A program made the position numbers and the translations under genes. Under the pieces are notes generated by a model. That model did no database searches. It saw nothing but the letters and a program-made list of their open reading frames with translations, and was not told the DNA's origin. A stretch of 64,000 nt of DNA, taken from a virus. Lineage: Duplodnaviria > Caudoviricetes. Where the stretch lies: positions 64,001 to 128,000 of the IMG/VR virus record IMGVR_UViG_3300005077_000489; one strand, 5' to 3'. Shown piece by piece: positions 1 to 64,000 of the stretch. How positions within the stretch are numbered: the stretch's first letter is position 1; each line of letters starts with the position of its first letter.

Positions 1-1
1 G

Positions 2-175
2 AAGGCAAATAACATTCCCGTCATATTTATTACAGGGTTAGAATATAATGTAGAATTATATCAAGAAGCGAAAAAGATTAGTGAGAATGATTCTGGTGCT
101 GGAATAAACACGGAACTTGTTCGGAAGCCTATTTCTATACATAAGTTAACGGAATTAGTTGATAAGGTAGCGTAG
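2..175 (+). CDS. Response-regulator receiver (CheY-like) protein, 5'-truncated by window edge
   Basis: Not in ORF track. Frame 2 reads KANNIPVIFITGLEYNVELYQEAKKISENDSGAGINTELVRKPISIHKLTELVDKVA*, with the REC beta4 IPVIFITG and conserved KP motifs. Its stop TAG overlaps the GTG start of the kinase (TAGTG at 173-177). Confidence 0.75.
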   Translation, partial: KANNIPVIFITGLEYNVELYQEAKKISENDSGAGINTELVRKPISIHKLTELVDKVA

Positions 176-3036
176 TGGACCCACTAACATATATAAATGT
201 GTTAATTATAGACGACGAAGAAGAAATAGTATCTTTATTTTCTAAGATGCTGTCAAGGTCTACTTTTCCCTTTTTTTCTGTTACTACTTGTTACGATTTG
301 GAGTATCTTAACTGTAATATTAACAGTAGTGTTGACGTGGTCTTGCTAGATTTGAATCTAAAATCTTCGCGGGGACTAGAAACTTTAAAACGTTTTTTAT
401 TAATGTGCCCAAAAACCCCAGTTGTCGTTATTACAGGAAGTACAGAAGTAGGTTTAGCCTACGAGTGTTTTCAATTAGGTGTTAGTGACTTCATAATAAA
501 ACCTAACGTAAGCGATATTCTTTTACAAAAGGTTTGTGTATATTCTATTATTCGTCATAAGGCTTTAGCAGAACTAGAACAAACGCAAGCTAAATTATCT
601 GGATTCATGGATGCAGCTCCGATAGGGTTAGGTACGGCAGCATACAGAAGAATTATATCTGTAAATTCTTTTCTGTGTAAAATGTTGGGGTATAGCGAGG
701 AAGAGTTGGTAGGACAAGATGCCAGAATCATATATTCTGATGAGGAGGAATATCAAAGAGTAGGGAATCTAAAGTATAATAATTTTAGAGAGCAGAAAAA
801 AGTAGCAATAGAGTGCAAGTGGAAAAAGAAAACAGGAGAAATAATAGACATCTATTTGTGTTCAAATTTCATCAATAGTGAGGATTCCTCCGCTAACGTT
901 ATTTTTACTGCGATGGATATTACAGAGCTTAACGAAGCAAAGAAACAGATAGAGAAGGCGAGGGATAAAGCACAGAATTATTTGAATATTGCTGGAACTA
1001 TGATATTAGCTCTCAATAACAAAGCTGAGGTAGTGCTAATTAATAAAAAGGGATGTGAGATAGTCGGACTACCACAAGAAGAGGTTTTAGGAAAGAATTG
1101 GATAAATAATTTTGTGCCTTTGGAGTCTCGTGAAGAAACCTGGTTAATTTTTAATACCTTAATGTTTTCTAAAGAGGTAATAGAAGACCATGCCCATATA
1201 AACTGGATAGAGTGCAAAGGCGGCGGTAGAAGACTTATAAAGTGGCAAAATACAATAGGTAAGACTAATGGATACATCCTCAGCTCTGGGGAGGACATAA
1301 CTGATGCTCATTATATGCAAGAAGAACTACGTAAGAGCGAAGCAAAATATAGAAGTGTGGTGGAAACTGCGGGCGAAGGAATAATTATAACACAGAATGA
1401 GGTTGTTAAATTAATAAATAAAAGTATTACAGACTTATTTGGATATACTGAAGAGGATATGGTTGGTCATAGTATGTATGAATTCTTACACCCAGATTCT
1501 GTTGATGAAGTCAAGTCTAATCATTTAAAGAGAATGGCGGGGGAGATATTAGATAGTAAGAATTATGTCATAAAGGGTTTTGATAAAAGTAGAAATATTA
1601 AATATGTGGATTACCGAGTAACAACTGTAGATTGGGGAGGTAGCCCTGCCTCCTTGGGTTTTGTTAGTGATATAACCGAGAAGTTGACATTGGAACAGAG
1701 GCAGCATCTTATTATTGATATACTGCGTGTATTAAATGAGCCTTATTCAGGCAAACAAACTGTTAAAACTATTTTGGAGAAAATACGGGAATTTACCGGA
1801 GCCGATGCTGTGGCTATACGTTTAAAAGATGGTCATGATTATCCTTATTTTGTCTACAAAGGGTTTTCTAAAGAATTTATAGATGCAGAAAACTATTTGT
1901 GTAAGTATGGAGCAGACTCGGGGTGCCTAGTTACAGAACCTAGTGGTAAGCCTGTATTAGAGTGTATGTGTGGTTGTGTAATAAGGGGGTATGTGGATAA
2001 GTCCTTGCCTTTTTTTACTGAAAATGGTAGTTTCTGGATCAATGGTTCTACTTCATTACGTCAGATAACACCAAAGGAGCTGATGGGTAACACTAGGAAT
2101 ACGTGCAATACGGAGGGCTACGAATCTATAGCTATAATTCCCTTAAAAGCCGGTGAAGAGATTATTGGTACATTACAGATTAATGATAAGAGGGAATATT
2201 ACTTTAGTAAAGAATTAATAGAGTTTATGGAGCGGCTAGCTGCTAGTATTGGTGTGGCTGTAAAGAGAGTATGGACTGAAGAAGCTTTAACAAGAATAGA
2301 AATTGCTAAGACACAAGATTTACTAGAGGCGTCACGCTTTTTGAATGCAGGAATAGCACATGAACTTAGGACTCCTTTGCAAGCTATATTAAATTCTTTT
2401 GAATACATAAAAACCGTGTCTTCGGAGGAATGTGCCGATCAAGAAAGCCAGTGTAATTGCAAAGCAGAAGTTTCTGAAATAGCTTCAGAGGGTATAGATA
2501 GAACTGATTATGCTATACAAGTGCTTGACTCATTAGCAGAATATTCAAAAATTGCCTCTAGTAGTGAAAAACATTTAATTAACCTTTTTATAGAATTGAA
2601 GACAATATTGACAACTTTAAGGTATACTGACCAGTTTAAGTCATTTACTGACGATACACTTAAATTAGAAGGTAAGCCTATCGGTTGTTCGATTAGAATG
2701 AATCGTGTTGATTTTCAGCAATTAATTGTCAATTTGTGTAAGAACGCCAGAGAGGCAATACAACACGATGACCCTGTCATTGGTATCACATTATACACAG
2801 ATAATAATGATGCCATAATAAGAGTTAGGGATAATGGTAGAGGAATATCACATAAGATAGGTAATAAGATATTTGAGCCATTCTTTTCTACCAAGGATAA
2901 TCCCGAATCACAAAGTCAGGGGCTCGGTCTGGCTATCGTAAAGAATATAGTTACCGCTTATGGAGGAACTGTAGATTATAATAGTCGCCCGGGCGACACG
3001 GAGTTTATAGTTAGATTTCCGTGTGATAAAGAATAG
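175..3036 (+). CDS. Hybrid sensor histidine kinase (REC-PAS-PAS-PAS-GAF-HisKA-HATPase_c)
   Basis: REC: VLIIDDEE, VLLDLNL, VVVITG, FIIKP. Three PAS starts (FMDAAPIG..GYSEEELVGQ; YLNIAGTM..EEVLGKNW; VVETAGEG..EEDMVGHS). GAF with CMCGCVIRG..GSFW..EGYESIAIIPL. H-box AHELRTPL; N/G1/F/G2 boxes NLCKNAREA, DNGRGI, FEPFFSTK, GLGLAIV. Confidence 0.95.
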   Translation: MDPLTYINVLIIDDEEEIVSLFSKMLSRSTFPFFSVTTCYDLEYLNCNINSSVDVVLLDLNLKSSRGLETLKRFLLMCPKTPVVVITGSTEVGLAYECFQLGVSDFIIKPNVSDILLQKVCVYSIIRHKALAELEQTQAKLSGFMDAAPIGLGTAAYRRIISVNSFLCKMLGYSEEELVGQDARIIYSDEEEYQRVGNLKYNNFREQKKVAIECKWKKKTGEIIDIYLCSNFINSEDSSANVIFTAMDITELNEAKKQIEKARDKAQNYLNIAGTMILALNNKAEVVLINKKGCEIVGLPQEEVLGKNWINNFVPLESREETWLIFNTLMFSKEVIEDHAHINWIECKGGGRRLIKWQNTIGKTNGYILSSGEDITDAHYMQEELRKSEAKYRSVVETAGEGIIITQNEVVKLINKSITDLFGYTEEDMVGHSMYEFLHPDSVDEVKSNHLKRMAGEILDSKNYVIKGFDKSRNIKYVDYRVTTVDWGGSPASLGFVSDITEKLTLEQRQHLIIDILRVLNEPYSGKQTVKTILEKIREFTGADAVAIRLKDGHDYPYFVYKGFSKEFIDAENYLCKYGADSGCLVTEPSGKPVLECMCGCVIRGYVDKSLPFFTENGSFWINGSTSLRQITPKELMGNTRNTCNTEGYESIAIIPLKAGEEIIGTLQINDKREYYFSKELIEFMERLAASIGVAVKRVWTEEALTRIEIAKTQDLLEASRFLNAGIAHELRTPLQAILNSFEYIKTVSSEECADQESQCNCKAEVSEIASEGIDRTDYAIQVLDSLAEYSKIASSSEKHLINLFIELKTILTTLRYTDQFKSFTDDTLKLEGKPIGCSIRMNRVDFQQLIVNLCKNAREAIQHDDPVIGITLYTDNNDAIIRVRDNGRGISHKIGNKIFEPFFSTKDNPESQSQGLGLAIVKNIVTAYGGTVDYNSRPGDTEFIVRFPCDKE

Positions 3037-3053
3037 GTTAGGAGGATTTTGTT

Positions 3054-3659
3054 ATGGAGTGTAAAATAAGAAATATTACAAATGGCTACGGCTGGGTCTT
3101 GAAGCACCAAGTAGGACCTAATGAGAGCTTGGATTTAAGAAAGATTTTTGCTGGTTTCTGCCAACCTAAGGTAAGTTCCAGAGAGGATTTAACAAAACTT
3201 AAAGCTGCAGAGAAACGTGGTAGTAAGATTCCATTTAAAGCGGCGTGGTCCCCAGACCAGTTTGATGCATTCGTTGATTGGGTGCAGAATGAGGTTGCTA
3301 CGGATAGGCGTAAATGGGTATTCGAGTTTTCTGATATTGATAACGGGGAGGAGCCGGTTCAAAAGGTAAAGGCTACTAGAGCACCCGTCGATTCTACTAA
3401 GATTAGGAAATCCGAAAACAAAAAATCTACATCGGGGACTAGAGCAGTGAGGCGTAAAATCTCTAAGGATGAATATACGGCTAAGCAAATAGCTTGGTTT
3501 GAATATAACGACCAAAATAAGAAGGTTATATCTGAGTGTAGTGATGTACGCAAATTGAAAATGGCTCTTAAGTTAGCCAGAAATTTAGCGGGTCAAGAGC
3601 GTGTCAGAATATTAATAGAGGAAAGAATAGTAGATTTAGGGACAGAAGGAATTAGTTAA
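3054..3659 (+). CDS. Hypothetical phage protein (201 aa, basic, helical C-terminus)
   Basis: ORF with AGGAGG RBS; its stop overlaps the next start (TAATG). No motif recognised. Confidence 0.7.
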   Translation: MECKIRNITNGYGWVLKHQVGPNESLDLRKIFAGFCQPKVSSREDLTKLKAAEKRGSKIPFKAAWSPDQFDAFVDWVQNEVATDRRKWVFEFSDIDNGEEPVQKVKATRAPVDSTKIRKSENKKSTSGTRAVRRKISKDEYTAKQIAWFEYNDQNKKVISECSDVRKLKMALKLARNLAGQERVRILIEERIVDLGTEGIS

Positions 3660-4219
3660 TGACTCTTGTACCAACAGAGTTTTTGGATGCTTTTACTGAG
3701 GACCAAAGGCAATTAATTAACGATCTAAGTCGTTCAATAAAAATTGGATTGAGTCCAACTAAGGAAGATTGCCCTAATTGCTATTATGATGGTATGGCTG
3801 GGTCCTCAGCAGCTATTCATACATCTTTTGTTGGTTCAATAACTGTTTTTGCCGGGACTGCAGACGAGAGGACTTATACTGCAGTCCCTTTTAATAACAT
3901 ATGCCCAATATGCAGGGGTAAGGGTTACCTAGTTAGTTCTAATGAGAAGACTCTTTCTGCACATGTGTGGTGGTATAGTAACGATAAGGTAGGTCAGAGT
4001 TATCCAGATTCACCCGTAGGTTATTCAGGACAGAATGTTGTTAAAATAAAAAGTCATAGCGATAATTATAGTGACTTCAAAAATGCTCTCTATTTTGTAA
4101 TAGACGGGGTAACAGTGTTGCCTAGTTCTACCCCTGTCCTACGCGGGATGGGTACGTCCGAAGGTATAGTGGAAATCTTTTGTAAAACATCTGACTCCAG
4201 TAAGGATGTAAAGAAGTGA
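3659..4219 (+). CDS. Putative head-closure/neck protein with CxxC...CxxC zinc-finger motif
   Basis: CPNC...CPICRGKG motif of the kind seen in neck proteins of large phages; lies immediately before the tail completion genes. Confidence 0.55.
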   Translation: MTLVPTEFLDAFTEDQRQLINDLSRSIKIGLSPTKEDCPNCYYDGMAGSSAAIHTSFVGSITVFAGTADERTYTAVPFNNICPICRGKGYLVSSNEKTLSAHVWWYSNDKVGQSYPDSPVGYSGQNVVKIKSHSDNYSDFKNALYFVIDGVTVLPSSTPVLRGMGTSEGIVEIFCKTSDSSKDVKK

Positions 4220-4223
4220 TAAT

Positions 4224-4829
4224 ATGCAGGCTATAAAAGAAATAACGGACGACTTAAAGAAATCGATTTTCGAATATATGCGTTCCGACGGTCCCGGCGG
4301 AATGCGTATCATAAATGCCTTTTTAGATGAATTTAAAGAACTTAGTGACAGATCTCCGCAGGATGATCCGACTAATTTAAAAAATCACATGCCTTTTATT
4401 GTTAAGCATCTAAAAGAAACGTGGGATTCCAGTCTAAATATAGCCGATGATGGAACTATATCTATCGGGGTGTGTAAAGACGAAGTTTTAGGTATAGAGG
4501 AAGATAGAGAAAAACTAAAGCATAATCCTACCCCGATAGTTTGGACAGTTTATTTGATACGTGGTATTGGGGGACGTTACGCTTTTGTAAATCCACAAAC
4601 ATATTTTTTAAAGCATGGTAGTCCTATGCCCCCGCAATACTTTGGTGGATTTCTTATAAACAGAGGAGACTGGGAGAGAGAGGGTTGGAGCGAAGCCGTA
4701 GGATCTTTTGAACAGTATGAGCATCCTGCGTCTGGTGCATCTCCTATACCTTTTTATAAGAATATATTAAGCCGCATAGATTTACGTTCCATAATTGCGG
4801 AGGCTATAGGGGCGGCGGAAAAGAGATGA
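4224..4829 (+). CDS. Putative neck/tail-completion protein (HK97 gp10-like position)
   Basis: Position between head-closure-like and terminator-like genes, plus size. Function inferred from synteny only. Confidence 0.45.
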   Translation: MQAIKEITDDLKKSIFEYMRSDGPGGMRIINAFLDEFKELSDRSPQDDPTNLKNHMPFIVKHLKETWDSSLNIADDGTISIGVCKDEVLGIEEDREKLKHNPTPIVWTVYLIRGIGGRYAFVNPQTYFLKHGSPMPPQYFGGFLINRGDWEREGWSEAVGSFEQYEHPASGASPIPFYKNILSRIDLRSIIAEAIGAAEKR

Positions 4830-5623
4830 AATTAACTAGACAAGAAGATATAAGTGTTTATTTATACATAAAGGATATGGTAATAGGACCGCGGTATTAT
4901 GAGTCTACCATAGGAGACTCGTTAACACAAGTAGAAACAAACCTATGGAATATAGATTATGATGAGGAATTGGATATACACCCATTTCAAAGACCCGAAT
5001 ACTCTGGTCTTGGACGTGGCTTGTTATATTTTGATCATTTAGGGGAGACATGTTTGTTTGGTATAGAACAAGTTAGTTCTCTACGAGTGTATCAGGGTGC
5101 CACTGTAGCATCTGGTTATCGTGTTAATTATTTAAAAGGACAAATTGAAACTTCACAGGATTTGAGTAACTATTTGGTAGACTATGAATGGAATTATGTA
5201 GCTGTTATAGATGCGTGGCCTTATGAAGATGTTCCTGCTCTACCTATAATCAGTATAGAAATGCAAAGCGGTGATAAATCACCTCTACAGATAGGTGGCG
5301 GAGATATCAGAAATGCATCCTGGAACCTGGAGATATTTGCTAATAATAAGGGCGAGCGGGATGATCTATTAGATACTATTTATAATGAATTATATTTACG
5401 CAGATGCAGTATATATTCCTTGTCCAAAGGTCTCCCTCTGGATATGAAAGGATTTTATAATTTAGAATTTGATAGTTCTATTAATAATGAATATAAATAT
5501 TTACATTTTGAGAATATAGAGAAACGTCTCACTGGTTTACCACGTTGGGGATTTTATAGTCAGGAACTTATAAACAGATATAGAGCACAAATTACTTTTG
5601 ATACCATTGCCTATAAGTTATAA
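4826..5623 (+). CDS. Putative tail terminator protein
   Basis: LPIISIE...LQIGGG...WNLEIFANNKGERDDLLDTIYNEL pattern typical of tail terminators; directly upstream of the major tail gene. Confidence 0.65.
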   Translation: MKLTRQEDISVYLYIKDMVIGPRYYESTIGDSLTQVETNLWNIDYDEELDIHPFQRPEYSGLGRGLLYFDHLGETCLFGIEQVSSLRVYQGATVASGYRVNYLKGQIETSQDLSNYLVDYEWNYVAVIDAWPYEDVPALPIISIEMQSGDKSPLQIGGGDIRNASWNLEIFANNKGERDDLLDTIYNELYLRRCSIYSLSKGLPLDMKGFYNLEFDSSINNEYKYLHFENIEKRLTGLPRWGFYSQELINRYRAQITFDTIAYKL

Positions 5624-5795
5624 CAATTATTTAACTAACTTTGTTTTAAACAGTGAATGAACTTTCTATAAGGAAAGGGATAGGATTTCACCTTGATTAA
5701 TCGATATGGATGTCTATGCCCCCATAGCGTAAAACGTAAGTTTTTTGGCATCCAGTCTATAAATTAGGACCTTTTCGTTAGGAGGAAAAAATAAT

Positions 5796-7526
5796 ATGGC
5801 TAAACGAAATCGTATTCTTTACGCTTCCCAGGCTGTGCATGCTAATGGTCATATCCTTTATCGTGTGCAGACTTTGGGAAGTAATACGACCTTTACCTCT
5901 GAAGACGTATTTGAACTTGGACACCTTGATAGGGTTGATGTTGTTGACGATGTCCCCGCCGTAGCAGTGGCAATCGATACCAACGACTTCGGTGCACCTG
6001 AAACTATGGCAACACTAGCTGGTCTGAACCCGTCACGTATGACTGGTTCCCCTAGTTCTAGTGGGTCTTATTTACGTACAGATATTTCTTGTACCGGTTC
6101 CGGAGTTAGATACTATCATGGTGTGGCTCTCTCTCATTTTAGTGATGCTTATACCAAGATTTGGGCTCCCGTCCAAAACGAGGCTTCTTTGGGCACTCTA
6201 GATGATGACGTTCAAATGACATTATTTATGGATAAGGTTTATGTTAACTCCATGACTCTTACGTATAATGTTGGAGCCACTGCCACAGAGAATTACGCGG
6301 GTGAAACCGATAATAAGATGTGGTTGGTCAACGGCGGGAAATTTGTATCCCAGGAAGAATGGGATATTTTATCACCGTCCAACAGTCAAGAGTTGTATTT
6401 AGGTATACCCAATTCTGCTAGTATCCCAGCATTGAGTAATTGTAAGACTGCTTTCTTATGCTTTACTGATACTGGCGAAGAAGGTATTATGGTTAAAGCT
6501 TCAACAGATAAGTATGGTACTGTATACCCAGTTCGTACTGCCGCCGCAAGTGGTGTATTCGGTTATACCTCGGCTACACAGACCCTAACTTTACCTACTA
6601 ATGCTGCTACATTGTGGCCTTATGCATCCAAGGGGTATAAGATTGTGGCTGTTTATGCTGCTAGTCAGTACGCTGCTTTGAACGGTAATACTGCTGCTTC
6701 TGATCCTGCAAAGGATTCGAAAAGAGTATATGCTAAGTATTTTGAGTTAGTATCCTCAACAGATGCTCCCGATGCCCCTGCAAACTCTCTTCCAGAGGAT
6801 GTTGGTGCTGTAAGGCAGGGTCAAGTTGAAGTATATCTAGTTGACCCAGACTTGCTGTCTGGAAAGACTAATGCCGATTGGTCTATGTTACTTCGTATGC
6901 AGTCCGTTACTATTACTGCTAATCCGACAAGAACGCCATTGAATGAGTTGGGGCATTTACGTCCTTATGCTCGTCCGATGAATTTCCCTGTTGAAATTAC
7001 CACTAATACTACAGCGACTGCTTCCGACCTTGAGTTATGGGCGACATTTGCCGGTTATACCCCCGCTGATTATGACGCTGGTGGGTCCGGAACTGATATC
7101 GCCTTGACTAATCTAATGTCTAAAAATAATCTTATTCTTATAATTAAGATTTTCCAACAGACAGATGATGAGGCCGGTGGAAGTGGTATGGATAGAAAAG
7201 CTATGCTTCCTACCATGGCTGGTAAAGAGTATTATGATTGGGACGGTGCTGGTACATACCCGTCTTATAATCCGGCTAGTGCTGGAATGGTTGGTTCATG
7301 CGTTGAACCACCGAGGGAACGACCCCTTAAGACTGTTATAGTCCCTGGTTTGAAGATTACTGCCGAGAACTTCCAAAACGCAGCCGGAGGCGGCGGAGGC
7401 GGAGGTGCTGGTGCTACTCAGGAATTTAATTTCCGTTCGACCAACGAACTATATGTAGTAAAGGGTGATGTTGATATTCAGGACGTTAATTGTGTAGAGG
7501 TTAATGCTTCTGCAGACTTGTTCTAA
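5796..7526 (+). CDS. Major tail tube protein with two tandem tube-fold repeats
   Basis: Strong RBS, position before chaperones and TMP, tube-type motif R-x-Q-x14-ELGHL present twice (aa 23-44 and 367-388). Confidence 0.8.
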   Translation: MAKRNRILYASQAVHANGHILYRVQTLGSNTTFTSEDVFELGHLDRVDVVDDVPAVAVAIDTNDFGAPETMATLAGLNPSRMTGSPSSSGSYLRTDISCTGSGVRYYHGVALSHFSDAYTKIWAPVQNEASLGTLDDDVQMTLFMDKVYVNSMTLTYNVGATATENYAGETDNKMWLVNGGKFVSQEEWDILSPSNSQELYLGIPNSASIPALSNCKTAFLCFTDTGEEGIMVKASTDKYGTVYPVRTAAASGVFGYTSATQTLTLPTNAATLWPYASKGYKIVAVYAASQYAALNGNTAASDPAKDSKRVYAKYFELVSSTDAPDAPANSLPEDVGAVRQGQVEVYLVDPDLLSGKTNADWSMLLRMQSVTITANPTRTPLNELGHLRPYARPMNFPVEITTNTTATASDLELWATFAGYTPADYDAGGSGTDIALTNLMSKNNLILIIKIFQQTDDEAGGSGMDRKAMLPTMAGKEYYDWDGAGTYPSYNPASAGMVGSCVEPPRERPLKTVIVPGLKITAENFQNAAGGGGGGGAGATQEFNFRSTNELYVVKGDVDIQDVNCVEVNASADLF

Positions 7527-7538
7527 GTCTTGACTTAT

Positions 7539-7578
7539 TATACTAGGCTGACTGCACAAAAGTGGTCAGCCTAGTATA
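7539..7578 (+). terminator. Long perfect inverted repeat after the tail tube gene (terminator-like, or left-end hairpin of the adjacent mini-element)
   Basis: TATACTAGGCTGAC (7539-7552) pairs with GTCAGCCTAGTATA (7565-7578), 14 bp. No clear U-tract follows. Confidence 0.5.
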
Positions 7579-7588
7579 TCTTGTATTA

Positions 7589-7659
7589 CAGTCTGGGGCT
7601 ACAGACTGGCTACGGCAACATAGCAGAAGCCCCCGCCTTTAGGCGTGGGGAGTAGTCAC
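7589..7659 (+). mobile_element. IS200/IS605-family right-end-like structured element without transposase or tnpB (MITE/PATE or orphan omega-RNA scaffold)
   Basis: GAAGCCCCCGCCTTTAGGCGTGGGGAGTAGTCAC (7626-7659) resembles the subterminal hairpin plus TCAC terminus of IS605-type right ends. It is preceded by two small hairpins, one with a GCAA tetraloop. Confidence 0.6.
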
Positions 7660-7743
7660 AAGATTGCTGATTACCACGTTCTTTAACGGCGAGTAAGCAA
7701 TCACGGAACGGTAAGTGTTATAGGAAACGAGGGGAGGTTACTC

Positions 7744-8721
7744 ATGCTTTATGAATTAAACAATACAGATTTTTCATCTGTAGACCCAAATCTACCAATT
7801 ATTTTTTTACAAATTACCAAAACAGGCGGATTAGCCTATTCACAAGCACTGCAATTTATATATAGAGAAAGATTCTGGTGGGGAAACCCCGAAGAGTTGG
7901 CAAAGGCTGTTAATAAAGGTCCATGTACTGTTTTTGCTGGGCATTTTAATCTGGCTTACCCCTGTTATCAGAAAATAGAAAAAAGATTTAATCATGTAAC
8001 ATTACTACAACACCCTATTTCTAGGACGTTAGCAAATTATGAGAATATTCTTATAAATCCGAGACACCCTAGTCATAATATTTGTAAAGAGATGTCATTG
8101 AAAGAAATTTTTAAGCAAGACTATTTTAGGAAAACATTTGGGTATGATGACTTGATCGGTATCTTGTCTTCTATGCGTTTTATAGGTAATAGGACCTGTA
8201 ATTTAACGCAGCAATCCAAGTTTAATCTGTCTAATTTTTTTACCTTCTTTGGTATTGCCGATTATTATACTGAGTTCTTAGACATCTCCAACCGTGTCTT
8301 TGGTTGGCCTGAATACGATTATAAGTCCTTCGATACATTATCAGAGATGAATCACGAAGATTATGCTGATTCAGAGACCCTGTCTCTTATGTCTGATGCA
8401 TACAGGCATGATATAAAATTTTATAATTTTGCTGTGGACTTGTACGAGAAAAACAGATACGCCTGGTTGGGTAAGAGTGATTTATTAGCAGAAGATGCAT
8501 TAGAATTACGAGAAATAAATATTTTTGAAGAAAGGCCGTCCCGTATTGAAGTGGGTAGCCTTGCGTCTAATAAAGAGGAAGAGATACCAGAAGGAGAAAT
8601 AATAGGAGTGGTTGACGAAGCTGCGGCGACTACCCCGGTAGATAGTAGTAAAGTTTCGTTATTCAAACGAATTCTTCTGTGGTTTGGCAGGATATTTAAT
8701 AAGAAAGGAGGAGAGGTGTAA
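7744..8721 (+). CDS. Sulfotransferase-family-2-like protein, apparently degenerate
   Basis: IIFLQITKTGG (cf. FLHIPKTAG), GHF, TLLQHPISRTLANY (cf. TxLRDPxxRxxSxY), FFGIADYY, DIKFYNFA. Both PAPS-binding motifs are altered. Acidic tail and amphipathic C-terminus. Confidence 0.6.
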   Translation: MLYELNNTDFSSVDPNLPIIFLQITKTGGLAYSQALQFIYRERFWWGNPEELAKAVNKGPCTVFAGHFNLAYPCYQKIEKRFNHVTLLQHPISRTLANYENILINPRHPSHNICKEMSLKEIFKQDYFRKTFGYDDLIGILSSMRFIGNRTCNLTQQSKFNLSNFFTFFGIADYYTEFLDISNRVFGWPEYDYKSFDTLSEMNHEDYADSETLSLMSDAYRHDIKFYNFAVDLYEKNRYAWLGKSDLLAEDALELREINIFEERPSRIEVGSLASNKEEEIPEGEIIGVVDEAAATTPVDSSKVSLFKRILLWFGRIFNKKGGEV

Positions 8722-8723
8722 TT

Positions 8724-8996
8724 ATGGCACTAGAAGAGAATAAGTATCAAAAAGATAGTAGAAAAAAATTAGAATATGAATTAGAAAAGATCCAAAAACG
8801 TGCTCAAGGTCAAATACTAGACTATGTTGAAGTAGCCCTTGGAGACCCAGAAAAATTTAAGCCTACTCGGGCTAAAATTAATAGATCAATAAATGAGTTC
8901 ACAAGAGCAATCAAAAAAGAGCTAGAAAGATCTTATACTATAGAATATCAGGCTATAAGTGAAGATATAATTGTAGTGGCTAATAAGTCACGCTAA
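8724..8996 (+). CDS. Hypothetical phage protein (90 aa, helical)
   Basis: ORF with AGGAGG-type RBS between the tail tube and chaperone genes. Confidence 0.65.
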   Translation: MALEENKYQKDSRKKLEYELEKIQKRAQGQILDYVEVALGDPEKFKPTRAKINRSINEFTRAIKKELERSYTIEYQAISEDIIVVANKSR

Positions 8997-9016
8997 GTAA
9001 AGGAGGAGATAGGATT

Positions 9017-9703
9017 ATGGCAGACAAGAAGAATAAAGAAGAGAAAGAACTCATGGATATTTTTGAAGACAAGCGTTCATTCATCCATAATGGTGAAAAG
9101 TATTATATTGACAATGCTGATTTTAACACCATTCGCGGTGCCGACTGGCATTATGCACAGACCTTTAATGAGGCTATGTCACTCGGTATTATGACGGTTG
9201 CCCAGATGCAGAATGTTTTGATAGCCCGCGGAGTGATCGGAAAGGAGTGGGAGGAAAAGCGACAAAAGATACTTACAACTATCGATGAGAAGACTGCGGA
9301 ATTAAATGAAGCTAAAGATAGAGATTCAAAACTACAGTTAGCTACTGAATTGAAAGAGTTAAGAGATGAATTATTCAGGCACAACCAGATTGCTTCCAGT
9401 CCGACATCCCAGGCTGCAGAGAATCTAGCAGACGACGCCCGTGTAGAGTTTCTTACTTCTGCTATGATAAAGGATTCCGACGGTAAGAGTGTATGGCAGT
9501 CTTACGAAGATTTTAAGACTAGCGAAGGCGAGAAAATGGCTCTAGCAATGAGGTCTCGTTATGAGGTGATGCTTTATCTCTCTGGAATGTCCAGTAATTT
9601 CATGGACTTACTACCAGAATCTAAAGCGATGAAGGATTTAGAGGAAGAAGATAGGTTGTTGGAAGACGCACCTAAGGATGAAGGTCCTAAAAAGAAAAAG
9701 TAA
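9017..9703 (+). CDS. Putative tail assembly chaperone
   Basis: Charged helical protein two genes upstream of the TMP; AGGAGG RBS. Confidence 0.55.
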   Translation: MADKKNKEEKELMDIFEDKRSFIHNGEKYYIDNADFNTIRGADWHYAQTFNEAMSLGIMTVAQMQNVLIARGVIGKEWEEKRQKILTTIDEKTAELNEAKDRDSKLQLATELKELRDELFRHNQIASSPTSQAAENLADDARVEFLTSAMIKDSDGKSVWQSYEDFKTSEGEKMALAMRSRYEVMLYLSGMSSNFMDLLPESKAMKDLEEEDRLLEDAPKDEGPKKKK

Positions 9704-9723
9704 TTTCTGTATGGTGTCTAATT

Positions 9724-9750
9724 AGGGTAGCCCGGGCGGCTACCCTTTCC
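9724..9750 (+). terminator. Hairpin between the two chaperone-like genes (weak intrinsic terminator/attenuator)
   Basis: AGGGTAGCC (9724-9732), loop CGGGC, GGCTACCCT (9738-9746), followed by only a short T run. Confidence 0.4.
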
Positions 9751-9768
9751 ACATAAAAGGAGGGGCAT

Positions 9769-10878
9769 ATGTCTATAGCCTGGTCTATAGAGGAACTACA
9801 ATCGCACATTGATGAAGTTACAACGGGCGAAAAAATTATTCCTATAGAACTGTCAGGTAGGGACACCCCTCATTATATACTAGTAAAATACCCAAATAGA
9901 AAAATTTTAAGATTATCAGAAATTGAATATGATAAGTATATATATACTGCTGCCCGGTTAGGTGTAAGAACTGAAGCAGAGATGGAAAAGCTTATTCGTG
10001 AAAAGGGTATTTGGACCGAGGATGATGATGAAATTGTTGCTGAATTAATGGAGAGACTAAATAAGTGGAAGAATAAGATAGTTAATCCGGATGTGACTGA
10101 GAATACTAAAAAGCTAGGATTGGAGTTGATCGCCAAAACAGAGGAGGATATATATCAAGCAGAAAAGAAGAAAGATGTTGCGATGCAAAATACTGCTGAA
10201 CGGCGTGCACGCTCCGCTAAATATGACTTTCTAGTTTGGGCATCTAGCTACAGACCAGAGACGGATGAAAGACTTTATGATAATTATCTAACCTACTGTG
10301 AAGAGGTAGATAGTGAATTAAGGAATAAACTTTTAGGTGAATTCATAAAATTCTATCTGGTCGGTCATACGACTGAAGAAATTCGTTATATTGCTAGAAG
10401 TAATCTTTGGAGGATACAATACGTTTCGGCACAAAAGGCTAATATGCCTTTATTCCCAAATTCAATAAGGGAGCTGACTCCGTTCCAATTGAATTTGATT
10501 TGGTGGTCATCTTATTATCAGTCTATTTATGAACTGTTGCCCGATGATCAACCTGAAGATTACATTATAGAAGATGATGAATCTCTTGATAAATATATGG
10601 AAGACTTGCATAAGGAACGGTCTAAGGACAGAGCCACAAGGCGGGCGGAAAAGAAATACGGTGCTAATACGGCGATGAAGATGCAAACAGCCTTAGTTAT
10701 GAAATCTAATCCTGATTATTGGGATTATGACTACGATGCTGCTAATCCTATTACTAAAAAAGGTCAGTCCAACATTACTTTAATGGACGACCCTAAAAAT
10801 AAGGCTCAAGCCTTTAAGAAAACAAAAGGCATACAACGTAGTCGAAAATATACCGCCCCTAAAAATGAAGACGAATAG
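9769..10878 (+). CDS. Putative second tail assembly chaperone (pre-TMP protein)
   Basis: Immediately upstream of the TMP; C-terminal WWSSYYQSIYEL.PDDQPEDYIIEDDESLDKY pattern is like pre-TMP proteins of large phages. Confidence 0.55.
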   Translation: MSIAWSIEELQSHIDEVTTGEKIIPIELSGRDTPHYILVKYPNRKILRLSEIEYDKYIYTAARLGVRTEAEMEKLIREKGIWTEDDDEIVAELMERLNKWKNKIVNPDVTENTKKLGLELIAKTEEDIYQAEKKKDVAMQNTAERRARSAKYDFLVWASSYRPETDERLYDNYLTYCEEVDSELRNKLLGEFIKFYLVGHTTEEIRYIARSNLWRIQYVSAQKANMPLFPNSIRELTPFQLNLIWWSSYYQSIYELLPDDQPEDYIIEDDESLDKYMEDLHKERSKDRATRRAEKKYGANTAMKMQTALVMKSNPDYWDYDYDAANPITKKGQSNITLMDDPKNKAQAFKKTKGIQRSRKYTAPKNEDE

Positions 10879-10902
10879 AAGAGGTTATGGAGTTCTTAGA
10901 CT

Positions 10903-13900
10903 GTGGCAGAAGAATACACCTTTAATATAAAGTTAAAAATAGATGTGGATGATTCTAAGGTATATAAACTAAAAGAATTGTCTGACAAGACTAATGATGT
11001 ACTACGTAACATAAATATGTCCCATGTGAAGGGACTTGGCTCTAGTATGTCTTTTGGGACCAGTGATAAAGACATTCAAGTTTTTAATCGTATCAAACAG
11101 GAAGTACAGAACCTAGAGGGTTATATAGATAGATTAAAGTCTGATCGAATGTTTACTCCCGCCTATATTGATGATGCCACTAAAAAGTTTTCCAAAGATT
11201 ATGATAGAAAGCAACTCAAAGAAGATTTAAAAAAAGAAATGCAGATGGAGCGGGATAGGTTATACCACTCCATTACCCATGCTACAGACAGTATGAAACG
11301 TAGTTTAGAGCAGCAGAGAAAAGAATTTATCGACTTACATAATACCTTAAAGCAAATTAAAAAACCTACCGATATATCTACATTTTCTGGTGAGCGTGTA
11401 ACTCTCAGACCAGAAAGAAGTCTGAAGGAAATGACAGCCCCTGATATTTTTACTCGTGATCTGGAATTAATGATAAATAAATTACTCTTAAAACCGAAGG
11501 CAGAATTAGGGAAAGAAATATTAAAAGTAAAAGAATACATGGATGACGTCTATTCAGAGATTAATACTGCCTTAGATAAGGTGGGTTATGAGTCACATCG
11601 TAGGGCTCAAGAAGAGGTTGGTAGGCTCCGCTTGAAAATAGAGGGACTTGCTACCGCAGGGGATATAGACCAGATAACACGTAATGTAGAATCTTCATTA
11701 AAAAGCGGGGATTTATTAAACCAAGTTAAAAAAATGCGTGAAGAGATAGTGAAAGCATCCACCGAGTTTGCTAAGGAACTGGGTGATGAGACGGATAAAA
11801 CTAGAAAGTCCTTTGCTAATTTTCAACGTAGTATTATTTTTGCCTTTAACAAACCGCAGTTCTTTGACCCCGCTGGAGAACTGTTCAGGGATGTGCAGTC
11901 ACTCAGCCAACGTAAAGGAATTGGTTCCCCTTACGGCGGTCGTTACGTTGGTGCTCCTAGGATTAAGTTTGATGAGGGCGGAATAGCCAAATATGAACTA
12001 TTTGATGTAAAGGCATTGGCAAGAGAAACTGCTAAATTAATGTCAGTAGCCGGGTTAAAGCAAGCCTTGAAGGCTGACCTAGATAGTTCCCTGCAAGATG
12101 CCTTGAACAAATATTTGGATGCTAATAAAATTTCTAAGAAAATAGAAACACTAGTTTCTTATTCTATTAAAGACCTGCAAAAGATACAACTAGATTTGCT
12201 CCGCTTTGCCGAAAAAGAAGTGGCTAGGCGAATTGGTGATGAAGAAACCAAGAGGCGTATAGAAGTATTTAATAAATATTTAGAGAGTATAACAAAACAG
12301 GCACTAGTCCTCCCTTCTATCGCTAAAAGTTCGCGTGGTGCTTCTATTATAAGAGACCCCGAACGTGGAGAATATCTGACTCTCGGTAGATATCTAGAAA
12401 CTAAACCAGGTATTAATGAATTGGATGATAGATTTATCAGACCTTTGTTAGACTATGTTAAACGTATGAATTATCGTACACAAGATATTCCGTCGCAAGT
12501 GAAAAATATTCAACGTACTGTTAAGGATTTCTGGGTAAGATCCCGCCCACAAGAAGAGCATGGTGTTGGGGTTGGTATGGAGTTAGCCGCCAGAGAAATG
12601 GTCGGTAGGATGAAGACAGCTTTTGATACGGTTGGCTCCTTCCTGGAACAGACTAGAGGACCTAAGGCTAGAAGAGCATTAACCGGAATAGATGAACTTA
12701 AGCAGCAATTCATGGTCGATTATGAGAAAGCACTGCGAGAGGCTGTGCGTGCTACTCACGAACGTGTTGCTAAAGAAGAAATAGTTACCGGGGCTAAAAG
12801 ATTACCCCCTGATTTGGAATCTCGTTTTAGGGAAGCCTTGAATTCTTTACAAGGAAAGGGTCCTAGATACCAATTATTACCAGAGCAAGTTGTTGGTTTT
12901 CTAAGGAAGGAATCTGAGAAAGTAGCACGTCAGATAGAATCTTTACCCATTGATAAATTAGAAGATGAATTAAATCGTATTGGACAGAGAGAGAAGAATG
13001 TAGTAGGTGGTACCGATTATGATGCTAGAGCATGGCAACGTGTCCTAGAGGAATTCAGTAGATACCGAAACGTAGATTTTTACAATATGTTAAATCGTGC
13101 TGCTTCTTATTCGAAAGATAGTATAAATGAATTGGAGAAGATACGTAATAGTTTATCTTCAGCCGGTCGCTTAGGAAATGAATCTTATTTTCAAGAATTA
13201 TTGCAACAACAATTTAAGAAGGTTTTTGACCCTATAAAAGAGAAGGTACCTGAAGAGCACGAAGCCATGCAGAAGCATGAGGTCTACGGTCGCCATAAGG
13301 TAATAACAATCCAGCCAAAAATACCTGGAATAGATGCCGGGCCTAGTTCCTACGGTGTTCCTGTCGATTTACAAGCTCTCAGAAGATTTATTGTTCAGAG
13401 AAATCTTGACATGGAAGAACTCTTTGAGAAGGAATATCTGAGGGGTACTGAAGCAGCCATGCGTAAATTAGGTACAACTATTGAGCGTCTTGCTACGGTT
13501 GGATTAAACGAAGCGGCAGCCGCAGGTAAACGAGATTTTGGTGATAAATTCATGGAATCTTTTTTCAGGGGTAAGAGATTACAACCTTTTGCTTCTTATG
13601 ACCCTAGGGAGACCGAGGCTTTTGGTTATTCTATAAACCCAGCTCGCCCCACCGGGGCAGCATGGGACTCCTTGGCTGGTCCAGAGTTTAATGCTATACG
13701 TTCTCGCAAAGCTCATAAATTTATCCGTAGCGGAGAGTGGGGACCGTACGGGACTGGTTTAAATGTTACTACAGTTCTTAAAGATGTTTCTGCTGGTTAT
13801 GAAGATTTATATGAGATAGGTAAAAGGTTACAGGAATTAGCTACGTTTAAATTTAAAAAACTTGTGGTTCCTAACTTGAAAGGCACAGAGGAAGAATTAA

Positions 13901-16900
13901 AAAATAGCGTTGTAAAGTATCTGCAAGAGGTTGGTCATGATATTTTTGGTGCTCCAATTAAATCTAAAGAACTAGCTGATGAAACTTATATAAAGGATAT
14001 AGTTAAGAGATGGGCACAGTCTCCTCAGGGTCCTATAGAAGAAAATATTGTTGAATTAATAAATACCTATTTGGGTCATGAAGCACGTAAGATTTCTACC
14101 GGTCAAGTTCTTAAGGGTGTAGCCTCTACAGCCTTTACTAGATTCGGTACAGAAGTAGAGGAATCGGTCAGGGAAAAAGCTAAAAAAGGATTGTATCCAA
14201 AGATAAAATTTATGGATGTGGGTGAATTATCAGATGTTCCTAAATCATTTGAAGAATTGATATCTGAGTTATTGTTGGTTCGAAAAGATTTAGACCCAGC
14301 AAAAGTTTCTAAGGCTCTAGAGATGATAAAAGGAACTCAAAATATGATTATGATGTCTTCTGACCATTTAAAACAATTAAAAATTAGTCCTATAGAATAT
14401 GGTACTGGTAGAATAATGGGGGAGGATGCTCCGAGCCTAGAGGAGCGTCGTAATTTTGTTGGTAACTTACTTGGTATAAATTTGACCTCAAAAGAAGCTC
14501 TAAGGAGTGCAGGAGATATTACTGCTCAAGTTAAAATGTTAGAGCAAGATATGGAGAGAATAAGAAGGCTATATAAAGAATCTACTGGTGGAGATTTAAA
14601 TAAAGAGGTTCCAGTAGACCTACGGATACTAGCCTCCGGGATAGGGAAGAAGTCACGTATGATCGGGGGTAACTTAGCAGAGATTATCGCAAATAATATT
14701 ATAGGAAACCTACGTTCCAGACCTTTAGAAGGTGAGACGTTAATGGAACAGATACAAAGGTCTCCCCTTGCTAAGGTTCTTGTGGAGAACACCGCCTCTG
14801 GTCGCGAAGTTATGAAATTGGCAGAACTATATAAGGGGGCTTTAGGATTACGTGGGAAGTATGGCGAAGAGTTTATATATAAACAAAATGATGCATTAGA
14901 AAAAGCGGTTGCAGGAATGATGCATGTTATGATTATGAAAGAACCTAAAGGGTGGGTACCTAAAGGTGCGGCCGAATTAGAAGCTGGTTTGTCAAAGATG
15001 ACAATAGATCCGCATGGATGGTTTGGTCTTAAGAAATTGTTTGATCCACAAGGTGCGTTGACACGTGAATTTACCATGCGGGCTTTTCCTGAAGCACGGG
15101 AAGCTGGTGCTTTCTTATCGGCATTTCGTTCATTTGCTAAATTACGTGAAGAAGAGATGACCAGAGCAGTGAAGACGGGAAAAGTTAGAATGGTCGGTGA
15201 AAAGCAATTAGTTGATGAAGACAGAGAAGATTATATTGCTCCTCTTAAAAGAAAGGCGACGGTAGCCGATCTGTCTAGAACTATTTTTGATCCATTTAAA
15301 TACGGACCTTCTATGGCTTTGGAGTTACCGGAGCCATCCGAGGATATGAAACGTTTGATAGAGGAAGAGATTAAAGAAGGAATAAAAAAAGGTATACAAG
15401 TAATGCCGGTCAAACGTTTGGTTGAAATTCCAGAGATTAGTGCACGACAGTATGTGACTTCAGAGACCGGTGAAGTATTACCCTCTACGGTATCCAGGTA
15501 TCTCTCAGAACTGGTGGATGCCACAAGAAAGTATCATATATTAGGTAGCCGAACTAATGATATAAATAAATTAGATATGCAGCGAGAGTTCGTTGGGACC
15601 GCTATTGGAGACTTCTATAATAGGATACATCCTATCAGGGACTTGAGCGTAAAACTTGATTTGCTCAGTAAACTGGAAGAGCAGGTTTTTTCCTTAGTGG
15701 GAAGTAAACCTATGCCACAGTTTTCCGGGAAATCTTCTGTCATCGCTGACGCACAGGACCCGACTAAAGTATGGTTTCCTACTATGTACAGCCGCCTCGA
15801 CGACGAAACAAAGAAATCTTTAGAAGAGGATATGCGTAAAGGTATTTCTATAAAAGATGCTTATAATAAATATTTTAAGGAGTTGGAACAATCAGTTTCT
15901 AATATAAATTTCAGGGCTCGTTTTCTTCGCGACCTTATAACGGGACCTGTAATTTATACTAAAGGAAAAGAGGATATTGGGCGTGAAGTAAAAACAGATA
16001 TATCAGAGGGTAATGATCCCCGCTATCAAAATATTAACCTAGTCCAAGATAAGATGTTATCAGATATTATCACTAACTTCAAACAGTACGAAGCTGAAAC
16101 AGATGCCTACGGGAAAACTATCGGAATAAAGTCTCGTTCTTTATTGGACTTACAGTATAATGAAATAAGACGTAATCTAAAAGAATATTATGATGAATTA
16201 TCTAATATGATATTCGGTAGAGGTATCCTGTCTGATGTAGTTTTGAAGAAGAAGATACCTGCTCTCTACCTGACAGCTCAACAACGACCTTATGACCCTA
16301 GCGAAGCAATAAAATCTGCTATAGACAAGTTAAACAAATTCAAAACAGAGGTTCCCAATGCTGAAGAATTGAAGACGGACTTAGATAAGGCTCTTCGAGA
16401 TGTAGAAACTTTCAAAGTAACAAAACCATCCCAGTGGGTCCGTCCCGGAGAAGTTCGTATAGGCGAGAGAGACCTAAAGGAATTACAAAAAGCGGGAATG
16501 GCTACTCCTGAGTTACAAAAGAGTGTGGATAGTGTTTATGCCTTGATAAATAGGCAGCCTACTACAGATGAATTTAGTTACAAGGCGATGCGGCTTACAG
16601 TGGATGATGCTCTAAAAGACCTGTCTGGAATAGCAGTAGTTCCCGGGTTACCAATAGGCGACTATCCAGTTAGTTCTAAGATGGAAGAGGCTTACAAAGC
16701 GTTAGAGGATTTACGTAGCAAAAAAGTTAAGGCTATAGAAGAAGAACTTTCTAAGTCTAAAGGTAAAATGACTTCTACTGTCACTAAGTTGCAGAGGGAT
16801 ATAGATGAGATAGACCGAGCGTCCAAGGACTTGCGGCCTATGTACCATGAAGCCTCTTTGGGTTTAGATTATGACGGAGATATGATTTCTATTCATGCTG

Positions 16901-19900
16901 CTACTGTAAAAGAAGCAAATGAGGAATTGAAGAGAATTCATGATATGCAGATGAAAGAGTATGGAACCACTAGAAGATTTTTGCATGAACAACTTAGTTA
17001 TGTTCCAGAATCAAAACGTTCTATGGGTGCCAAAGGTACTGAATTATCCGATGAAGAAATTATGGCTGTAGAAAAAATGCGAAGAAGTGCCTCTCCTACA
17101 TGGCAAGAGATGGACATTGTGAGTGACATTTCTAAGCAAGCTAAGAAGAATTTGTTAGATATCCATGCTACTACTCTTCCCGAGATAGCAGAAGATTCAT
17201 TAAAGCACTTTGTACACAAGGTTGATATGGGACAAGGTTATGAGGCTTTTAACCGTATAGGTTTCTTGTATCGTGGTGCCACGGCTAAGGATTTGGGTAT
17301 TACCCCTAAATTACATGAAACTTATAATTTATTATTAGGAGAGTTTTTGCGTGATACAATCCAAAAAGTCATAGGTGGAAAACACGGTTCGGCTGGTTCG
17401 GATATGAGTCCTATAGTGCAACAAGCTTTTTTCACTGGAAATATAGACGCGGTAGTAGATGCCCTGGACAAAGGGGATGGCGGTTGGGGAAGTTTTAAAG
17501 GTCAATCTGGTAGTAATCAACCACTATTTCAAGAGATAGAAGATAATTTAAGAGAATATCGTTTAAGATATCTGAAGCCAATGTCTAGAGATCAAGTAAA
17601 GAAGGAAGCCGAGTCCTATGGTATTTCCACATTTATGAAAGGTAGGGAACAACTAATAGAAGAGATAGTAGGTAAAACCTCTTTCAGAGCGATGTTTGAG
17701 AATGTATTTGACCAAGTAAGACGTATGGCAGTGGCTAATATAAAAGAATTATATCGTACAGGATTGGCAGGAGATTCTTCCTTATCTAAAAAGGGCTCCA
17801 TGGGCCTCGCCAAATTATTGGCTGGTACTGAGGGGTTCGAAGGAGAGACACTACAGACCTTAGGATTAAGAACTAAATTTAAATTTAATGAAGGAGACTT
17901 TGAGGCATTTGTAGACAAACAAGATGTTACTGATAAGATAATGGGAGTGTTGAAGGATAAATTAGGTAATGTCTCCAAACAGGAGATGGCTTTTCAAATA
18001 GCCGCAGCTGGAGAAGGGATTGCCAAGGTTCTACGTGGAGAACCCGGGAAACTAAAGACAGAGATAATAGAGCCAGGGTTTAGTACCGCTGGATTATATC
18101 GCGGTTTACAACCCATGTATAAACTGAAATCTTCCGGCGGGGCGGAGATGGCTGTTAGTTCTTATTCTAAACGCTCCGAAGGAGAAAATCAGTATACCCC
18201 CGGTGGTCCTGCCCTTTCTTATGCAGAAGTATTAGATTATGTATTGCGTAATAAGGCAGGAAAAAATATAGAAGTAGGTCCTTCTTTAGGTACCTTCACT
18301 AACCCGAGAGAGCAAAAAGCCTATGAATTTGTAAGTCCTGCTATTCAAGCCTACGAGGATTTTGAAAAAGCATATAATAAGATTATGTTGGTAATGGACA
18401 AGAACCTGTATGCCTTGGAGGGATTGCTCGCACAAGTACAGACTTTTGGTAAGGAAACCGCGGGTTTTAAAGGTGAATCTGCCAGAGCTGGTCGTTACGT
18501 AATGTATGATAAGGATACGCAACAAGTCTTCCTGGATTCTGCTGTAAAGTCTGCTTTTGAGGATAATAAGCGTGCTCTTTCTTTGGCTAGAAATGCTGGT
18601 GAGGCTAAAGAGGCGGAAGATAAACTTTTTGATACTGTTAGAAGAGTAAATGAATTATTAAAAAGGGGTGCAGCTTTAAAGTTTATAGATATTGATGAAA
18701 GCAGGAGAGCAGACAACCTCAGAAGTACCATAGATAAACTAGCTGACCCTTCTTCTAGATGGTCATTAAAAGTAGATAGTCTACTAGAGAGAATGGTCTA
18801 TGATAAGAAAGAATTCGGGACATTAATACGTAAGTGGTTAGCAGATGTCGGTCGGGGTGATTTATTAGATAGGAGTAATGTGGAGATAACAGCCGAGTTA
18901 AGGAAGCACAAGGGTATAAGGAAGGAAGCTCTAGAAGAAGCAGCATCTTATATAATTTCTGGTAAGGGTAATATAGCAATTGGTTTGAGACCCTTGATTA
19001 GAGATGCACGTTCCGTGGATATAAAGGAAGAGATATCCAAGGGTCTTATAGGGAAGATAAGATCGGAGGACTTCTCAAAATCTTTCTCACCCTTATTTAT
19101 GGAAAGTTGGAAAGAAGCTGTCATGCGTAATGCACAAACATTAAGTGCTTCGGACTGGAGAAGTATTTATAAGGCTCATCCAGTGTTACGAGATATGCAG
19201 GCTCCTGGTACTTCGTCATATGAAGACGTTATTAAACAGTTACGTTCCGAGGGTATTTATGGTGGTAGTCGTGGGGTCACCCATTTTATAAATAATATAT
19301 TGAAAGAAAGACAAGGACAAATTTTAGAGCACCTTGGCGTGGAGAAACCTGAAGATTGGGAAACCCTTAGACTAAGCCAAGTGGAAAATAAAATGAAATC
19401 CGGTATATTAGAGGCGGCGGAATCTACAAGGTGGCCATTCAGACCCCGTGCCGGTGGAGGGGTATATTTAGAGGATATATTGGACAAACCGGTTCACAAA
19501 GTTAGAGAAGATGTGGAAAACATATTTGATAGTGCTTTTGACCTATCCCCGGAAGACTGGAAACAAATATTTAACTTTGATGAAAAGGCACAAAAAATAG
19601 CGATGAATGCTGAAGAGCCCCTGAAGGCTTTATATGAAGCCGGTATGTACGGTGAAAATCGTGGATACACAAGATACATTAATATGATATTTAAGAAACG
19701 TATGGAGCATATTCTAAATGAATTAGGGCAGGAAGCCCCTGATTTCTATACCATGCGTTTCCAAAAATCTAAACAAGAGTTTCTTAGTTCTCTCGAAGAA
19801 GCAGCATTGGATAATTTATTAAAAGGAACTCCGTCAACCGGAGGACCTTTTGGTGGTAAGCGGTTTACTCCCGGAGAGGCTTTTGGGGAGCGGGCACCAG

Positions 19901-22900
19901 AGAACATAAGGAGAGCATCTAGAGGTTTCGTTCCTGCTGATTACCCTCATATTAAACCTATTTATGATTTTCCTAAATTCTTAGATACAGAATCTTCGGT
20001 ACAATACAAAAGTCATGGTGACCAAGTAAAAATGAGTGCTGTACCTCTAAGGTGGGGTAATATAGAAATAGGTTATGGTACTAAAAACAAACCATTAGAT
20101 CCAGCTACAGCTAATGCTAGATATAGGCCTTTTATAGAAGCTACCCAGGACCTAGTCCCAGTAATGAAAGATTGGGTAAAAGAGAACAAGCATCGCATAG
20201 ATTTATATGGTGAGTTTGGCGGGTTAAAAGATAAATTAGTATGGTTTGATGCTAAGGTAGCAAACAAAACTTTGAGTCCTGATGATTTTAAAAAGTTAGC
20301 TGAAGAGTTAAATCTGAAAACTACTGAAGAATTATATAGAGGACCAGTAACGAAAGAGATAGTTGACAAAGTATATCGTCAAGTCACTCCCTTCAGAAAA
20401 TTAGAAGAAGGCGTTGTGGCTAAAGGATTGGAGATTGATGAAAGAACAGGCTTCCCTAGAATGGCTAAGTTTAAGACTAAGCCTTATCTAGTGGGGGAAG
20501 AGACGCGTTATCCTTGGCAAGACTGGGGTAGTGCAGAAAGGAAAATAGAGGAGAGGCATAAGAAACTTATGGAGAGAGCATTTTCTCCATTTGATAACAT
20601 TGAAGAAGGGATAGAACAGGACCCTACAAGATCTTTTACACCCACGGAAGCCCAGCGTAGAGAAGGCTTATATCCAGAAAATTGGCCGGTTGTAGAAACT
20701 ACCAAAAAACGTGTTGAAGAGTATCTTAAAGGTTTAGATGATAAATTTTATCAGTCTGCCGAGAGAGCGAAAGAATTTCCTAAAGGTACTAAGTTCTTAG
20801 TACAAGCCCCGGGTGTAGAGCCCATTCCTTCCTATGCTAAGGATGCTGTGGTTATTTCTAAAGAAGAATTAAGGAAAACCATCTTTGGTAAAGGGATGCC
20901 AGACTTACCTTATGACCCTGTTCTTGTATTAAATTCTAGAAGACAGGTTCCTAGGTACCCTGAAGCAATTCCTATTTCTAAGGAACGCGGTTTTATGTTT
21001 CCTGGCGAGGCTAAAGAGGGTGATGTAGGTAGGTTTGTCATACACCAGCATGATGCCTTAAGGGCGGGTCCCCACCATGACATGCGTATTGAGTTAGGTG
21101 GTCAATTACAGTCTTGGGCAGTTCCAGAATTTATTCCGGAAAAGATGGGTGAACGTAGGTTAGCCATAGGTCCTACGGCACACCATGCCATTGACTACTA
21201 TCAGAAGGGAGATTACGATATTCCCAAAGGTTTTTATGGTGCCGGTCATATGTCAACATTTGATACGGGTAAAGCTACTGTAGAAAGTGTAAAAGAAGGT
21301 TATGTTACTGTACGATTAGAGGGAGTAAAAGGACTAGCTGATGGTACTTATTCTATCATAAAATATGAACCTAAAGGAGAAGATACAAGAAAAGGACAGT
21401 GGTTAGTGTCTAAGGTTAGACCATTGTCAGAAAGAGACCCAGAAAGAGCAAAGAAATTATACGGTTTTAGTCCATCCATAGAGTTAGATGACGAATTGGG
21501 GGCAGGAGAGGGTAGGTATGGACAGGGTAATATAAGGTTATTTACCCCTGGTAATAGAGCAGAGATGCGGGCTTTTATGAATGTATTACAACATGAAAAA
21601 GGACACGCAGCAATAGATTTTGCAGCACCTAATATTGCTAGGGATATAATGGCTGGAAAACAATTTCCTGGTGTTGATACCAAGAAACTGCAAAGTTATT
21701 ATATGCAGAAGTATGGGGACCGCGGAGATGATGAGGAGGCAGCAGCGAATGCATTAGAAGAGGCTATTGCAGGCGGGCTACGTACAGACGAAGACCAAGA
21801 AATATTAGACGAAATTAGCAAACTGCAAGATGTCATAGGTGAAAAAGCCGGAATGGCATTTGCAGGTACATCACCACAGAACGAACTTTCCTATATTAGA
21901 AAACTATTCTCACCAGTACAACAACCGTACACAGTTTATACAGATGCAGGCTCTAGAGGTAACCCCGGTCCTGGGGGTGCTGGTGCCGTAGTATTTGACC
22001 CACAAGGTAAGAAGGTTTCAGAACTTAGTAGATACTTAGGAGAAACCACAAGTATGGCTGCAGAATATCAAGGGCTTATTATGGGATTAGAAGAAGCCCT
22101 TAAACATTCTGCCAAAAACATTCAACTTAAGTCTGATTCACAAGTAATGGTGGGGCAGATGAGAGAGGAGTTTAGAGTTAAGAATGAACAAATAAAAGAA
22201 TTAAAAAGACAAGCAGACTTACTTAAAGCACAATTCGAAGGTTTTAATATAGACTATATTCCCAGAGAACAAAATAAATTAGCAGATAAATTGGCTAACA
22301 GGGCTATGGACTCATATCTTAAGTCATATTCGCCTGCCGAAGATGACGTAGACCGTTTTGGTAGTCCTATTATTTATGATTATAATAAATTGACAAGTAG
22401 CCCTAATTGGCTTCCCCGCGGTATGACTGCTAAGGCTGTTTCCGCTGCTGTAAATGGACAATTTATAGGTGCGGCATCTTATTCAACTGCCTCTCCTGAA
22501 TACACAGGGTTTGGGGAATTATCTATAAAACCGGAATATAGGCGTAGTAGTAGAGTTGCTGGTAATTTGATGGAGAAGGTAATAATAGATTTAATCAATA
22601 GTGGTAACTTCAAACATACACGTCCTCTCACCCCAGTCGCTGATACTCCAGAAGCCATCTCTTTTTGGGAGAGTATAATAAAAAGAACACAGAAGCCTTC
22701 AAGAAATATAAAAGAGGCATTCTTAGCAAATAATGTGACTCCTGATGATCTTTCCATGGTTGCTGGTAGATTACAGGCTGAAATAGACATAACCAAGGCA
22801 TCTAAGTTTACTGATGTAATAAAGAGGATCATTGAAGAACCTCATAATTTAGGGGAAGAACTTTCTAAACTGACAGAGACTAATCAAGCAAAAGTAATTA

Positions 22901-25900
22901 GAGCTACCCAGGCAGTGTTGGCTAAAACAAATGATGCCTCTTATCCAAAGATAGGTATTAAACCTACTGCTTTTTCTGAGGGATTGGATTTTAAGTCTAA
23001 ACTCCGCTCTGAAATAACATCATTATATAATTACGGTAAAGAAGGTGCCAAACTATTTTTTGGGTCTTCTGGTTCTGGTTCTTCCATAACTGAATTTACA
23101 AAGAATATAGCAAGGGGTATATGGGATGACCTAGGTAGATTGGGAAAATTCTCATTAGGTACAATGCGCGGTTTGAGGGCGTATGCACCTGTAGAAGATT
23201 TAGTTCGTAGTGGTGAGATAAAGATTGATGACACCCCATTTAGAGCCCGGGGGCTAACGTCCGAGAGAGTCAGAAACTATTTAGGTAGAGGATATGCTGT
23301 TGGTATGGGTGGGGGCGGTAATATATATATGCCTCCTGATATTATACAATCATATCAGAATGCCACTGGCGGACTTAAACAACAGTATGGTCAATCTATA
23401 ATGAAAACTTATTTTCATGAAAAAAGGCATCTTGATATCGATGCTGCTCCAGAGAAAATAAAGGAAAAGTGGAGACAACTTGCATCTGACAAGAATACTG
23501 ATATAGGTAAATTAGTTAGTAGCTTTATAAATGAGGCTATGCTTAGCACTTCCAGGGACGTATATAAGAAACAATTTGAGGATGCTCAAAAGAAATATGG
23601 AGAAAATATAGGTTCCGATTTCTTAAATTCTTTTGCTGCTAGGTGGGAAGCCTTACAAGAGATAATTGCTGGTCATCCGGAGATGCGTTCTGCTAGTAGT
23701 AATCAACAGTTAGTACAAAAAATTCGCAGTGATTTCTATGGAGATGTAAATAAGCCTATACCTGGATTTGGTCCCAGTGCTAGTGCCTTTTCTCCTAATT
23801 TAACAGATTATAAAAATTTCAAGAACATTAAAAAGGGCTACGAAGAAGAGTCGGATACTGGACTATTACATAAGAAAAAGGTAGCTTTAAAATTTGGGAT
23901 TCCGCCATTAAAAGGTCTGTTGGGAGAAGATATCGATATTTCGGAATCTCTACAATATTTAATGCATCCGGCTATGAGGGAAAGAAGACTTATGGGACTC
24001 CCCCAAAGAATGATAGATTCAAGAAATCCTTACTTAGCTGGGATGTTACGTAAAGGTTTTGGTGCTGGTGCTGGCTTATCCCTAGAAGGAGAACTAGGAG
24101 TAGGTCCTTACAAAGTAGAATTAGGTGGTGTAGGCTTTGGCAGATATGGTAAGAAAGATGAGGAATTTTTTGCTGATAAACCCAGTGAGATAATAGGACT
24201 TTCTAGTTTGGAACCCGTCAAACGTCCAATTGATTACGTGGGTTTGAGCCCCGGTGCCGAACACGGTTTGTTGGCCGCCCTTAGGGCAAATACTAACGCT
24301 CTACTACGTTCATCTTTTATTACGAAGGATATGCCCGTTGGGTTACTTCCTACTATTATGCAGGACATAACTAAAGCGTACAGGGTTCCTGCTACTGATG
24401 AGACCCTAGGCAGTGCTTTTAGAAAATTTTTTGGCGGCACTTACGACCTTGCAAAGGGTACTATGAAAGGTGCTATAGGTCTTCCTTATACATTAATAAA
24501 ATCTCCTTTGGATATATTTAAATCCGGTAAGGATACAGATTCCAGGTTTTGGACTGGTGTTGGTCAACAATTCAATGGTATTTCTGCGGGATTATCAGAA
24601 CTTTCTACATACAAGAGTGGTGCTTTCTTGGATACAGATTTAAAAAGTGCCTATTCAACCAAATCAAAATCTATTTATGATATAAAGAATATTGTAGATA
24701 TGGAGTACGATAAATTAGTAAGAAAGTTAGAATTTGGTTTGGCAGTGATGGAACCCGCAGATTTAAAGCGTAATATATCTGATGTATTTACGGCTTATTC
24801 GGACACGATGGATAATATGTTTAAAAACCCGTCTAAAGCCTTAGCCGAGGAGGCTGCTAAACAAAAAGCAATACTGGAATCAGTATTGGGAAACCAATGG
24901 GAGACTCCCCCAGCGACACAGCGATTAATACGTGGTGGTGCAACGCTGGGTCATGGGGTGTCTTCTATTTATAATCGATTACTGAAAACTTTGGAAGAAA
25001 TAGGTTATGCTACGGGTGGTGTCGGAAAGGGAGTAGGCTATTTAGCAACACACCCTAAAGACATATTACCCGGAATTATGTCTTCTATCCGAGGACTATT
25101 ACCAGGGAAGGATATTACTGGTGTCGGGTTGTTGGGTGAAACTTCCAGACAATTAGAGCAAATCTATGGTACCGGGATGTTAAGAACTTCTGATGTAGTA
25201 AAGTTAGCCGGGTACGGTGTATCACCAGAACAAAAAGTTGGGGGGTTACTCTCGCGTGCTTCAAAATATCAACCTGTGACAGCCGCGGACCGTGCTATGA
25301 GAGAAGTTCTTGGTCTCAGGGAAACCGGTGCAATTGTGGGAGATATCACTAATACAAAAGGAATCTTGGGTGCTCTAGGGCATGTTGTGGTCAAACCCAT
25401 ATCTGCTATTGGTGAAACTATGACAGATATGGGTAAGGCGTTTGGTTCCTTTAATTTAGTAGAGATGGTAAAAGCTCCTCTAATCGGTCTCTTAAAGCTA
25501 GCCCCAGTGATCGGTCATACCGTTGCGGGTGTTCAAGAATTTAGGGAAGAAGTAGAGAAGGGTGCTTCCCCTTACACATCATTTGTTAGCGAAGTCGGAG
25601 AACAAATCATAGAGGGAATTACTATTGCATTAGGTGCCGCCGCAGGTACTAGAGTTGGTCGTCCTGCAGCCGCCGGGTTAGCTAGTATAGGTGGTAGGGG
25701 TCCTATGGCAGCCGCTAAATATTTACCAATTGCCACTGGTATAATAGGTAGTATTCTAGGAGGAATTGGTGGTGGTAGAATAGGGGAGTCTTTTGAAAAA
25801 GGTATGTTCTCTATGGTGGGACAGACCTCTCCTAAGTCTGTAGCACGTTCTATTTGGGAGCAAGAACGTGATAAGCGATCTCTAGAGGAAGAGGGTCTAG

Positions 25901-28900
25901 ATAAAATACTACCGGATTACCTGGATGAATCCAAAAAAGAAGAATTAGCCAATATGCAAAAATGGTTGGTCCGTGGTGGCGTAGTTGGCGGACTATATGG
26001 TGGTATGAAGGTTCCTCTTCAAGGTGGAACACTTTCACGTTTAGTCTCTATGGTCGCGGGTCCTACTCTAGGTTATCTCGGTGCCAAAAAATTAGGAGAT
26101 GTCACGATGGGTCGTGCTTCAGAGAAGGCTAGAGAAGACTATATGGAAAAGACTCTTGGATTTCGATCTTTTTCTCCATTATCTTCACAAGAGAAATGGG
26201 ATATTCCTAGGGAAATACGCGGGGTTACGTCTGAGAAACTCAAAGGAAAAACCTTAGATGAAATAATTTCTACTTTCAAAGAGTTACAATCTGAAACGTT
26301 TAGTGGTAGCAACTTAGATAAGCAGAAACTGTTGACATCACAGAAGGCTGTTACCCAGTTTATGTCCGAGATCTATCTTAGCAGAATTGAAGAGTTGAGA
26401 GATCAACTGAATGTCGCTGCTAAAAGTGGTAATCAGAATTTAATGGCAAAACTCCGAGCAGAGATTGATAGGTATATAGTTTTTTATATAGGGAATGTAC
26501 TCAAGTCTTCTACTGGTGCACACGCAGCCGCCGATGCTTTTAGGGTGCGGTCTATCGGTGGTTTTGTAGGTTCAGAGGACTATGAAGCACGTTCTACAGG
26601 TCGTCCCCAATCTTTCGATGAGGTTATAAGTCTCGATAAATTCTTGGAGAGGGGTCTTAGCGGTGTATCTAGGAAGGCTGTAAATCTATTAAGGAATTTA
26701 TCTGATACGGGTGCTTCTCCAAGGTCTATATATCAAGAAATAATGCCAGGAATTCTGAAGTCTTCTACGAATATCCCAAGAGACGTTACGGCTGTGCATA
26801 CATATTTGAAATCTGTAGTTCATGAACTAGGACAAACCCCAGATGTTAATATAGACCAGTACCGTTATTGGAAGTCATTGGAAGAATATTTCCGGGCCAC
26901 CGCAAAGCAATACAGAGGAAGTAGTCGGTTCGACTTTGGAGATCTACGTTCTGCTGCTCCGATAACACCAGTTGGTTTACGACCGGAGGACCAGGAGACC
27001 TTTAATGCAAAAACTGTAGATTACTATAAAAAAATGTTGCAGGCCAACCCAATGTTTAAGGAGGGTGCTACTGTACCACTAGAACTTAAAGTTACGGATG
27101 AGGCTGGTAATGCTTTAAAAAATATAAGAGTTGACTTAACAAAAACAAAACACGCGGCGGACGGCGTTTCCATGTCCATAACAGATATGAATAAAGTTAT
27201 GGCACAGAAAAACACTCTGTTTGGTGCAGTAGAACTAACTTCTAGATTTATTTTGGCGGGAGCAACTGTGGGTGGGTTAGTTAATGAACTAAGGACTATG
27301 GCTTCCACTATTGCTCAAGTAGAGTCTGGTATGATGGAACTAAGAAAGGTTATGGAACCCTCTATAACCAACTTTGACGAGATACGTAACTCTGCTCTTA
27401 ATATGGCTAAAGAAATGGGTGTTGGTATTAATGATGTCATACAATCTATGGTAGTTTTCGGGCAACAGGGTGATACACAAGCACAAGTAATAGAGAAAGC
27501 GAGAACATCTGTTATGGCTGCCGCTATAACTGATATGAAAGCTGCAGAAGTCACTGAATATCTTACATCTGCGGTAAAGCAATATGGAGAAGAGATAAAG
27601 GAAACACAACGTTTTCTGGATTCTTGGATAAAGGTTGACGTACAGCATGCCATAACGGCTACTGAATTATCCAAAGCAATGCTGCGTGTTGGTTCCGCTG
27701 CTAAAGAAGCTGGAGTCGGTTTCCATGAATTAAATGGTATTGTGACTGGTATTGGCTCTGTTACTAGACAAACCGGTAGAGAAGTTGGTACTGCTCTACG
27801 TTTTATTTTTAGGAATCTCCAAACTACTCAAGTTAAAAACTATTTGCGTAATATACTAAATATTGATACGTTGTTACCGAGCGGTTCTATAAAACCGGCT
27901 ATGAAGATATTTGATGAATTACAGGCAAAATGGCAGAATTTCTCTGATGCTCAAAGGATGCATGTTGCACAATTGGTTTCCGGTGCTAGACATTATAATG
28001 CTTTTCTAGCAATGATGAATAACTACTCAGAAGTATTAACTGCTACACAAGATTCTATACACTCTGAAGGTTATGCTCAAGCTCGTTTGAATATGCAAAT
28101 GGATACGCTAACTAAGAAACTAGCACAAGTCAGAGCGGCTTCAGAAAGATTATATGTTGACTTTGGTAAACTAGCCCTGGGTCCAATGAAACTCGTAGCG
28201 GATGCCACAACTTCTATGATTACTGCTTTTACTCTAATCCCTGATACTGTAAAACAAGCTATATTAGCATTAGGTACTTTTGCCGCTTTTTCCGGTAAAA
28301 TAGAAAGTGTTATTTCCGGTTTGCAAAATTTTGGGGTGGCTAGCGGTATGTCAGATACCTTTTCTAATTTTATGTCTTTTGCTACCTCCCCAATTTCTTC
28401 AGTAATGAAAGCGTTCTCTTCTGTTCAGGGGGTCTCTGGGTTATCAGAGGTAACAACTACATTAGGAAAGATGGCATTCATTGGTATCTCTGCTGGTAGA
28501 TCTTTTAATAGTTTGTTCAGCAGTATAGGCAAAGGCGCAGGAATTGCCCTTGGTTCTGTGTCACTACTCGCTGCTGCAGTTGGAGCTCTGAGTGATTCAC
28601 ACACAGGAATGTTTAAATTGGCTGGTGCTTTCGGGCTTATAGGAGCTTCTGCTCTTATTAGCAGCGGTATTATAGGGTCCCTAAGCGGCTCCACTACAGG
28701 TTTTATTGGTTCCTTAGCACCTCTGGCTGTAATTGCTACTGTTATCTATAAAAACTGGGATAAGTTATCAGACGTTTTTGGCGGAGTAGGAAATAGTATA
28801 GAACGTTTACAGAAACAGACTGAAGGTATAGGGAGTATCACTAGCAAGCGTTTAGAAATTAGTGAAATAACTACAATATTTGGTAAGGCGAACTTATTAG

Positions 28901-31900
28901 GGAGAGGTCTCAGGGAAGCCAGAGTATCATTATCATCTTCCCAAGGCTTAGCAGAGGAACGCGACAGAGTCTTAGGAAGTATGGGCGAAGAGAGTTCTTA
29001 TAAGTCTTTAGTGTCCAGACAGATAGAATTCAATGATTTACAGAGCAAGGCTCTTAATAAAAGTATAGAATTATTACCCCAATTAGCCGATGGTTATGAT
29101 GCCTTTGGTAATGCCATAATGAATACAAATATAAATGCCAGAATCCTCCTGGAGACTATGGATGACCAATTGCGTGTAGCACAAGACATGGAAAAAGTTG
29201 ACTTAGCTAAGTTAATGACAGAAAAATTATTTCCTGTCGATTCGGTAGGGAAAACAATAAGAGATAGTTTACGTTCTATTTTGAGTATAATTCCTAGTGC
29301 GGGAGAACAATGGGCGGAAGCATTATTCCCTTCCTCTGCCTTTGAGAAACAGCAGCGTTTACTAACAAAGATGGGTGGGCAGAGAGAAATGGCTTCTCTA
29401 TATGGTAATATACCGATGCCACCCTTTATGTCTAATTCTCTAAAACAAATGCATCGGGAATTAACAAAAGTAAATTCCGAATTAGATGTGGAACTTAAGA
29501 AAATAGGAGATAGATTACTTTCCGTAAGCAGGGAGACTTCCCCCAAACAATTCCTAGATATGTTGGCACAACCGGAGTTCGATAAATATTTAGAAGTGTC
29601 TGGTGGTAGAAATATGCATATTCAAAGGCAATTAGCTGATGAATTCTTTGGTGGAAATGTAGGAGAATTGCAACGTGCATTACTACCTACTACCAGTGAG
29701 CCAAGAGCACTATGGAGACGCCGCGAGTTTGGTATCACTGGTGGCGGTATAGCGGATGCTTTGGGATTACCTAGTTCTTATAGAGTTAAATCTCCAGTAA
29801 GAGACCCGTTTGGTAGTGCTTACAGGGAGCTATCCAGTCCTACAAGATATATGTTAGAACAGTTCAATCCACAAATAGTTTCTATTGGTCAGTGGTTAAA
29901 TGATGGATATAATGCTTTAGGGCAAACTGTTACGGAGTCTTTTATAGGGGCACTAAAAACAGCCTTCAAAGCCCTTGATGTTACTGAACGAATCTCTAGA
30001 GAAGTCGGGGTAACATTATCAATGATAGGAGAACAAGGTGGATTACGACAAACATTTGTTTTGATTGGTAAAGATATTCAAGCGATAGCACTTACTATAA
30101 AAGAGTCCTTTCTCAGAAGTATTGATGATTTGGGGGCAATGGTTTCTCGCGGTGCCAGAGCAATAGCAGGGGACGAAATAGCTAATGCATTTAATAAGTG
30201 GGTAGAAGAAGCAACCAAGAATACAAAAATTGCCATAGACTCATGGATAATATGGTCTAAATCTGCAGGACAAGCAATACAACGCTCTTCTTTTGGGAGA
30301 GAATATAGTAATATCACCGCAGGTGGTAATCTGGGAGACATATATTCCAGGGCTAGTACTAAGGGTATGTTGGGAGATGTATATGCTGGTTTTGGAAATG
30401 TACGAACTGCTATTAGTGACCAGTGGTGGACCGGGAAAACATTTCCTATACAGGGTTATAGACCACCAGAATATAATTGGTGGCGTAGTGGGTATGAAAG
30501 GCGTATAGGTATAAATAAACCTGAACAAGTTTTTAGTGTAGATGTAGCATCTCTATTTACCAAGGGTTTAGGTTCTGACTTCTTGTCTACTATTCTTACC
30601 TCAATAAGCCCGTCACTTAATTTGCTTATTCGATCTAGGTATCAAGCAACTCCGCAAGAAACATATGCTAGGGAGCAAGCGGAGATGGCACGCGGAGAAG
30701 CACCGGGTTACTACACTCCTCCTAGAGAGATGTACCTTAGAAGAGACTTGAATGCTCTTGGAGTAACCGCTGTCTTAGATGAAATAAGTGTTGCATTAAC
30801 ATCCTTCTCTACTATGTGGAGAGACTACGGCGATATAATGCGGCAAGAGTACGGTTTTATACCTGAAGGACTAAAGACATTAAAGAATATGTGGCTACTT
30901 GGTGTCAAAGAGACTGGTTATAGTGCATATGAGACAACTACACAAGAGGTTCTTCCTAATATGATGAAGATATATCCTCCACTTCATCTTACATATAATT
31001 TGATGAAGCCAATGAAAGAATTCGTAGAGTATTTGACCTTTATTCCTGCAGCTATAAAAACTGTGGCTGGTGAAGTAGTAAAAGCTGGTGGAGTATATAT
31101 GCAGGGTAGAAAAGAAGTCGGAATAGAACTAGAACCAATATTTTCTATCTTAGAGAAATATCTTGGAGGAGTTGCTGCCCCCGCTGGGTTCCTCTCTGTA
31201 GACATAATGCGACTCTTGTCCAGGATATTTGTTGATTATCCGAAGGATGAGATTACTAAAAGAATAGTGGAGAAGGAAATTGCACCAGGGGAATTTGGAC
31301 CTAGGAAATCTTTCGGTCAGCTAAGTTTCAGAGAATTATTTACATATTTAGTTACAGGAGTTCGACCCTCTGCTCCTGGTACTGTTCCTACTGTAGTAAC
31401 TCCTGGTGTACGTGCTCCTACACCTGCCGAAAGGGCGGAAGAGACGGCAAGGAGACAAGCAATAACAGATGAGAATTGGAGAAGGCGAAGAGACCGCGGT
31501 GAAAGAATAGTTGACGATTGGATGGAAAGTTGGAGAAATGCTACTGTGAGTACCAGTAGGGCACTTGCTTCTTGGTCTGATATAGTTATGGCTTTCTCCA
31601 ATGATGTAGGAATTTCTATAAAAGATGTGTCTGGTATGGCGAGAGAATACATATCGCAAGTTCAGGGTAATCAAACTAAATATACCAAACAAGTACGTTC
31701 TTTTGTAGAGCAAGCATATGACAATTTATTGAATACTTCTATTAAAGCATATCAGAACGTACAAACGGCACCTATTAGAGAAATGTATGATAAAATAGTA
31801 GGACAAATTTCTGACAGGATTTCTACCGCTACAGAAGGTATAGACACTACTGCTCTGAGAGAGGGTATAAGTAAGTATATGAATAAGGCGGTAGAAGGGG

Positions 31901-34900
31901 GTAGAACGGGTACCACGGAGCTCTCCAAAATATTACAAGAACAGGGTATAGATGTTTCTAAGTTATCTGCTGATAGATTACAACCTATAGTTGATCTTAT
32001 TGATAAATACAGATCCGATGTAGAAACCGCTGTCTCTCGTGGTCGGGGCTTTGGTAGCAGAACAGCAGCGGAGACCTACGCGAGAGTTTCTGGTATAGAT
32101 ATTTCTTCATTAGATAAGAAGGCTAGGCAAGGTGTTACGCAGGGTATAACTGCTGTTGAAGATTTATTCACTAATATAAAACAAGAGTCTACAATCCTTG
32201 CAGAGTCTACTGGTAGAACACTTTATGAAGCTAGAGATGAGATATCCAAAAAAATTACAGAGACTATAAATAATTTTGATATAACCAAAGCCTTGGATGA
32301 TAAGACCTTGGCAGAAATGTCAAATGACTTAAGAGATAGACTTAAATCTTTAATACCAAAAGACTCTGAGAATGCTGCAAAACTAGAAGAGAATATTAAT
32401 AGTTTAGTTTCTAAGTTCACAAGTTACTTCCAAAAATTCCAACGACCCATATTAGAGATTTCTAAAGATATTCCTACTGATAAACTTAAGAAGAGTATCG
32501 TTGACCTATATGGAGCTATTGCCGGAAAAATAAATAGTCCAGCCATCAATGAACAAATTGAACTGGCTAAGCAAGTGTTTGAAAAGAATATGGGTCATTT
32601 AAGAGGAAAATTAGGAGAAGTTAAGTTTGCTGAATACCGGGATAAGTTTGCAGAAATGATGGTTACACGATATCAAATGTGGTCCGAGAGTATCAGAACT
32701 AAAATGGATGCATATATGAATTCGGCAAAAGACATGTTTACCAACATAGATGCTGCTTTGGGGGACACGTTTGGTAGGTCTTGGGATTATGTAAAAGGGA
32801 TAAATATCGGACCAAAATTGCAGGCTGTATTAACTGGCTTAGTAGGTAGTGCTGCGGAATTATTTGAAGGTGCACAATCTAGTTTTGCACTACCTCTTAG
32901 AGAAATAGAAAAACGGGTAAAACAATTAGACTGGAAGAGTACCTCGGATGTTATGCACGATGTTTGGTTTACACTACAAAAATCTTTAGTGTGGCTGCGT
33001 TCCGAAGCAGAAAGATATTCAGGAGAGGCTGAAAACTATAACAAAAAAGAACAGCAAGATCAGTTAAAACTAAGATTAAAACAGAGGGCAGCTTGGGAAC
33101 AAACATTAGCATTCCAGGGATTATCGAGAGAAGAGATACAAGGACCACCCGGTACAATAGCATTAAAACGACCAGAATCTTTACTAGCCGCTCCAAGTTT
33201 TGAAAGAGAAGGCATGTACAATATGGCTACAAAATATGGTCCCCTAGGGAGTTATGCCGACATCATTCAATCTTATAATGACATAGCTCGGGGTGCCTTA
33301 GCAGAAGGAAAGCCCTTTGGTACTAATTTGGGAACTGTCGTCCTAAGACCTGGATATGCACAACAGATGGGTATAGTTGGTGGCGGTACTAAATTAGGTG
33401 GAGTGGAGGTAGGACCTAAACTTCCTGTTACTTTAGGATACACTGCTGAAACAGGTGTTACCCCTATGGTTACTACACAACCTTTAGGTGGTATAGGTGG
33501 TCGTATTACACCACTGACTGAGTTACCAGAAGGTTCTATACAACTTGCTATGGGTGGCACCAGAATGATTAATTTTCGAGATACTTACGAAAAAGCAATC
33601 AGGTCTATAGCATACGGGGCTGGTATGAATGTATCTACCTACGCTGCACAAGAGAAGTTGAAGTTAGGTGCAGATTTTGAATGGGAAGTAAGGGGCTACG
33701 ATAAAGCTGTTAATTCTATGTGGAATATCTCCACTGCTCTGTTTAATATGAATAAGCAAATGGAAGAATTCAGAAAACAGGCTACTTCTGCTGGTGCTCA
33801 GACAGAGAGTGCTATGCAAAAGATAGAGGACATGAAACTAGACCAAAGGATGTTAGGTGCATTAATTAGACTAAAGGAAATGTTGGAAGAGTTCAATAAT
33901 GCCAAAGAAAAAATGACCTTTGATTTCGGTCTTGGAGAAGTAGAAGAAAACATCCGTGTGTTACAGAGGTCCCGTAGAGTAGGACTAGAAGGTATGGTAG
34001 GGTTGCCCACTAAAATGCCTACGGAATTAAGGTCTTGGTCTCAGTTGAAACCAGAGGAGCGAGCGGCTGTAGTCAGTCCGCAGTATGCCGCTTCTACACG
34101 CCGCTTAGCCGAAGCAGAGAGAAGACAAGGACTAGGTGAGAGGACGGAATTGCTCGCGGCTAAAGCAGATTATAGGGCTCGTGCATATGTGGATGAACTT
34201 AAGAAGCAGGTCAACTTAGAAAGAGAACTTGGTCCGGAAGCCTATCAAGCTTTATCAAGAGATATACTAACAGCAGATAATGAGACAGCCAGAAATACGT
34301 CGGTTAGTATAGGGCTACAAAAAGGTATGGTATCTGCACTAATCGGTATCAAAGACGCTATCACGGCAAACTTCTCCACAATGAAAGTAGAGGAAGTCTA
34401 TAAGGAAGCCATAAATTATAAGAAAACAGCGGAACAATTGGAACAGCAAGCATTAGCAATGGGTGTTCCCGAGAACTTGTCTCCGGAGATGCAAGAAAAA
34501 CAAAGGGGCTTAAATGAAAGAGCCCGCGTCTATAGGACTTTGTTTGAGGAAGGCAAAATAGAAATTTATGAGAGAACTAGAAGACCGGAAAAATCCCTTA
34601 TTACTCCTGAGTCCTTTCATAGGGTTGTATTAGGATTTCTGGCTAGTACAAAAGAGCAAGAAAGGACTATTAGGGCTAGCCTTAATGTTGGTAATAATAG
34701 AGCCGAGCAGGCACTATTTGATATTGCTACCAGACTACCACGTGAACGACGAAATGCATTCCTACAAAACAGGTATATAACAAAGAACATAGAGGCTGCT
34801 GGCAGCAATTATGTAGGTGTAGATTTTGCAGCGAATGTAGCCAAACGTCTTAAGAAATTTGATGACGAATGGTCTGAATTACAAGCCAGAAAGAAAGAGG

Positions 34901-37900
34901 GTAAGATATTAGAAGAGTATCTTAAACAGGCTCCACCACAGTTTCCAAACTACATGAAAGATTTCGTAGGTTTAGTGGGTATCAAATTAGGGGAAACCGT
35001 GGGTAAAAAGGTATTTGGTGACCCTGCCCGAGCACAACAAGCCAGTAAAGAATTATTAGAAAAAATGGTAAAATCCTCAGATTGGGAAAGGCAAATAATG
35101 CTAAACCAATCGGATTGGTTAAGACAAATTGCAGACAACACCAAAGCAATGAGAAGCAGTTCTCCTGCTTCTTCGGAAGATTTATATTCATATGGTCATA
35201 GTCCAGCAGACCGGCTAGTTAGAAACTTCTCGGCGGTGTCTTCTGGTTTAAATACATCTAGCCTGCTGGGTCCTGCCTTGATTGCTGCTGGTATGGTAGG
35301 TCTCTACAAATGGTTGGGGGGTAAGGGCGTTGCTTTAAATTTTATACCTGTTAGACAAGGGAACGTACCTGCAGCAGTATTATCTGACCAAAATCTAGCT
35401 AATATTTCTAAGGGACTCGACGGCTTAATTCGTAATTTTAAGTATTATAATGAAACACAAAAAATGGCATTTGACCAGGAGAAACTAGCTGCGTTAAGAG
35501 AACCTTCATGGCGTGGTGCTGTGGTAAGCCCGGATATAAGCAAAGGTCTAATACGCCGCGGTATCGCTGGTGGTGTTGCTGGATCTGTTCTAGGTATAGG
35601 TCTTTTACCTGCTGGGTTAGCTGCCGTTGCTTATACAGTGGCTAAACGATTAGAACCTAGTCTAGGTAAAGGTGTATTAAGCCGGTCTTTAGGTATTGGT
35701 CTAGGCACCAGCCTGCTGGCGGGTAGTGCAGCCAAAATGATTGGTCTAGGAGCTGCAACTTTTGCTCTTCCTATAATACCTATTGCGACAGTTTCTGCTA
35801 TCTATATGATGGTAAAAAGAATGGGTATGAGTGATACATGGTTGTCCGGACATATGGGGCATCCTATTTTTGGTAGGGGAGGGTACGAAGGTGGTATGTG
35901 GCGTGCTCGTGCCGAGATAGCGGATACCTTATTAAATAGATTTATAAAGGGAATTTCTAGGATACCTGAATTTTTTGGTGGTACTGGTCGTGGTCTTATA
36001 GGACGAGGCTTAACAGTAGGTGTTGGTGCTTCTCTGTTAGGTGCTCCTGGTCTGGCAGCAGGTTTAGCATATGGAGGTGGTGCTTTTGCATATAGATTAG
36101 CAACAGGTAAAGCCCCAGTAGGTCCAGGGTGGATGCAGACTGCGGGAGCACTAGGACAAGATGTTTTTACCGGCAAACTTGGTGCATTCCTTAATAGATT
36201 TCTGTCGGAACCTTACGGTGTACCGGGACCTAGAACAGGTAGATTTGGTAGGTATGCTAGAGATATAGAGACTCGTTATGCTCCTGGTACCACAGAGAAT
36301 TCTTTGGCACGTGCTTTCCAAGATCGACGTTTCATGAATGAATTTTTTATACAATTAGAAAGAGATGGGATACGCCTTGCTAAATTCAGTAATTGGTTAG
36401 CTACCACTGGTGAAAGATTAGCACCGCGTTTCTTTGGATATGTTTCTTCTCGGGTTTCTTCAGGCGGTGCCGATATTCGGTCTTACCCCTCTAGATTTTG
36501 GGAGGAAGCCAAGGATACTCTAACGAAGAGTAGTGAATTTAGACGTGGTTTCTATACTGATGTTCTAAACAGAATACCTCTTTCTCTAGAGAGGGCTGTC
36601 AGCGGAGCATTTAGTTCTAATTTAGTGCAACGGAGTATGTTGGGTACTGGTAAGTTAGCGACTGGTCTTCTGGAGAATTTATTAATTGGTACTATAAGTA
36701 TGGCTACCAGACGTGGTAATTTAGCAGTGGGTAATATGGCTGCTGGTACTGCTAGGGAATTAAGTCTCTACAGGGGAACTGGTAAAATTGTAGAGGGTAT
36801 TTCTAGCACATTAGAATTTACGAGAGCCTTAGTAAACGTCACCCAAGCATCCCTAGAGGCTGCTAGACAAGGAAAATATTTGTCTCACGTATTTAAACAA
36901 ATGGCTGATAGTGGGCAAGGGTTCTTCCGAACCTTGTTGACTAAGGTAAGAGACGAAAGACTTTATAGACAATTAGATTTGTTAAAGACAGCACCATTAA
37001 GTACTGTATCCAGAGCAGCTACAGAACCAATCTTTAGTTTGGCGTATGGAGCTGGTGGTTATACTGCCACTAGAATTCCTAGGGCTGGTACTCCTGTAGA
37101 GAATGTTTCTACGTTGCGTCAAAGAATGTCTGAAAGATGGCGAGTAGCAGGGTTACCGGAATATACTTTGCACGGAGAAAGGTTGCCTTGGGGTTTGAGT
37201 GGTGCAGGTATGAAATTAGGTGGTGCTTATGGAGCTGCCGCTGGTGCTATGGGAGGTCCTCTTGGTTTTCTTACTACTCCGTTATCTATGGTTATAGGTG
37301 GTGCTCTAGGAGCATTAGGAGGCGGTAGATTATTAGGTGCTTCTGCTGGAAGAGCAGGTATGACCAAGTTAGATATTAGGAATCGTGCTAGAGAAATGCA
37401 AGCAATTTTCGGTAATGCTCCCCGCAGAGCGTTAGAAAGAATAGCCGAGGAAGAGTTAAGCACTATGAGTGGAAAGGTCTATAAGACTGAACCTCAGTTT
37501 CTTAAACGTGTGTGGAATTATTTCACTGGTAAACAACAGGTAGGTGGCGGGCTAGAGTCTTTATATGAACTACAACAAATGAAGCCCGTTCCACCGGCTA
37601 AAGGTAAAGGTGTTGTAGAACTTGCTAGAGAAGCCAGAAATATTAGAATGGACCAAATAGAAAGAGAGTTTATGGCTGCTGGTGGTAGACCTGAAGATTT
37701 ATCTTCATTTAAATATACTAGAACTAGACCAGTTAAAGTTATGCCAGAATTTAGTCTACAGGCACCATATGAAGAAAGATTGGCTGCTGCTCGTAGTATG
37801 CCTGACTACAAAGAAGTACAAAAGAAATTAATGGACTTGTCCAGGGAAAGGGTTAATGTAAAAAGCAGACTACAACAATTAAATTCTAGTATTCCTACAG

Positions 37901-40900
37901 AGTTCAATGCTTATAATACTATAATAGATGACCTTACGCAGCAATTGCGCAATGTGGAATCTTCTATGACAAAAATTACGGATGCTAGGAATAAGATTTA
38001 TGCAGAACAGATAGCATCAGATTTACGAAAACAATTAAGTACTGTTACTAATGAAAGAAATACAAAAGTAGGAGCAATGGAAAGGGAGAGAAGCTCATTA
38101 GAAGCCAGACAATCTTCTTTGATAAAAGAAGCTGTTTCTTTAGATAAACAGAGAGTTTCAATACAAGAGACATGGCTAAGAGGAACATTTACCCAAGAGG
38201 AATGGGCGGCACAAATTAATGCTTTGAATGAGAGGAAGCAAGCCCTGAAAGAACTAAAAAATGCTGCAAGAACCAGAGGTGGACAAGCTCAAGTCAATGC
38301 GGAAACACTTATTGGTAGCAAAACTTATAGAGGAAAACTTTTAGCAAATGTGGACGTAGAAAGTGGGGTGAAAAAATTAAAACTAGAAAGAAATAAATCT
38401 TATATATTCGAGGCAATGTATGGTTCTACAGATGATATACAAAAACAAGTGAGAAGAGCTAAGTATGAAGAAACAAAATTAATGAAGAGAAGAGTGATAT
38501 ATGCAAAACAGTATGGGGCTGGTCCATTAGTATCTGATACCCAAGATAAATTAGATAAAATTAGAGAACGTATAGCAAAGTTACAAGGTAGAGAAAGAGA
38601 TTCTATAAATTGGGATTCCTTTAGAAAACAATATGCTGAAGAGATTGCAGACTTAAAGATAATAGAAGATTTCCAGACTACTAGGAATAATGTAAGAGAA
38701 CAAATACGAAAATATGACGCGGAATTAACTGCAACAGAGGGAGAGAAAGCTCAATTAAGGAATATGAGAGGAAGCCAGAGTGAAGCCAAGAAAGCCTCTA
38801 AGAAGGTAGGAAAGATATTAGGTACGAAAACTTCTACTACTCCTGGGACACCAGATACACTGGATGAGCTAGTAGGACTTACCCAAGATGAAATAAGAGA
38901 AATTAGTCGTAGACGGGAGTCTCGTATGAATTTGGGTGTAGAAACTACATCTAGAACAGGTATGAGGACCACAGGATTAGGAAAGTTACAAAGTATGGCA
39001 GCCCGCCGCGAAGAAATGTTGGTGGGTATCGAAGAGACTTTAACTAAGGCTCCTAAAGACCTACAGAAATCTATAAGAGAAAGATATTTGCGAACTATGG
39101 CTGAAGAAAATGTAATGTCTGCTATACCTAATGCTAGTCAAGAAGTACAAAATCTTGCCATCGAACGTGCGGTCAAACTTACTAAAGGTGCAGTTCCTCC
39201 TGTTAGAGATGTGGCAGAATGGTTAGTAAGTAGTGCTAAAGAAGGTAAAGCGGATGATATACTAAAATTGAGTGGTCTCAATGTAGATGACTTTGTAAAT
39301 TTGAAAACAATAACAGGCATCGATGATGCTATTGCTAAAAATCTAGGAGACAGATTACCAGAAATTTTAAAATCTCAAAGGGATGCTTATAACAATATAA
39401 AACCTCAAATAAAATTATTAGAGGCTGTTTATGATGACTTTAGAGATACTTCAAGATTATTTAATGAAGTTGGTGCGGGTGGTAAAAAGGGCTTAGTCTA
39501 TACTGAAACACAAGCTAAAGCAATGATGACTAGGCTTAGAGAGGCACTGGGTACAGAATTGGATGATATAATTAAACGGACTACTCCTGGGGGTGCTACT
39601 GACCTTGATATATTAGAAAGGAATCCTGTTGCAGTTCAAGAGATTGAAAAAGCTCTCAAAGGTGGTTTGAAAACTAAGAGGAAAGAATTAGGAAGATTAG
39701 AAACATCTTTGGATATAAAAGGTTTATTAGGGGATCGACAAAGTGCAATCCAGGAATTAGAGAGATTACAGAATTTAATGTTAAAGGAAGGTAGTAGTGA
39801 CCTTGCAAAGAACGATTTAACTTCTTTAATGATGCAGCAAGGTAATAAAATAAAAGATATAGACAATCAAATAAAGATGATGATCTCCGACGAGGGCTTG
39901 TTAGCATCTACTATAAAGAAGTTTATTAATGAAGGCAAAGTTTTACAAGACGAAATAGACAGATTACAAAAACAATATAAAGATGTGGAGCGACAAGTAG
40001 GGCAGGCGAAATTATTAAAGAATATAAAGACACCTGTACAAGCGGACTTAGAGAAGTTAGATGAACCAGTAAGAAACCTGTATAGGAATTTAGGAAATAA
40101 TTCTGATGAATTAGTAACCCACTTGGAAAAGAATTTATTAAATGCAAAGTCACAACTAGATAATTTACGTGAGGTGGCAGCAGGTAGGGCAGAGGTTCCC
40201 TTAAAACCGGCACAACTATTAGTACAACAAGAATTACTAACGAAATTAGAAGATATAGCTAAAGCATTTCGCTCCGGAGATAAGGCGGTTACGGATAAAG
40301 CAATCGGTCAACTCTCAAGATTGTTTGCAGCAAATGTAGATATACCTAGCGAGGTTTTACGTAATAATAGAGAATTTATTATGAATGTATTACAGATGGG
40401 CTCACAAGCACAATCTCCTTATTATGCCCCTGTACAATCACTATTCAATGTGGTTAAGGGTTCTGGGAAAAGTGCAATAGAGCAGGCTAACATTTTAGAT
40501 TCCGTGGTGGGAATGTTTGATGATGCAGTAAAAAGAGGTCATAGTTTTAATGATACATTAATGAAGGTAGAAGGACACTTATTAAAGTTTGGGTATGATA
40601 CACAGCAAGCAATGCGTTCTATACGTGATGCTGGAGATGATTTAGCAAAATTAACTAGAACTGCTGTTTTTGCTGCAGAAGGTACCCGTCCTGGTGGAGG
40701 CGCATTTGCTACTGTAGGTCCTAGAATGCACGGTCCTGGTATAGGTGGTATGATGCTAGCAATGGCTGGCACCGAGCTAGGTGCACAGGGATTACAATCA
40801 GCCTTTGGTATAAGTCCACTAACATCCTATGGCACTATCCTTGGTGGTGTTGCATTACATCAATTGATCAGCGGTGGCCGGGGACCTGGCTCTGAGATTG

Positions 40901-43900
40901 GTGTGATGAGCAGAATAGGTAGAGGTTTGGCGGGTGTGAATGAATCTGGTTGGGGGCGTACCGGTGGCCTATGGGGAGATTTGACTTCTGCGTTTAGACC
41001 CTCAGAATATGCTAAGTCTATTGGTTTTCCTGCTAAAGATTGGGCTACAAGAACTGGCGGGCTTTCCGGTATTAGTGGTTGGTTTGGCAAATGGCGAGAA
41101 ATTAGTACATATAAAGCTAATTTGCCAGCGACTGCCGCCGCAGAGGTGGGGCTTGCCGAGAAATGGTTAGGTCCTGGAGGTAAGCATCTAGGTGCTAATC
41201 TTTCTATGGCTGCTAAAGCACTGCCTGTTGTTATGTTGGGAGTTGAATCTATTTTTGCTCAACAACGGGAATCCGAGCGCGGCTACAAAGGTGCTACTGG
41301 ATTCATGGGCGGTTTTCTAGAGGTATTAACTCCTTCTGCTATGGCTATGATTGCTGCCTATGTTGCTGGTTCTATAGCAACAGGGGGTATTATGTCTATA
41401 GTGGCTGCAGCAGCCGCTGGTGCAGGTGCTTATACCTTGGCTACCCCATTAGGCGAGAAGGTAAAAAATGTTTACTATGGTGCAACTGGTGCTGTTCCTG
41501 TTCTTACAAAAACCATGCAAGAAGAGGAGTTAAAGGCATACAGCCCTGCGGCTAGAAGAAGTTTAGAATTTAAGAGGGCTAATGCTGAATTAGAGAGACT
41601 AAGACAAGAAACTCAAACGACTCTTCCTTCTAGGGCACTCAGTTTGATGATGCCTCTAGTGGGTGCGGGCGGCATGATGTTTACATTTGACCGACTATCC
41701 CGGAACATGGAACGAGAACAAGGCTTTACTAACGCACAAAAAACTGTGGCATCTCTAGGACAGTTGCTGTCTGATGGCGGGGATATCACGAAGATGCCGT
41801 TTCTGGCTAAGTATATGCAGCAAACCCCAGAATTAAAGGCTGAATATGACAAAATAGTAAAGTATAAGGAAGAGATGGATTCGGCTGTGGGGGGTAAGGA
41901 TAAAGAAGAGAAACGTAAACGCTATCAAGATGCTGTGAATGAAGGTCTCAATAAGTTCACTACTGCACTTAAAAGGTCATCAGACTTAGTGGAAATGATT
42001 ACCATAGATCAATACACGGAGAACGAGGCATTAAAACAGTCCTCTTTATCTCTAGTAAATCTTGCTGAGGTAGCCGCAAGAACAAAAACAATATTTGAGG
42101 AAATGCCAAAGGCTTGGGCTATCCAGGAGCAACCTTGGGGAGAGAGATTATCCGGACCGGAGGTCCCTAATTATAGGGGTCGTTTTGAAAGAACAGTTAC
42201 AGATTTAATGAAGGAAGAGGCACCAGAAGTCTACAACAGCGGTATGGCTGCTATAGAGGCAGATAAGGTGGCTTATTCTAAATTACTAAAAGAGAGAGAA
42301 AAAGAACGTAATATAATTGGAGATATGAGAAACCAGCAAGAGTCCATGAATCGATCTGTGGGTGCTAATTTAGATAAATTAAAACTTACTGGTGAAACTT
42401 TAGAAAAAGTAAAAACATTAGTACGCTTGGAAGGAGAATTTATTAATGCTCCACAATCTGAGGTGGGCAGTAGGGTTTTGGAATTAGATAAATTAGCAAA
42501 GGATTTGGGAAAACTTGGTAATTATATGTCTACTCAATCTTCATATGAATTCAAGGATGTTTGGAGAGTAGAAGCAAATAAATTAAGTAATTATTCTACC
42601 TTAAAGATGCCTTTAGCCGGAGCACAAGAAACCCTGAATGCTTTATCAGAGTTTGAGAATAGATTAGGGGAAAGAGTAAAGAAAGAAGGTCTTACTGAAG
42701 AAAATAGGAAAAACTTAGAAATTGTAAAGAAGGCTAAACCAGGATTACAAAAACAAATTGATGCAAGAGAGGGTGCTGAAAAAGTATTAACCAGATTACC
42801 TAGTGAGGTGGATGAACTCATTCGTAGACGTAGTAGTTTAGATTCACAGAGAAAATTGATAGAAGACGAGACCAAAGCCTTAGAAGAAAACAGGCATTCC
42901 AGAGCCGCCATCATACAGCAGTTGATGGAGTATACCGAAGTAATGAAGGTATTACATCAAGCACAGCGGCAGCTACTAGAAACAGAGACTGTACGAGTAT
43001 CTAATATGCCGGGTGGTGGTGCCCAAACTAGAAGAATGTATGAAGGAAGACTTCCTAATCAAATGATGTTTGGTACAGAGACCTCGGCAATACCACTTCA
43101 AGATTTAATGCCAAAATCTGTAACGCAACTTACTGCTATGGACTTATTTGCTCTATCTAATAAGACGGGCATGAATGATCTGAATAAAGTATACACTGCC
43201 TATAAAAAGGCGGAACAGAATATGTATGAAATACGTACTTCATTAGATACTGCTATGTCAACAGCAACATTGGAGAAATCCCGCATAAATAAGTTTGGCG
43301 ATCTAGTTAATAAAGGTGTATTTAATCAAAAGGATGAACTGACTAATTTGGTGGATACTGGTATTAATTACGTTAATAAGATACAGGGGGTGTTATCTGA
43401 TTATGGTGACCAACTCCCGGCAACTATAAAAACGGCATTAGAGAAACAAACCAATGAATATAAAACTCAATATGATAGGGTAACTAAACAGGAAACCAAG
43501 TTAAAGGAAGCGGAGCAAGAATTAACCGATCTTTACAAAATTGATACAATTCCAAAGGAGCAACAACTTAAGACCTTGGAAAGGGGAGTAGAAGGCAATA
43601 AACCAGAAAGAATTATTGCTACTGAGAAACGTATTAAAATTGGTTTAAACCAGACCATAATAGACCTAAATAAAGAAGGACTTACACGTTCCGACCAGTA
43701 TTTAATGTTGGAAGAGCGGAAAGCCACTGCTAGAAATTCAATGGAACAATATGAGAGAGCTGGTAATAAATCAAATGCTGCTTCTGAAAAAGATAAATTA
43801 GAGGAGTTGGAAGTAATTTCCAAAGTGCTCCTGGAGAAAACGCCAAAATTACCAGAATATTCTAAAGTAAAGAAAGAACTGGACGATTTAGCTAAACAGA

Positions 43901-46900
43901 AAACAGATAAATCTGCAGCGATTGAAAATCTTAAATCTGATATAAAGAAAGCAAAGGAATCTATGGATGCAATAGAAAAATCCATAGTCAAACTTCCTAA
44001 GGATAAACTACAATCAGCACAAGCAGAATTAGATAAAGCTCGAAGAAGGGTAGGGGAATTGGAAAAACAGCGGAGTTCCAAGCAAGTAGAGTTTGAGGCG
44101 GCAAGTAAAGCCCTCGTAGATACTCGTAATAAGTATTTGGATGCTATCTTTTCTAGTGTTGCCGAACAACTTAAGATAGCAGCGGATGCTATAGGCGAGA
44201 GAAATAAGGCGGCATTTGGTTATAAACTAGATCAAGGTAAGCTATATTCTCCGTTGGCGGGCATGATGTCAGGGGTATCGATGCCAACACAATTAGATAT
44301 CGGAAAAAATTATGTTGAAATGAGTGCCCAAGAAAGGTTTGCCGCTTTTAATCCTGAAGAATATTCTACTGCTGCAAAATCTCAAGAAGCCTATAACTCC
44401 GTATTGAAGCAATTATCTTATGTTACAGATGAATTAGTCAAATCAGAAGTAGAGATGATAATGCAAAGACAGGCGTTGGCTAAAATAGAAGACCAAAACA
44501 GTGAGCAGTACAAGAAGACTAAACGAACACTTGAGGACTTAGAAGTACGCAAAAGAGCTACTGAGCAGGCTATGGAAGAATATAGAGCCAGAGCATTAGA
44601 AAAACGTGTGGAAGCAGAAAAAAGAGCACAAGAAACTAGAATGGCTGTATTAGGGCATGAAACTAAGCGTTTTATAGAATCTACCACTAGGTCGATGGAA
44701 GAAGGAATTATTGGTATAACCGACAAATTTAGTCAGGCTTTTCGTATGTCTCCTTTGGTTGGTGCTACTGCTGGTTTGGCTACTCCTTTTAATATTAATA
44801 CTGGGAAAACAGAATTGCAACTGAGCCCACAAGAACGCGTTGCCCTGAATAACAATCAGTTATATAGAGCAGCATCTACAACGCAAGAAGAATTGCGTTT
44901 GGCTTCTGAACGTATTTCCAAGCTAGAGGGTAGAAGGGCTACTCTGCAGGCTGAGCAGCAAGAAGCAGCCCGCCTCGGTAACACTAGGTTAGTAGACGAA
45001 TATCAGAATAGGATAAATGCACTTACGCAAGAAATACAAAAAAATACTGATGAATTTAATAATTTGAGAAACTCTTCCAGAGAACTGATGGAGGAATTCA
45101 GGCAACAAGTCTGGGTAGAAGAGGTGAAGCGGCAATTATTGGACGTTGGTCTAGAAATGAAAAAAACTATAATAGGTTTTGGACAAGCCTTTGAACGTTC
45201 TAAAATATTTTCTCCTGTAACAGGAACTATGGCAGGTATAGGTTACTCAGGGGAAATCCCCAGAATACAAGAACTCCCAGAATTAAGTTCTAGTCAATTA
45301 TATGCTAAATATCAACCGGCGGGATACAGAGCAGGCATGGAGGCTATAAATCGTAGGAAGGCGTATGAACAAGCTATCTCTAGATACGACACAAATATAC
45401 AACAAATGGAAGCCCAATCTGCTATGGGCGGTGAGGCTGGTAAGGAAGCAGCGGCAAAGTTACCAGGATTATATGAAGCACGTCAGAAGTTGCTAGACCA
45501 GTATGATGCTGAGAAAAGTATATTAGAAGGTATAATAAAGGCTACTATGGAAGCCAATATGCGTTTTGAAGTTTTACGCGATGTCATACAGTCTGTTCAT
45601 AAGACAGTTAGTGCTATAGCACAAGGTATGGGACAATTAGTAGCAGCGGGGTTAAAGAGCCCGGTAGCGGGAGCCGCCAAGGGCCTCGTTCCTTATCAGT
45701 GGCAGGTCGCTAAACAAGAATTTGAACTTACTCCACAAGAAGTAGTAAATAAGTATGCTCCTAATATGGCAATGTCTGCTCATATGCAGCAACAAACTAT
45801 AGACACAATGGCAAACATGGCTGGAGAATTTACTACCAAAAGACAAGAAGCACTAATGAAGGCCCAGTTGGCAGAGACTCCGGAGGAACGTAATAGGTAT
45901 CTTAAGAAAGCAGATTATTATGGTGAGGCTTCTACTAGATTTGCTGATGCTGCCGAAGAGGCTCGTGCTGCATTGGAACCGTTGATTGAAAAATTAACTG
46001 CGTTAGCCAAAGTTGCTGAGGTTGCACAGAAATTTGAACAACTAGACCGCCAACTAAATATCTTAGCTAATACTCGTTGGGGTATGGATACTATACGTAT
46101 GGAGACCGAGATGGGTAAGCACCCGTCTTCATTACAAAGGGGGAGGTATGTAGAGGTAGGTGGTCGTTTAGAGTATATACCCGGCTTGGGCAGTGGTTCT
46201 ATGAATATACCCGGTATCCCTGGTGCCTATGCTGGTAGTTCCGGGTGGTACCAAACAGAGTACGAAAAGATTCCCGGCACGGAGTATGAAGTTCCTAGAG
46301 CATTCCAACCTGGTAGTAAAGAATGGCAGGAAATGAGAGTACTAGAGTTAAAACGGGATTCCGGCGAAGTAAAAGGTCCTGACTATGAACGGCAAAGAGC
46401 GATGATAACTTGGAATGCGGGTGAAGCACAAATACAATATTTGCAGAAGAGAGAGGACCAAAAATTTGAGAGACAGAAAGGTATAGCAGTACAAGCAGAA
46501 ACGGCGATAGAAGAAGCTCTTATAGGTTATAGCGATACATTACCACAACTACGGGGAATGTTAGAGCCTTATCGGGAGATGATAAAAGAGGATATGCAGC
46601 ATGCTGCAGATATCGTTGGAGAAGGTCCCGGCGGGGTATTACAACGGAGAGGCTTCCAAAGTTTGAGCGAAATGAAGAATGTTGCTTCTGAGTTGAAACA
46701 AATGATAAAGGCTGAAGATGCTCAAAATACTGCCCGTTATACTTGGTACCCAATAGTTAGACAATTAAAAGAATTACAAGAAGCATTAACAGGACAGTTA
46801 TCGGAAGAAACTCCAGAAGAAAAGGAAGCTAGAAAGCAAAATGAAGACGCTAAGAAATACTTTACTGAGAGATTAGATAAAATTACCTTAAAAGATAATA

Positions 46901-49900
46901 TGCCAAAGGATGAAACTGAGACTAAAACAGGTCGCAGAGATTACGCCGGTGCCCCTAGCGTAGAGCAAATAGAGAAAGCAAAAGAAGAAATTGATAAGAG
47001 AAAACCCTTTGACTGGTCTGGTATAAATGCAGGAAAGGGTATAAACCGGAGTCTTGCTGATTTCTCTAATGAAATATACAACAAGTATGTAGAGAAGTGG
47101 AAAGAGCAATCTAGGGTAGAGGGCTTATCTGGTAAACGTTATGGAGGGGCTGGTGTGGATGAAGATATACTAGGACAAGTCTATGGTTCTAAAGATATTC
47201 CTAGTATACTAGGTAAGAGTATGTTCAAACGCCTAGAACCTATGACAGGTGCTGAAGAAGCAGAGTGGTTAACATTCCTTAAAAATGCGGGGAAAGAAGA
47301 CGGTGGTGTTGCAGAATTTGCTAAAGCACAAGTAGAAAATATGCGTATGGCAAATACGTACGGAATACGCTCCTCCCAAGGTAGAGAAATGTGGCGTATC
47401 ATGAATTTTCAACCCGCTATGGATACACGACAGGAGAAGGACTGGCTGCAAGGTATGGAGGATAGTAAGAACCAAGTTAAATTCCAAAAGATGATGGGTA
47501 ACGCTACAGAGTGGGGAGTAAAATCTGCTACTGGTAGAGAAAATTGGCGTATAATGCATAAGCATGCTGAATTGATGAAGGAATATATAAGTAATCCACT
47601 ATGGAAACTGGTAAAACATTTTACTGGTGAAAATGCCCCAGATACTAAAGATACTACTCCAGATACCAAAGCTCCCGAAGTTAATAATGCTAATTCTATG
47701 TCATCAGATATCCTAGAAAAACAACTCGGTGTGCTACAAGAAATAAGAGATTGTATTTGTAGTGGTATGAAAGGTGGTGTAGGCGGAGTAAGTGGTGCGG
47801 GAGGTGCAACAGGTAGCGTTTCTTCCGCAGCAGTTGGTTTTGGTGTAGGAGAAAAAACTATTACACCGACGCCGACTACTATTCCTATTACACCGTCTAT
47901 CCCGAGACCTACTCCTACTACAATTATACCTACTGCTGGTAATGAAAAATTATTCTGGGATACAGAATGGAATTATCCACCAGAAGCAATAGGATTTGGT
48001 GCAGAATCTAAGACCACAACAGAATTACCGGATTGGGCTAAACCTAAACCATACAGACCTCTTCCCGAAGGTCTCGACCAGAATGAGATTAATCGTTTAT
48101 TATATGGCAATCCTAGTTGGATTCCCGAGTTGTCTGGACCCACGAAATTCCCAGAGGGTTTAGACGAGAATGAACTTAACCGATTGTTGTATGGTAATCC
48201 TAGTTGGACTCCTGAACTTACTCCTCCGACAGTATTTCCTCCTGGGTACACAGAGGATGTTAGCCCCGAAGATGTACTTGATTTGGAAGAACCTATATAT
48301 AGATCTCCTTCAAAATTATATAAAGACAGACTTAAAGATATGATGGATGCTGCGGTGGAGTATGGTTTCCCTGGCGGGGATAATTGGATATCTACAGGAA
48401 TGGATATGAGAAAGAAGAGAATACCCGGAGCTATCAAAGGAGTGAGAACATATAAAGAGTATCCTGTGAGAAGATTTAAATTTTTGTCTGGGGAACCTAC
48501 TGAAAAATCGATAGACTGGGATATTAGGTATAATCAAGCGCAAGACGAACTTGCGTCAGAGGAGGAATTTTGGGGAACTGTAGGTGGTTACGATGAAGGG
48601 TTCAACCAGCCGATTAATATAAAAAACTCAATGGGTGATTTACTATTGTATGCTGGACTTATCGATGATGCTGTAGCCATTGCTGGTTCTATCTCTGGGA
48701 TGTTTCGTGCTAAAAAGAAAGAGACATTACCTGTAGATTATAATAAATTATATGGTATGACTGGTGAGCAGGCTACAGAATATGCTATGCAATTCCCAGA
48801 AGAGATGCGCCAGCAAATAATGGATAAGTTTAATGATATAGAAATACAAAGAATAAGTGGTGAAGCTAGTGCTGGTGTTGAAGGAAAATGGGCACAAAGG
48901 GAGGAGAATTACAAGAGAAATGCTGAGAACAGAATTCGATTAACCAGTTTGCCTACTACACAAACACAACCAGAAGAAAAGAAAGATTTTACTACTATAC
49001 CTAGAGGGAGAGGGGAGGAAGAAAAGGCTACGGAAACAGAAGAGCAATATAAGAGGTACAACTGGCTCACTACTCCATTCGGTGAGAGAGTAGAGAAGGC
49101 TCTTGCTACTCCTATGGGGTTCAATGAAAGGTCATATCCGGCATCTGATGTGTTTCCTATAGGCGGCGGTCAGGCTCGTATATATGCGAAAACAGGTGGT
49201 CTTGGCGCTATGGTACCGGATAGCAAAGGAAAGTCTTATTTTGGTTTTAATGTTGAGGCGAAGGCTGGTGATATGTATGAGGAATTACAACATAGTAGAA
49301 CAGCTAAAATGTCTAAAGACCAATTACTTTCTATAGCGAATTCCGTGGGGGCATTACCTGGTGGTAAAGACCTTTTAAACGCCGCTATGACTTCTAGAAG
49401 GTCACAGACTGCATATAATGCTTATGGAGACCTTTCCAAGGAAATGCTTATGGAGGTCTTGGCTTCTTTAGGGCGCGGTGATAAGGAAAATATAGACAGA
49501 AGGAAAGCCTTACAGTCTAGCGAATTCGCGGAGTTAGATAGTGCTACATTATCTCTATATAAACAATCCGATGCTTTTAAATCCACTGTATTGAGGAAAG
49601 AATACGAGGAAGGACTAAAAAGGTATCTTGGAGAATTCATTGGTGCTACTAGTGCTCTGGGTCCGTCTGATATCTCGGATATATATACTTCTGATGTTTA
49701 TCCTGTTGGTGGAATGGGTTATTACGGAAAGAAAGAAGGACAGCCAGTAGATTATAGAGATTTTGTTGGTTCTGATGAAGAAATAATAGATTTATTTCCT
49801 GGCGGAGAGCCGTCTGAGGATAGAACACCGTGGTATAGTAGTCTAAGAGAACGAATTATGCAAGAAAGTGCCATGGAAAGGTTCTCTTCCGAACTGGACC

Positions 49901-51753: not shown

Positions 51754-51761
51754 GAGAATCA

Positions 51762-54122
51762 ATGCCTTTATCTCAAACTGCAGAAGAACTAATAGCCGAA
51801 GGTAGATTATATTATGGCGACCCTTGTTACCAAGCACAGTGGGGTAGTACGTTTGGGGAATGCTATGATAAGACTAAGTTCGGTCATTTGGCTTTAATGG
51901 TTCTGGACTCCTATGGTATTACGGTTTCCCCCGACAGTGACCAAGGTTATCAATATGGTAATCATTTATGCTGTTGTCCTCTAGACTTATTAAATCAGGA
52001 CCCCTTTCAGTGCATTAATATGTCGCTACAAACTAAGTTGTTAGACGAAGAATTGTGGGAATGTTATGCAGATGAATTTGGTAATGCTAAGTTCGTAAGA
52101 GTACTAGAGGGTACTTCTGAGTCTAGTGTAATCTCTCCTTTGCCGCGGGTGAATTATTGCGTTCCCACTATTACTCCCCATGATATTGCTAATCTAGTTA
52201 TAGTTAATAGTGCCGATTCCCCGCCTTTTAGAAAATGTGGCGACTGGATTACTATAATAGATGGCAGCGAGGTGGATTTACTGAGAACCATACATCCACC
52301 TATATTTGCTGACCCGGCATCTGCCAAGGGCGTAAGATTTAGTTGGGGGGAAGTCACTGGGTTCGGAGGGCAATATGTATCAGAAACTTGTGAGGTAGGC
52401 GAATTCAATCGCTATGGTGGTATAGTCTATCCTGATTTTGATAGGAAACAAGTATATAAAGATGGTGTAAATGATATATTCGAATTACAATCTTGGGAGA
52501 GTATTCTGTTCTGGTTAATAGACTTTAGTTATGATACGAAGGTAGGTCAAAACATATTAAGGCATTACCAGATTAATTTTCAGAAACAAATGGAAATCCC
52601 TGTTCCTATCTCATTCTCACCCTCTTCCGATTATAGTGAATTATTTCCCCCAATCTGTGATATAGGTAGCCAAGGAACTGGTACTAATCCTCAGTTTACT
52701 TTAAATTTGTTATCAGACACCTCTTTATTAACAAAATCTTGTGAGAGTGTGCAAAGTTCGTTGTCGGCAGCAGCAGATAGGAAATCTATCATAGCATGGG
52801 CTGAATATTCCATACCTTCTTTTTTTGGGTATGGTCACGGGACTACACGCATCAGTTTTAATGATGTAAGTAAATGGAATTCTCTAAGTGAAGACTGTAT
52901 TGATAATGAAATTAGTTCTATTTATGAAGATACCACCGCAATAGTTGGTAATGGGTGTACGTTAGATAGCAGGGACCGCACTGCTAACATAATACTGGGC
53001 TGTACCTCTATCAATTTTGGTAATCAAGTAGATCGACGTACTTTTGATATAAGCAGGGAATTATGGACGACCATCGTGGACGACCCCTCATACTACGAAA
53101 ATGGACACATGGAATATGCTTTTAGAGGCATAGCCCCGCACGCAGCAACGTTCTCTTCCGACTGGGTTCCTCCCAAAGTATGGCAAAACCCATATGAATC
53201 CTATATGATGACATATTTAACGCAACGAGTAGGCTCTTCTCCCGGGTGCACGTCCACATACACTTTTGATACGGCGTATACTTATCCTGGTTACTTATTC
53301 GGTGATGGGGATAACTTATGGACAATGGAAGAACTCTGGGCTAAGGTCAGGGTGAGCCGTCCTGGTATTTCTATAGTTGGTCATGGTCGTGGTGTAGATT
53401 CTATAATGCCATATATGAATCTACGTGTTAAACCGGTATATCTGTCTGATTTTCCAGTAGCCACAGCCGCGGCTGGTGAAAACTGGGATGAAGGTTGCGT
53501 AGATGCCTTTGATGGTGTAAGAGATAATCTTTATTGTACTATTGAGGAAGACACGGCGACAGCCATGGAAAGACTACAAGAAGCACAAACGGGAAATACT
53601 ATACAATTAACTCTAAATTGGTTATATCCAGACTTTGCACAATTTGGTACAGATAGTAAAGATGCTTTTAATGATTGCTGCTCCAAGTGCTTAACAGTGG
53701 CAGAAATGTTGTGGGGTTACATACAAAGATATAAAGATGAACCTAATAAGAGTATGACCTATGTTTGTGGACCTCCTGCTACACAGGCAGATATTCCACA
53801 GTTGGGACATACCCTACAAACTCCGTACGGTAACCGTATAATAAATTCTATTTCTTATTCTTACACAGATGGTTCCAATTTTGCGGTAAACTTGGAAGTA
53901 GGACCAGTGTCAGTGTCCCAAGCCACTGCTGGTGGATTAAAGAAAAAAGATGTAAAACAGGAAAATGTGAAGGGCAGAATTATAAGCCATGAATATGGTG
54001 CATTGTTTAAAGTAAGTATACCCGGGATAGGTATAATAAAAGCGTGGAACCAAGATTATCATCCTTGGCAGGCTGGAGATACGGTACAAGTAACTATCTA
54101 TAACCAGCCTGTTGCGTTATAA
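51762..54122 (+). CDS. Putative baseplate hub/tail-tip protein (Cys-rich)
   Basis: First gene after the TMP; hub-like ECYADEFGNAKF and IINSISYSY patterns; short OB-like C-terminus; 22 Cys by my count. Confidence 0.55.
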   Translation: MPLSQTAEELIAEGRLYYGDPCYQAQWGSTFGECYDKTKFGHLALMVLDSYGITVSPDSDQGYQYGNHLCCCPLDLLNQDPFQCINMSLQTKLLDEELWECYADEFGNAKFVRVLEGTSESSVISPLPRVNYCVPTITPHDIANLVIVNSADSPPFRKCGDWITIIDGSEVDLLRTIHPPIFADPASAKGVRFSWGEVTGFGGQYVSETCEVGEFNRYGGIVYPDFDRKQVYKDGVNDIFELQSWESILFWLIDFSYDTKVGQNILRHYQINFQKQMEIPVPISFSPSSDYSELFPPICDIGSQGTGTNPQFTLNLLSDTSLLTKSCESVQSSLSAAADRKSIIAWAEYSIPSFFGYGHGTTRISFNDVSKWNSLSEDCIDNEISSIYEDTTAIVGNGCTLDSRDRTANIILGCTSINFGNQVDRRTFDISRELWTTIVDDPSYYENGHMEYAFRGIAPHAATFSSDWVPPKVWQNPYESYMMTYLTQRVGSSPGCTSTYTFDTAYTYPGYLFGDGDNLWTMEELWAKVRVSRPGISIVGHGRGVDSIMPYMNLRVKPVYLSDFPVATAAAGENWDEGCVDAFDGVRDNLYCTIEEDTATAMERLQEAQTGNTIQLTLNWLYPDFAQFGTDSKDAFNDCCSKCLTVAEMLWGYIQRYKDEPNKSMTYVCGPPATQADIPQLGHTLQTPYGNRIINSISYSYTDGSNFAVNLEVGPVSVSQATAGGLKKKDVKQENVKGRIISHEYGALFKVSIPGIGIIKAWNQDYHPWQAGDTVQVTIYNQPVAL

Positions 54123-54139
54123 TAAGAGGTCAAGAATAT

Positions 54140-55207
54140 ATGGCAGATTGCGTTAATCTACAATTAGAAAGAGTAAGTGCTAGAATTGAAGTCGGCGGTT
54201 TTCTTTATACGACCCCAGGTCGTGCGGAAAATACCTCCGGTGATGTTATGTCTTTTTCTTTGAATAAATCTCGTGGTCAGGCTACAGCAAAACTACAATG
54301 TCAATTGATAGCGAATGTTGCTGACCAAGATGCTATAAATACCTTTAGTAACGTAGAAGATAATTTAGGTGAGGTAATAATTATGTGGGCGGGTCCCAGT
54401 GATAATATATATGAAATACCCAGATTATTTACTGGATACATAACTAGCGTTAGACCTACTCCGCATTGGAATGATGCTAGAAAACAAATATTGGATATAC
54501 AAGCAGAAGATGTCTTTGCAAAGATGGTTTATGGACCAAAGTTTAGCAGGAGATTTAAGATACAGGATGACCCCTTTGCAGTAATAACTGGAGGGAAACG
54601 TAATCAAGGGGGTTCTATGACGCAGCTCAGAAGAGTGAAGCCGGGGCAGAATGGAGTAAGTTATATTTTTACTGGTGGGAGTGGACAGGGATTTGAACAC
54701 AGTCCTTTAATAAAAACCCCAGACTACGTATCTAGGACACCAAACGGTGTATCTCCGGGTTATGGAAAAAGTTCTTTAGGTTCTGAAACTGGGATGTATC
54801 GGATGGAGCCAGCAGAGGCCACAGTCTATCCGGGAGCAATAGTCTCTTCACAAGTAATAAATGCTAAAACCGGTGAAATCGTTAGTGTGGCTGGGTTAGA
54901 GTCAACGGCAGGTAAAGCTTGTATGTGCCACGCCAAACCCTCTACTAAATCTTTTGAAACAGGACAAGTGTCTAAGTCTGGGTTAGAACCAGGAGTTAAG
55001 TCATTTCCTTTATGGTTTGATTACGGTAATAATGATACTCTGAATTTTTATATCACCGGCTCTTATTCCCCGATACAAGTTACATTTGTTCATCCGCTTG
55101 ATGGTGGTACAGCCTCGATAGAGTTTAAGATGGTGCCACCGCACACGCATAGAGACTTAGGACAAGGTGGACCTGCTGTCGCAGTGTTCGATGCTTTTCC
55201 TATATAA
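54140..55207 (+). CDS. Putative baseplate hub (gpD/Mu gp44-like N-terminal domain) protein
   Basis: VMSFSLNKSRG...IIMWAG...RLFTGYITSVRP...LDIQAED is typical of hub/late-control-D type domains. Confidence 0.6.
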   Translation: MADCVNLQLERVSARIEVGGFLYTTPGRAENTSGDVMSFSLNKSRGQATAKLQCQLIANVADQDAINTFSNVEDNLGEVIIMWAGPSDNIYEIPRLFTGYITSVRPTPHWNDARKQILDIQAEDVFAKMVYGPKFSRRFKIQDDPFAVITGGKRNQGGSMTQLRRVKPGQNGVSYIFTGGSGQGFEHSPLIKTPDYVSRTPNGVSPGYGKSSLGSETGMYRMEPAEATVYPGAIVSSQVINAKTGEIVSVAGLESTAGKACMCHAKPSTKSFETGQVSKSGLEPGVKSFPLWFDYGNNDTLNFYITGSYSPIQVTFVHPLDGGTASIEFKMVPPHTHRDLGQGGPAVAVFDAFPI

Positions 55208-55216
55208 AGGAGTATA

Positions 55217-55957
55217 ATGGCTGGTTGTAATTGTTGTGTAACTTATGATTCTCAAATTATAGTTGGTGATGCTGATATAAGTAATCAAACTATTAGTATA
55301 TCAGTAGATTCATCACAAGAAATAATCTGGGAAGATAAAACAGACCAAGAGTGTGACCCTCTAGGAGATGAGAAGGTTTATCTCTACGGTCCGGGGAAAG
55401 CTTCAGTACAGATTACGGCATATCCATTTGCTCAATATACAGATTATACTTTTGGTTTTGAATGTCCTGTAAGTGTGAATGTAAATATACCATGGCGTTA
55501 CGTCTATGATTGTAGAGGTTGCGAACCATGTATAGACCCCGCGACAGGGGAGCAAGGTATAATGAGGAAAGGTCGCTATATTGGATTGCCAATGAAGAAG
55601 AAGCAGATTTCTGTTACTGGTGACATTGAGAATTCAAATCTATTTGAGGTGGGAGGTTGTGCTGTCCCTACAACAAAGTTTACTTTAACAGCAGGACCAC
55701 AGTCAATTATAACGCCTCAGCCGACCATGCAATACAGTTGGTTGAAATATCATGGGTTACCTTTTGAATTCGATACGGACCAAGTAAAGACTCCTTTTAT
55801 CATTACAATAAATAATGGTAGCGGTTGTAGTTGGGCATCGGGGTTTAGAAATGTAAGGGCTTATTTAACTAGTTTTTCATTTTCTTTCGCTCCTCCTCAA
55901 GTTCCTACTTGTAGTCTTAGTTTTGATGTTCTTGTAAGCTTCTGCCCAACATGCTAA
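55217..55957 (+). CDS. Cys-rich tail-tip structural protein
   Basis: 13 Cys in 246 aa (MAGCNCC, CRGCEPC, CPTC); beta-rich; tail-tip position. Confidence 0.5.
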   Translation: MAGCNCCVTYDSQIIVGDADISNQTISISVDSSQEIIWEDKTDQECDPLGDEKVYLYGPGKASVQITAYPFAQYTDYTFGFECPVSVNVNIPWRYVYDCRGCEPCIDPATGEQGIMRKGRYIGLPMKKKQISVTGDIENSNLFEVGGCAVPTTKFTLTAGPQSIITPQPTMQYSWLKYHGLPFEFDTDQVKTPFIITINNGSGCSWASGFRNVRAYLTSFSFSFAPPQVPTCSLSFDVLVSFCPTC

Positions 55958-55971
55958 AAAGGAAATTTATT

Positions 55972-56907
55972 ATGAAATATAAAAAATGGAGTAAAGAAGA
56001 AATTGATTTATTAATATATAGATATCCGTCATGTTCAAAAGTTGAATTAGAAGAGATGTTTGATAGGCCTTATTATTCTATACGTAGAAAAGCTTCTGAT
56101 TTGAGGATTAAAAATGAAAAATGGTGGACAGAGGAAGAAGAATTATTGTTTAGGGGTATATATCCTTTTATTAGTAATTTAGAAATTGCAACTATAATTA
56201 ATCGTACAGAGGCTTCTATTATACATAAGGCCAAACGATTAGGTCTTATTAAAAATATAGATATGTTAACGTCTAGGAGAAGTAGTGACAATAGAAAATA
56301 TAATTTTAATACTAGGTATTTTAGAGAAATAAATAATTCAGATAAAGCTTACATTTTAGGTTTTCTTTTAGGTGATGGGAATATTAGCAATAAGAAATAT
56401 CGTATGAGATTACAAATAAACATGCGAGATGAAGAATTATTATACTTTATCAAAATAAAGATGAATGCTAATAATCCTATTTTGTATAAAAAGGAGAACG
56501 ATATTTGTGATTTTAGTCTTAGTTCTTTTGAATTAATAAGGGATTTATCCTGTTATAATATGAAACCTAGAAAAACTTATAATTTAGTTATACCAGATAA
56601 TATTCCTAATAATTTATATTCTCATTTAATAAGAGGTCTTTTTGATGCAGATGGTTGTATATATGTTGGTAAAAATAAGTTAATGGTATCAATTTGTGGT
56701 ACTGGGGATGTTTGTGAATGGATAAAAAAGGTAGGTAAGAAGTTTGTAAATATTAAAGGAAATGTTTACTACTATGATGGTAGGGTCCCAATTTATAAAT
56801 TAGGGGGACGAAAGCAAATTTCTAGATTTGCGGAATGGTTATATAAGGATGCAACATTTTTTCTTTCTAGAAAGTACAATAAATTTGTTGAGGCGGGGGT
56901 GTTATAA
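55972..56907 (+). CDS. Free-standing LAGLIDADG homing endonuclease with N-terminal WxxEE helical repeats
   Basis: Two motifs, KAYILGFLLGDGNI and HLIRGLFDADGCI; N-terminal KWSKEEIDLL / WWTEEEELLF repeats; visibly more AT-rich than flanks. Likely start is ATG 55972 (AAAGGA RBS) rather than 55951. Confidence 0.9.
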   Translation: MKYKKWSKEEIDLLIYRYPSCSKVELEEMFDRPYYSIRRKASDLRIKNEKWWTEEEELLFRGIYPFISNLEIATIINRTEASIIHKAKRLGLIKNIDMLTSRRSSDNRKYNFNTRYFREINNSDKAYILGFLLGDGNISNKKYRMRLQINMRDEELLYFIKIKMNANNPILYKKENDICDFSLSSFELIRDLSCYNMKPRKTYNLVIPDNIPNNLYSHLIRGLFDADGCIYVGKNKLMVSICGTGDVCEWIKKVGKKFVNIKGNVYYYDGRVPIYKLGGRKQISRFAEWLYKDATFFLSRKYNKFVEAGVL

Positions 56908-56909
56908 AA

Positions 56910-57257
56910 ATGGCAGATATAAATAGTTGTGTTGTTGGTACTTCTTGGAAACTACGAAGCGGTCAACCTCAAATGGTGTGCGGTTGTTTATGCGATAGGT
57001 CCACTTCTTATTATATAATGCAGACATTCGGAGTTGAGCGAAGAGAGGTTAAAAACTATAAGGCAACCACACAATTGCTAGAATCAAATGATTTTATAGG
57101 ACTTAATCCAGATGCAGAATTTGAGAGTGCTTCTTACAATGCTAGCACATATCTAACGGCGGATGGAGAAATAATTTTTACCGGGCAGGAGCAGAAACTT
57201 CCGGAATATATTAATGAAAGTTTAATGCCCGGGGTAGAGAGTTTCGAATTTTCTTAA
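56910..57257 (+). CDS. Hypothetical tail-tip protein (CGCLC motif)
   Basis: ORF in the tail-tip cluster; 4 Cys. Confidence 0.6.
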   Translation: MADINSCVVGTSWKLRSGQPQMVCGCLCDRSTSYYIMQTFGVERREVKNYKATTQLLESNDFIGLNPDAEFESASYNASTYLTADGEIIFTGQEQKLPEYINESLMPGVESFEFS

Positions 57258-57269
57258 TAGGTACATAAT

Positions 57270-57569
57270 ATGGCAGATGTTTGGGAGGATTTAATAGAAG
57301 GTGAAGTAGTAGATTGTTCTACTTTGTCAGTAAATTATCAACCTTCCGGGTTGGCTACTATAGGACTAACTATTTATCGTGAGAAATCTTTAGGTGCTCC
57401 ATATACAGAGGGAGGACCTGGATTTGAAATGTGCTTTGGCGGGGTTCGTTTTAGAGGTTATGTCACTGACCAAAGTATAGTCCCTGAAAGTGATATAGAG
57501 TATATACAGTGGAGAGTATCTGCGATTTGTATAGGATGCAGGGATATTTGTGTACCTACCGGGTGCTAA
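57270..57569 (+). CDS. Small hub-like tail-tip protein
   Basis: VRFRGYVTDQSIVP resembles LFTGYITSVRP of 54140..55207; C-terminal CIGCRDICVPTGC. Confidence 0.5.
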   Translation: MADVWEDLIEGEVVDCSTLSVNYQPSGLATIGLTIYREKSLGAPYTEGGPGFEMCFGGVRFRGYVTDQSIVPESDIEYIQWRVSAICIGCRDICVPTGC

Positions 57570-57619
57570 TTAGTTAACTTTTTATATACAGTAGGTTTTT
57601 GTATATTGGGAGATGCAAA

Positions 57620-58348
57620 GTGAGTGTTATAATCGGAAATTCGACCCTTGTTACTCTAGATTTCCCTAACGGTCAAGTGACTGAGGGTATTACATCAATA
57701 GAGTGGAATTTTGGCACTAATGTGAATAGACTTTATACTCTAGGTATGGGTGCCGGTTCTTGTGGCCCACGAGAATTCGGGAGTGTGCGTAGTGCTGAGG
57801 TAAGTGTTAGCTTTAGTATTTATGGTGGTATTACTCCTGAGACAAGTACGTGCCCTCCGGCAGAGTGTGCTAATTCTCCTGCTACAGTAGTCGTAAATAT
57901 TGTACCCGGAACGTGTGACGCCGATGTTGACGGTCTTAGTAGAGCCGTATTTATTAATAGTTATAGTTATTCTAAAGATAGGGTCTCTTTCGGCACCGAG
58001 TCGTGGGCGGGTAATGCTTATGTATCCCCCGAATCTGTACAAACTGGTACATGTAATGAGTACATAGAACCAGAACCAACCTATGTTATCTTAGGTCTTG
58101 CCGAAGGTACTATAGAAGGTGAGGGAGGAGATATACAGGCTACTGTTGGTGCTAGGTTCCGTGACGACGCTTGTGTAGTAGAAACTACTCGTGCTAGCGT
58201 TCAGGCAAGTAATATATCAATAGGTGAGTATATGATAGTACAACACGGTACGTTTCAATCTGTTGGTAATTCATTGTTTTGGGACCCTGGAGTAGTTGCT
58301 AAGGCTAATGTATCACTGACACTACAACCAGTATATATTAGTAGTTAG
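57620..58348 (+). CDS. Tail-tube paralog (distal tail/tube initiator-like)
   Basis: GITSIEWNFGTNVNRLYTLG has the same spacing as the tube motif; AVFINSYSYSKDRVSFGTESWAG matches the tube's VYVNSMTLTYNVGATATENYAG. Likely start is GTG 57620 (GGGAG RBS) rather than TTG 57599. Confidence 0.6.
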   Translation: MSVIIGNSTLVTLDFPNGQVTEGITSIEWNFGTNVNRLYTLGMGAGSCGPREFGSVRSAEVSVSFSIYGGITPETSTCPPAECANSPATVVVNIVPGTCDADVDGLSRAVFINSYSYSKDRVSFGTESWAGNAYVSPESVQTGTCNEYIEPEPTYVILGLAEGTIEGEGGDIQATVGARFRDDACVVETTRASVQASNISIGEYMIVQHGTFQSVGNSLFWDPGVVAKANVSLTLQPVYISS

Positions 58349-58360
58349 AGGAGGTACTGC

Positions 58361-58774
58361 GTGGCAGTAATTGAAAGGTATAAATTATACTTTGAGTGGA
58401 TAGGTCTTAAATATAATAAAGATGTTGCTAGTTTTAAAGATGCTTGGTTTCATGGTCCCGTGTTACAAAGGGCAGCCAAGATAAATTCTAATGACTATAT
58501 CGACTTGGATTTTTCCTCGCAGAATTTTAATAATAAATTATTCCTGGTCGATAGTTATTATATAGCCAAGTTGAGATGGAAGGACGTGGAATATAGGGAG
58601 GGAAAGGTCATGTTAAAGGGATGTAAACTTACGCATAATAAAGCGGGAACTCTTAGAGAGTTAAAGGATGGTTTTAGTTTTCTAATAGATTGTGGTAGAC
58701 ATGAATCTTACATGCACCACAAAACATTAGTGTACCCTTCATGGGTAATGAATGAAGAAAAAGTTATAATTTAG
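58361..58774 (+). CDS. Hypothetical phage protein (137 aa)
   Basis: GTG start with AGGAGG RBS; no motif recognised. Confidence 0.65.
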   Translation: MAVIERYKLYFEWIGLKYNKDVASFKDAWFHGPVLQRAAKINSNDYIDLDFSSQNFNNKLFLVDSYYIAKLRWKDVEYREGKVMLKGCKLTHNKAGTLRELKDGFSFLIDCGRHESYMHHKTLVYPSWVMNEEKVII

Positions 58775-58786
58775 GAGGGAATTACA

Positions 58787-59098
58787 ATGGCTGTAATTAC
58801 AGGTTTAGGTCCATCTCGTAGAATTAAGTTGGAACAAAAAAATCCAGGTGGGACTACAGGTTCTGGTTTATATTGGAAATTAGACCTTATTTCTGCTGGT
58901 CCTGGTGTTACCATTGATTACAAAGAACTACATAGTTCCGGGGATTTAACTGCGGACAAGAATCTGGTACCGTGGGGTGCCAAGGTTATGAAGGTTGCAG
59001 AGATTTCTACTACTAGTGGGTATTATGGAGATATCCCCGTTGCTAGTGGTACTCTTACAGTGGCTAATGGTATTATCACTGGATATACTCCTGCGTAA
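58787..59098 (+). CDS. Small virion/fibre-associated protein
   Basis: AGGAGG RBS; C-terminal GTLTVANGIITG motif like short fibre-tip segments. Confidence 0.5.
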   Translation: MAVITGLGPSRRIKLEQKNPGGTTGSGLYWKLDLISAGPGVTIDYKELHSSGDLTADKNLVPWGAKVMKVAEISTTSGYYGDIPVASGTLTVANGIITGYTPA

Positions 59099-59100
59099 TA

Positions 59101-59469
59101 ATGGGTTGGTCTAGAAGAGAAGATATAACAATTGATCTGACTGGTATAACTGATAAAAACCAGCCAGGTTATTGTCATAAGTTGTGTCCATATAGTACGG
59201 CATATAGAGATAAGTACCAATACACGGGGAAAATTTGTACCGGAATGGTCGGCGGGGAACCACAGTACCAAACAGGAACCTTTGTATTAGGAAATTCTAA
59301 TGATCGTACTCTATATGGTGTAGCGTATGCTACGTATGAGTGTTCTGAACATACAACTACTAGTGGTCGTATGTTTTATAAGGACAATCCACCGGGCTGG
59401 GCTTGTAAAGACCCAGCCTGTTACTATCATACTACGGTTGCTAGCGGCGAATGTTACCAGGAGGTTTAA
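59101..59469 (+). CDS. Small Cys-rich hypothetical protein
   Basis: 7 Cys in 122 aa (CHKLC, CKDPAC). Confidence 0.55.
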   Translation: MGWSRREDITIDLTGITDKNQPGYCHKLCPYSTAYRDKYQYTGKICTGMVGGEPQYQTGTFVLGNSNDRTLYGVAYATYECSEHTTTSGRMFYKDNPPGWACKDPACYYHTTVASGECYQEV

Positions 59470-59473
59470 TAAA

Positions 59474-60175
59474 ATGGCTATTAATGAAACCGTTTATTCA
59501 CCTCTCTATCCCAACAACACTAAAACAGTTACTATTGATTTAGTATCAAGAATACCTTTGGGTGAGGGGGGCGACGAAAAGTATATACTATCAGTATCGG
59601 TTGGTACTAATGTATATAGTGATATAGCAAATAGTACTAGAATATCTCCCATCTACATTTATGAGATGCGGAGAGGTTGGGCTCAGGGTTTTTCCATAGA
59701 TTTTCCTGTGGTGACTGCTGGGGGAACTCTTACTATTGCTATTGATGAAGCAGATAGCGGGGCTGTTACTGTAGATGTGGCATCAGGTACCTTATCATCT
59801 AGTACTCTTATACAAAGCTTACAGTATCAGTTGAGGGCTACTGCCTCTGGTAGTGGAGTGAAGGCAACTGCTTCTAATAAGCTAAGTTATATGAATGCCG
59901 AAGCGGTGGTGGAGGACGGTCGTCTCACTTTCTTATCAGGTTCTACAAAGAAGTCTTACAATTCTTCTACTTGGTCAGAAACATCGAGTGTTAAAGTTAC
60001 CGGAGGTACTGTCGCAGATGAGTTAGGTTTTTCTACTGGATATCCTAACTCTTATGATTTGGCTACAACTACTTCGGGGGCTTTACATGGACCTGCGTCT
60101 GCCCATGCTACGATGGATGATGCTGTACGATTTGCAGTTATGTCAATTGTTAATCAGATAGATTTTTCTGGTTAA
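59474..60175 (+). CDS. Virion structural protein with Ig-like/sheath-insert-like domain
   Basis: Likely start is ATG 59474 (GAGG RBS; the track start 59327 overlaps the previous gene). GTLTIAIDE...GRLTFLSG...SSVKVTGGTVADELGF resembles the beta-rich insert domains of sheath/DUF3383-type proteins. Confidence 0.5.
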   Translation: MAINETVYSPLYPNNTKTVTIDLVSRIPLGEGGDEKYILSVSVGTNVYSDIANSTRISPIYIYEMRRGWAQGFSIDFPVVTAGGTLTIAIDEADSGAVTVDVASGTLSSSTLIQSLQYQLRATASGSGVKATASNKLSYMNAEAVVEDGRLTFLSGSTKKSYNSSTWSETSSVKVTGGTVADELGFSTGYPNSYDLATTTSGALHGPASAHATMDDAVRFAVMSIVNQIDFSG

Positions 60176-60194
60176 GTAAGTGGTTAGGTAATGG

Positions 60195-63100
60195 ATGTTA
60201 TCCAACTTTTTGACAAACAGTGGAAATGTAACTAGTATATCAGGTAATGATGCCTATGCACCATACCCGTATTGGGATACTTATACATATCGTCAGTTAA
60301 ATAGCACTGAGATTGATTCTTTAAAAGATAATGATTATTTGTCAGGGGGTGTGACATTTTCTCCGAATCAGTATACTTGTTTGGAGATAACCACCCCCGA
60401 ACCTATTTATATAGGTAGTATTCGTTTATATGGTCCTAGTCAACTTACTAATATGGAAGTTGGTGTGGTCATACCACAATTATCTCATACCTTATCCCAT
60501 CAAAATTTAAATTTATTAACCGATTCAGAAAGAGAAAATCTACAAGGTGAAATAGTCTACTGGGACCAAATAGATGCAAACCGTGGTTATTTCGAAACTA
60601 CACAAATCCCTCTGGTTTCTGGTTCCCCGGTAACGTTAGTGTCTGCTAATTATGATATCCTGTATTCGGCTACACTTAGCGGAGAATTAAGCGGAGTTGC
60701 AGGCAAGACAGTTAAACAAATACTAAAAGGAAATGATGTCCCCGCTGAGTTTATAAGTGTTCATATGTCAGCAGGTAGTACAGATCTAACCTTGAGTGAT
60801 GTCACTATCAGTCCTATGAATACTGAAAATTATATTCATACTTTTACTAAAGAGAATACGCTGGATGATGATGTGCGGGATAGAATAAGGTATTGGGTGG
60901 CTGATACCGAGGGCGGAGAGTACGGGCATTTTGAGGGTAGGGACATCTGGCTGGACGTCGGCTCCGGTGTTATCGGGAAATGGGACCAGTATACCACGTG
61001 GTCGGGTAACTATTCCAGAGAACAGTTAGCGGGGTACAGCTATTATACTTTTAGGCAAGTAATACCTAATAAGTATCTAGCTAGTTTTGGTGATGGAATA
61101 AGAGTTACATTTAGCGGATGTAGTGATCGAGATATCTTATTAAATGGTGTCTCCTATATGCAGGCTTCGTCGAATACGGTAACTCTGGACTTCCAAAATA
61201 ATTCTTCTTTTTTACAATATAATATAAAAGGTATAATAGATAGATGGAAGAATGATGGCTTTGATATAAACACTCCTATAGAAACGCTTCAAGGAGCAAC
61301 TACCCCAACAAATATCGGAGACTATATAGACTCTCAGAGGTCTAAACAATATGGCCATTTCGAAGGTACAGAGATAGATGTAGACGATGATACAGAAGCA
61401 ATCATGTATGATGCAAATGTGATTGGTATAATGGCTCAAAACCATGGTTTAGTACCCGGAGATTATATAAGGATATATGGTACAGAATATTATGACGGTT
61501 ACTACCAAGTCCTAACTTATTCTACAGCACATATTGTCGTCATCTGGGGAATCTATGACCCTGAAACTTTTTATTCGTCCGCGAAGATAAGGAAAGTTAT
61601 TTCTCTTGGTCCCGAAATAGATTTCTATGGAAGAAAGCAGGATTGTAGAGATGTTTTACCTTCTGTTCAAATAAATATGGCGAATGGCTCAGAGGTATAT
61701 ATTACAAACTATTCTAGTTATGGGTTGGGTCATAGTTCCGTAGAACTTAGTGATATAATAGAGACCGGCGTAGTAACCTCTATCTATGATGTGGACGTGG
61801 ATTCCAGTGGTTGGCTTACATCTATGCCTGGTCCGGATAATAATCAAGAATGGCAGACCAGTATGCCTTATGCTTATCAAAAATATTTCAAAGCTCGCAA
61901 GAAATTTACTAAGTATAGCACGGCGTGGACAGACCCTAGTAGAGGTTATACAACGCAAGCAGCCGAGGCTTACGATTACTCTGGTAAAATATCTTTAATA
62001 ACAGAGGCGGATGACCCGGAGTTTGAGGGTGATTGGACTGGTTCTTGGGACGCCCGGTTCTTTGATAGGATAATGGCCCAACCTTGGTCTATCCTTATTG
62101 CCGACGGGTGCCCATTTCAGACTTTATGTTATAGGGGTCCTATGCCTGTCAAGTTTATCTTTGATTTACAAACCCCGAAAATATTAAATAAATATAGAAT
62201 GTGGATACAACTACTTCTCTGTCCTAAATCCATGGCAGACGGAATACCTGCTCCACTAATATCTAAACCAAAGAGTTGGAAAATACAAGGTTCAAATGTA
62301 AATAATAATGATGATATTTATTGGACTACTCTTCATGAGGTAACCGATTTTAATCCGGACGATTTTATGGATACTGCGTACCCTCCGGATAAAAGGGTCC
62401 CTCTGTCTTGTGCTAATAGTGAGTGGTTATATTTTAGAAATACCGAGTTGTATCGTTACTACAGGTTGTATGTGTATGAGGTTTGGATAAAAGCCCTTGT
62501 ATATGATAAAAATCCTTATGGCGTCATATATTCTTCGGGTGTGGAGACTACTCACATAGACGAACTGGATTTGTGTGAACGCCGTGCAGCCCCGGGTATC
62601 TTTCCTACCGTGGTTACTTCGGATTTATTTGCAGATACAATAGATAGTGTATTACCGCTTGAGCATTTAAGGGATAAATCCAAGATTTTTTATTGCTTGT
62701 CCTTTGATGATGGCGATGAATTTAAGATATATAATGGAGTGGATTGGATAACGACAGTAAGGAATAATGGTGGGACATGGCAATACTTGTATAATGACAT
62801 ATTCTATAATGCAGAAGATAATAATGTGCGGAGGGCACTCTGGCAAGCCTTCTCTATACCTGAAAATAGGATGGATTATAATTCGCTTAGTAGGATAAAC
62901 ACCGGTGCTTATACTCTAGCAACTCCTTCTGGTACATATCTACAGATAGGTATTGGTTTGCTGTCCGAGGGTGTCATTGAACCTATGCTGGAAGGTATAG
63001 AGATTACTGGTATAATCTATAATCCGGTGGGGCAAAGTGAGCCCTATGAACTTACTTTCAGCGGTGCCACCGGGATTAATATACCTGCCGGGGAAAAAGT

Positions 63101-64000
63101 AACCTCCGATTGGATTAATGCTGATGTCCTACCAACAAATGATATACTGATTGTTATGGATACCGATTCTTCTGCTAGTGGTATTTCACGTTTTACAGTA
63201 GACAGGAATCCAAAGTATTTTGAACGGCGAGATGCCGCTTCTTATGATTTACAAAATGTTTCTTCTTCATTGTACACGATGAAAGAGGGCGTAGTTTTAA
63301 TAGACTCTATAGAAGTAAGACAATCTTCTACTGTAATTATTCCTGCTGCGACCAACGATCTGTTAGAGAATTCTATGGTAAGTTTGTCCGGAACTGAATA
63401 TTATAATGGACTACACACTGCGGTAAATGTTGCTGCCGACACATTTGAAATAGTTTCGAAACATAATCCTGAGACAATTATTTCCGGGGCTGTAGTCCAT
63501 GAGAGACTGTCCATCGGTGCTAATCAACTCCAACCAGAGGTGCAGGTTGGTTCCTTAGTAGAGTTCTCTGAACCAGGAGGTTATTGGTCCACTGATTACC
63601 AGTCCACACAAATAAGTGGTTATTATACTGTAACAGAAAGTAATTGTGTGGTGGGGTATGAAGCCACACATTTATTTGACCCTAGTATAACTACCTGGTT
63701 TCATAGCGGGCAGACTATCGAGGATGGTCCTATACACATTGGACTGAACACCGTTGATTTTACGAGGCAGTATAATAAAATAAGATTACGCTCAGCATAT
63801 AATGAAGACTACTGGTTAAGAGAATTTCCTAGAGGAATAAGAATAAGTGCTTGTTCCTCTAGTTCTACTCCCACTTTGACTTCTGAGGTCGAGTGGACTT
63901 TATTAGTGTCAGGAACATGCTCATTACCTATTGGTGCCGGTAGGTTCAATGAATGGATACCTTTCACTAATTCTGGTGATTATAACTGGTATAGACTTTC
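60195..64000 (+). CDS. Large receptor-binding/tail fibre protein with discoidin (F5/8C)-like and E1-FCCH-like domains, 3'-truncated
   Basis: Not in the ORF track. I translated from ATG 60195 (MLSNFLTNSG) to the window end with no stop (>=1268 codons). Contains FIFDLQTPKILNKY..PKSWKIQGSN..WTTLHEV..YRYYRLYV..IDELDL (~62150-62580), a second similar unit from ~63660, and two NHGL/NDL..GTEYY(D/N)G repeats (~61440, ~63355). Confidence 0.85.
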   Translation, partial: MLSNFLTNSGNVTSISGNDAYAPYPYWDTYTYRQLNSTEIDSLKDNDYLSGGVTFSPNQYTCLEITTPEPIYIGSIRLYGPSQLTNMEVGVVIPQLSHTLSHQNLNLLTDSERENLQGEIVYWDQIDANRGYFETTQIPLVSGSPVTLVSANYDILYSATLSGELSGVAGKTVKQILKGNDVPAEFISVHMSAGSTDLTLSDVTISPMNTENYIHTFTKENTLDDDVRDRIRYWVADTEGGEYGHFEGRDIWLDVGSGVIGKWDQYTTWSGNYSREQLAGYSYYTFRQVIPNKYLASFGDGIRVTFSGCSDRDILLNGVSYMQASSNTVTLDFQNNSSFLQYNIKGIIDRWKNDGFDINTPIETLQGATTPTNIGDYIDSQRSKQYGHFEGTEIDVDDDTEAIMYDANVIGIMAQNHGLVPGDYIRIYGTEYYDGYYQVLTYSTAHIVVIWGIYDPETFYSSAKIRKVISLGPEIDFYGRKQDCRDVLPSVQINMANGSEVYITNYSSYGLGHSSVELSDIIETGVVTSIYDVDVDSSGWLTSMPGPDNNQEWQTSMPYAYQKYFKARKKFTKYSTAWTDPSRGYTTQAAEAYDYSGKISLITEADDPEFEGDWTGSWDARFFDRIMAQPWSILIADGCPFQTLCYRGPMPVKFIFDLQTPKILNKYRMWIQLLLCPKSMADGIPAPLISKPKSWKIQGSNVNNNDDIYWTTLHEVTDFNPDDFMDTAYPPDKRVPLSCANSEWLYFRNTELYRYYRLYVYEVWIKALVYDKNPYGVIYSSGVETTHIDELDLCERRAAPGIFPTVVTSDLFADTIDSVLPLEHLRDKSKIFYCLSFDDGDEFKIYNGVDWITTVRNNGGTWQYLYNDIFYNAEDNNVRRALWQAFSIPENRMDYNSLSRINTGAYTLATPSGTYLQIGIGLLSEGVIEPMLEGIEITGIIYNPVGQSEPYELTFSGATGINIPAGEKVTSDWINADVLPTNDILIVMDTDSSASGISRFTVDRNPKYFERRDAASYDLQNVSSSLYTMKEGVVLIDSIEVRQSSTVIIPAATNDLLENSMVSLSGTEYYNGLHTAVNVAADTFEIVSKHNPETIISGAVVHERLSIGANQLQPEVQVGSLVEFSEPGGYWSTDYQSTQISGYYTVTESNCVVGYEATHLFDPSITTWFHSGQTIEDGPIHIGLNTVDFTRQYNKIRLRSAYNEDYWLREFPRGIRISACSSSSTPTLTSEVEWTLLVSGTCSLPIGAGRFNEWIPFTNSGDYNWYRL

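Follow-up and report, generated by a model that had tools for sequence, protein, structure and literature searches.

A single open reading frame (ORF) of 13,616 codons, located at positions 10903..51753 (+) of the window (the whole 64,000-nt stretch of DNA that was analysed), probably encodes a giant tape measure protein (TMP) of a family that has not been annotated so far, in which a single-chain RNA polymerase (RNAP) of the cellular two-barrel type precedes the TMP core. In this reading, which we favour, the protein is a functional analogue of gp96 of Thermus phage P23-45 and is ejected together with its enzymatic cargo. The RNAP-like module, the cargo and the TMP core share one chain, whose gene occupies a putative tail-gene slot. 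The presence of an RNAP in the giant protein is supported at the level of sequence motifs, and it is at this level that the term is used below.

The giant ORF and its neighbourhood

The source of the sequence is an uncultured phage of approximately 211 kb, and the 13,616-residue protein takes up 19% of its contig. The frame starts with GTG, ends with TAG and contains no internal stop codon, in agreement with the claim of an earlier note on this DNA, while each of the other five frames over the same interval contains 332-1,377 stops. A GGAG sequence is located 10 nt upstream of the start, and the start itself is shared with the relative P0012 (MAEEYTFNIKLK in both). P0012, which comes from an independent assembly, carries an unbroken frame of 6,667 aa that is collinear with aa 1-5420 of the giant protein. 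The G+C content and skew of the contig are even, and no long DNA repeats able to seed a misjoin were found. The relatives reach no further than aa 6,243, so the continuity of aa 6,243-13,616 rests on the open frame, its uniform composition and the avoidance of cysteine. A metagenome scan for relatives spanning the junction between the cargo and the TMP core found none.

The giant ORF lies within a late structural block, downstream of the terminase and portal genes, and is preceded by three conserved genes: (i) a gene of 576 aa (5796..7526, +), predicted to encode the major tail protein, and (ii) two genes of 228 and 369 aa (9017..10878, +), directly upstream of the giant ORF, which are candidates for a pair of tail-assembly chaperones. 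The 576-aa gene is present upstream of all of the related giants checked except L001, whose contig starts inside the giant gene. Its copies are 38-44% identical (52% over one short end fragment), with 65% identity in the close relative L003. No match to this protein was found in PDB or PHROG, and an internal duplication that we considered was rejected as weak (z ~2.5, exceeded by some shuffles). The 228-aa and 369-aa genes retain their synteny in all relatives whose contig extends upstream, and their products have weakly similar N-terminal parts (pairwise E 0.006; cross-matches at E 1e-7 to 1e-9). None of the three upstream proteins matches a named tail family, and the neighbouring genes contain no recognisable tail-tube, sheath or baseplate families.

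The RNAP-like module and its relatives in IMG/VR

The RNAP-like module comprises aa ~820-2040 (13360..17022, +), as delimited by the extent of BLAST homology with the RNAP-TMP giants of IMG/VR (L023-L036); a collinear motif chain test, described below, lends it support. Comparison with E. coli RpoB revealed three beta-like motifs (13795..14682, +), i.e. GYED (aa 965-968), K1063-x7-K1071 and PVD...SRM..G..E (aa 1237-1260), all of which are kept in all relatives. The beta'-like motifs (16531..16938, +) are an NRQPT segment (aa 1881-1900) and a putative metal site, DYDGD (aa 1989-1993), which is the sole DxDxD of the 13,616-aa protein; the two are parted by a helical insert of ~90 aa. Alignment to RpoC with hhalign gave E 6e-4 over 32 columns. 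PF00623 was the best Pfam match of the module, below threshold and in two collinear stretches, and it is the top Pfam match in three family members; searched against the six-frame translation of the genome, it matched the two predicted sites only.

Five E. coli beta/beta' motifs occur in the expected order within aa 930-2100, with a z-score of 5.3 against shuffled sequences. Over the full 13,616 aa the same chain reaches z 1.3, which is not significant, so the support for an RNAP in the giant protein leans on homology with its relatives. Among these, the chain scores z 9.9 in P0009 and z 4.6-8.1 over the whole open frames of 13 of the 14 IMG/VR relatives, while seven other proteins of >1,000 aa encoded by the same phage, used as controls, gave z <= 2.

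Profile and fold methods did not confirm the barrels. PF00562 (beta barrel) had no match in the genome, hhalign of family profiles against RpoB, RpoC and gp96 produced short motif alignments of low probability, and phmmer and hmmsearch against PDB (queries aa 800-2600, A3, A4 and A6) did not find an RNAP. AlphaFold2 modelled aa 930-2100 from an 8-row alignment and aa 1780-2110 from 5 rows; both models had a pLDDT of ~50, with the motif regions below 50 and unstructured. The helical look-alikes that Foldseek and VIA-align returned for the former are therefore no evidence either way. A feature search of the ESM Atlas gave no usable match, aa 1-3000 had no tblastn match in 50,697 phage records, and the module had only 6 homologues among 1.84e9 representatives. 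A second RNAP was looked for elsewhere in the phage genome and was not found, and nothing convincing emerged when the minus-strand block, i.e. the first 20 kb of the contig, was screened for promoter-like repeats in common. Thus, of the beta and beta' barrels described in the earlier note, the motifs stand and the fold lacks a significant profile. The profile searches that the note had proposed as a check recovered the RNase H, phosphoesterase and TMP domains described below, with the RNAP remaining below significance.

The note had also proposed a search for an RNAP barrel and a TMP core within one ORF. Homologous RNAP-TMP fusions are encoded by at least 10 IMG/VR phage contigs, where they follow the same trio of putative tail genes, and in 13 IMG/VR loci the DxDGD motif is followed, after ~1,450 aa, by a homologous TMP core, the full frames comprising 6,910-7,722 aa (the loci of the relatives are L023-L036 and G001-G005). 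The IMG/VR giants share 21-30% identity with the protein described here in the RNAP module and 27-36% in the TMP core. The order of the parts is the same, whereas the spacing between DxDGD and the TMP core is ~3,500 aa in our protein, and the tape that follows the core is roughly half as long in the IMG/VR giants. BLAST matched nothing in these giants to aa 2,100-5,250, so that at this level they lack the ligase/phosphoesterase/RNase H cassette. Some relatives depart from the single frame: in L001 the frame is broken at aa 2648/2649, immediately past the portion with the RNAP, and L030 starts just before the beta' motif, which would suit a front part that is made separately. P0009 was considered as a stand-alone RNAP gene and rejected, since its contig lacks a closed 5' end and the protein shares 31-41% identity with internal parts of the IMG/VR giants.

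Enzyme cargo, TMP core and tape

The region between the RNAP-like module and the TMP core contains three recognisable enzymatic domains, all of them placed correctly in the earlier note: (i) an Rnl2-type RNA ligase domain (aa 3033-3176; 19999..20430, +), which exceeds the cut-off of PF09414 (28.5 bits vs 27), (ii) a LigD-type 3'-phosphoesterase domain (aa 3381-3485; 21043..21357, +; PF13298, E 9e-16, 58.4 bits) and (iii) an RNase HI domain (aa 3675-3801; 21925..22305, +; PF13456 (RNase_H/RVT_3), E 1e-23; PDB 3hst, E 7e-25; phrog_531). The ligase domain had no phmmer match in PDB; it is found under the cut-off in P0012 (20.3 bits) and is absent from L001. The phosphoesterase domain matches PDB entries 3p43, 3p4h and 3n9b (E 5e-15 to 1e-11), and its His/Asp/Arg signature, HQH...HHDMR, is visible in the sequence. 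The four acidic residues of RNase HI were read by eye.

Other parts of the predicted cargo fared less well. A GNAT domain had been placed at aa ~3844-3928 (22432..22686, +), and it was not recovered: aa 3800-4100 had no Pfam match at E<=1, and the close relatives P0012 and L001 skip aa ~3812-4089, so that the segment is absent from both. Of two proposed zincins, the HExxH motifs are present at aa 3564 (21592..21606, +; conserved in L001) and at aa 4172 (23416..23430, +; conserved in L001 and P0012, and paralogous in context to the first), and Pfam profiles gave no match to a zincin or protease fold at either motif. The "anti-defence toolkit" of the note is therefore reduced to its ligase, phosphoesterase and RNase H domains, for which a role against host defence may be envisaged.

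The cargo domains are punctuated by the motif [FY]SP, which occurs 11 times in place of the expected 2.45 +/- 1.5 (none of 500 shuffles reached 11); two copies, at aa 3669 and 3809, flank RNase HI. The ligase/phosphoesterase/RNase H cassette is confined to a narrow lineage of the giant ORF, and the composition of the cargo varies among close relatives, one sister phage adding two CCA/poly(A)-type nucleotidyltransferases.

The TMP core (aa ~5400-5987; 27100..28863, +), which the note had located at aa ~5467-5760, is the most clearly identified part of the protein. It matches PF10145 (PhageMin_Tail) at aa 5496-5690 (E 3e-25) and 13 TMP families of PHROG (best E 4e-60), and is followed by a three-segment hydrophobic cluster at aa 5875-5950. 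In ordinary TMP relatives the core is placed ~450-650 aa from the N-terminus. The remaining tape of ~7,600 aa (28864..51750, +) is encoded by non-repetitive DNA and has no family match. Hydrophobic clusters are found at aa 4852-4871, 5875-5950, 8221-8296, 8787-8806 and 10149-10169, i.e. from aa 5875-5950 on they show the hydrophobic segments past the core that are a hallmark of TMPs.

The protein contains 8 cysteine residues in 13,616 aa, none of them before aa 12,284, compared with 1.49% in the rest of the proteome. Each relative has 0-2 cysteines, and gp96 none in 5,002 aa. The absence of cysteine over 12,283 residues, common to gp96 and the relatives, suggests a general constraint on proteins that are threaded through a tail.

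Proposed function and comparison with known systems

According to the model that we propose, the chain would run through the lumen of the tail, its C-terminus placed at the tip, and the avoidance of cysteine would keep it extended, uncross-linked and translocatable. On infection the chain would be expelled, and its hydrophobic segments may form or line a channel through the envelope. The N-terminal ~5,400 residues would leave last, beside the incoming DNA end, where the RNAP could start pre-early transcription. In the narrow lineage an exchangeable cassette, comprised of the Rnl2-type ligase, the LigD-type 3'-phosphoesterase and RNase HI, would be delivered at the same place, together with the two CCA/poly(A)-type nucleotidyltransferases in the sister phage. 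Such a cassette would most likely serve to heal and seal RNA (tRNA) or DNA ends left by nucleases of the host's defences, and to remove RNA:DNA hybrids. Its domains, set apart by the over-represented [FY]SP, may be released by the embedded HExxH modules. The ejected delivery vehicle of the earlier note is thus confirmed in its one-chain architecture, and delivery, which fits the precedent of gp96 (PMC10770324), is presumed.

If the whole chain rules tail length, at 0.15-0.16 nm per residue, the tail would measure ~2.0-2.2 um. To our knowledge, a 2-um tail is unprecedented and would be the longest of any known virus. A more elaborate version of the model, in which the TMP is a modular injection platform with a conserved RNAP and TMP backbone, a tail of ~2 um and exchangeable cassettes (RNA ligase, 3'-phosphoesterase, RNase H and CCA/poly(A) nucleotidyltransferases) that lie between [FY]SP processing sites and are released at the DNA entry pore, as transcription gets under way, to mend tRNA, RNA or DNA cleaved by the host's defences, is put forward tentatively, as one possibility.

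Several other explanations were weighed against the ejected giant TMP. The contig is a metagenomic IMG/VR record and the frame breaks in the related contigs L001 and L003, so the frame could be artificially long, owing to a chimeric join or an unnoticed error of assembly or annotation. Such an artefact is very improbable: 40.8 kb are stop-free where every other frame has hundreds of stops, composition and the lack of long repeats give no hint of a join, independent assemblies are unbroken and collinear over aa 1-5420, the passage from RNAP to TMP core recurs in at least 10 contigs, and cysteine is avoided through the whole chain to aa 12,283. We also regard it as unlikely that the DxDGD module is something other than a DNA-dependent transcriptase, i.e. 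a structural remnant devoid of activity, or a polymerase used for something else, such as RNA-dependent synthesis or priming. The outcome of the profile and fold methods, the large inserts between the motifs (~165 aa for beta, ~90 aa for beta') and a genome in which no second RNAP was found to take over later transcription would all suit this explanation. Against it, none of the catalytic positions that were compared has been lost (the ED pair, two Lys eight apart, the Arg of SRM, NRQPT and three Asp), and their conservation across relatives that are only 21-30% identical argues for selection on catalysis.

A more serious contender, though still a doubtful one, is a polyprotein precursor, whose N-terminal ~5,400 residues would be cut at [FY]SP during assembly and packed elsewhere (in the head or the tail lumen), leaving the TMP core onward to set a tail length of ~1.2-1.3 um. 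The enrichment of [FY]SP and its bracketing of domains, the two conserved HExxH modules, the position of the core in ordinary TMP relatives, and the break in L001 and start point of L030 are in keeping with this; the single frame kept in P0012 and most IMG/VR relatives, the unconfirmed protease fold and P23-45, in which the whole 5,002-aa chain, RNAP included, fits the ~800-nm tail (PMC10770324), are not. Finally, the protein might be no virion tape measure at all, and instead a head-internal ejection protein or a non-structural polyprotein with a TMP-like domain. The lack of recognisable tail-tube, sheath and baseplate families nearby and the unprecedented length of a 2-um tail would point that way, yet the matches to 13 TMP families, the hydrophobic segments after the core, the location of the gene in the late structural block and the conserved upstream trio, with a paralogous pair reminiscent of tail chaperones, make it improbable.

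The favoured reading of an ejected, RNAP-bearing giant TMP has several implications. In the literature searched, TMP-fused virion RNAPs are documented for one small group of Thermus phages only; the same solution would now appear in uncultured jumbo phages, in a family that is unrelated in sequence and numbers at least 10 IMG/VR contigs besides this lineage, with an RNAP much nearer to cellular RNAP motifs than that of gp96. One branch has loaded nucleic-acid repair enzymes, differing between sister phages, on the same chain. If delivered, these would be the first case of a tail protein that brings an RNA/DNA repair kit into the cell, and would open a direct way to study how phages forestall nuclease-based defences within seconds of the onset of infection. 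A chain of 13,616 residues also probes how far the ruler model of tail length can be stretched.

Virion RNAPs of other phages, such as gp66 of crAss-like phi14:2 and the vRNAP of N4, are separately encoded, stand-alone virion proteins of short-tailed phages, and that of N4 is T7-like, not two-barrel. What they share with the proposed role of the giant protein is an RNAP that travels inside the particle and is injected for transcription of the earliest genes. As regards the cargo, Pnkp with Rnl1/Rnl2 of T4 carries out tRNA repair, and bacterial LigD end-healing. The combination of a 3'-end-healing phosphoesterase with an ATP-dependent ligase resembles these systems, and the CCA/poly(A)-type nucleotidyltransferases of the sister phage fit tRNA 3'-end repair. 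The giant protein differs in that no 5'-kinase domain for a full heal-and-seal pathway was recognised and in that its enzymes are built into a structural protein instead of being made as soluble early proteins.

The polyvalent proteins of phages and conjugative elements (Iyer et al., J Bacteriol 2017, PMC5512222) likewise combine unrelated enzymatic domains on one chain, vary in content among close relatives and are presumed to be delivered with the DNA; their metallopeptidase-like modules, proposed to separate the domains, have a counterpart in the giant protein at the level of the HExxH motif. The paper mentions neither tape measure proteins nor RNase H, and it reports no instance of RNA ligases together with the 2H phosphoesterases of polyvalent proteins (PMC5512222). 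In the giant protein, by comparison, a TMP serves as the scaffold, and a ligase is paired for repair with a LigD-type phosphoesterase.

The closest known system is gp96 of P23-45, a 5,002-aa TMP whose first ~1,200 residues are a virion RNAP, as established by biochemistry and a crystal structure, with homologues in P74-26, G20c and TSP4 (Chaban et al., Nat Commun 2024, PMC10770324). The earlier note had taken the P23-45 enzyme for the product of a separate gene and knew of no described TMP with a two-barrel RNAP; given that gp96 is a published TMP-fused two-barrel RNAP, its "candidate new system" was too strong. Both proteins are giant, essentially cysteine-free TMPs encoded in a tail-gene slot (a putative one in our case), with a single-chain two-barrel RNAP (DxDGD; here at motif level) that is N-terminal to the membrane and tape parts of the same polypeptide, and for both an injected RNAP is proposed to carry out pre-early transcription (here from sequence). 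However, no sequence homology was detected beyond the DxDGD loop (hhalign, 18 columns, probability 1.3%), which makes the giant protein an analogue or a very distant relative of gp96, not a member of its family. The cellular beta/beta' motifs are far better kept here (motif chain z 5.3-9.9, vs 0.3 in gp96), and the RNAP begins ~820 aa into the chain and not at residue 1. Moreover, gp96 contains an M23 peptidase and no PF10145 match, whereas the giant protein has PF10145 and no M23, and P23-45 encodes a second (non-virion) RNAP, in contrast to this genome, in which none was found. A polymerase within a tape measure is therefore already known from P23-45, and the giant ORF, whose product is 2.7 times longer than gp96 and carries ligase, phosphoesterase and RNase H domains, is an extreme, cargo-loaded variant of it.

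A single 13,616-codon frame and its genomic setting

The giant gene (10903..51753, + strand) starts with GTG, comprises 13,616 codons and occupies 19% of the 211,229-bp IMG/VR virus contig (completeness estimate 86%), whose bases 64001-128000 form the window. The single open frame reported in an earlier note, which was based on the sequence only, was confirmed: it contains no stop codon, versus 332 to 1,377 stops in the remaining five frames over the same span. A GGAG sequence lies 10 nt 5′ of the GTG, an in-frame TAG is located two codons upstream, and the initial residues are the same as those of P0012, the closest relative with a full start. The G+C content and GC skew are uniform along the ORF. 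A search of its DNA for tandem and long direct repeats yielded only one diverged 87-nt tandem duplication (48064-48215), thus the length of the gene is not explained by a repeat artefact.

This duplication comprises two copies of a PEGLD.NE.NRLLYGNPSW.PEL unit, and further short protein repeats (VKVF.TNWP, W.IM) are present in the Cys-containing C-terminal 1,300 aa; this repeat region may constitute the tip-proximal or receptor-side end of the protein. Two similar segments of ~85 aa (...DW..I...G.YG..RG.T.[FY]IN...K.R...IL..LG...), an internal duplication, are located at aa ~2745-2985 (window ~19100-19900), between the RNA polymerase (RNAP) module and the ligase, and are kept in the close relative L001.

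Three genes upstream of the giant ORF (encoding proteins of 576, 228 and 369 aa) recur, in unchanged order, upstream of every one of its IMG/VR relatives (32-44% identity). Paired tail-assembly chaperones normally precede a tape measure protein (TMP) gene, and the 228-aa and 369-aa proteins, whose N-terminal parts are weakly alike, seem to recall such a pair. The same strand carries the terminase and portal genes ~36-40 kb upstream. The conserved tail genes for the 576-aa and 228-aa proteins are separated by a 325-aa ORF (7744-8721, + strand), which weakly matches a sulfotransferase family (PF03567, E 0.0018); as tblastn revealed no counterpart in any related locus checked, this ORF is apparently an insertion specific to the lineage. 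The structural block also contains a 953-aa hybrid sensor kinase gene (175-3036, + strand; receiver, three PAS, GAF, HisKA and HATPase_c domains), which is unusual in a phage. Three endonuclease genes interrupt the structural module and are probably homing endonucleases: two paralogous genes assigned to phrog_4645, with HNH or D5-like parts (55951-56907, + strand, and genome 38636-39943, i.e. L007:13636-14943), and an HNH-HTH gene (L008:6942-7991).

Four other very large ORFs, of 4,741 aa (genome 124195-138420; window 60195-64000 and beyond), 1,892 aa (152538-158216), 3,141 aa (160882-170307) and 2,187 aa (170232-176795), have a normal cysteine content and, together with the giant ORF, constitute ~36% of the contig. 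A Pfam scan of the first three gave no match. In the first ~21 kb of the genome (1-21000; L014) all ORFs of at least 200 aa are on the minus strand, and elsewhere all are on the plus strand; among called ORFs of all sizes, 55 of 191 are on the minus strand. This segment is a candidate early region; a search revealed no promoter-like motif shared within it.

The probable RNA polymerase module and its family

The earlier note had placed a two-barrel RNAP in the N-terminal part of the protein. Standard profile tools gave no significant support: there was no above-threshold Pfam match to RNAP, PDB searches with phmmer and hmmsearch gave no relevant match for this region, and hhalign against RpoB, RpoC and gp96 (the TMP of phage P23-45) aligned short motif stretches and nothing longer. 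Two AlphaFold runs reached a pLDDT of ~50, so fold searches on these models are meaningless.

What stood were the motifs and the homologues. Direct comparison with RpoB and RpoC of E. coli (K-12 record) revealed five hallmark segments in their native order: for β, (i) GYED (NFED in E. coli), (ii) the lysines K1063-x7-K1071 followed by GV (KMAGRHGNKGV) and (iii) PVD...SRM.GG.LAE (PVD...SRMNIGQILE); for β′, (iv) LINRQPT (LLNRAPT) and (v) the metal-site motif LDYDGD..S.H (ADFDGDQMAVH). DYDGD is the sole DxDxD among the 13,616 residues. In a collinear-chain test, in which the five E. coli segments are placed in order and without gaps for the highest summed BLOSUM62 score and the result is compared with shuffles of the same sequence, aa 930-2100 scored 110 against 64.6 ± 8.6 (z 5.3), which none of 500 shuffles reached. 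The z value was 9.9 for the distant homologue P0009 (whole protein), 4.6-8.1 over the entire open frames (3,300-5,900 aa) of 13 of the 14 IMG/VR relatives and at most 2.0 for seven other >1,000-aa proteins of the same phage. The proven RNAP of gp96 gave a z of 0.3; the test is therefore insensitive to that enzyme, and the family of the giant protein is far more "cellular" in its motifs. When all 13,616 residues were included, the score was not significant (z 1.3), hence the case for the RNAP rests on homology to relatives and on conserved motif columns.

This homology was detected by phmmer against P0009 (E 2e-8, in an unbiased search of 1.84e9 proteins) and by BLAST of the RNAP region against the IMG/VR giants (E 1e-8 to 1e-15), and the RNAP motif columns are conserved in the alignments with relatives. 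Among Pfam families, PF00623 (Rpb1 domain 2) ranked first, though below threshold, for aa 1860-2070 (E 0.0025, in two collinear stretches), as well as for P0009 (E 0.1) and P0012 (E 0.007). When the genome was searched in six frames with PF00623, the NRQPT and DYDGD sites were the only two matches. Overall, the module is probably a true homologue of two-barrel RNAPs whose active site is intact. No second RNAP gene was found in the genome.

Scanning IMG/VR with a degenerate pattern built on the β′ alignment identified 14 loci. The co-occurrence of a TMP core and DxDGD in one ORF, which the earlier note had proposed to seek in metagenomic phages, was found in 13 of them: a single open frame contains the β and β′ motifs (D[FY]DGD at aa ~2,060-2,490), ~1,450 other residues and then a TMP core 31-36% identical to that of the giant (E 1e-69 to 1e-91). 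The full frames in five records comprise 6,910, 7,430, 7,532, 7,660 and 7,722 aa, and the genomes are, by extrapolation, ~265 kb. The L030 locus contains a 2,524-aa frame starting just ahead of the β′ motif. P0009 was considered as a stand-alone RNAP and rejected, as it is a fragment of an IMG/VR-type giant, open at its 5′ end. Its contig has a stop codon (L002:4849-4851) in a region whose alignment to the IMG/VR giants stays in frame; the stop reflects either an error of sequencing or a genuine truncation.

Cargo domains, [FY]SP motifs and cysteine avoidance

Profile searches recovered four further predictions of the earlier note: (i) an RNA ligase (PF09414; aa 3033-3176; 28.5 bits versus a cut-off of 27), (ii) a LigD_N 3′-phosphoesterase (PF13298; aa 3381-3485; E 9e-16), matching archaeal and Pseudomonas LigD PE domains in PDB (E 5e-15 to 1e-11), (iii) an RNase H (RNase_H/RVT_3; aa 3675-3801; Pfam E 1e-23; PDB 3hst, E 7e-25, also 3u3g) and (iv) the TMP core, with PhageMin_Tail (PF10145; aa 5496-5690; E 3e-25) and 13 PHROG tape-measure families (aa ~5400-5987; best E 4e-60). 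The GNAT domain proposed at aa ~3844-3928 was not recovered (no Pfam match at E≤1), and this segment is absent from both close relatives. The two proposed zincins are visible solely as HExxH (aa 3564 and 4172), whose mutually similar sequence contexts are conserved in relatives. No kinase domain was seen, and no family matched the last 3,616 residues. A Kyte-Doolittle scan revealed three hydrophobic segments directly after the TMP core (aa 5875-5950), and more clusters at aa 8221-8296, 8787-8806 and 10149-10169.

The cassette varies among the handful of close relatives (51-68% identity). In P0012 (Logan assembly), one 6,667-aa frame runs without a break and is collinear with aa 1-5420 of the giant; the ligase, phosphoesterase and RNase H are retained, and aa ~3812-4089 have no equivalent. 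P0012 contains ~800 extra aa with two PolyA_pol-type nucleotidyltransferase domains, matching poly(A) polymerase and CCA-adding enzymes in PDB (E 6e-12 and 5e-11). L001 (JGI; 68% identity) lacks the ligase and carries extra inserts of ~370 and 1,700 aa, with many hydrophobic segments and FSP-containing repeats. BLAST of the IMG/VR giants against aa 2,100-5,250 gave no match at all. The cargo cassette is lineage-specific and exchangeable. The frame of L001 is broken by a 2-nt indel at aa 2648/2649, just past the RNAP part (L001:6690-6715, ~window 18844), and reading resumes beyond it in a frame with a GTG start; the break could reflect an error of sequencing, a genuine split of the gene or programmed frameshifting. 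A third relative, L003, is split into many overlapping ORFs, probably due to long-read indel errors.

The motif [FY]SP occurs 11 times in the giant protein, versus 2.45 ± 1.5 expected from composition (reached in 0 of 500 shuffles), and is likewise enriched in L001 (11 versus 1.05). Seven of the 11 sites are at domain borders of the cargo region: after the ligase, the phosphoesterase and the second HExxH, and directly on either side of the RNase H (aa 3669 and aa 3809). This distribution supports a role as a putative linker or processing site, though enrichment is not proof of cleavage.

The giant protein contains 8 cysteines, all beyond residue 12,283; the remaining proteome of the phage has a cysteine content of 1.49%, and ~180 would be expected up to that residue. 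There is none in the RNAP-bearing TMPs P0012 (6,667 aa), P0011, P0004 and gp96 (5,002 aa), and 0-2 in each IMG/VR giant. The near-absence of cysteine is common to all giant RNAP-bearing TMPs examined, the unrelated gp96 included. Proteins threaded through a tail may share this feature in general; it is known here from RNAP-bearing rather than ordinary TMPs.

Proposed mechanism and comparison with known systems

By the precedent of gp96 and general TMP biology, the chain would lie inside the tail lumen and be expelled on infection; its hydrophobic segments would enter the envelope, and the N-terminal RNAP and cargo part would be delivered beside the entering DNA, where transcription would begin. 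From domain chemistry, the phosphoesterase and ligase (with the nucleotidyltransferases in the sister phage) may repair the cut ends of tRNA, RNA or DNA by healing and sealing, RNase H may clear RNA:DNA hybrids, and the HExxH modules may cleave at [FY]SP. At 0.15-0.16 nm per residue (the gp96 ratio), the predicted tail would be ~2.0-2.2 µm long if all residues count, and ~1.2-1.3 µm if only the core onward counts.

A literature search found no paper on a TMP of >10,000 aa or on one with ligase, phosphoesterase and RNase H, which, in a limited collection, is not proof of novelty. Tape measures and RNase H are not mentioned in a survey of polyvalent proteins, in which the 2H phosphoesterases of these proteins were never seen together with RNA ligases (PMC5512222). 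The earlier note was largely correct in its observation and plausible in its interpretation, but over-claimed novelty. It had listed the P23-45 virion RNAP as a separate gene, which is wrong: in gp96, a 5,002-aa TMP, a two-barrel virion RNAP makes up the N-terminal ~1,200 residues (DFDGD at aa 779-783). This RNAP, for which in vitro activity, presence in the virion and a crystal structure are documented, is proposed to carry out pre-early transcription at the TMP pore (PMC10770324). The central idea is therefore not new. The giant protein is an extreme, cargo-loaded form of a known type of protein, the TMP-RNAP fusion, and its membership in a wider, unannotated fusion family raises its value; it is 2.7 times longer than gp96 and twice as large as its IMG/VR relatives.

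Follow-up and report, generated by a model that had tools for sequence, protein, structure and literature searches.

An RNA-polymerase-like module inside a giant phage tape-measure protein, with candidate catalytic motifs and a predicted clamp

RESULTS

A giant tape-measure gene with additional enzymatic domains

The window examined here is a stretch of 64,000 nucleotides from a 211-kb record (86% complete) of an uncultivated phage, and all features described below lie on its forward (+) strand. It carries a single open frame of 13,616 codons (10903..51753), which begins with a GTG at 10903, preceded by GGAG 9-10 nt to the 5' side and by an in-frame TAG at 10897, and which ends with its stop at window position 51753. 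In a relative with a 545-kb genome (G001), the counterpart is 14,711 amino acids long. Upstream of genes in both the 211-kb and the 545-kb phage there is a conserved promoter-like 25-mer.

The encoded protein is a tape-measure protein (TMP), as judged from its core domain, its position in the structural gene block and its hydrophobic segments. The core (aa 5496-5690; 27388..27972) matches Pfam family PF10145 (PhageMin_Tail; E 2.9e-25) and 13 PHROG TMP families, and the best PHROG TMP match of the frame is PHROG 4211 (E 4e-60). The genes for TerL, the portal and the major head protein are all located upstream within the structural block, and transmembrane-like segments are distributed over aa 4852-10176. 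Three other enzymatic domains reside in the same chain, namely an RNA ligase domain (aa 3033-3176; 19999..20430; PF09414, E 2e-06), a LigD-type 3'-phosphoesterase (aa 3381-3485; 21043..21357; PF13298, E 9.3e-16) and an RNase H (aa 3675-3801; 21925..22305; PF13456, E 1.4e-23, with PF00075 and PHROG 531).

Extent and conservation of the RNA-polymerase-like module

Toward the N terminus, a module resembling RNA polymerase (RNAP) spans approximately aa 740-2400 (13120..18102), with a beta-like half followed by a beta'-like half, as delimited by conservation relative to the 545-kb phage, motifs, fold and Pfam matches. The initial annotation had placed a single-chain two-barrel RNAP inside the TMP at 13756-17400. 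The presence of an RNAP-like module inside the TMP is confirmed, since this module and the PF10145/PHROG core occupy one open frame downstream of the major head gene, although the module is wider than was proposed. Its residues named at that time are all found at the positions given (E967-D968, K1063, K1071, S1251-R1252-M1253, N1883-R-Q-P1886 and D1989-Y-D-G-D1993), as is the conserved segment IQKVIGGKHG beginning at aa 2153 (aa 2153-2162; 17359..17388), when numbering starts from the GTG at 10903.

The family is present in three metagenome assemblies, and no RNA run was found to contain the stretch. The named residues are invariant across three aligned relatives (68-71% identity), and a fourth sequence, read by eye, also retains them. 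The best-conserved part of the first 5,400 residues, aa 751-1050 (13153..14052), belongs to this module, includes its GYED motif and is 78-94% identical to the 545-kb relative. The whole protein contains two copies each of NR.P, SRM and GY..ED, of which one lies within the module in every case, and there the copies run in the beta-to-beta' order that had been claimed. Spacings are also similar to those of E. coli: 284 aa versus 292 aa from the acidic D to SRM, and 632 aa versus 661 aa from SRM to the R-x-P motif, a distance that spans the beta/beta' junction.

A beta'-like half with a unique DxDGD loop

The most distinctive element of the beta'-like half is DYDGD (aa 1989-1993), the sole DxDxD sequence among the 13,616 residues. 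It reads as the DxDGD magnesium-binding loop of the superfamily (Rpb1 D479/D481/D483; beta' D460/462/464). When E. coli beta' 446-480 is aligned with aa 1984-2008, the score is 50, whereas none of 300 shuffles reaches this value (maximum 44). Upstream of the aspartate triad, N-R1884-Q-P1886 corresponds in sequence to the R-x-P motif (Rpb1 R446, P448; beta' R425).

Both segments coincide with matches to PF00623 (RNA_pol_Rpb1_2), which ranks first among Pfam families for aa 1840-2060 (E 0.0022), with a score of 18.7 bits that falls below the curated cut-off of 25.3. The first stretch (aa 1877-1901, with R1884 and P1886; 16531..16605) aligns with profile positions 98-122, and the second (aa 1988-2012, with D1989, D1991 and D1993; 16864..16938) aligns with positions 139-163. 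This sub-threshold pair is collinear with the profile, and the same pair is obtained from the 545-kb relative. When both genomes (211 kb and 545 kb) were searched in full in six frames, no other PF00623 candidates emerged.

The two stretches flank a charged, K/E-rich insertion of approximately 65-85 aa (16645..16842), such that the distance from R to D is 105 aa compared to 35 aa in beta' (R425 to D460). The composition of the insertion suggests a coiled-coil character, and it is helical only in a low-confidence AF2 model. Farther downstream, GEGI.KV...IIEPG.ST (aa 2370-2393; 18010..18081) loosely resembles the base of the beta' trigger loop (GEAIGVIAAQSIGEPGTQ) in a chained alignment that is not significant, and this resemblance is a lead only.

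A beta-like half defined by ordered motifs

The evidence for the beta-like half consists solely of a conserved, ordered set of motifs. GYED (aa 965-968; 13795..13806), invariant in the relatives, may be equivalent to the acidic pair of barrel B (E. coli beta E813/D814). The candidate lysines of the same barrel lie in K1063-x7-K1071-G-V (14089..14121) and were originally equated with beta K1065/K1073. Both lysines are present and conserved, but the pairing is ambiguous, with K985/K993 as an alternative. The pattern K-x7-KG occurs four times in aa 740-1882 (at 985, 1063, 1346 and 1638) and also in 50% of shuffles, and because it is so common by chance the assignment is tentative. Thus, the barrel-B candidates for Rpb2 D837, K979 and K987 are D968 and either K1063/K1071 or K985/K993, all of which are conserved.

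The third motif, PVD..SRM..G..L.E (aa 1237-1260, with R1252; 14611..14682), resembles beta 1093-1114 (PVD..PSRM..GQ.LE). This segment is the best match in the whole protein for E. coli beta 1088-1115, with a score not above those of shuffles. The series GY..ED, K.{7}KG and SRM is found in this order in aa 740-1882 in 92 of 200,000 shuffles, by motif definitions that were made post hoc.

Several other searches gave no support from known RNAPs. Neither phmmer nor family profiles produced an RNAP match among PDB sequences; searches of the module with PF00562, PF04997, PF04998 and PF04560 gave no candidate; and Foldseek and atlas structure searches returned no match. With hhalign against gammaproteobacterial beta/beta', the DFDGD segment was the sole match. 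Two AF2 predictions gave pLDDT values below 50 over both barrel regions and no usable barrel model. The description of the module as a two-barrel RNAP is supported for its beta'-like half, by a unique DxDGD, R-x-P, PF00623 matches in two genomes and the predicted clamp described below. The beta-like barrel is a candidate defined by its motifs.

Such extreme divergence, the silence of curated RNAP profiles and the large insertions adjoining the catalytic loop are also what might be expected of a decayed, inactive remnant that now serves only as a scaffold for tape measurement or ejection. This explanation is improbable, given that the module offers candidates for all eight of eight superfamily-invariant positions, that these are invariant in the relatives and that the module includes the best-conserved part of the first 5,400 residues. 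Moreover, phage RNAPs of proven activity (gp96 and gp66) are equally divergent.

A predicted clamp and a candidate switch 2

The sole confident part of the AF2 model is aa 1412-1772 (15136..16218), just upstream of the beta' motifs, where most pLDDT values across aa 1530-1769 are 74-92 and those for aa 1412-1529 are lower and vary in patches. VIA-align superimposes this region on residues ~12-420 of RNAP largest subunits, with 120-143 residues aligned and Z values of 5.7-7.8, although values of 6-8 are in a range that the tool calls common. The assignment as a clamp-like domain is based not on Z but on the enrichment of one family among the matches. Among the top 50, all 10 PDB representatives that align with aa 1412-1772 at a usable rmsd are RNAP largest subunits (Z 5.9-7.8, identity 12-17%), and they comprise Pol I, Pol II, Pol III, an archaeal clamp and the plastid, M. 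tuberculosis, ASFV and phage AR9 enzymes. In a second comparison, residues 24-335 of Caulobacter and E. coli beta' again match the clamp region.

In beta', the clamp is followed by switch 2. The structural alignments stop at beta' 332-335, exactly where the invariant block GRG..S....KKK.P begins (aa 1772-1786; 16216..16260), and we infer that this block is the equivalent of switch 2 (E. coli beta' G336-R337...K345-R346). The predicted arrangement is thus that of beta'/Rpb1, with an N-terminal clamp, then switch 2, and then the region of barrel A.

These data bear on the most skeptical reading, in which short motifs happened to assemble in a very long protein that has no homology with polymerases. 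A chain of 13,616 residues provides many opportunities for such coincidences, the best match of most E. coli motif segments is not the supposed partner, and the chained alignment of E. coli beta plus beta' to the module is not significant overall (Z 1.5-1.7). Nevertheless, arithmetic from composition gives an expectation of ~0.01 copies of D[FY]DGD in the full chain and of ~0.014 copies of NR.P in the 150 aa before it, the PF00623 matches are repeated in a second genome, and the adjoining clamp fold was detected independently of any motif. Chance is accordingly the least credible of the explanations considered here, and we give it very little weight.

DISCUSSION

Comparison with known RNA polymerases

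The one studied case of an RNAP fused to a tape measure is gp96 of the Thermus siphovirus P23-45, a virion RNAP and promoter-specific transcriptase whose clampless, flat shape was linked by the authors to passage through the tail tube (PMC10770324). In gp96, a single-chain two-barrel RNAP lies toward the N terminus of a giant TMP, and the same is proposed for the present protein. Both have the DxDGD loop several hundred to two thousand residues past the N terminus and carry membrane segments and metallopeptidase motifs farther along the chain. However, a BLASTP match is confined to 13 residues at DxDGD (E 1.4), and there is no match to the PDB sequence. The new module is larger (~1,600 aa versus ~800 aa), as is the whole protein (13,616 aa versus 5,002 aa), a clamp-like domain is predicted in place of the clampless form, and the ligase, phosphoesterase and RNase H are additional cargo. 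A gp64-like paralogous non-virion RNAP was also sought. There is no other credible DxDGD frame in the 211-kb record, and in the complete 545-kb relative neither PF00623 nor PF00562 gave a further candidate, although a very divergent paralogue could escape these searches.

The module seems closer to the multisubunit type than to gp96. With bacterial, archaeal and eukaryotic beta/beta' subunits, and with their AR9 and phiKZ derivatives, it has in common the beta-to-beta' motif order with similar spacings, the predicted N-terminal clamp fold of beta' type, the switch-2-like block, R-x-P and DxDGD. It differs in being one chain, in leaving the curated Pfam thresholds unreached, in its large insertions downstream of K-x7-KG and ahead of DxDGD, and in that alpha and omega partners are not known. 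A zinc ribbon is absent, because the TMP-RNAP contains almost no cysteine (0.1%).

Comparison with phi14:2 gp66 and YonO had been suggested initially, whereas gp96, the direct precedent, was not named. A single chain in which a beta-like barrel precedes a beta'-like barrel is the layout of gp66 (from a crAss-like phage), QDE-1 and YonO and the one proposed for the present module, but the fold matches point instead to largest subunits of the multisubunit type. None of the three gives a sequence match, and they are missing from the best 50 rows of the fold comparison, in which the barrels were without a usable model. Packaging in the virion and delivery to the host are features of gp66 that may be paralleled here, although gp66 is encoded by a separate gene and is not part of a TMP. 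A natural fusion of Rpb2 and Rpb1 cores in one chain is known from yeast killer-plasmid Orf6 (PMC2919709), which is likened to the module by description only. Unlike the phage protein, this eukaryotic cytoplasmic plasmid enzyme is readily aligned with Rpb2/Rpb1 and belongs to neither a virion nor a tail.

A two-barrel polymerase need not be an early transcriptase. Since RNA-dependent two-barrel enzymes such as QDE-1 exist (PMC2919709), and the same chain holds an RNase H, an RNA ligase and a LigD phosphoesterase, the module might instead make primers or copy RNA templates for the start of replication or for RNA repair. We view this role as unlikely, if a shade less so than a decayed remnant. 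The structures matched belong to DNA-dependent multisubunit enzymes, clamp included; a switch-2-like basic block is present, of a kind tied to double-stranded DNA templates (PMC2919709); the one TMP-fused enzyme studied so far transcribes from specific promoters; and genes in both phages are preceded by the conserved, promoter-like 25-mer.

A proposed virion-delivered single-chain RNA polymerase

The interpretation that we consider probable is that TMP residues ~740-2400 are a single-chain two-barrel RNAP of beta::beta' type, delivered by the virion to transcribe the first phage genes. It starts from the observed motifs, conservation and tape-measure context and from the predicted clamp-like fold. 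From the N to the C terminus, GYED, K-x7-KG and PVD..SRM would mark a beta-like barrel region, to be followed by a clamp of beta' type, by switch 2 and by a beta' barrel in which a charged, probably helical insertion separates R-x-P from the DYDGD magnesium loop. Both regions would fold as double-psi beta-barrels that face each other, and the enzyme would be catalytically active. Because module and tape measure are one polypeptide, the enzyme would be built into the tail, be present in the virion and be ejected together with the DNA or before it. Once inside the host, it would specifically transcribe the early genes without the host RNAP, with the RNA ligase, 3'-phosphoesterase and RNase H carried along in the same chain. 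Virion delivery, early transcription, independence of the host RNAP and rifampicin insensitivity are all suggested by analogy.

A bolder proposal, which we hold tentatively and rate somewhat short of probable, is that this protein represents a second, independent origin of TMP-RNAP fusion. In this case a multisubunit beta/beta' lineage would have kept its clamp within a ~1.5-MDa protein of 13,616-14,711 aa that also injects a ligase, a phosphoesterase and an RNase H, and phages of 200-545 kb would have no other two-barrel polymerase candidate.

Implications

Curated profiles miss this family entirely, and therefore similar enzymes have probably been overlooked in viral metagenomes. For experimental work, the conserved 25-nt motif is a ready candidate promoter. 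If the bolder proposal is true, a clamp-bearing enzyme of 1,600 aa, for which passage through the tail tube seems hard, must cross the tail unfolded and then refold in the host. The protein would provide a clamp-bearing single-chain beta::beta'-type enzyme for comparison with the clampless gp96, and would make it more pressing to explain how a tail tube lets a large folded enzyme out. It would also show that transcription and nucleic-acid end-repair activities can be delivered by such phages in one polypeptide. Finally, a second, unrelated TMP-RNAP in jumbo and mega-phages would make the fusion of the earliest transcriptase to an ejected tail core a recurrent solution rather than a curiosity.

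A giant tape-measure gene that carries a polymerase-like module

The source record is a linear IMG/VR virus of 211,229 bp that is estimated to be 86% complete, and the window represents its bases 64001 to 128000. A single open frame extends from the GTG at window position 10903 to 51753 on the plus strand and encodes 13,616 amino acids, with GGAG located 9 to 10 nt upstream of the start and an in-frame TAG directly before it. Genes for the portal, the major head protein, and the large terminase precede this giant ORF in the genome, which places it within the structural block, after the head genes. Its tape-measure core resides at aa 5496-5690 (PF10145, E 2.9e-25; PHROG 4211, E 4e-60).

Searches with Pfam and PHROGs families also revealed an RNA ligase domain (aa 3033-3176), a LigD-type 3'-phosphoesterase (aa 3381-3485), and an RNase H (aa 3675-3801). 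These domains (window 19999-22305, plus strand) share one polypeptide with the polymerase-like module and the tape measure. At standard thresholds, aa 1-3000 match no Pfam or PHROG family; beyond this stretch, the chain carries TM-like segments and a pair of HExxH motifs, located at aa 3564 and 4172. A putative tandem duplicated module, read from the translation, occupies aa ~2730-2965 (window ~19090-19800, plus strand) between the polymerase-like and ligase regions, and its two segments, which are similar, each end with the pattern ...G.YG..RG.T.[FY]IN.I.K.R...IL..LG.

Large ORFs of 786, 355, 246, and 318 aa are found downstream of the giant ORF, together with one of 4,741 aa that begins at window 60195 on the plus strand, runs through 63998, and continues to genome position 138420; ORFs of 3,141, 2,187, and 1,892 aa are located further downstream. 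A 953-aa hybrid sensor kinase (window 175-3036, plus strand) with receiver, three PAS, GAF, HisKA, and HATPase_c domains sits inside the structural block, with the major head gene on one side and tail genes on the other, an uncommon find in phages. A 325-aa ORF (window 7744-8721, plus strand) that immediately precedes the tail genes yields a weak match to Sulfotransfer_2 (E 0.0018, below the cut-off).

Candidate catalytic motifs

The initial annotation proposed a single-chain, two-barrel RNA polymerase (RNAP) within the tape-measure protein, and every residue it listed, from ED at aa 967-968 through DYDGD at aa 1989-1993, was found in its place in the translation. The DYDGD sequence is the sole DxDxD in the 13,616 residues, and the score of E. 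coli beta' 446-480 against aa 1984-2008 exceeds those of 300 of 300 shuffles. By an arithmetic estimate from composition, about 0.01 D[FY]DGD would be expected per whole protein, and about 0.014 NR.P within the 150 residues upstream. The GY..ED, SRM, and NR.P motifs each occur twice in the protein and once within the module (about aa 740-2400), where they follow the order of rpoB to rpoC. The three beta motifs fell in order inside aa 740-1882 in 92 of 200,000 shuffles.

The K-x7-KG motif is common by itself, and since four copies are present within aa 740-1882, K985/K993 must be considered as an alternative lysine pair. A block composed of PVD, LRILASGIGKK, SRM, and IGGNLAE resembles a segment of E. 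coli beta and is the best match to that segment anywhere in the protein, with a score that is within the shuffle range. When 11 E. coli motif segments were aligned by the Smith-Waterman method, the best match was the expected partner for NADFDGD and PSRM only, and a chained alignment to E. coli beta plus beta' was not significant.

The beta'-like half and its predicted clamp

The beta'-like half is well supported by the Pfam family RNA_pol_Rpb1_2 (PF00623), by the recurrence of this match in a 545-kb relative, and by a clamp-like predicted fold. PF00623 is the top Pfam family for aa 1840-2060 (E 0.0022; 18.7 bits, under the cut-off of 25.3), and it matches two stretches in profile order, one on NRQP and the other on DYDGD. 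Between these stretches is a charged, K/E-rich insertion, such that the distance from R to D is 105 aa versus 35 in beta'. Six-frame PF00623 scans across two entire genomes, the 211-kb one and the complete 545-kb relative, gave no candidates beyond these two sites. With hhalign, comparisons to beta and beta' of E. coli and to gammaproteobacterial alignments of 75 sequences, which are too shallow for a fair test, recovered the DFDGD segment only (E 0.017-0.05).

An AlphaFold2 model of aa 900-2099 is poor overall (mean pLDDT 53.7), and the clamp region alone is usable: aa 1530-1769 are confidently predicted (pLDDT mostly 74-92), with partial confidence back to about aa 1410. In a structural search against 48,161 structures, predicted aa 1412-1772 align with the region spanning residues ~12-420 in the largest subunits of RNAPs. 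These include Drosophila Rpb1, the archaeal clamp construct 3QQC, plastid PEP, human and S. pombe Pol I, yeast Pol III, M. tuberculosis beta', Sulfolobus A', ASFV, and phage AR9 nvRNAP (Z 5.9-7.8; 120-143 aligned residues; 12-17% identity). Among the top 50 matches, all 10 that span aa 1412-1772 with a usable rmsd are RNAP largest subunits, and a second-look list adds Caulobacter and E. coli beta' 24-335. Such Z values are middling by themselves, and the case for a clamp lies in the exclusive enrichment of this family and in the position of the predicted fold, which directly precedes the R-x-P/DxDGD barrel in the chain as it does in beta'. The alignments stop at beta' 332-335, where an invariant GRG..S....KKK.P block (aa 1772-1786) begins that closely resembles switch 2 (GRFRQNLLGKRVD). 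Shape searches with the aa 900-2099 model in Foldseek PDB and the ESM Atlas gave no meaningful match, and an ESM Atlas feature search gave no usable one.

The beta-like half

Residues 751-1050 are the best conserved part of the first 5,400 aa when compared with the 545-kb relative (78-94% identity). The candidate catalytic residues are invariant across three aligned relatives, and a fourth relative sequence keeps them when inspected by eye. Spacings are also similar to those of E. coli, with 284 versus 292 aa from D to SRM, and 632 versus 661 aa from SRM to R-x-P when counted across the subunit junction. An AlphaFold2 model of aa 740-1420 is unusable (mean pLDDT 38.9), and two family profiles (A4 and A5) found no RNAP among PDB sequences. 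Thus far, the two-barrel proposal holds for the beta' half, through the DYDGD flanks, the PF00623 stretches, and the predicted clamp; for the beta half it is represented by candidate motifs only, with no candidate for PF00562 (RNA_pol_Rpb2_6). A beta-like half is plausible and unproven, and its support is weaker than that for the beta' half.

Relatives and known systems

This RNAP-like family is very rare. A phmmer search with aa 1200-2399 against 1.84 billion representatives yielded only eight close fragments (51-68% identity), and a word-indexed search with aa 740-1420 yielded one. IMG/VR yielded one relative, the 545-kb contig, and the JGI metagenomes yielded another on an 82-kb contig. A search of sequencing runs gave a single weak holder (share 0.07). 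Searches by tblastn of 50,697 GenBank phages produced nothing at E 10, and phmmer with aa 780-2400 against PDB sequences produced nothing relevant. The 545-kb relative (CheckV 100% complete) encodes a 14,711-aa counterpart with the same N-terminus (G001:C1:288397-332530, minus strand; loci L097-L099), whose single DxDxD is DFDGD at aa 1997.

The idea of an RNAP within a tape-measure protein has a precedent in gp96 of Thermus phage P23-45, a 5,002-aa tape-measure protein with an active RNAP in its N-terminal part (Chaban et al. 2024, PMC10770324). The DFDGD of gp96 is at 779-783, and the minimal fragment is 327-1124. This protein is found in virions and uses a conserved promoter to transcribe pre-early genes, its RNAP is flat and clampless, and the phage also has a paralogous non-virion RNAP called gp64 (PMC10770324). 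Despite this parallel in architecture, the present protein has no sequence similarity to gp96, for which BLASTP finds DxDGD only, is about twice as long, and is predicted to carry a clamp. Unlike P23-45 with its gp64, no second RNAP was found in the present phage: neither the 211-kb genome nor the 545-kb relative revealed another two-barrel or canonical beta/beta' gene. The profile for T7-type RNAP (PF00940) gave no match, but a control was equally silent. From its motifs and predicted fold, with the barrels outside the usable model, the module appears to be nearer to a beta::beta' fusion of the multisubunit clade than to the clade of gp66, QDE-1, YonO, and gp96. The literature searched contains no account of a tape-measure protein of this size (13,616-14,711 aa) or of a second lineage of RNAPs in such proteins.

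A candidate promoter

A 25-nt motif, GTAGAGATNNATTTGTGTACTATAT, is present in about nine copies in the 211-kb genome (G000), none within the window. Copies are located at 3925, 13631, and 20945 on the minus strand, and at 21064, 23748, 178810, 178956, 184750, and 202982 on the plus strand. They mostly lie between called ORFs, are all oriented as the neighboring genes, and include copies on both sides of a divergent region near 21 kb. The 545-kb relative has nine matches, versus 0 for a reversed control. We consider the motif a candidate phage-specific promoter. Its conserved upstream block appears to be about 11 nt from a TACTAT element, which would be at odds with standard sigma-70 spacing. 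Separately, a 349-aa protein (G000 50942-51991, plus strand; L101:942-1991) combines an N-terminal HNH nuclease with an HTH region to which PHROG sigma-factor families also give weak matches (E about 7e-08), and is the nearest sigma-like element seen.

A proposed role in early transcription

The finding is real and is supported by the sequence features, their conservation, the clamp-like predicted fold, and the tape-measure context; the function of the module we infer by analogy. It is very probably a homologue of two-barrel polymerases, and we judge it likely, with somewhat less assurance, to be an active early transcriptase delivered by the virion. Being part of the tape measure, such an enzyme would enter the tail during assembly and be ejected upon infection. 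The ejected polymerase would then transcribe early genes without dependence on host RNAP, and the other enzymatic modules of the chain (ligase, phosphoesterase, and RNase H) would work on nucleic-acid ends inside the host.

Follow-up and report, generated by a model that had tools for sequence, protein, structure and literature searches.

Cleavage of the tape-measure protein has been demonstrated for phages T5 and lambda only, and the catalyst is not known in either (PMC12617516). In lambda, gpH is cleaved after tail assembly into gpH* and gpHC (PMC12617516). In T5, pb2 is cut after R1127, giving pb2* and pb2C (Linares et al. 2023, PMC10038345), which is the sole mapped tape-measure cleavage (PMC10038345). 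[quoted passage not shown] The T5 cut, which lies within the linker between the ruler part and the enzyme domain of pb2, reads NS-FVP-R↓AEGG, and F-x-P-R-A is retained even in T5-like tape measures of only 35% identity. Viral polyproteins processed by dedicated, proven proteases (e.g. picornavirus 3C and potyvirus NIa) also carry short conserved sites in variable linkers around each mature product, but these belong to eukaryotic RNA viruses and have no homology to the motif described here.

The window analysed here, a 64,000-nucleotide stretch of a tailed-phage genome record, contains a single ORF of 13,616 aa on the + strand (10903..51753), denoted W and used as the reference for the homologue alignments; all features below lie on the same strand. 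It consists of an N-terminal part, an enzyme-cargo part (aa ~2400-5500) and a tape-measure part, and its Pfam matches are RNA_ligase, LigD_N, RNase_H/RVT_3 and PhageMin_Tail. The PhageMin_Tail domain (PF10145, aa 5502-5690, 27406..27972; 3.5e-24, and 7e-29 in the genome search) scores 86.2 bits against a curated cut-off of 33.2 (97.9 bits when the genome was searched). The adjoining ORFs received no tail-function assignment from either Pfam or PHROG. The sole kinase-like gene nearby encodes a histidine kinase, and the phage also encodes a caspase-like C14 protease. Homologous single ORFs are 14,711 aa (G001), at least 6,386 aa (L007) and 6,667 aa (P0001) long, the last carrying a PolyA_pol cassette. 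We read the giant ORF as a tape-measure polyprotein carrying independently folding, exchangeable enzyme modules at aa ~2400-5100, and give the cleavage reading as a whole about an even chance.

Like the polyvalent proteins, which join two or more unrelated enzyme domains in one phage polypeptide, W carries RNA_ligase, LigD_N and RNase_H domains with interspersed HExxH modules in one putatively injected chain, and the nearest atlas clusters of HExxH module 1 are those of LPD23/LPD1 domains and of peptidases (scores ≤0.90). By contrast, the polyvalent-protein study describes no processing motif and uses 'tape measure' 0 times (PMC5512222), whereas W is a tape-measure carrier whose junctions share a consensus.

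An initial annotation of the window had listed ten tetrapeptides as copies of a recurrent F/Y-S-P motif. All ten occur where listed, in frame of the one ORF, and nine are true copies; the exception, AFSE at 22969, lies in a cassette without a homologue in relatives. Six further instances were added (FTP at aa 84, YTP at 2431, FVP at 3009, FTP at 3547, YAP at 4094 and FGP at 4289). The estimate that six exact FSP exceed chance was confirmed within aa 2727-5092, bounds that are the first and last match of that annotation: six are observed against 0.33 expected (Poisson p 1.4e-6), no tripeptide ranks higher than FSP, and six was reached in 0 of 3000 shuffles. Over the whole ORF, the count is 7 against 1.24 expected, which ranks 8 among enriched tripeptides and loses significance once 8000 tests are allowed for; the FSP signal arises because the copies are concentrated in the cargo part. 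An alternative partition by domain content (aa 1-2400; aa 2400-5500, the cargo up to PhageMin_Tail; aa 5500-end) gives 11 [FY][ST]P against 1.33 expected in the cargo (p 1.7e-7) and no enrichment on either side of it (1 against 0.68 and 5 against 2.4, respectively). Neither the strict motif (35 against 29.9) nor the extended motif (3 against 2.5) is enriched in the remaining phage proteome (51,388 aa). The cargo part is enriched in each homologue (G001, 13 against 1.55; L007, 7 against 1.26; L008, 11 against 1.8; P0001, 6 against 1.8). Since Ser, Thr, Phe and Pro codons differ among the copies, selection is on the peptide, in agreement with the protein-level conservation originally claimed.

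At matching junctions, the motif persists in four homologues (35-65% diverged), also where the flanks are divergent. Comparison of W with G001 shows class conservation at 10 of 11 cargo motifs, against 10 of 45 for control tripeptides (Fisher p 4.6e-5) and one of six for motifs outside the cargo part; F/Y and S/T swaps occur at motif sites within flanks of 20-47% identity. These alignments show purifying, ongoing selection on the cargo motifs. Loss of the motif at homologous junctions had been named beforehand as refuting the proposed processing code; for the most part this refutation fails, the motif being largely kept amid divergent flanks, but it is missing at several junctions of the distant relatives P0001 and L007 (after the phosphoesterase (PE) module, at 3547 and at 3669). 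The consensus is approximately [KR]-[SAG]-[FY]-[S/T/A/V/G]-P-[AGS]-[DE]. Across 84 instances of the core, this seven-residue signature extends to both sides: K/R at -2 (32 against 11.2), S/A/G at -1 (51 against 21.7), A/G/S at +3 (44 against 21.7) and D/E at +4 (30 against 10.5) are over-represented, in a pool that shares ancestry among homologues, which inflates pooled p-values, and with the extended pattern tested on the data used to derive it. The middle residue is strongly preferred to be Ser/Thr in W and G001, and at homologous sites is also A, V, G or E, so that the Ser/Thr of the motif as first described is dispensable. The motif often forms a doublet, its two copies separated by an acidic spacer that is dispensable and 15-22 residues long, and longer elements are common to junctions (e.g. 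GGP[FW]GG..F[TG]P.EAFGE).

The first site (aa 84, RM-FTP, 11152..11160) reads R-x-F-small-P in four of five homologues with divergent flanks, while that at aa 2431 (YTP-GG, 18193..18201) reads YTP/FTP in five of five, with flanks also conserved. The site at aa 2728 (KS-FSP, 19084..19092) is FSP in W, G001 and P0012 and FSL in L007, P0001 and P0017. A doublet (19864..19935) of FTP at aa 2988, a 21-aa spacer and FVP at aa 3009 precedes the ligase, and is found in all homologues as F[TG]P then F[VST]P. The RNA ligase module (aa 3009-3226, 19927..20580; Pfam RNA_ligase at aa 3033-3176) matches P0001 over a block, W3009-3224, that in P0001 begins exactly at FVP (aa 3009) after unrelated sequence. 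It is followed by the doublet at 20581..20643 (FSP at aa 3227, a 15-aa acidic spacer, FTP at aa 3245), whose homologues read FSP/YSP/FAP and FTP/FSP/YSP at a flank identity of 37-47%. The LigD-type 3'-phosphoesterase module (aa 3245-3521, 20635..21465; Pfam LigD_N at aa 3381-3485; block W3247-3521 with P0001) is folded with high pLDDT in the AlphaFold model.

The next doublet (21466..21549) comprises FSP at aa 3522, a 22-aa spacer and FTP at aa 3547; the former is FSP in W, G001, L007 and P0002, YVP in P0004, FVP in P0005 and absent from P0001, and the latter is missing from L007 and P0001. HExxH module 1 (aa 3547-3668, 21541..21906) has HEKGH at aa 3564, HE.GH being invariant in four homologues. 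The RNase H module (aa 3669-3808, 21907..22326; Pfam RVT_3 1e-23, RNase_H 7e-12; pLDDT 95-98) is flanked by sites at aa 3669 (KL-FSP, 21907..21915; YSP in G001, absent from L007 and P0001) and aa 3809 (KS-YSP, 22327..22335; YAP in G001, FTP in P0001, FVP in L008). Beyond a variable cassette slot (aa 3812-4086, 22336..23160), the site at aa 4094 (RA-YAP, 23182..23190; FAP in G001, NAP in L007) opens HExxH module 2 (aa 4094-4288, 23182..23766; HEKRH at aa 4172; AlphaFold pLDDT 85, pTM 0.81), which is closed by FGP at aa 4289 and FSP at aa 4296 (23767..23796; FSP/YSP/FEP/FAP in four homologues at 20% flank identity). Around the site at aa 5090 (RS-FSP, 26170..26178), each homologue has one to three [FY]-small-P in divergent context.

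Two AlphaFold models place the motifs at order/disorder transitions, as expected from the domain-boundary positions originally proposed. The doublets 3227/3245 and 3522/3547 bracket disordered segments (model residues 36-58 and 334-360, respectively). Site 3669 separates the C-terminal helix of module 1 (model 469-480) from the first RNase H strand (model 487), site 3809 immediately follows the final helix of RNase H (model 603-619), and YAP 4094 forms the first ordered residues of the module 2 model, where order ends at aa 4288, before FGP 4289. Four modelled sites lie behind a terminal helix, with disorder or a strand following, and three lie ahead of a helix.

The motif also marks where homology between relatives starts and stops: 8 of 24 homology-block ends fall within 3 aa of a motif, against 0.9 expected. 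The long blocks of homology that W shares with G001, L007 and P0001 stop at W3811-3815, by YSP 3809, and homology resumes at W4087-4095, by YAP 4094. The slot between them differs in length and content, holding 275 aa in W, 435 non-homologous aa in G001 and ~7-58 aa in P0001, L007 and L008; a Pfam search of aa 3812-4086 found no family, leaving the earlier 'GNAT' label without support. In L008, the junction element at the ligase doublet is duplicated around a ~230-aa insert, and in L007, the 3227/3245 spacer is deleted motif-to-motif. Module and cassette borders carry the motif as a protein-level signal, and its coincidence with homology-block ends and with the variable slot supports the suggestion that domains accrete through a standard linker.

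Comparison with T5 pb2 shows an aromatic-x-Pro at the linker edge ahead of an enzyme domain in both proteins, and S-F-V-P fits the [SAG]-[FY]-small-P found here, the match extending over S-F-x-P only. T5 pb2 has one site with a demonstrated cut, whereas W has 12-15 predicted sites around many modules. For the R↓A-x-G-G that follows Pro in T5, no W site has Arg after Pro, and only YTPGG at aa 2431 has the glycines. Lambda gpH, like T5 pb2 a cleaved tape measure, has an unmapped cut site and lacks the motif: a scan found no [FYW]-small-P, but FATGG/YATGG motifs are present. Processing sites are the best reading of the motif because the T5 pb2 cut reads S-F-V-P-R↓A. By this analogy, from which we infer both cutting and a cutter, the motif may be a T5 pb2-like endoproteolytic maturation signal, a reading for which we hold the chances to be balanced. 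Used ~12-15 times, it would allow the train to be cut into separate enzymes, during tail assembly or after ejection.

The same positions could instead hold a structural boundary element that is never cut, Pro stopping or starting helices and the aromatic residue packing on the neighbouring module, so that adjacent domains of the 13.6-kaa chain fold insulated from one another and the enzymes act while still tethered. In a helix capping box, S/T is the N-cap, Pro occupies N1, an acidic residue N3 and a hydrophobic staple N'; S/T at +1, P at +2 and D/E at +4 of the motif fit this with Pro at N1, and [FY]-[ST]-P-x-[DE] resembles a general signal for starting a helix. The modelled helix ends, the free replacement of S/T by small residues and the junctions without a motif are likewise in keeping with a boundary role, but one motif would be required both to stop and to start helices, and the -2 K/R and -1 S/A/G preferences lie outside capping rules. 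Insulation would not call for doublets with a dispensable spacer between them, the tape-measure part (8,100 aa, very helical, thousands of helix ends) is not enriched (5 against 2.4), and the T5 cut adjoins the same motif. We consider a purely structural role rather unlikely.

Recognition of the motif by a non-protease partner, for docking or modification (tail assembly chaperone, tail-tube lumen, host factor or proline-directed kinase), would account for a conserved short linear motif within accessible linkers and for the Ser/Thr preference in W and G001. It appears improbable, as A, V, G and E in the middle of homologous sites speak against phosphorylation, the only kinase-like candidate nearby is a histidine kinase, and the motif stands at cassette borders rather than spread along the chain. 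The recurrence could also be mainly historical, with junctions copied along with cassettes during domain accretion and retaining little present function, as the duplicated L008 junction and the longer common junction elements might suggest. This is very improbable: each linker retains just a core of 3-7 residues amid otherwise divergent sequence, and the class-conserving swaps, together with the 10 of 11 against 10 of 45, show ongoing selection.

If the motif is a processing signal as in T5 pb2, candidate cutters would be the two embedded HExxH modules, the phage caspase-like C14 protease or a host enzyme. A prohead protease would be an unlikely cutter on general grounds, head and tail assembly being separate processes; in addition, other virion proteins are not motif-enriched. 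As a tentative extension, aromatic-small-Pro might be a reusable 'fence code', by which one protease, possibly the activity that cuts T5 pb2, releases any fenced cassette in the host; this is possible, if doubtful. With 12-15 well-placed copies in five diverged relatives, whose core is also that of the T5 site, a single mapped bond becomes a testable consensus, which would be the first for tape-measure processing if true. A huge phage may deliver a set of enzymes (ligase, phosphoesterase, RNase H and nucleotidyltransferase) as a single chain, exchangeable and punctuated by the motif. On the fence-code reading, huge phages could freely exchange the anti-defence and nucleic-acid-repair enzymes that they inject, and fences that are cut would be natural places to plug in proteins to be loaded into phage tails.

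Of the earlier zincin labels, the conserved HExxH modules stand, but none of the Pfam, PDB profile, Foldseek and VIA-align searches gave a significant match, by sequence or by fold, to any known family of peptidases. Pfam gave no match for either module, the best hit of a PDB profile search with an HExxH module was an unrelated protein (E 0.96), and Foldseek searches of module 2 against PDB and AFDB gave nothing at E≤0.001. In VIA-align, the best Z for module 2 is 3.9, and whole-domain matches to gluzincins are weak (Z≤3.7). Both modules are only weakly zincin-like, as judged from these comparisons and the models. The AlphaFold model of module 2 has a small sheet (strands 20-22, 49-51 and 54-57) followed by a long helix (71-95) bearing HEKRH, and a conserved EE/QE-x-x-AG helix downstream of HExxH may provide a putative Glu ligand.

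The giant tape-measure gene is an uninterrupted ORF on the plus strand of the window (10903..51753; 13,616 aa), which derives from an IMG/VR phage contig of 211 kb. Pfam assigns to its product, all on the plus strand, an RNA_ligase domain (aa 3033-3176), a LigD_N phosphoesterase (PE, aa 3381-3485), an RNase_H/RVT_3 domain (aa 3675-3801) and the PhageMin_Tail tape-measure domain (aa 5502-5690). Upstream of the tail genes lies an ORF for a 953-aa hybrid sensor histidine kinase (175-3036, plus strand), with receiver, two PAS, GAF, HisKA and HATPase_c domains. A 318-aa ORF 3' of the giant gene (55951-56907, plus strand) matches LAGLIDADG_3 (E 3e-7) and may encode a homing endonuclease placed within the tail gene region.

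The initial annotation read ten F/Y-S-P-like tetrapeptides in this protein as a polyprotein processing code or a linker for domain accretion. All ten were found in the giant-ORF frame, and one, AFSE (aa 4023), was dropped as a motif instance. Within aa 2727-5092 the tripeptide FSP is found six times where 0.33 would be expected; it ranks top among the tripeptides of that stretch, and none of 3000 shuffles reaches this count. Across the entire ORF the FSP count (7 against 1.24 expected; rank 8 among tripeptides) is not significant alone, and the signal thus resides in its location within the ORF. When the ORF was re-divided by domain content, the strict motif [FY][ST]P occurred once in aa 1-2400 (0.68 expected), 11 times in the enzyme-bearing cargo part, aa 2400-5500 (1.33 expected, p 1.7e-7), and five times in the tape-measure part (2.4 expected). 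In the phage's other 146 ORFs (51,388 aa), neither the strict motif (35 against 29.9) nor its extended form (3 against 2.5) is enriched. The F, S, T and P codons all differ among the copies; because this holds at every motif position, the signal lies in the peptide, and a DNA-level signal was ruled out. The motif observation is confirmed and refined; its interpretation is partly supported.

Four family members were compared: a 14,711-aa ORF on a 545-kb viral contig (G001/L002), an ORF of at least 6,386 aa on a metagenome contig (L007), a protein of 6,667 aa (P0001), and a homologue on a 24-kb frameshifted contig (L008), which is also the source of the fragments P0002, P0003, P0017 and P0152. 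Searches of the phages collection (tblastn) and viral_contigs retrieved only one real relative, and RNase H proteins dominated the matches of an exhaustive representative search, in which only about seven family fragments were usable. In L008 (ENA ERZ25039603 contig_78987), frame breaks, most likely assembly errors, split the giant ORF into seven overlapping gene calls, so that the homologue sits in protein databases as fragments. These gene calls were ruled out as natural gene splits at the motifs, since the breaks fall inside domains.

The motif is enriched in the cargo part of all four relatives (13 against 1.55, 7 against 1.26, 6 against 1.8, and 11 against 1.8). Between the window's protein and G001, 10 of 11 cargo motifs are class-conserved, compared with 10 of 45 for similarly built control tripeptide classes (Fisher p 4.6e-5) and one of six motifs outside the cargo part. 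The motif is kept, with F/Y and S/T swaps, even where identity across the 30 residues around it is just 20-47%. The proposed conservation at homologous junctions holds for G001 and in part for distant members: P0001 lacks the motif behind the PE module, and both L007 and P0001 lack it at aa 3547 and 3669. An aromatic residue and a Pro two positions on are invariant across all members; the middle residue is S/T in the window's protein and G001, and also A, V, G or E in other members (e.g. FSP, YSP, FEP and FAP at the aa 4296 site). Around this core of F/Y, small residue and P, 84 pooled instances show preferences for K/R at -2 (32 against 11.2), S/A/G at -1 (51 against 21.7), A/G/S at +3 (44 against 21.7) and D/E at +4 (30 against 10.5), with p-values inflated by the shared ancestry of the instances and the post hoc derivation of the pattern.

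In an AlphaFold model of aa 3190-3830 (mean pLDDT 78.7), PE, the first HExxH module and RNase H are well folded, with low-confidence segments between them. Motif doublets bracket two disordered segments: FSP3227 and FTP3245 (model residues 38-40 and 56-58) around residues 36-58, and FSP3522 and FTP3547 (333-335 and 358-360) around residues 334-360. FSP3669 lies between the final HExxH-1 helix and the first RNase H strand, and YSP3809 directly after the final RNase H helix. A second model, of aa 4087-4300 (pLDDT 85, pTM 0.81), is ordered over aa 4094-4288, from YAP4094 to just before FGP4289/FSP4296.

Homology also breaks at these sites. BLAST blocks against P0001 (aa 3009-3224, 3247-3521 and 3534-3812) are separated by unrelated P0001 inserts, and blocks against G001 and L007 stop at aa 3811 and 3815 and restart at aa 4087 and 4092, respectively. 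Eight of 24 block ends are no more than 3 aa from a strict motif (0.9 expected), although the ends are not independent and group into about 12 distinct junctions, six of them motif sites. Behind YSP3809, a variable slot (aa 3812-4086, window 22336-23160) holds 275 aa here and 435 unrelated residues in G001, and is nearly empty in P0001, L007 and L008. Its earlier label, GNAT, lacks Pfam support: at E<=1, Pfam gave nothing meaningful for this cassette, both HExxH modules and three other modules. P0001 carries an extra PolyA_pol/CCA-type nucleotidyltransferase cassette (its aa 3060-3880, E 4e-25) before the ligase module; aa 4296-5090 of the window's protein gives only a weak tRNA_NucTransf2 match (Pfam, E 0.014). 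In L008, two copies of a junction element flank an insertion of about 230 aa, and L007 (aa ~3238), aligned with L008 piece 10001-11284 (aa 78-99), is missing precisely the 19 residues that separate the paired motifs of a doublet, which by this comparison is a motif-to-motif in-frame deletion. Together, the fold positions, block ends, cassette slot, L008 insertion and L007 deletion mark the motif as a fence around swappable modules.

The best-supported reading of this fence is a proteolytic maturation signal, because the motif is accessible at predicted fold edges, its residue signature is two-sided, doublets enclose dispensable spacers, every cassette has fences of its own, and a mapped precedent exists in phage T5 pb2; cleavage is plausible, with the chances about even. 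A purely structural boundary element, stopping or starting helices, would fit the S/T-P-x-[DE] preferences, but leaves unexplained the upstream K/R and small-residue preferences and the doublets, and the far more helical tape-measure part is without motif enrichment. Linkers copied and then inherited account for some of the recurrence, as in the duplicated L008 junction, but do not explain why the core is selectively kept. Docking or phosphorylation is an unlikely role, given A/V/G/E at the middle position in relatives and the lack of a Ser/Thr kinase; the ORF lying upstream encodes a hybrid histidine kinase.

The T5 tape measure pb2 is cut after R1127, between its ruler part and peptidase domain (Linares et al., PMC10038345). 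The T5 genome record reads GNAN-S-F-V-P-R/A-E-G-G around the cut (slash), one of only two [FY]-small-P motifs in the 1,219-aa pb2. T5-like tape measures retain F-x-P-R-A at identities as low as 35% (FTP in Vibrio phage Cilsick, FIP in My1 and VAC51); among those compared, only two distant Vibrio phages have lost it. By contrast, the R/A-x-G-G half of the T5 site was not found in the window's protein, and lambda gpH is also cleaved yet has no [FYW]-small-P, ruling out a universal tape-measure motif.

Which enzyme cleaves the tape measures of T5 and lambda is not known (PMC12617516). Both HExxH modules are kept in all relatives, and module 2 is modelled as a small sheet followed by the HExxH helix. 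A PDB profile search gave no match and Foldseek against PDB and AFDB nothing significant; the only structures matched over a whole domain were gluzincins (anthrax lethal factor, neprilysin, PepO, ERAP1), whose scores (Z<=3.7) fall short of any threshold that would be safe. Language-model neighbours of the modules, at lead-level scores, were LPD23/LPD1 domains of polyvalent proteins and peptidase clusters. A predicted complex between module 2 and the junction peptide (aa 3216-3256) scored 0.02, which counts neither for nor against.

Outside the window, both complete genomes, which belong to related huge phages, encode a 296-aa caspase-like Peptidase_C14 protein (G000, the window's own phage, C1:17190-17993, minus strand, E 1e-21; G001, C1:389520-390335, plus strand, E 3e-32), a possible processing protease. 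Caspase-like enzymes often cut after K/R, and K/R stands at -2 in 12 of the 16 sites listed for the window's protein. A host enzyme is another possible cutter. The prohead protease, suggested initially, is less likely, since phage tails assemble separately from heads and the motif is enriched in no other protein; searches of the phage genome found neither Peptidase_S78 nor HK97-type Phage_capsid.

Polyvalent multi-enzyme phage proteins with proposed zincin self-processing (PMC5512222), and enzyme-bearing and cleaved tape measures (PMC10038345, PMC12617516) are already known, as are contractile-injection-system effectors of modular build that are related to tape measures (PMC13277306); a recurrent junction motif is not described in these works. 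The present array is notable for its size, its aromatic-small-Pro fence and its resemblance to the T5 cut site. A further motif far inside the tape-measure part, KA-YSP-A (aa 10213, window 41539-41547), is FSP in G001 despite 37% flank identity, and may mark an additional processing site.

What the first reader, a model, noticed from the sequence alone, without database searches (positions are those of the whole stretch)
20008..21420. Adjacent Rnl2-like ligase and LigD 3'-phosphoesterase: an injected heal-and-seal module
Seen: ligase motifs I, III, IIIa, IV and V, followed ~190 aa later by a PE domain with its metal-binding His/His/Asp and the Arg/His/Tyr positions. Known: LigD PE removes 3'-phosphates and trims 3'-ribonucleotides to give ligatable ends; T4 uses Pnk plus Rnl1 to undo PrrC tRNA cleavage. 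Inference: repair of host-defence cuts in tRNA/mRNA or in incoming DNA at the moment of injection. No 5'-kinase motif was seen, so the substrate may already carry a 5'-phosphate.
Basis: partly seen in the sequence, partly recalled or inferred. Interest (0 to 1): 0.8.

Follow-up and report, generated by a model that had tools for sequence, protein, structure and literature searches.

The report
RNA ligase and end-healing enzymes in tape measure
Inside a 13,616-residue phage tail tape-measure protein lie a real, conserved RNA-ligase domain, an RNA-binding-type domain and a 3'-end-cleaning phosphoesterase, which probably enter the bacterium with the phage DNA to mend broken RNA or RNA-tipped DNA ends, although that function is inferred and not shown.

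Summary
Residues 3011-3226 of a 13,616-aa ORF (window 10903-51753) are a minimal Rnl2-like RNA-ligase nucleotidyltransferase domain. It scores above the Pfam PF09414 cut-off in all four orthologues, has motifs I (KxHG), III, IIIa, IV and V, and its fold matches T4 Rnl2 best (Z 9.0). Residues 3377-3510 are a LigD-type 3'-phosphoesterase (PE) with all six active-site residues.

Residues ~3256-3350 model as an ASCH/PUA-like fold (Z 9.6 to YqfB), joined to PE through a conserved N-peptide.

The order ligase, PE, RNase HI is kept at the same offsets in two other huge phages (256 kb and 545 kb). A fourth relative, an 82-kb metagenome contig, was checked only for the ligase-to-PE module. Selection on the module is strongly purifying.

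The host ORF carries a strong tape-measure domain. It has no cysteine in its first ~12,000 residues (~163 expected), and neither do the stretches read from the relatives' ORFs. That fits a protein that is ejected or translocated. There is no kinase motif in the ORF.

Injection, cooperation between the domains and anti-defence RNA repair all remain inference. First readers of this scan noted the same module in other genomes. I class it as a new variant of known heal-and-seal and polyvalent virion proteins. Interest 0.65.

The parts
10903..51753 (+). Giant ORF of 13,616 aa that hosts the module: a tape-measure-type polyprotein.
   Evidence: ORF list. PhageMin_Tail PF10145 at aa 5496-5690, 89.9 bits. 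No Cys in the first ~12,000 aa against 1.36% in the other ORFs. Relatives carry open frames of >6,800 aa with the same layout.
19927..19935 (+). F3009-V-P linker motif immediately before the ligase N-terminus (F-[SVT]-P-A-D-Y-P in all relatives).
   Evidence: Alignments. The following residues align with the native N-terminus of T4 Rnl2.
19933..20580 (+). Minimal Rnl2-like ATP-dependent RNA-ligase nucleotidyltransferase domain, aa 3011-3226. Nucleophile K3036 is at 20008-20010.
   Evidence: PF09414 above cut-off in 4 of 4 orthologues. AF2 model pLDDT 70. Foldseek top 38 PDB hits are all RNA ligases. VIA Z 9.0 to T4 Rnl2, 8.3 to NgrRnl, 8.2 to REL1. Best viral match is a 204-aa phage RNA-ligase-domain protein, E 1.2e-7. 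ESM atlas: 86 of 100 hits are PF09414 clusters.
20581..20667 (+). Variable linker, aa 3227-3255, with A-F-S-P (3227) and S-F-T-P (3245) motifs.
   Evidence: Fastest-evolving part of the module (pN 0.35-0.49), with indels in L003 and L005. Motif list.
20668..20952 (+). ASCH/PUA-like domain, aa ~3256-3350.
   Evidence: pLDDT about 80 within the whole-module model. VIA wide: YqfB 9kyf Z 9.6 (88 of 102 aligned, rmsd 2.5), PH0355 Z 8.9, ASCH 3iuw Z 8.4, with further ASCH and PUA-like rows below. No Pfam, atlas or PDB-sequence support.
20953..21030 (+). Conserved pre-PE peptide, aa 3351-3376 (R-Y-P-E-A-I-P-I-S-K-E-x-G-F-M-F-P). Candidate counterpart of the PE N-peptide.
   Evidence: Highly conserved. 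Several cellular PE hits extend into query residues ~330-370. Role of the N-peptide in PaePE and MbaPE: PMC3082917.
21031..21432 (+). LigD-type 3'-phosphoesterase (PE) domain, aa 3377-3510. Active-site residues H3383, H3391, D3393, R3395, H3428 and Y3432.
   Evidence: PF13298 at 58.5 bits. TIGR02777 at 79.7 bits. PDB phmmer hits 3p43, 3p4h, 3n9b and 2lj6. Foldseek hits to PE structures and to LigD models.
21466..21474 (+). G-F-S-P motif (aa 3522) closing the ASCH-PE unit.
   Evidence: Conserved as GFSP in L002, L005 and P0002. Motif list.
21925..22311 (+). RNase HI domain, aa 3675-3803. The next enzymatic neighbour in the same chain, and the only RNase H found in the record.
   Evidence: PF00075 and PF13456. 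NCBIfam RNase HI models. Single hit in the genome. Same order in L002 and L003.
27388..27972 (+). PhageMin_Tail (tape-measure) domain, aa 5496-5690, followed by three hydrophobic segments at aa 5875-5950.

Best explanation
The stretch is a three-part nucleic-acid end-repair cassette inside the enzyme-cargo region of a giant tape-measure polyprotein. It has two units.

(1) A minimal Rnl2-like RNA ligase (aa ~3011-3226). It should self-adenylylate on K3036 and seal 3'-OH/5'-phosphate nicks whose 3'-OH strand is RNA.

(2) An ASCH/PUA-like RNA-binding or modified-base-binding domain fused through a conserved N-peptide to a manganese-dependent LigD-type 3'-phosphoesterase (aa ~3256-3510). The phosphoesterase should remove 3'-phosphates and trim 3'-terminal ribonucleosides to give a ligatable 3'-OH.

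Conserved [FY]-[STVA]-P linkers bracket the two units, so they are probably released as separate proteins by proteolysis. The chain contains a tape-measure core and avoids cysteine almost completely. The cassette is therefore most likely packed in the virion and delivered into the cell with the DNA. There it would heal and seal RNA ends, or RNA-terminated strands in RNA:DNA hybrids, early in infection, with the neighbouring RNase HI acting on the same class of substrates.

Shown: the ligase and PE domain identities, the intact catalytic residues, conservation under purifying selection, placement in a protein with a tape-measure domain, and cysteine avoidance. The ASCH/PUA-like assignment rests on one predicted model only.

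Inferred: enzymatic activity, proteolytic release, ejection, cooperation between the units, and the substrate.
For: Ligase identity.

PE identity and the complete active site: read against PMC3082917.

ASCH/PUA-like fold. ASCH proteins act on N4-acetylcytidine, and a 2026 preprint title says they act on tRNA (titles and abstracts of PMC6972931 and bioRxiv 10.64898/2026.02.27.708502).

Conservation. The module occurs in four lineages at 55-73% identity. Synonymous sites are saturated (pS 0.55-0.91, mostly 0.7 or more), while pN is 0.08-0.29 in the ligase and PE domains, up to 0.40 in the ASCH-like domain, and higher in the linker. The order ligase, PE, RNase H sits at the same offsets in L002 and L003.

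Tape-measure context: PF10145 at 89.9 bits followed by hydrophobic segments.

Cysteine avoidance: 0 Cys in ~12,000 aa against ~163 expected, and 0 in 6,887, 6,832 and 2,222 aa of the relatives' ORFs.

Linker motif: [FY][ST]P occurs 17 times against 4.4 expected. Ten of these cluster at domain borders in aa 2700-4300, and the motifs are positionally conserved in otherwise variable linkers.

Not simply the replicative ligase: relative G001 keeps the module although it has its own NAD-dependent DNA ligase.

Archaeal minimal PEs are the closest solved relatives, and CkoPE prefers single-stranded 3'-ribonucleotide ends (PMC3258152).
Against: There are no biochemical, proteomic or expression data.

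No 5'-kinase is present in the ORF. The classical anti-defence case, with 2',3'-cyclic phosphate and 5'-OH ends, therefore cannot be completed by this module alone. A 182-aa AAA_33 P-loop kinase ORF elsewhere in the genome is only a candidate.

The ligase lacks the Rnl2 C-terminal domain. From my own knowledge of the T4 Rnl2 literature, not from a paper read here, T4 Rnl2 needs that domain for full nick sealing.

The ASCH-like assignment rests on one AF2 model from a shallow (8-sequence) alignment and has no sequence support.

Folded globular domains would not fit in a tail-tube lumen, so it is unclear where and in what state the cargo is carried.

PE enzymes are characterised as DNA-break end-healing enzymes, which favours the DNA-side rival.

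The upstream RNA-polymerase region claimed by other notes could not be confirmed here.
Confidence: 0.5

Rival explanations
1. DNA-side function. The cassette processes the incoming phage chromosome in an NHEJ-like way. PE trims 3'-phosphates or ribonucleotide tails at nicks, gaps or ends, RNase HI removes RNA from hybrids, and the ligase seals nicks that carry a 3'-ribonucleotide. The targets would be virion DNA nicks, restriction or CRISPR breaks, or genome ends to be circularised.
For: PE is the end-healing component of bacterial NHEJ and acts on primer-templates with 3' ribonucleotides (PMC3082917). The atlas fold search places the whole module nearest LigD-type architectures. RNase HI lies next in the chain. 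This is the only ligase of any searched family in the 211-kb record. No kinase is needed for nuclease breaks that carry a 5'-phosphate.
Against: The ligase is of the RNA-ligase family (PF09414, KxHG), not a DNA ligase. DNA ligases score clearly lower (Z ~6 against 9.0), and PF01068 is not matched. No Ku and no LigD polymerase partner were seen (no such family in the Pfam scan). An ASCH/PUA-like domain points to RNA.
Confidence: 0.2
2. Not injected. The polyprotein is cut up in the producing cell, and the ligase, PE and RNase HI serve phage replication there. RNase HI would remove primers, PE would trim residual ribonucleotides and the ligase would seal lagging-strand junctions. Fusion to the tape measure would then be only an expression or stoichiometry device.
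For: RNase H plus ligase is the classical lagging-strand maturation pair (my own knowledge). The record (86% complete) and relative G002 (97% complete) show no other ligase, and the record shows no other RNase H.
Against: The 545-kb relative has its own NAD-dependent DNA ligase and still keeps the module. A replication enzyme encoded within a tail structural gene would presumably be made late. Near-total cysteine avoidance over ~12,000 aa, enzymes included, is hard to explain for cytoplasmic replication enzymes. Rnl2-type enzymes seal all-DNA nicks poorly (established knowledge of T4 Rnl2, from memory).
Confidence: 0.12
3. The domains do not cooperate as heal-and-seal. Each is an independent counter-defence effector in a polyvalent chain. 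For example, ASCH-PE might act as a phosphodiesterase against RNA-based or nucleotide-based defence molecules, or against modified tRNA ends, while the NTase domain adenylylates or ligates some other target.
For: Polyvalent virion proteins string together functionally independent domains (PMC5512222). Conserved linker motifs separate the ligase from ASCH-PE. There is no kinase.
Against: A ligase adjacent to a 3'-end-healing enzyme is the recurrent logic of repair systems such as LigD and T4 Pnkp/Rnl. The order and spacing are strictly conserved in the relatives.
Confidence: 0.13
4. The domains are decayed or purely structural relics inside a very long tape measure and have no enzymatic role.
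For: Sequence similarity of the ligase to characterised enzymes is very low. Tape measures tolerate insertions (my own knowledge).
Against: Every catalytic residue of both enzymes is invariant in four lineages whose synonymous sites are saturated, and pN/pS is far below 1.
Confidence: 0.05

Closest known systems
T4 RNA ligase 2 (Rnl2) and T. brucei REL1; minimal ~200-aa phage PF09414 'RNA ligase domain' proteins
   Same: Covalent nucleotidyltransferase fold. Motif I is KxHG as in T4 Rnl2 (KIHG). Motifs III, IIIa, IV and V are present. These are the best structural matches (1s68 Z 9.0; REL1 Foldseek E 1e-5; a 204-aa Myoviridae protein E 1.2e-7, TM 0.55-0.59).
   Different: No Rnl2 C-terminal domain (PF18043). 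The segment between motifs IIIa and IV is shortened. No sequence hit to any solved ligase. It is embedded in a 13,616-aa structural polyprotein and is not a free enzyme.
LigD 3'-phosphoesterase superfamily (PaePE, and the archaeal stand-alone CkoPE and MbaPE)
   Same: PF13298 match. All six essential residues (2 His plus Asp for the metal; Arg, His and Tyr for the phosphate) are present. A conserved N-peptide precedes the barrel. It is closest to the minimal archaeal PEs.
   Different: It is not part of a LigD: there is no PF01068 ligase, no LigD polymerase and no Ku. It scores below the TIGR02777 equivalog cut-off (79.7 against 144). It has a two-residue insert between the metal histidines. 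It is fused to an ASCH/PUA-like domain and paired with an RNA-type ligase.
T4 Pnkp + Rnl1 and bacterial Pnkp/Hen1 RNA heal-and-seal systems
   Same: A 3'-end-healing activity placed next to an ATP-dependent RNA ligase in a phage or conflict context.
   Different: No 5'-kinase. The 3' healing is by a LigD-type PE, whereas T4 Pnkp uses a HAD-type and bacterial Pnkp a calcineurin-type phosphatase (from memory). The ligase is Rnl2-like, not Rnl1-like. The enzymes are encoded inside a virion structural protein.
Polyvalent proteins of phages and conjugative elements (Iyer et al. 2017, PMC5512222), and injected giant enzymes such as N4 vRNAP
   Same: Many enzymatic domains in one huge polypeptide associated with the virion, presumed to be delivered with the DNA for early conflict functions.
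   Different: A term search of that survey found no LigD, no tape measure and no RNase H. Its only ligase passages say that the 2H domains of polyvalent proteins never associate with RNA ligases. None of the typical polyvalent domains was found by Pfam here. The carrier is a tape measure protein.
Tape measure proteins with embedded enzymatic domains (for example the peptidoglycan-hydrolase motif in mycobacteriophage TM4 TMP)
   Same: Catalytic cargo inside a tape-measure-domain protein (PF10145).
   Different: The known cargo is cell-wall hydrolases that act in the envelope. Here the cargo is cytoplasm-directed nucleic-acid enzymes, and the protein is many times longer than typical tape measures.

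Membership tests
ATP-dependent RNA ligase, PF09414 (Rnl2/Rnl3/Rnl5 clade of covalent nucleotidyltransferases) | Profile match above the curated threshold | tested here: met
   35.3 bits for the window domain alone, and 45.9, 38.9 and 29.8 bits in the orthologues; cut-off 27. Also seen.
ATP-dependent RNA ligase, PF09414 | Motif I lysine nucleophile (KxHG as in Rnl2) plus motifs III, IIIa, IV and V | tested here: met
   K3036-S-H-G, E3104, F3115/D3116, EEGVVAK3174 and K3189/K3191/K3193 are invariant in 4 sequences. Motifs I, III and IIIa align to T4 Rnl2 K35/H37, E99 and F119/D120. Motifs IV and V were assigned by inspection and by Pfam coverage to profile position 170 of 171.
ATP-dependent RNA ligase, PF09414 | Nucleotidyltransferase fold | tested here: met
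   AF2 model pLDDT 70, pTM 0.66. Foldseek top 38 PDB hits are all RNA ligases. VIA Z 9.0, 8.9, 8.3 and 8.2.
Rnl2 proper (T4 Rnl2 / REL1) | Rnl2-type C-terminal domain (PF18043) needed for full nick sealing | tested here: not met
   No PF18043 hit. Motif V is followed only by one helix and then a variable linker.
ATP-dependent RNA ligase | Self-adenylylation and phosphodiester formation | not testable with these tools
   Needs biochemistry.
LigD 3'-phosphoesterase superfamily (PF13298) | Profile match above the curated threshold | tested here: met
   58.5 bits against a cut-off of 31.1; 65.6 bits in the genome scan.
LigD 3'-phosphoesterase superfamily | Six essential active-site residues (His, His, Asp for the metal; Arg, His, Tyr for the phosphate) | tested here: met
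   H3383, H3391, D3393, R3395, H3428 and Y3432 align with CkoPE H9, H15, D17, R19, H51 and Y55 (alignment; residue roles from PMC3082917). All are conserved in every relative.
LigD 3'-phosphoesterase superfamily | Eight-stranded beta-barrel fold | tested here: inconclusive
   Foldseek probability 1.00 to 3p43, 3n9b and 3p4h, but the PE part of the model has pLDDT 40-60 and low TM.
Bacterial LigD (multifunctional NHEJ enzyme) | PE fused to a PF01068 DNA ligase and a primase-polymerase, with Ku as partner | tested here: not met
   No PF01068 and no Ku in the record. No LigD primase-polymerase family in the Pfam scan of the ORF. TIGR02777 scores 79.7 bits, below the equivalog cut-off of 144.
ASCH / PUA-like superfamily | ASCH-type beta-barrel fold | tested here: met
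   VIA Z 9.6 (88 of 102 aligned, rmsd 2.5) to YqfB, Z 8.9 to PH0355 and Z 8.4 to 3iuw, with several more ASCH or PUA-like rows. This rests on a single model with local pLDDT of about 80.
ASCH / PUA-like superfamily | Sequence-profile membership (Pfam ASCH) | tested here: not met
   No Pfam hit at E<=1. No atlas hit. No PDB sequence hit apart from a chance-level eL29 match at E 0.2.
T4-type RNA heal-and-seal (Pnkp + ligase) | 5'-polynucleotide kinase (P-loop) | tested here: not met
   No Walker A motif in the 13,616-aa ORF. The only unlinked candidates are AAA_33 ORFs elsewhere in the genome.
Phage tape measure protein | TMP core domain and hydrophobic segments | tested here: met
   PF10145 at 89.9 bits, aa 5496-5690. 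Hydrophobic segments at aa 5875-5950.
Phage tape measure protein | Position between tail chaperone and distal tail genes; presence in the tail and ejection at infection | tested here: inconclusive
   The flanking ORFs have no PHROG or Pfam tail-gene assignments. Virion presence cannot be tested here.
Polyvalent proteins (Iyer et al. 2017) | Multiple conflict-type enzymatic domains in one virion-associated polypeptide | tested here: met
   Ligase, PE, RNase HI, two HExxH motifs and a TMP core lie in one ORF.
Polyvalent proteins (Iyer et al. 2017) | Characteristic domain repertoire described for the class | tested here: not met
   Pfam finds only the RNA-ligase, PE, RNase H and TMP families in the ORF. 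A term search of the paper finds no LigD, RNase H or tape measure.

The most novel reading that the evidence does not exclude
A cysteine-free, 1.5-MDa tape-measure polyprotein ferries a ready-made RNA end-repair kit into the cell at the instant of infection. The kit is a minimal Rnl2-like ligase plus an ASCH-guided LigD-type phosphoesterase, with RNase HI alongside, released at [FY]-[STVA]-P sites. It would be the first natural pairing of a LigD-type PE with an RNA ligase. It would also be the first nucleic-acid repair enzymes delivered through a phage tail, able to act before any phage gene is expressed against RNA-cleaving or hybrid-targeting defences.
Probability: 0.3. Interest if true: 0.85.

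Novelty: new variant of a known kind. Interest (0 to 1): 0.65.

Why it matters
PE enzymes are known as DNA-break end-healing enzymes of NHEJ, and the role of stand-alone PEs is still open. A PE wired to an RNA-type ligase, a PUA-like domain and RNase HI in a phage particle protein would give PE a new biological setting: ends of RNA or of RNA:DNA hybrids.

It would also extend the idea of virion-delivered 'polyvalent' counter-defence proteins to repair enzymes carried by a tape measure. If the enzymes are active, they are compact (~215 aa ligase; ~275 aa ASCH-PE), cysteine-free and could be useful reagents.

The finding also gives a concrete, testable handle on how a 13,616-aa tail protein is processed and what it carries. 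The candidate cleavage motifs sit exactly at domain borders.

Tried and rejected
Searches that gave nothing:
- tblastn of the module against 50,697 GenBank phages found no match.
- phmmer and a 3-sequence profile of the ligase domain against PDB sequences found nothing relevant.
- A word-seeded profile search of 5.8 billion proteins with the ligase domain found none.
- The full HMMER search of 1.84 billion representatives returned only five fragments of the same clade. Everything else was PE-only hits that flood the list, so distant ligase relatives could not be seen.
- The metagenome scan added one relative. A second viral scan added none.
- hhalign of the ligase profile against T4 Rnl2 gave probability 0.3%, which is not significant, although it aligned motifs III and IIIa correctly.
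- The atlas searches of the middle domain and of the claimed RNA-polymerase region (aa 900-2100) gave no usable hit, so the RNAP claim in other notes is untested here.

Weak model. The first AF2 model of the whole module was poor (pLDDT 52). I used it only for the well-modelled ASCH-like part and for Foldseek hits supported by sequence.

Readings considered and rejected:
- Capping-enzyme reading of the NTase domain: rejected. Capping enzymes score Z ~5, the motif is KxHG, and the Pfam and atlas hits are all RNA ligase.
- DNA-ligase reading: disfavoured.
- An ENA contig in which the frame is split into overlapping genes was considered as evidence for separate genes. I rejected it because one break falls inside the ligase domain (P0005 and P0002), which looks like assembly frameshifts.
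- The weak eL29 similarity of the middle domain (E 0.2) was judged to be chance.

No complex prediction was run, because no binding claim is made.
Full report
CONTEXT. The window is bases 64001-128000 of a 211,229-bp IMG/VR virus record, estimated 86% complete. The finding lies inside one open frame, 10903..51753 (+), of 13,616 aa. Coordinates 20008-21420 are aa 3036-3506. Pfam on the whole frame finds four domains: RNA_ligase PF09414 (aa 3033-3176), LigD_N phosphoesterase PF13298 (aa 3381-3485), RNase H/RVT_3 (aa 3675-3801) and PhageMin_Tail PF10145 (aa 5496-5690, 89.9 bits). Nothing is found in the last 4,400 aa. The carrier is therefore a protein with a tape-measure domain of extraordinary length.

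IS THE LIGASE REAL? The first Pfam score was marginal (28.7 bits, cut-off 27). Scanned alone, the domain scores 35.3 bits. The orthologous domains from three relatives score 45.9, 38.9 and 29.8 bits and cover almost the full model.

A language-model feature search returned PF09414 clusters for 86 of 100 hits, with a best score of 0.96.

An AlphaFold2 model of aa 3011-3236 (pLDDT 70, pTM 0.66) was searched two ways:
- Foldseek against PDB: the top 38 hits are all ATP-dependent RNA ligases, led by REL1 1xdn (E 9.8e-6) and T4 Rnl2 2hvr (E 2e-5). DNA ligases appear only lower down.
- The Foldseek-independent aligner: T4 Rnl2 1s68 at Z 9.0 (165 residues aligned), NgrRnl at Z 8.3, REL1 at Z 8.2, and DNA ligases at about Z 6.

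Against viral models, the best match is a 204-aa phage 'RNA ligase domain' protein (E 1.2e-7, TM 0.55-0.59).

Motif I is Y-K3036-S-H-G, the KxHG form of T4 Rnl2 (K35-I-H37-G). Motifs III (G-E3104-F) and IIIa (F3115-D3116) align with T4 E99 and F119/D120. Motifs IV (EEGVVAK3174) and V (K3189-F-K3191-T-K3193) are read by inspection and lie on the two adjacent strands of the model. All of these residues are invariant in the four full-length relatives.

The domain is a minimal one. There is no Rnl2 C-terminal domain: only a helix follows motif V before a variable linker. Ordinary sequence searches find no solved or named relative.

IS THE PE REAL? Yes, and clearly. PF13298 scores 58.5 bits and TIGR02777 scores 79.7 bits. 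phmmer against PDB gives E 1.2e-15 to Methanosarcina PE (3p43), 2.5e-14 to Korarchaeum PE (3p4h) and about 3e-12 to Pseudomonas LigD PE. Read against the mutational and structural work on these enzymes (PMC3082917), H3383, H3391 and D3393 correspond to the manganese ligands, and R3395, H3428 and Y3432 to the phosphate contacts. All six are conserved in every relative. The score is below the LigD equivalog cut-off, and there is no PF01068 ligase and no Ku. It is therefore a member of the PE superfamily and not part of a LigD.

WHAT LIES BETWEEN THE TWO ENZYMES. The ~190 aa between them are not a spacer. After a variable linker (aa 3227-3255) comes a well-conserved block. In the whole-module model this block is the best-predicted part (pLDDT about 80). 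It matches ASCH/PUA-like structures: E. coli YqfB at Z 9.6 (88 of 102 residues aligned, rmsd 2.5 A), PH0355 at Z 8.9, ASCH 3iuw at Z 8.4, and further ASCH, ATP-sulfurylase N-domain, Lon-N, TruB-PUA and YTH rows. There is no sequence-level support, so I hold this assignment at about 0.6.

ASCH proteins act on N4-acetylcytidine, and a 2026 preprint title says they act on tRNA (titles and abstracts of PMC6972931 and the preprint). PUA-like domains in general bind RNA or modified bases (PMC7641849).

A 26-aa strongly conserved peptide (aa 3351-3376) joins this domain to the PE barrel. Several cellular PE hits extend into it, so it is probably the counterpart of the functionally important PE N-peptide.

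CONSERVATION. The module occurs at 55-73% identity in a 545-kb and a 256-kb IMG/VR genome and in an 82-kb metagenome contig, and also as gene-call fragments. In the two IMG/VR genomes the frame starts ~9 kb upstream and runs for more than 6,800 aa with ligase, PE and RNase H at the same offsets. Synonymous sites are saturated (pS 0.55-0.91, mostly 0.7 or more). pN is 0.08-0.29 in the ligase and PE domains, up to 0.40 in the ASCH-like domain, and 0.35-0.49 in the linker. These are selected, functional domains and not relics.

EVIDENCE BEARING ON DELIVERY.
(i) The tape-measure core is followed by hydrophobic segments. That tape measures leave the tail at infection is established knowledge.
(ii) The giant frame has no cysteine in its first ~12,000 residues (8 in total, all near the C-terminus). 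Other ORFs of the genome average 1.36%, so ~163 would be expected. The relatives have 0 Cys in 6,887, 6,832 and 2,222 aa, while their neighbouring ORFs have cysteines. From my own knowledge, such avoidance is typical of proteins that are translocated unfolded or that pass through an oxidising compartment. This is indirect support for ejection. It is not proof.
(iii) [FY]-[ST]-P occurs 17 times against 4.4 expected, and ten of these sit at domain borders in aa 2700-4300. At orthologous linker positions the motif is kept although the surrounding sequence varies. The one before the ligase (F-V/S/T-P) is followed by residues that align with the very N-terminus of free T4 Rnl2. This suggests proteolytic release of 'ligase' and 'ASCH-PE' as separate proteins. 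Two HExxH motifs in the same chain (aa 3564 and 4172) are candidate proteases. I confirmed its enrichment and its conservation but not any cleavage.

WHAT IT MOST LIKELY DOES. The parts are an RNA-type ligase, a 3'-end healer specific for 3'-phosphates and 3'-ribonucleotides, a PUA-like domain and RNase HI. They point to strands that end in ribonucleotides: broken RNAs, or RNA stretches in RNA:DNA hybrids. I commit, at about 0.5, to a virion-delivered heal-and-seal cassette for such ends.

It needs a 5'-kinase, and the ORF has no P-loop. The genome has two unlinked AAA_33 kinase-like ORFs. One, of 182 aa, was confirmed by Pfam, but its substrate is unknown. Ends with 5'-phosphate and 3'-OH or 3'-phosphate would be sealable without a kinase.

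RIVALS.
- An NHEJ-like role on the incoming phage DNA (0.2). PE biochemistry, the RNase H neighbour and the absence of any other ligase in the record speak for it. The RNA-ligase family assignment and the absence of Ku speak against it.
- A cytoplasmic lagging-strand maturation role without injection (0.12). It is weakened by the 545-kb relative, which keeps the module alongside its own NAD-dependent ligase, and by the cysteine avoidance.
- Independent effector domains that do not cooperate (0.13).
- Inactive relics (0.05).

COMPARISON WITH WHAT IS KNOWN. It works like known heal-and-seal systems (T4 Pnkp/Rnl1, LigD) and like polyvalent virion proteins, but it fits none of them as a member. 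The ligase is a C-domain-less PF09414 enzyme. The PE is outside LigD. There is no kinase. A term search of the polyvalent-protein survey found no LigD, no RNase H and no tape measure, and its ligase passages state that its 2H phosphoesterase domains never associate with RNA ligases. In the jumbo-phage survey, the passages found by searching for 'RNA ligase' and 'phosphoesterase' list RtcB, Rnl1, Rnl2, 2H, cRec and HAD enzymes as free genes and do not mention PE. A literature search for tape measure plus LigD or RNA ligase found nothing relevant.

Other first-reader notes of this scan describe the same module in two other genomes. These are probably the relatives I found independently.

VERDICT. 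This is a new variant of a known kind, and it makes a worthwhile biochemical target.

Noticed in passing
window 10903-51753; L002:935-21595; L003:1025-21520; L005:1-6666: Near-total cysteine avoidance. The giant ORF has 0 Cys in its first ~12,000 aa (~163 expected from the genome's other ORFs), and there are 0 Cys in all 15,900 aa read from the three relatives' ORFs, while flanking ORFs contain Cys.
   Followed up: partly
window 19081-26178 (aa ~2700-5100 of the giant ORF): The [FY]-[ST]-P tripeptide is about 4-fold enriched (17 against 4.4 expected) and clusters at domain borders. It is positionally conserved in relatives inside otherwise variable linkers. These are candidate polyprotein cleavage sites.
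   Followed up: partly
window 21592-21606 and 23416-23430 (aa 3564 and 4172): Two HExxH motifs lie in similar sequence contexts (hEKxH..ID). They are possible zincin proteases within the same chain. There is no Pfam hit.
   Followed up: no
window 19003-19900 (aa ~2700-3000): A duplicated ~130-aa module of unknown function lies directly upstream of the ligase (…G.YG..RG.T.[FY]IN.I.K.R…). One relative (P0005) has a ~230-aa insertion between it and the ligase.
   Followed up: no
window 175-3036 (+): A 953-aa hybrid sensor protein is encoded by the phage: response-regulator receiver, three PAS domains, GAF, HisKA and HATPase_c.
   Followed up: no
G000:C1:9995-10543 (-) = L008:496-1044 (-): A 182-aa AAA_33 P-loop kinase-family ORF (42.7 bits). 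It is the only candidate for a polynucleotide 5'-kinase seen in the record. A second, weaker AAA_33 hit lies at G000:C1:199013-199222.
   Followed up: partly
G001:C1:122139-122888 (545-kb relative of L002): The 545-kb relative encodes a separate NAD-dependent DNA ligase (683-aa frame, PF01653 at 297 bits). The window's record and the 256-kb relative show none.
   Followed up: no
L009 (ENA ERZ25039603 contig_78987): On this 24-kb contig the homologous giant frame is called as six or seven overlapping genes. One break falls inside the ligase domain, which most likely reflects assembly frameshifts and not real gene boundaries.
   Followed up: partly
window 7744-8721 (+): A 325-aa ORF just upstream of the tail region has a weak Sulfotransfer_2 hit (E 0.0018, below cut-off).
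   Followed up: no
window 13600-17202 (aa 900-2100): The region that other notes call a two-barrel RNA polymerase gave no Pfam hit and no atlas hit here. The claim remains untested.
   Followed up: partly

Follow-up and report, generated by a model that had tools for sequence, protein, structure and literature searches.

The window, by which I mean the whole 64,000-nt stretch of phage DNA analyzed here, carries on its forward strand a single giant open reading frame (ORF), which encodes a tail tape-measure protein (Table 1). The assignment comes from a PhageMin_Tail core scoring 90 bits (cut-off 33.2) and from matches of the ORF to 14 tape-measure families of PHROG, the best with an E-value of 4e-60. 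The genes beside the giant ORF all lie on the same strand, and none matches a tail family in PHROGs or Pfam. The same polypeptide contains several unrelated enzymatic domains, namely an RNA ligase, a LigD phosphoesterase and an RNase H, in addition to the tape-measure core. The order within the N-terminal enzyme cassette is: polymerase-like region, RNA ligase, LigD 3'-phosphoesterase, a region with an HExxH motif, and RNase H as the last unit. The H, E, G and H of the HEKGH motif are invariant across three relatives. The zincin-like region around it found no match in a Pfam search, and its nearest Atlas clusters include the LPD23/LPD1/LPD5 "polyvalent protein" domains (score 0.89-0.94), which I take as a lead only. 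A GNAT domain considered for the segment that follows the RNase H was dropped, as it has no Pfam match and is not conserved in relatives.

Table 1. Features of the giant tape-measure ORF and its enzyme cassette. Positions are those of the window; residue numbers (aa) are those of the ORF product.
Feature	Position	Strand	Remarks
Giant tail tape-measure protein, single 13,616-aa ORF, no internal stop	10903..51753	+	N-terminal enzyme cassette of ~3,800 aa
DYDGD, candidate Mg-binding loop of a beta-prime-like RNA polymerase barrel	16867..16881	+	Conserved motif
RNA-ligase-type nucleotidyltransferase domain, aa 3033-3176	19999..20430	+	Pfam RNA_ligase, E 1.4e-6, 29 bits (cut-off 27)
LigD-type 3'-phosphoesterase domain, aa 3381-3485	21043..21357	+	Pfam LigD_N, E 6.7e-16
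HEKGH (HExxH) motif of zincin-like region, aa ~3486-3674	21592..21606	+	Directly upstream of RNase H
Type-1 RNase H domain, Rv2228c/archaeal subtype, aa 3675-3803	21925..22311	+	Pfam, PDB, AlphaFold2, Foldseek
Catalytic Asp D3681 (E. coli D10 equivalent)	21943..21945	+	Invariant alignment column; kept in 3/3 tape-measure copies
T3716-S3717-M3718, altered T-N-N motif (E. coli T43-N44-N45)	22048..22056	+	Family frequencies (see text)
Catalytic Glu E3721 (E. coli E48 equivalent)	22063..22065	+	Invariant alignment column
Catalytic Asp D3745 (E. coli D70 equivalent)	22135..22137	+	Invariant alignment column
Arg R3788, beta5-alphaE loop, where E. coli has His124	22264..22266	+	Invariant in alignment (R134)
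Catalytic Asp D3795 (E. coli D134 equivalent)	22285..22287	+	Invariant alignment column
Variable segment right after RNase H, aa 3812-4086	22336..23160	+	Marks the end of the conserved cassette
Tape-measure core, PhageMin_Tail, aa 5496-5690	27388..27972	+	Pfam E 2.3e-25

The stretch from 21928 to 22311 (+) is translated without stops and in frame within the giant ORF. The domain found there matches the Pfam profiles RVT_3 (PF13456; E 5e-25, 88.3 bits against a curated cut-off of 21.6) and RNase_H (PF00075; E 1.4e-12, 48.4 bits against 25.8) as well as PHROG 531, "RNase H" (E 1e-17). Among proteins of known structure, its sequence matches the N-domain of Rv2228c (3HST, E 1.9e-26), LC11-RNase H1 (3U3G, E 5e-24) and the Halobacterium entry 4E19 (E 4e-17). 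AlphaFold2 (AF2) modeled residues 3655-3815 with a mean pLDDT of 95, and the elements of the model follow one another as in the RNase H fold: a three-stranded N-terminal sheet, alphaA, beta4, alphaB, alphaD, beta5, alphaE. Foldseek placed 3HST in the best-ranked group (TM 0.93, rmsd 1.2 A, E 6.5e-17), with TM scores of 0.95 for 4E19, 0.90 for 3U3G and only about 0.65 for E. coli RNase HI. More broadly, 3HST, 4E19 and 3U3G/4H8K share the fold of the domain at TM 0.88-0.95 and rmsd 0.9-1.8 A, and Sulfolobus tokodaii RNase HI (2EHG) is somewhat more distant (TM 0.79-0.84, rmsd 2.5 A); in the Foldseek alignments all of these are 27-41% identical to it. Only eight residues separate alphaB from alphaD in the model, leaving no basic protrusion or alphaC. 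Residues 3675-3803 are a type-1 RNase H of the Rv2228c/archaeal subtype, by matches far beyond chance.

The active site was judged by the invariant columns of a 44-sequence alignment (A5), and motif frequencies were taken from 287 family domains. The acidic residues D3681, E3721, D3745 and D3795 all fall in invariant columns, and the D-E-D-D tetrad is kept in all three tape-measure copies known (two from the relatives described below). The column of R3788 is Arg in 91% of the family, and archaeal-type RNases H are described in a review as having no catalytic His (PMC9719913). The tetrad, the missing alphaC/basic protrusion and the Arg in the beta5-alphaE loop are thus shared with the Rv2228c/archaeal RNases HI, which differ in being free-standing or two-domain cellular enzymes, whereas the domain considered here sits within a 13,616-aa phage tape-measure protein. 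A second difference lies in the groove. Where the family has the motif T-N-N (N in 84% of domains at the first Asn, 91% at the second), the predicted enzyme reads T-S-M, and Met occurs at the second Asn column in none of the 287 family domains. Of the two relatives, G001 also has T-S-M and L011 has T-N-S. In E. coli, Thr43 and Asn45 are part of the DNA-phosphate-binding pocket (PMC2582618), so the change concerns substrate binding and not catalysis, and the substrate may differ from a standard hybrid.

It might be supposed from this loss of the conserved Asn pair, with a Met unique among the 287 sequences, that the domain has become a module that binds hybrids or other nucleic acids, with little or no nuclease activity, and serves to tether the incoming DNA or the RNA on it. 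I consider this very improbable, given that the three copies, though diverged to 38-40% identity, all retain the four carboxylates of the active site as well as the Arg and Asn that are invariant in the subtype, and that the AF2 model is a high-confidence canonical fold. The conservation of the catalytic residues in all copies, one of them only 39.5% identical, points instead to maintained activity. The domain is apparently an active enzyme, a folded RNase H predicted to be catalytically competent. The original prediction of an intact RNase HI of this subtype, with all four acidic residues, is therefore borne out by Pfam, PHROG, PDB, AF2 and Foldseek alike; its further description of the domain as almost textbook holds for the fold and the tetrad and fails at the pocket motif.

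That prediction had also put the RNase H in a virion protein together with an RNA polymerase. The embedding in a tape-measure protein stands, on the evidence of PhageMin_Tail and PHROGs, and presence in the virion would follow by analogy with gp96 of Thermus phage P23-45, a tape-measure protein with an N-terminal virion RNA polymerase that is injected into the cell (Chaban et al. 2024, PMC10770324). The polymerase is a different matter. The sequence LDYDGDM at aa 1987-1993 contains the sole DxDxD in aa 1-3000, and both relatives have LDFDGDM at that place. There are two colinear matches to PF00623, at aa 1877-1901 and 1988-2012, and they are the only ones in the genome, but both are below threshold (E 0.38 and 0.62). 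The AF2 model of aa 1300-2110 has a pLDDT of 40, the region matches no PDB profile and no Atlas entry, and comparison of the giant ORF with gp96 gave no detectable sequence similarity (best BLASTP E 0.09). The beta-prime-like motif and the sub-threshold PF00623 matches are what is left of the claim; the polymerase fold was not confirmed, and the region is a candidate RNA polymerase by virtue of the conserved LD(Y/F)DGDM.

Colinear giant ORFs were found in two other phages, one of 14,712 aa in a 545-kb phage (G001) and one of at least 4,596 aa in a 256-kb phage (L011). By BLASTP, aa 1-3811 of the window's protein are colinear with the G001 ORF at 63% identity; the alignment stops at aa 3811 and restarts at 4087, and the variable segment between is 26% identical. 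With L011, aa 1275-3818 align at 47%, and the alignment jumps from aa 3818 to 4097 with nothing between. Homology in both relatives thus breaks right after the RNase H. Scans of viral sequences yielded only these two phages and a single contig that breaks off within the polymerase region; a scan of metagenome contigs for further relatives found none. No long protein (4,950-15,750 aa) carrying the domain was found either, and such ORFs are probably absent from the protein set searched. Among the best 80 viral loci with this type of RNase H, 78 encode small stand-alone proteins of 130-297 aa, many of them on giant-virus bins; the domain is embedded in a larger protein only in the two relatives.

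These alignments bear on the history of the domain, which had been described as much less diverged than its neighbors and hence as a recent capture whose cellular donor, and with it a clue to the host, might be found by phylogeny. The RNase H is 70.5% identical to that of G001, against a cassette mean of 64.7%, 63% for the ligase domain and 85.7% for the phosphoesterase. Compared with L011 it is 39.5% identical, against a cassette mean of 48.5%, 70% for the ligase and 68% for the phosphoesterase. By these figures the RNase H diverges at the pace of the neighboring domains or faster. In a 46-row tree built at a careful setting, the three tape-measure copies of the RNase H form one supported clade, and their monophyly is not rejected. 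The GC content, GC3 and codon usage of the domain match those of the remainder of the gene. A recent capture is rejected on these grounds: the domain is a positional orthologue in three phages, between whose cassettes identity is no more than 47-64%; its composition is native; and it is about as distant from the best family representatives as these are from one another.

That distance also disposes of the search for a donor. The identity of the domain to the best family representatives has a median of 42% and a maximum of 48.5%, and the representatives are a median of 44% identical among themselves, an equivalent level, so that neither a donor nor a host clue emerged. Out of 1.84 billion proteins, the closest representative has about 50% identity to the domain, which is also roughly the ceiling for cellular relatives. 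The best named cellular matches reach 46% and are scattered over Bacteroidota, Nitrospirota, CPR bacteria and archaea, and the nearest neighbor in the tree (P0132) lies on a bacterial-looking contig. The RNase H is an old, shared part of a small phage lineage and not a recent pick-up, and the cassette predates the divergence of at least three uncultured jumbo or mega phages.

What might the enzyme do in a tape-measure protein? The reading I prefer, tentatively and at somewhat less than an even chance, is that the RNase H is injected with the cassette and cuts RNA:DNA hybrids made by the tethered polymerase on the incoming genome. Here I infer its delivery into the cell, its substrate and its cooperation with the other domains. 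The tape-measure protein would exit the tail before the DNA, bringing the N-terminal cassette into the cytoplasm beside the entering genome end, where the tethered polymerase would begin transcription, as for gp96. The few copies of the RNase H, kept in cis, would then cut the RNA strand of persistent hybrids (R-loops) left on the incoming DNA by a minimal polymerase. The cutting would free the template and leave RNA with 3'-OH ends, open to trimming and sealing by the phosphoesterase and ligase or to extension by a DNA polymerase.

An enzyme acting in this manner has precedents. The RNase H of retroviral reverse transcriptase is carried in the virion, covalently tethered to a polymerase, and acts on that polymerase's hybrids on the entering genome. 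It differs in that the polymerase is a reverse transcriptase and the RNase H is obligatory for conversion of the genome, whereas here, in a phage with dsDNA, the RNase H would be partnered with a DNA-dependent RNA polymerase. The gp96 polymerase, flat and clamp-less, is proposed to transcribe while DNA enters (PMC10770324). Like the protein described here, gp96 is a giant tape-measure protein whose N-terminal part bears a motif of the DFDGD type; it has, however, 5,002 aa, and Pfam finds in it Peptidase_M23 only, with no RNase H, ligase or phosphoesterase. Part of phage transcription depends on Rhc of phage Goslar (an RNase H-clamp protein of the Chimalliviridae), and the pattern suggests R-loop removal (bioRxiv 10.64898/2026.10.01.755736). 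It is through catalysis that Rhc supports a phage polymerase in transcription, probably by clearing R-loops, and replication besides; but this RNase H is made as a protein of its own, joined to a clamp-like domain and not part of the virion, and works in the phage nucleus with a non-virion polymerase and a DNA polymerase. Polyvalent proteins, taken up below, are a further precedent, since a start to transcription or replication is what they are proposed to give once injected (PMC5512222).

Within the window, the R-loop role is favored by the combination of LD(Y/F)DGDM and a tape-measure core in one protein, the same kind of signature that marked gp96 as a virion polymerase (PMC10770324), by the behavior of the cassette as one evolutionary unit, colinear in both relatives, and by the identity of the domain and its DEDD tetrad. 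Against it are the want of AF2, PDB-profile or Atlas support for the polymerase fold and the position of the RNase H, some 1,700 residues from the polymerase motif and directly beside the phosphoesterase and ligase. Moreover, an RNase H destroys the very transcripts that stay hybridized; gp96 does without RNase H, ligase and phosphoesterase, so a tethered polymerase does not need RNase H; and the Met in place of the pocket Asn means that the substrate is possibly not a standard hybrid.

The same neighborhood suggests a different function, in which RNase H, LigD-type phosphoesterase and Rnl2-like ligase act on RNA-primed or RNA-patched DNA and have no part in supporting transcription. The RNase H would cut the RNA (the subtype can cut an RNA-DNA junction), the phosphoesterase would trim 3'-ribonucleotides or 3'-phosphates, and the ligase would seal the nick, serving to mend, join or circularize the injected genome at its ends or gaps, or to produce the mature RNA primer from which replication starts. 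The known preferences of the enzymes fit: LigD phosphoesterase removes tracts of ribonucleotides from 3' ends by resection, and a nick with a 3'-OH ribonucleotide is the preferred substrate of Rnl2-type ligases. Ligase, phosphoesterase, HExxH region and RNase H are contiguous and colinear in all three phages, and because gp96 has a polymerase and none of the three domains, these look like one added set. Priming by a polymerase together with RNase H1 has been suggested for jumbo phages that have no primase (Iyer et al. 2021, PMC7824862). This phage, however, has its own DnaG-type primase and DnaB helicase, so it has no need of priming by a polymerase; the RNase H has changed more quickly than ligase and phosphoesterase (39.5% identity with L011, theirs being 68-70%), unexpected in a tightly co-adapted triad; and the co-occurrence comes from three related genomes only. 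I regard this function as possible, though on balance doubtful. A more far-reaching reading joins the RNase H with its altered pocket to the polymerase, the phosphoesterase of LigD type and the Rnl2-like ligase in a self-contained, tail-delivered machine, which would put down RNA on the genome as it comes in, then cut it, trim it, and seal it or hand it over. So complete a device seems unlikely.

The primase and helicase, which make RNA primers, raise the question of whether the domain is a replication enzyme that is merely encoded in a polyprotein, to be freed in the infected cell by the HExxH peptidases and to remove Okazaki primers, its location being a matter of expression alone. Conserved HExxH motifs do flank the domain region. 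The domain is also the sole type-1 RNase H in the 211-kb record, and a search for a FEN-type 5'-3' exonuclease there found none. With the record no more than 86% complete, though, and no DNA polymerase recognized in it either, the absences of FEN and of a second RNase H are weak evidence. Going by the timing of phage genes, a tape-measure gene that lies with structural genes would be expected to come on late, once replication has started, and the host's RNase H or Pol I could remove primers. Furthermore, G001 has two extra stand-alone RNase H genes in its 545 kb and yet retains the tape-measure copy, which argues that the embedded copy has a role of its own. A replication enzyme of this kind is rather unlikely.

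The remaining possibility extends a suggestion made at the outset, that the injected enzyme attacks the RNA of defense systems: crRNA:DNA R-loops formed on the phage DNA by Cascade or Cas9, RNA-guided Argonaute complexes, retron msDNA-RNA, or the templates of defense reverse transcriptases. The giant protein does fit the concept of the polyvalent protein, an injected multidomain protein that counters restriction and CRISPR (PMC5512222), and the LPD families were the leads from the HExxH region. Polyvalent proteins have been proposed to "jump-start transcription or replication" or counter defense (Iyer, Burroughs, Anand, de Souza, Aravind 2017, PMC5512222), and they resemble the protein described here in having many enzymatic domains per polypeptide and proposed delivery with the DNA; their interspersed zincin-like HExxH regions (with a proposed role in processing) have a candidate counterpart here in the region around HEKGH. 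Those of phages, however, are described as fused to MuF or portal-type head proteins, and in the catalogue RNase H and tape-measure fusions have 0 occurrences each (PMC5512222). Comparatively fast evolution in one lineage and an unusual substrate-binding motif would be compatible with an arms race. No defense-related evidence was found in this analysis, and the literature search turned up no phage RNase H acting as an anti-defense factor. Only a few copies of the tape-measure protein enter per virion, which would suit action in cis on one genome and not the destruction of multicopy msDNA, and within Cascade or Cas9 the hybrid is for the most part buried in protein. I judge a role in counter-defense rather unlikely too.

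Phages are already known to inject polymerases and a few host-modifying enzymes, but an RNase H carried by a tail tape-measure protein was encountered neither among 50,697 GenBank phage records nor in the literature searched. As a small domain with a confidently predicted fold, the RNase H lends itself to study in vitro, both of its activity and of its unusual groove for the substrate, even though the phage is uncultured. If the enzyme is delivered and active, then these very large uncultured phages bring along their own RNA:DNA-hybrid nuclease, in company with a polymerase, a ligase and an end-cleaning enzyme, and the view of what the virion does in the first seconds of infection would widen to take in the start of transcription, protection of genome ends, priming of replication or counter-defense. 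And if the machine reading should be true, the phage would inject an RNA-primed device for joining ends or firing origins, by which a jumbo phage may circularize, repair or begin to replicate its DNA before any phage gene is expressed.

The window covers bases 64001-128000 of the source record (211,229 bp, with an estimated completeness of 86%). It carries a giant gene whose 13,616 codons are uninterrupted by stops, and the RNase H stretch reads open and in frame within it. With a 328-aa query around the domain, the matches to the Pfam families RVT_3 (88 bits) and RNase_H both exceed the curated cut-offs, and PHROG 531 "RNase H" is matched as well. The top PDB sequence match is 3HST (E 1.9e-26), the RNase HI domain at the N-terminus of Rv2228c from M. 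tuberculosis, with compost LC11-RNase H1 (3U3G/4H8K), Halobacterium RNase H1 (4E19) and Sulfolobus tokodaii RNase HI among the other best matches. An AlphaFold2 model of residues 3655-3815, based on a 44-row alignment, reaches a mean pLDDT of 95 and shows its structural elements in canonical order. Foldseek aligned the model with 3HST (TM 0.93, rmsd 1.2 A), 4E19 (TM 0.95) and 3U3G (TM 0.90), and with E. coli RNase HI at only about 0.65. This low likeness to the E. coli enzyme fits the absence of a basic protrusion, as predicted by the model, where just eight residues link alphaB to alphaD. Residues D3681, E3721, D3745 and D3795 align with the invariant carboxylates of the family, and R3788 with the invariant arginine of the subtype. 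The original prediction, an RNase HI of Rv2228c/archaeal type that is intact and has all four acidic residues, is thus borne out by Pfam, PHROG, PDB, model, Foldseek and catalytic columns alike. The domain is a genuine and probably active RNase H, with a confident fold, an active site intact across deep divergence and a place in a conserved N-terminal cassette of enzymes.

Features of the window, with residue numbers referring to the giant protein
Feature	Positions	Strand	Residues	Evidence
ORF of 953 aa	175-3036	+		the two ends have different PHROG matches: phrog_857, phrog_10912 "kinase", phrog_5982, all about E 1e-29
Giant ORF, putative tape-measure protein	10903-51753	+	1-13616	
LDYDGDM motif			1987-1993	sole DxDxD in first 3,000 residues
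RNA-ligase domain		+	3033-3176	Pfam E 1.4e-6
LigD 3'-phosphoesterase		+	3381-3485	Pfam E 6.7e-16
RNase H	21928-22311	+	about 3675-3801	Pfam RVT_3 E 5e-25, RNase_H E 1.4e-12
Altered motif T-S-M	22048-22056	+	3716-3718	family column comparison
Variable segment	22336-23160	+	3812-4086	26% identical in 545-kb phage, absent from 256-kb phage
PhageMin_Tail tape-measure core		+	about 5496-5690	Pfam E 2.3e-25
ORF of 318 aa, probably a homing endonuclease	55951-56907	+		PHROG 4645 "endonuclease" E 9e-44, also HNH endonuclease families

The domain had also been called almost textbook, which holds for the catalytic tetrad and for most columns at least 80% conserved in the family (287 other domains, gathered from viral and genome loci and from the representative search) but not for Thr-Asn-Asn (E. 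coli T43-N44-N45), 5 to 3 residues N-terminal of the catalytic Glu. The altered motif is common to the window and a 545-kb relative, and a 256-kb relative has T-N-S; none of the 287 family domains has Met at the second Asn column. In the bacterial enzyme, Thr43 and Asn45 belong to the pocket in which a DNA-strand phosphate is anchored (PMC2582618; the concept of the phosphate pocket is also given in PMC9719913). The catalytic centre is intact, yet the grip on the DNA strand is altered in a lineage-specific manner.

The same two relatives bear on the ancestry of the domain. In the 545-kb phage, IMGVR_UViG_3300037484_000435, the first 3,845 or so residues of a 14,712-aa ORF are colinear with residues 1-3811 of the window protein (63% identity), and the 256-kb phage, IMGVR_UViG_3300005077_000001, aligns with residues 1275-3818 (47% identity). 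The RNase H has the same position in both, and in both homology stops directly after it, giving way to an unrelated segment of about 275 aa in the 545-kb phage and to none in the 256-kb phage. An ancestral cassette therefore ends with the RNase H, and the variable segment behind it resembles an exchangeable slot. A "GNAT" has been proposed for that segment, but has no Pfam match. A fourth relative (IMGVR_UViG_3300037484_001941, 67 kb) is 58% identical over the polymerase region, and its contig ends inside the gene.

The claim that the RNase H is less diverged than its neighbours did not survive comparison. Its identities to the 545-kb and 256-kb phages (70.5% and 39.5%) compare with cassette means of 65% and 48.5%, with 63% and 70% for the ligase and with 86% and 68% for the phosphoesterase, making it, by the 256-kb comparison, the fastest-evolving recognisable domain in one lineage. 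Its composition matches the rest of the gene (GC 0.393 vs 0.404; GC3 0.279 vs 0.297; codon usage at the 17th percentile of deviation). Among 1.84 billion representatives, searched without a profile, there were 15,207 matches, none above about 50% identity. Median identity to 41 good representatives is 42%, and theirs to each other 44%, and so the textbook look is a trait of a slowly evolving family. The best-scoring representatives (P0002-P0036, about 270-930 aa) carry RNase H domains in tandem, two or three per protein.

In a 46-row IQ-TREE phylogeny the window and 545-kb copies pair (support 100/99), and these two, the 256-kb copy and P0132, a stand-alone, bacterial-looking protein, make up a four-member clade with support 97/90. 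The AU test gave no grounds to reject a monophyletic group of the three phage copies (p 0.39). P0132, the closest non-phage relative, directly follows a CT398/zinc-ribbon gene (L107:3080-4464) on a 6-kb contig that also has TrkA, cellulase and Kelch-repeat genes. The named cellular matches reach at most 46% identity and come from scattered phyla. Nothing pointed to a donor or host. The orthologous position in three phages, the native composition and the lack of closer matches contradict recent capture: on sequence comparison, the RNase H is an ancestral component of an enzyme cassette borne by a tape-measure protein.

The genes flanking the giant ORF gave no tail-family matches, so that the basis for calling it a tape-measure protein is the core domain inside it, around which (residues about 5400-6900) 14 PHROG tape-measure families match, the best at E 4e-60. 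The probable homing endonuclease lies shortly downstream, amid unrecognised genes. Between phosphoesterase and RNase H is a conserved HEKGH motif in a region with no Pfam match, whose nearest Atlas clusters include LPD23/LPD1/LPD5 "polyvalent protein" domains, a lead only.

The RNA polymerase said to accompany the RNase H is borne out only in part. The DxDxD motif has a conserved counterpart, LDFDGDM, in both relatives, and the only two PF00623 matches in the genome, both below threshold, are colinear and lie at residues 1877-1901 and 1988-2012. A polymerase fold was sought by PDB profile search, Atlas and an AlphaFold model (pLDDT 40), none of which gave anything usable. The gp96 protein of phage P23-45 itself owed its recognition as a polymerase to a conserved DFDGD, the rest of its sequence being unrecognisable; that polymerase is flat and clamp-less, and proposed to transcribe as DNA enters (PMC10770324). 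The reading I tentatively prefer is that the RNase H strips RNA from persistent hybrids left by a tethered, probably minimal polymerase.

Tape-measure proteins leave the tail before the DNA and are present in few copies, so an embedded enzyme would act in cis on one entering genome and not in bulk. The exiting protein would bring its RNase H to that genome, the tethered polymerase would leave persistent RNA:DNA hybrids, and the RNase H would remove their RNA strand. The same stoichiometry tells against an anti-defence role, which I consider quite improbable. A precedent for hybrid removal is Rhc, an RNase H of phage Goslar that has recently been shown to support transcription of the phage; the pattern of its effect suggests removal of R-loops (bioRxiv 10.64898/2026.10.01.755736).

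The main rival to hybrid removal, though an unlikely one, takes its cue from the neighbours: RNase H, phosphoesterase and ligase may together mature a primer or process DNA ends that are RNA-primed or RNA-patched. RNases H of the Rv2228c/archaeal subtype can cleave at RNA-DNA junctions. LigD phosphoesterases trim 3'-ribonucleotides, and nicks with a 3'-ribo end are sealed by Rnl2-type ligases. P23-45 has none of the three domains, as would fit their having been added as one set.

A replicative role after proteolytic release is improbable. It would suit the sole RNase H of a record with no stand-alone copy, no FEN found, and a DnaB-type helicase and adjacent DnaG-type Toprim primase (183461-185321 of the record, about 55 kb past the window's end); the 86%-complete record yielded neither a Prim-Pol nor a DNA polymerase of family A, B or C. 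Against this, the gene sits in a structural context, the record lacks part of the genome, and the 545-kb relative retains its embedded copy despite two small stand-alone RVT_3-type RNase H genes (G001:C1:466528-466878, L005, and 456538-456732, L006).

As for placement, 78 of the 80 best viral loci with an RNase H of this type are small genes that stand alone, many of them in giant-virus bins, and the only embedded ones are those of the 545-kb and 256-kb relatives. Among 50,697 GenBank phage records there were two weak tblastn matches, neither in a tape-measure gene. Gp96, the sole characterised tape-measure polymerase, shows no similarity to the window protein and has only Peptidase_M23 in Pfam, with no RNase H, and neither RNase H nor tape-measure proteins are mentioned in the catalogue of polyvalent proteins from 2017 (PMC5512222). 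As an enzyme the domain is ordinary, and what is new is the carrier and the company. Injected multidomain or tape-measure-fused enzyme sets are a known kind, to which RNase H adds a new cargo.
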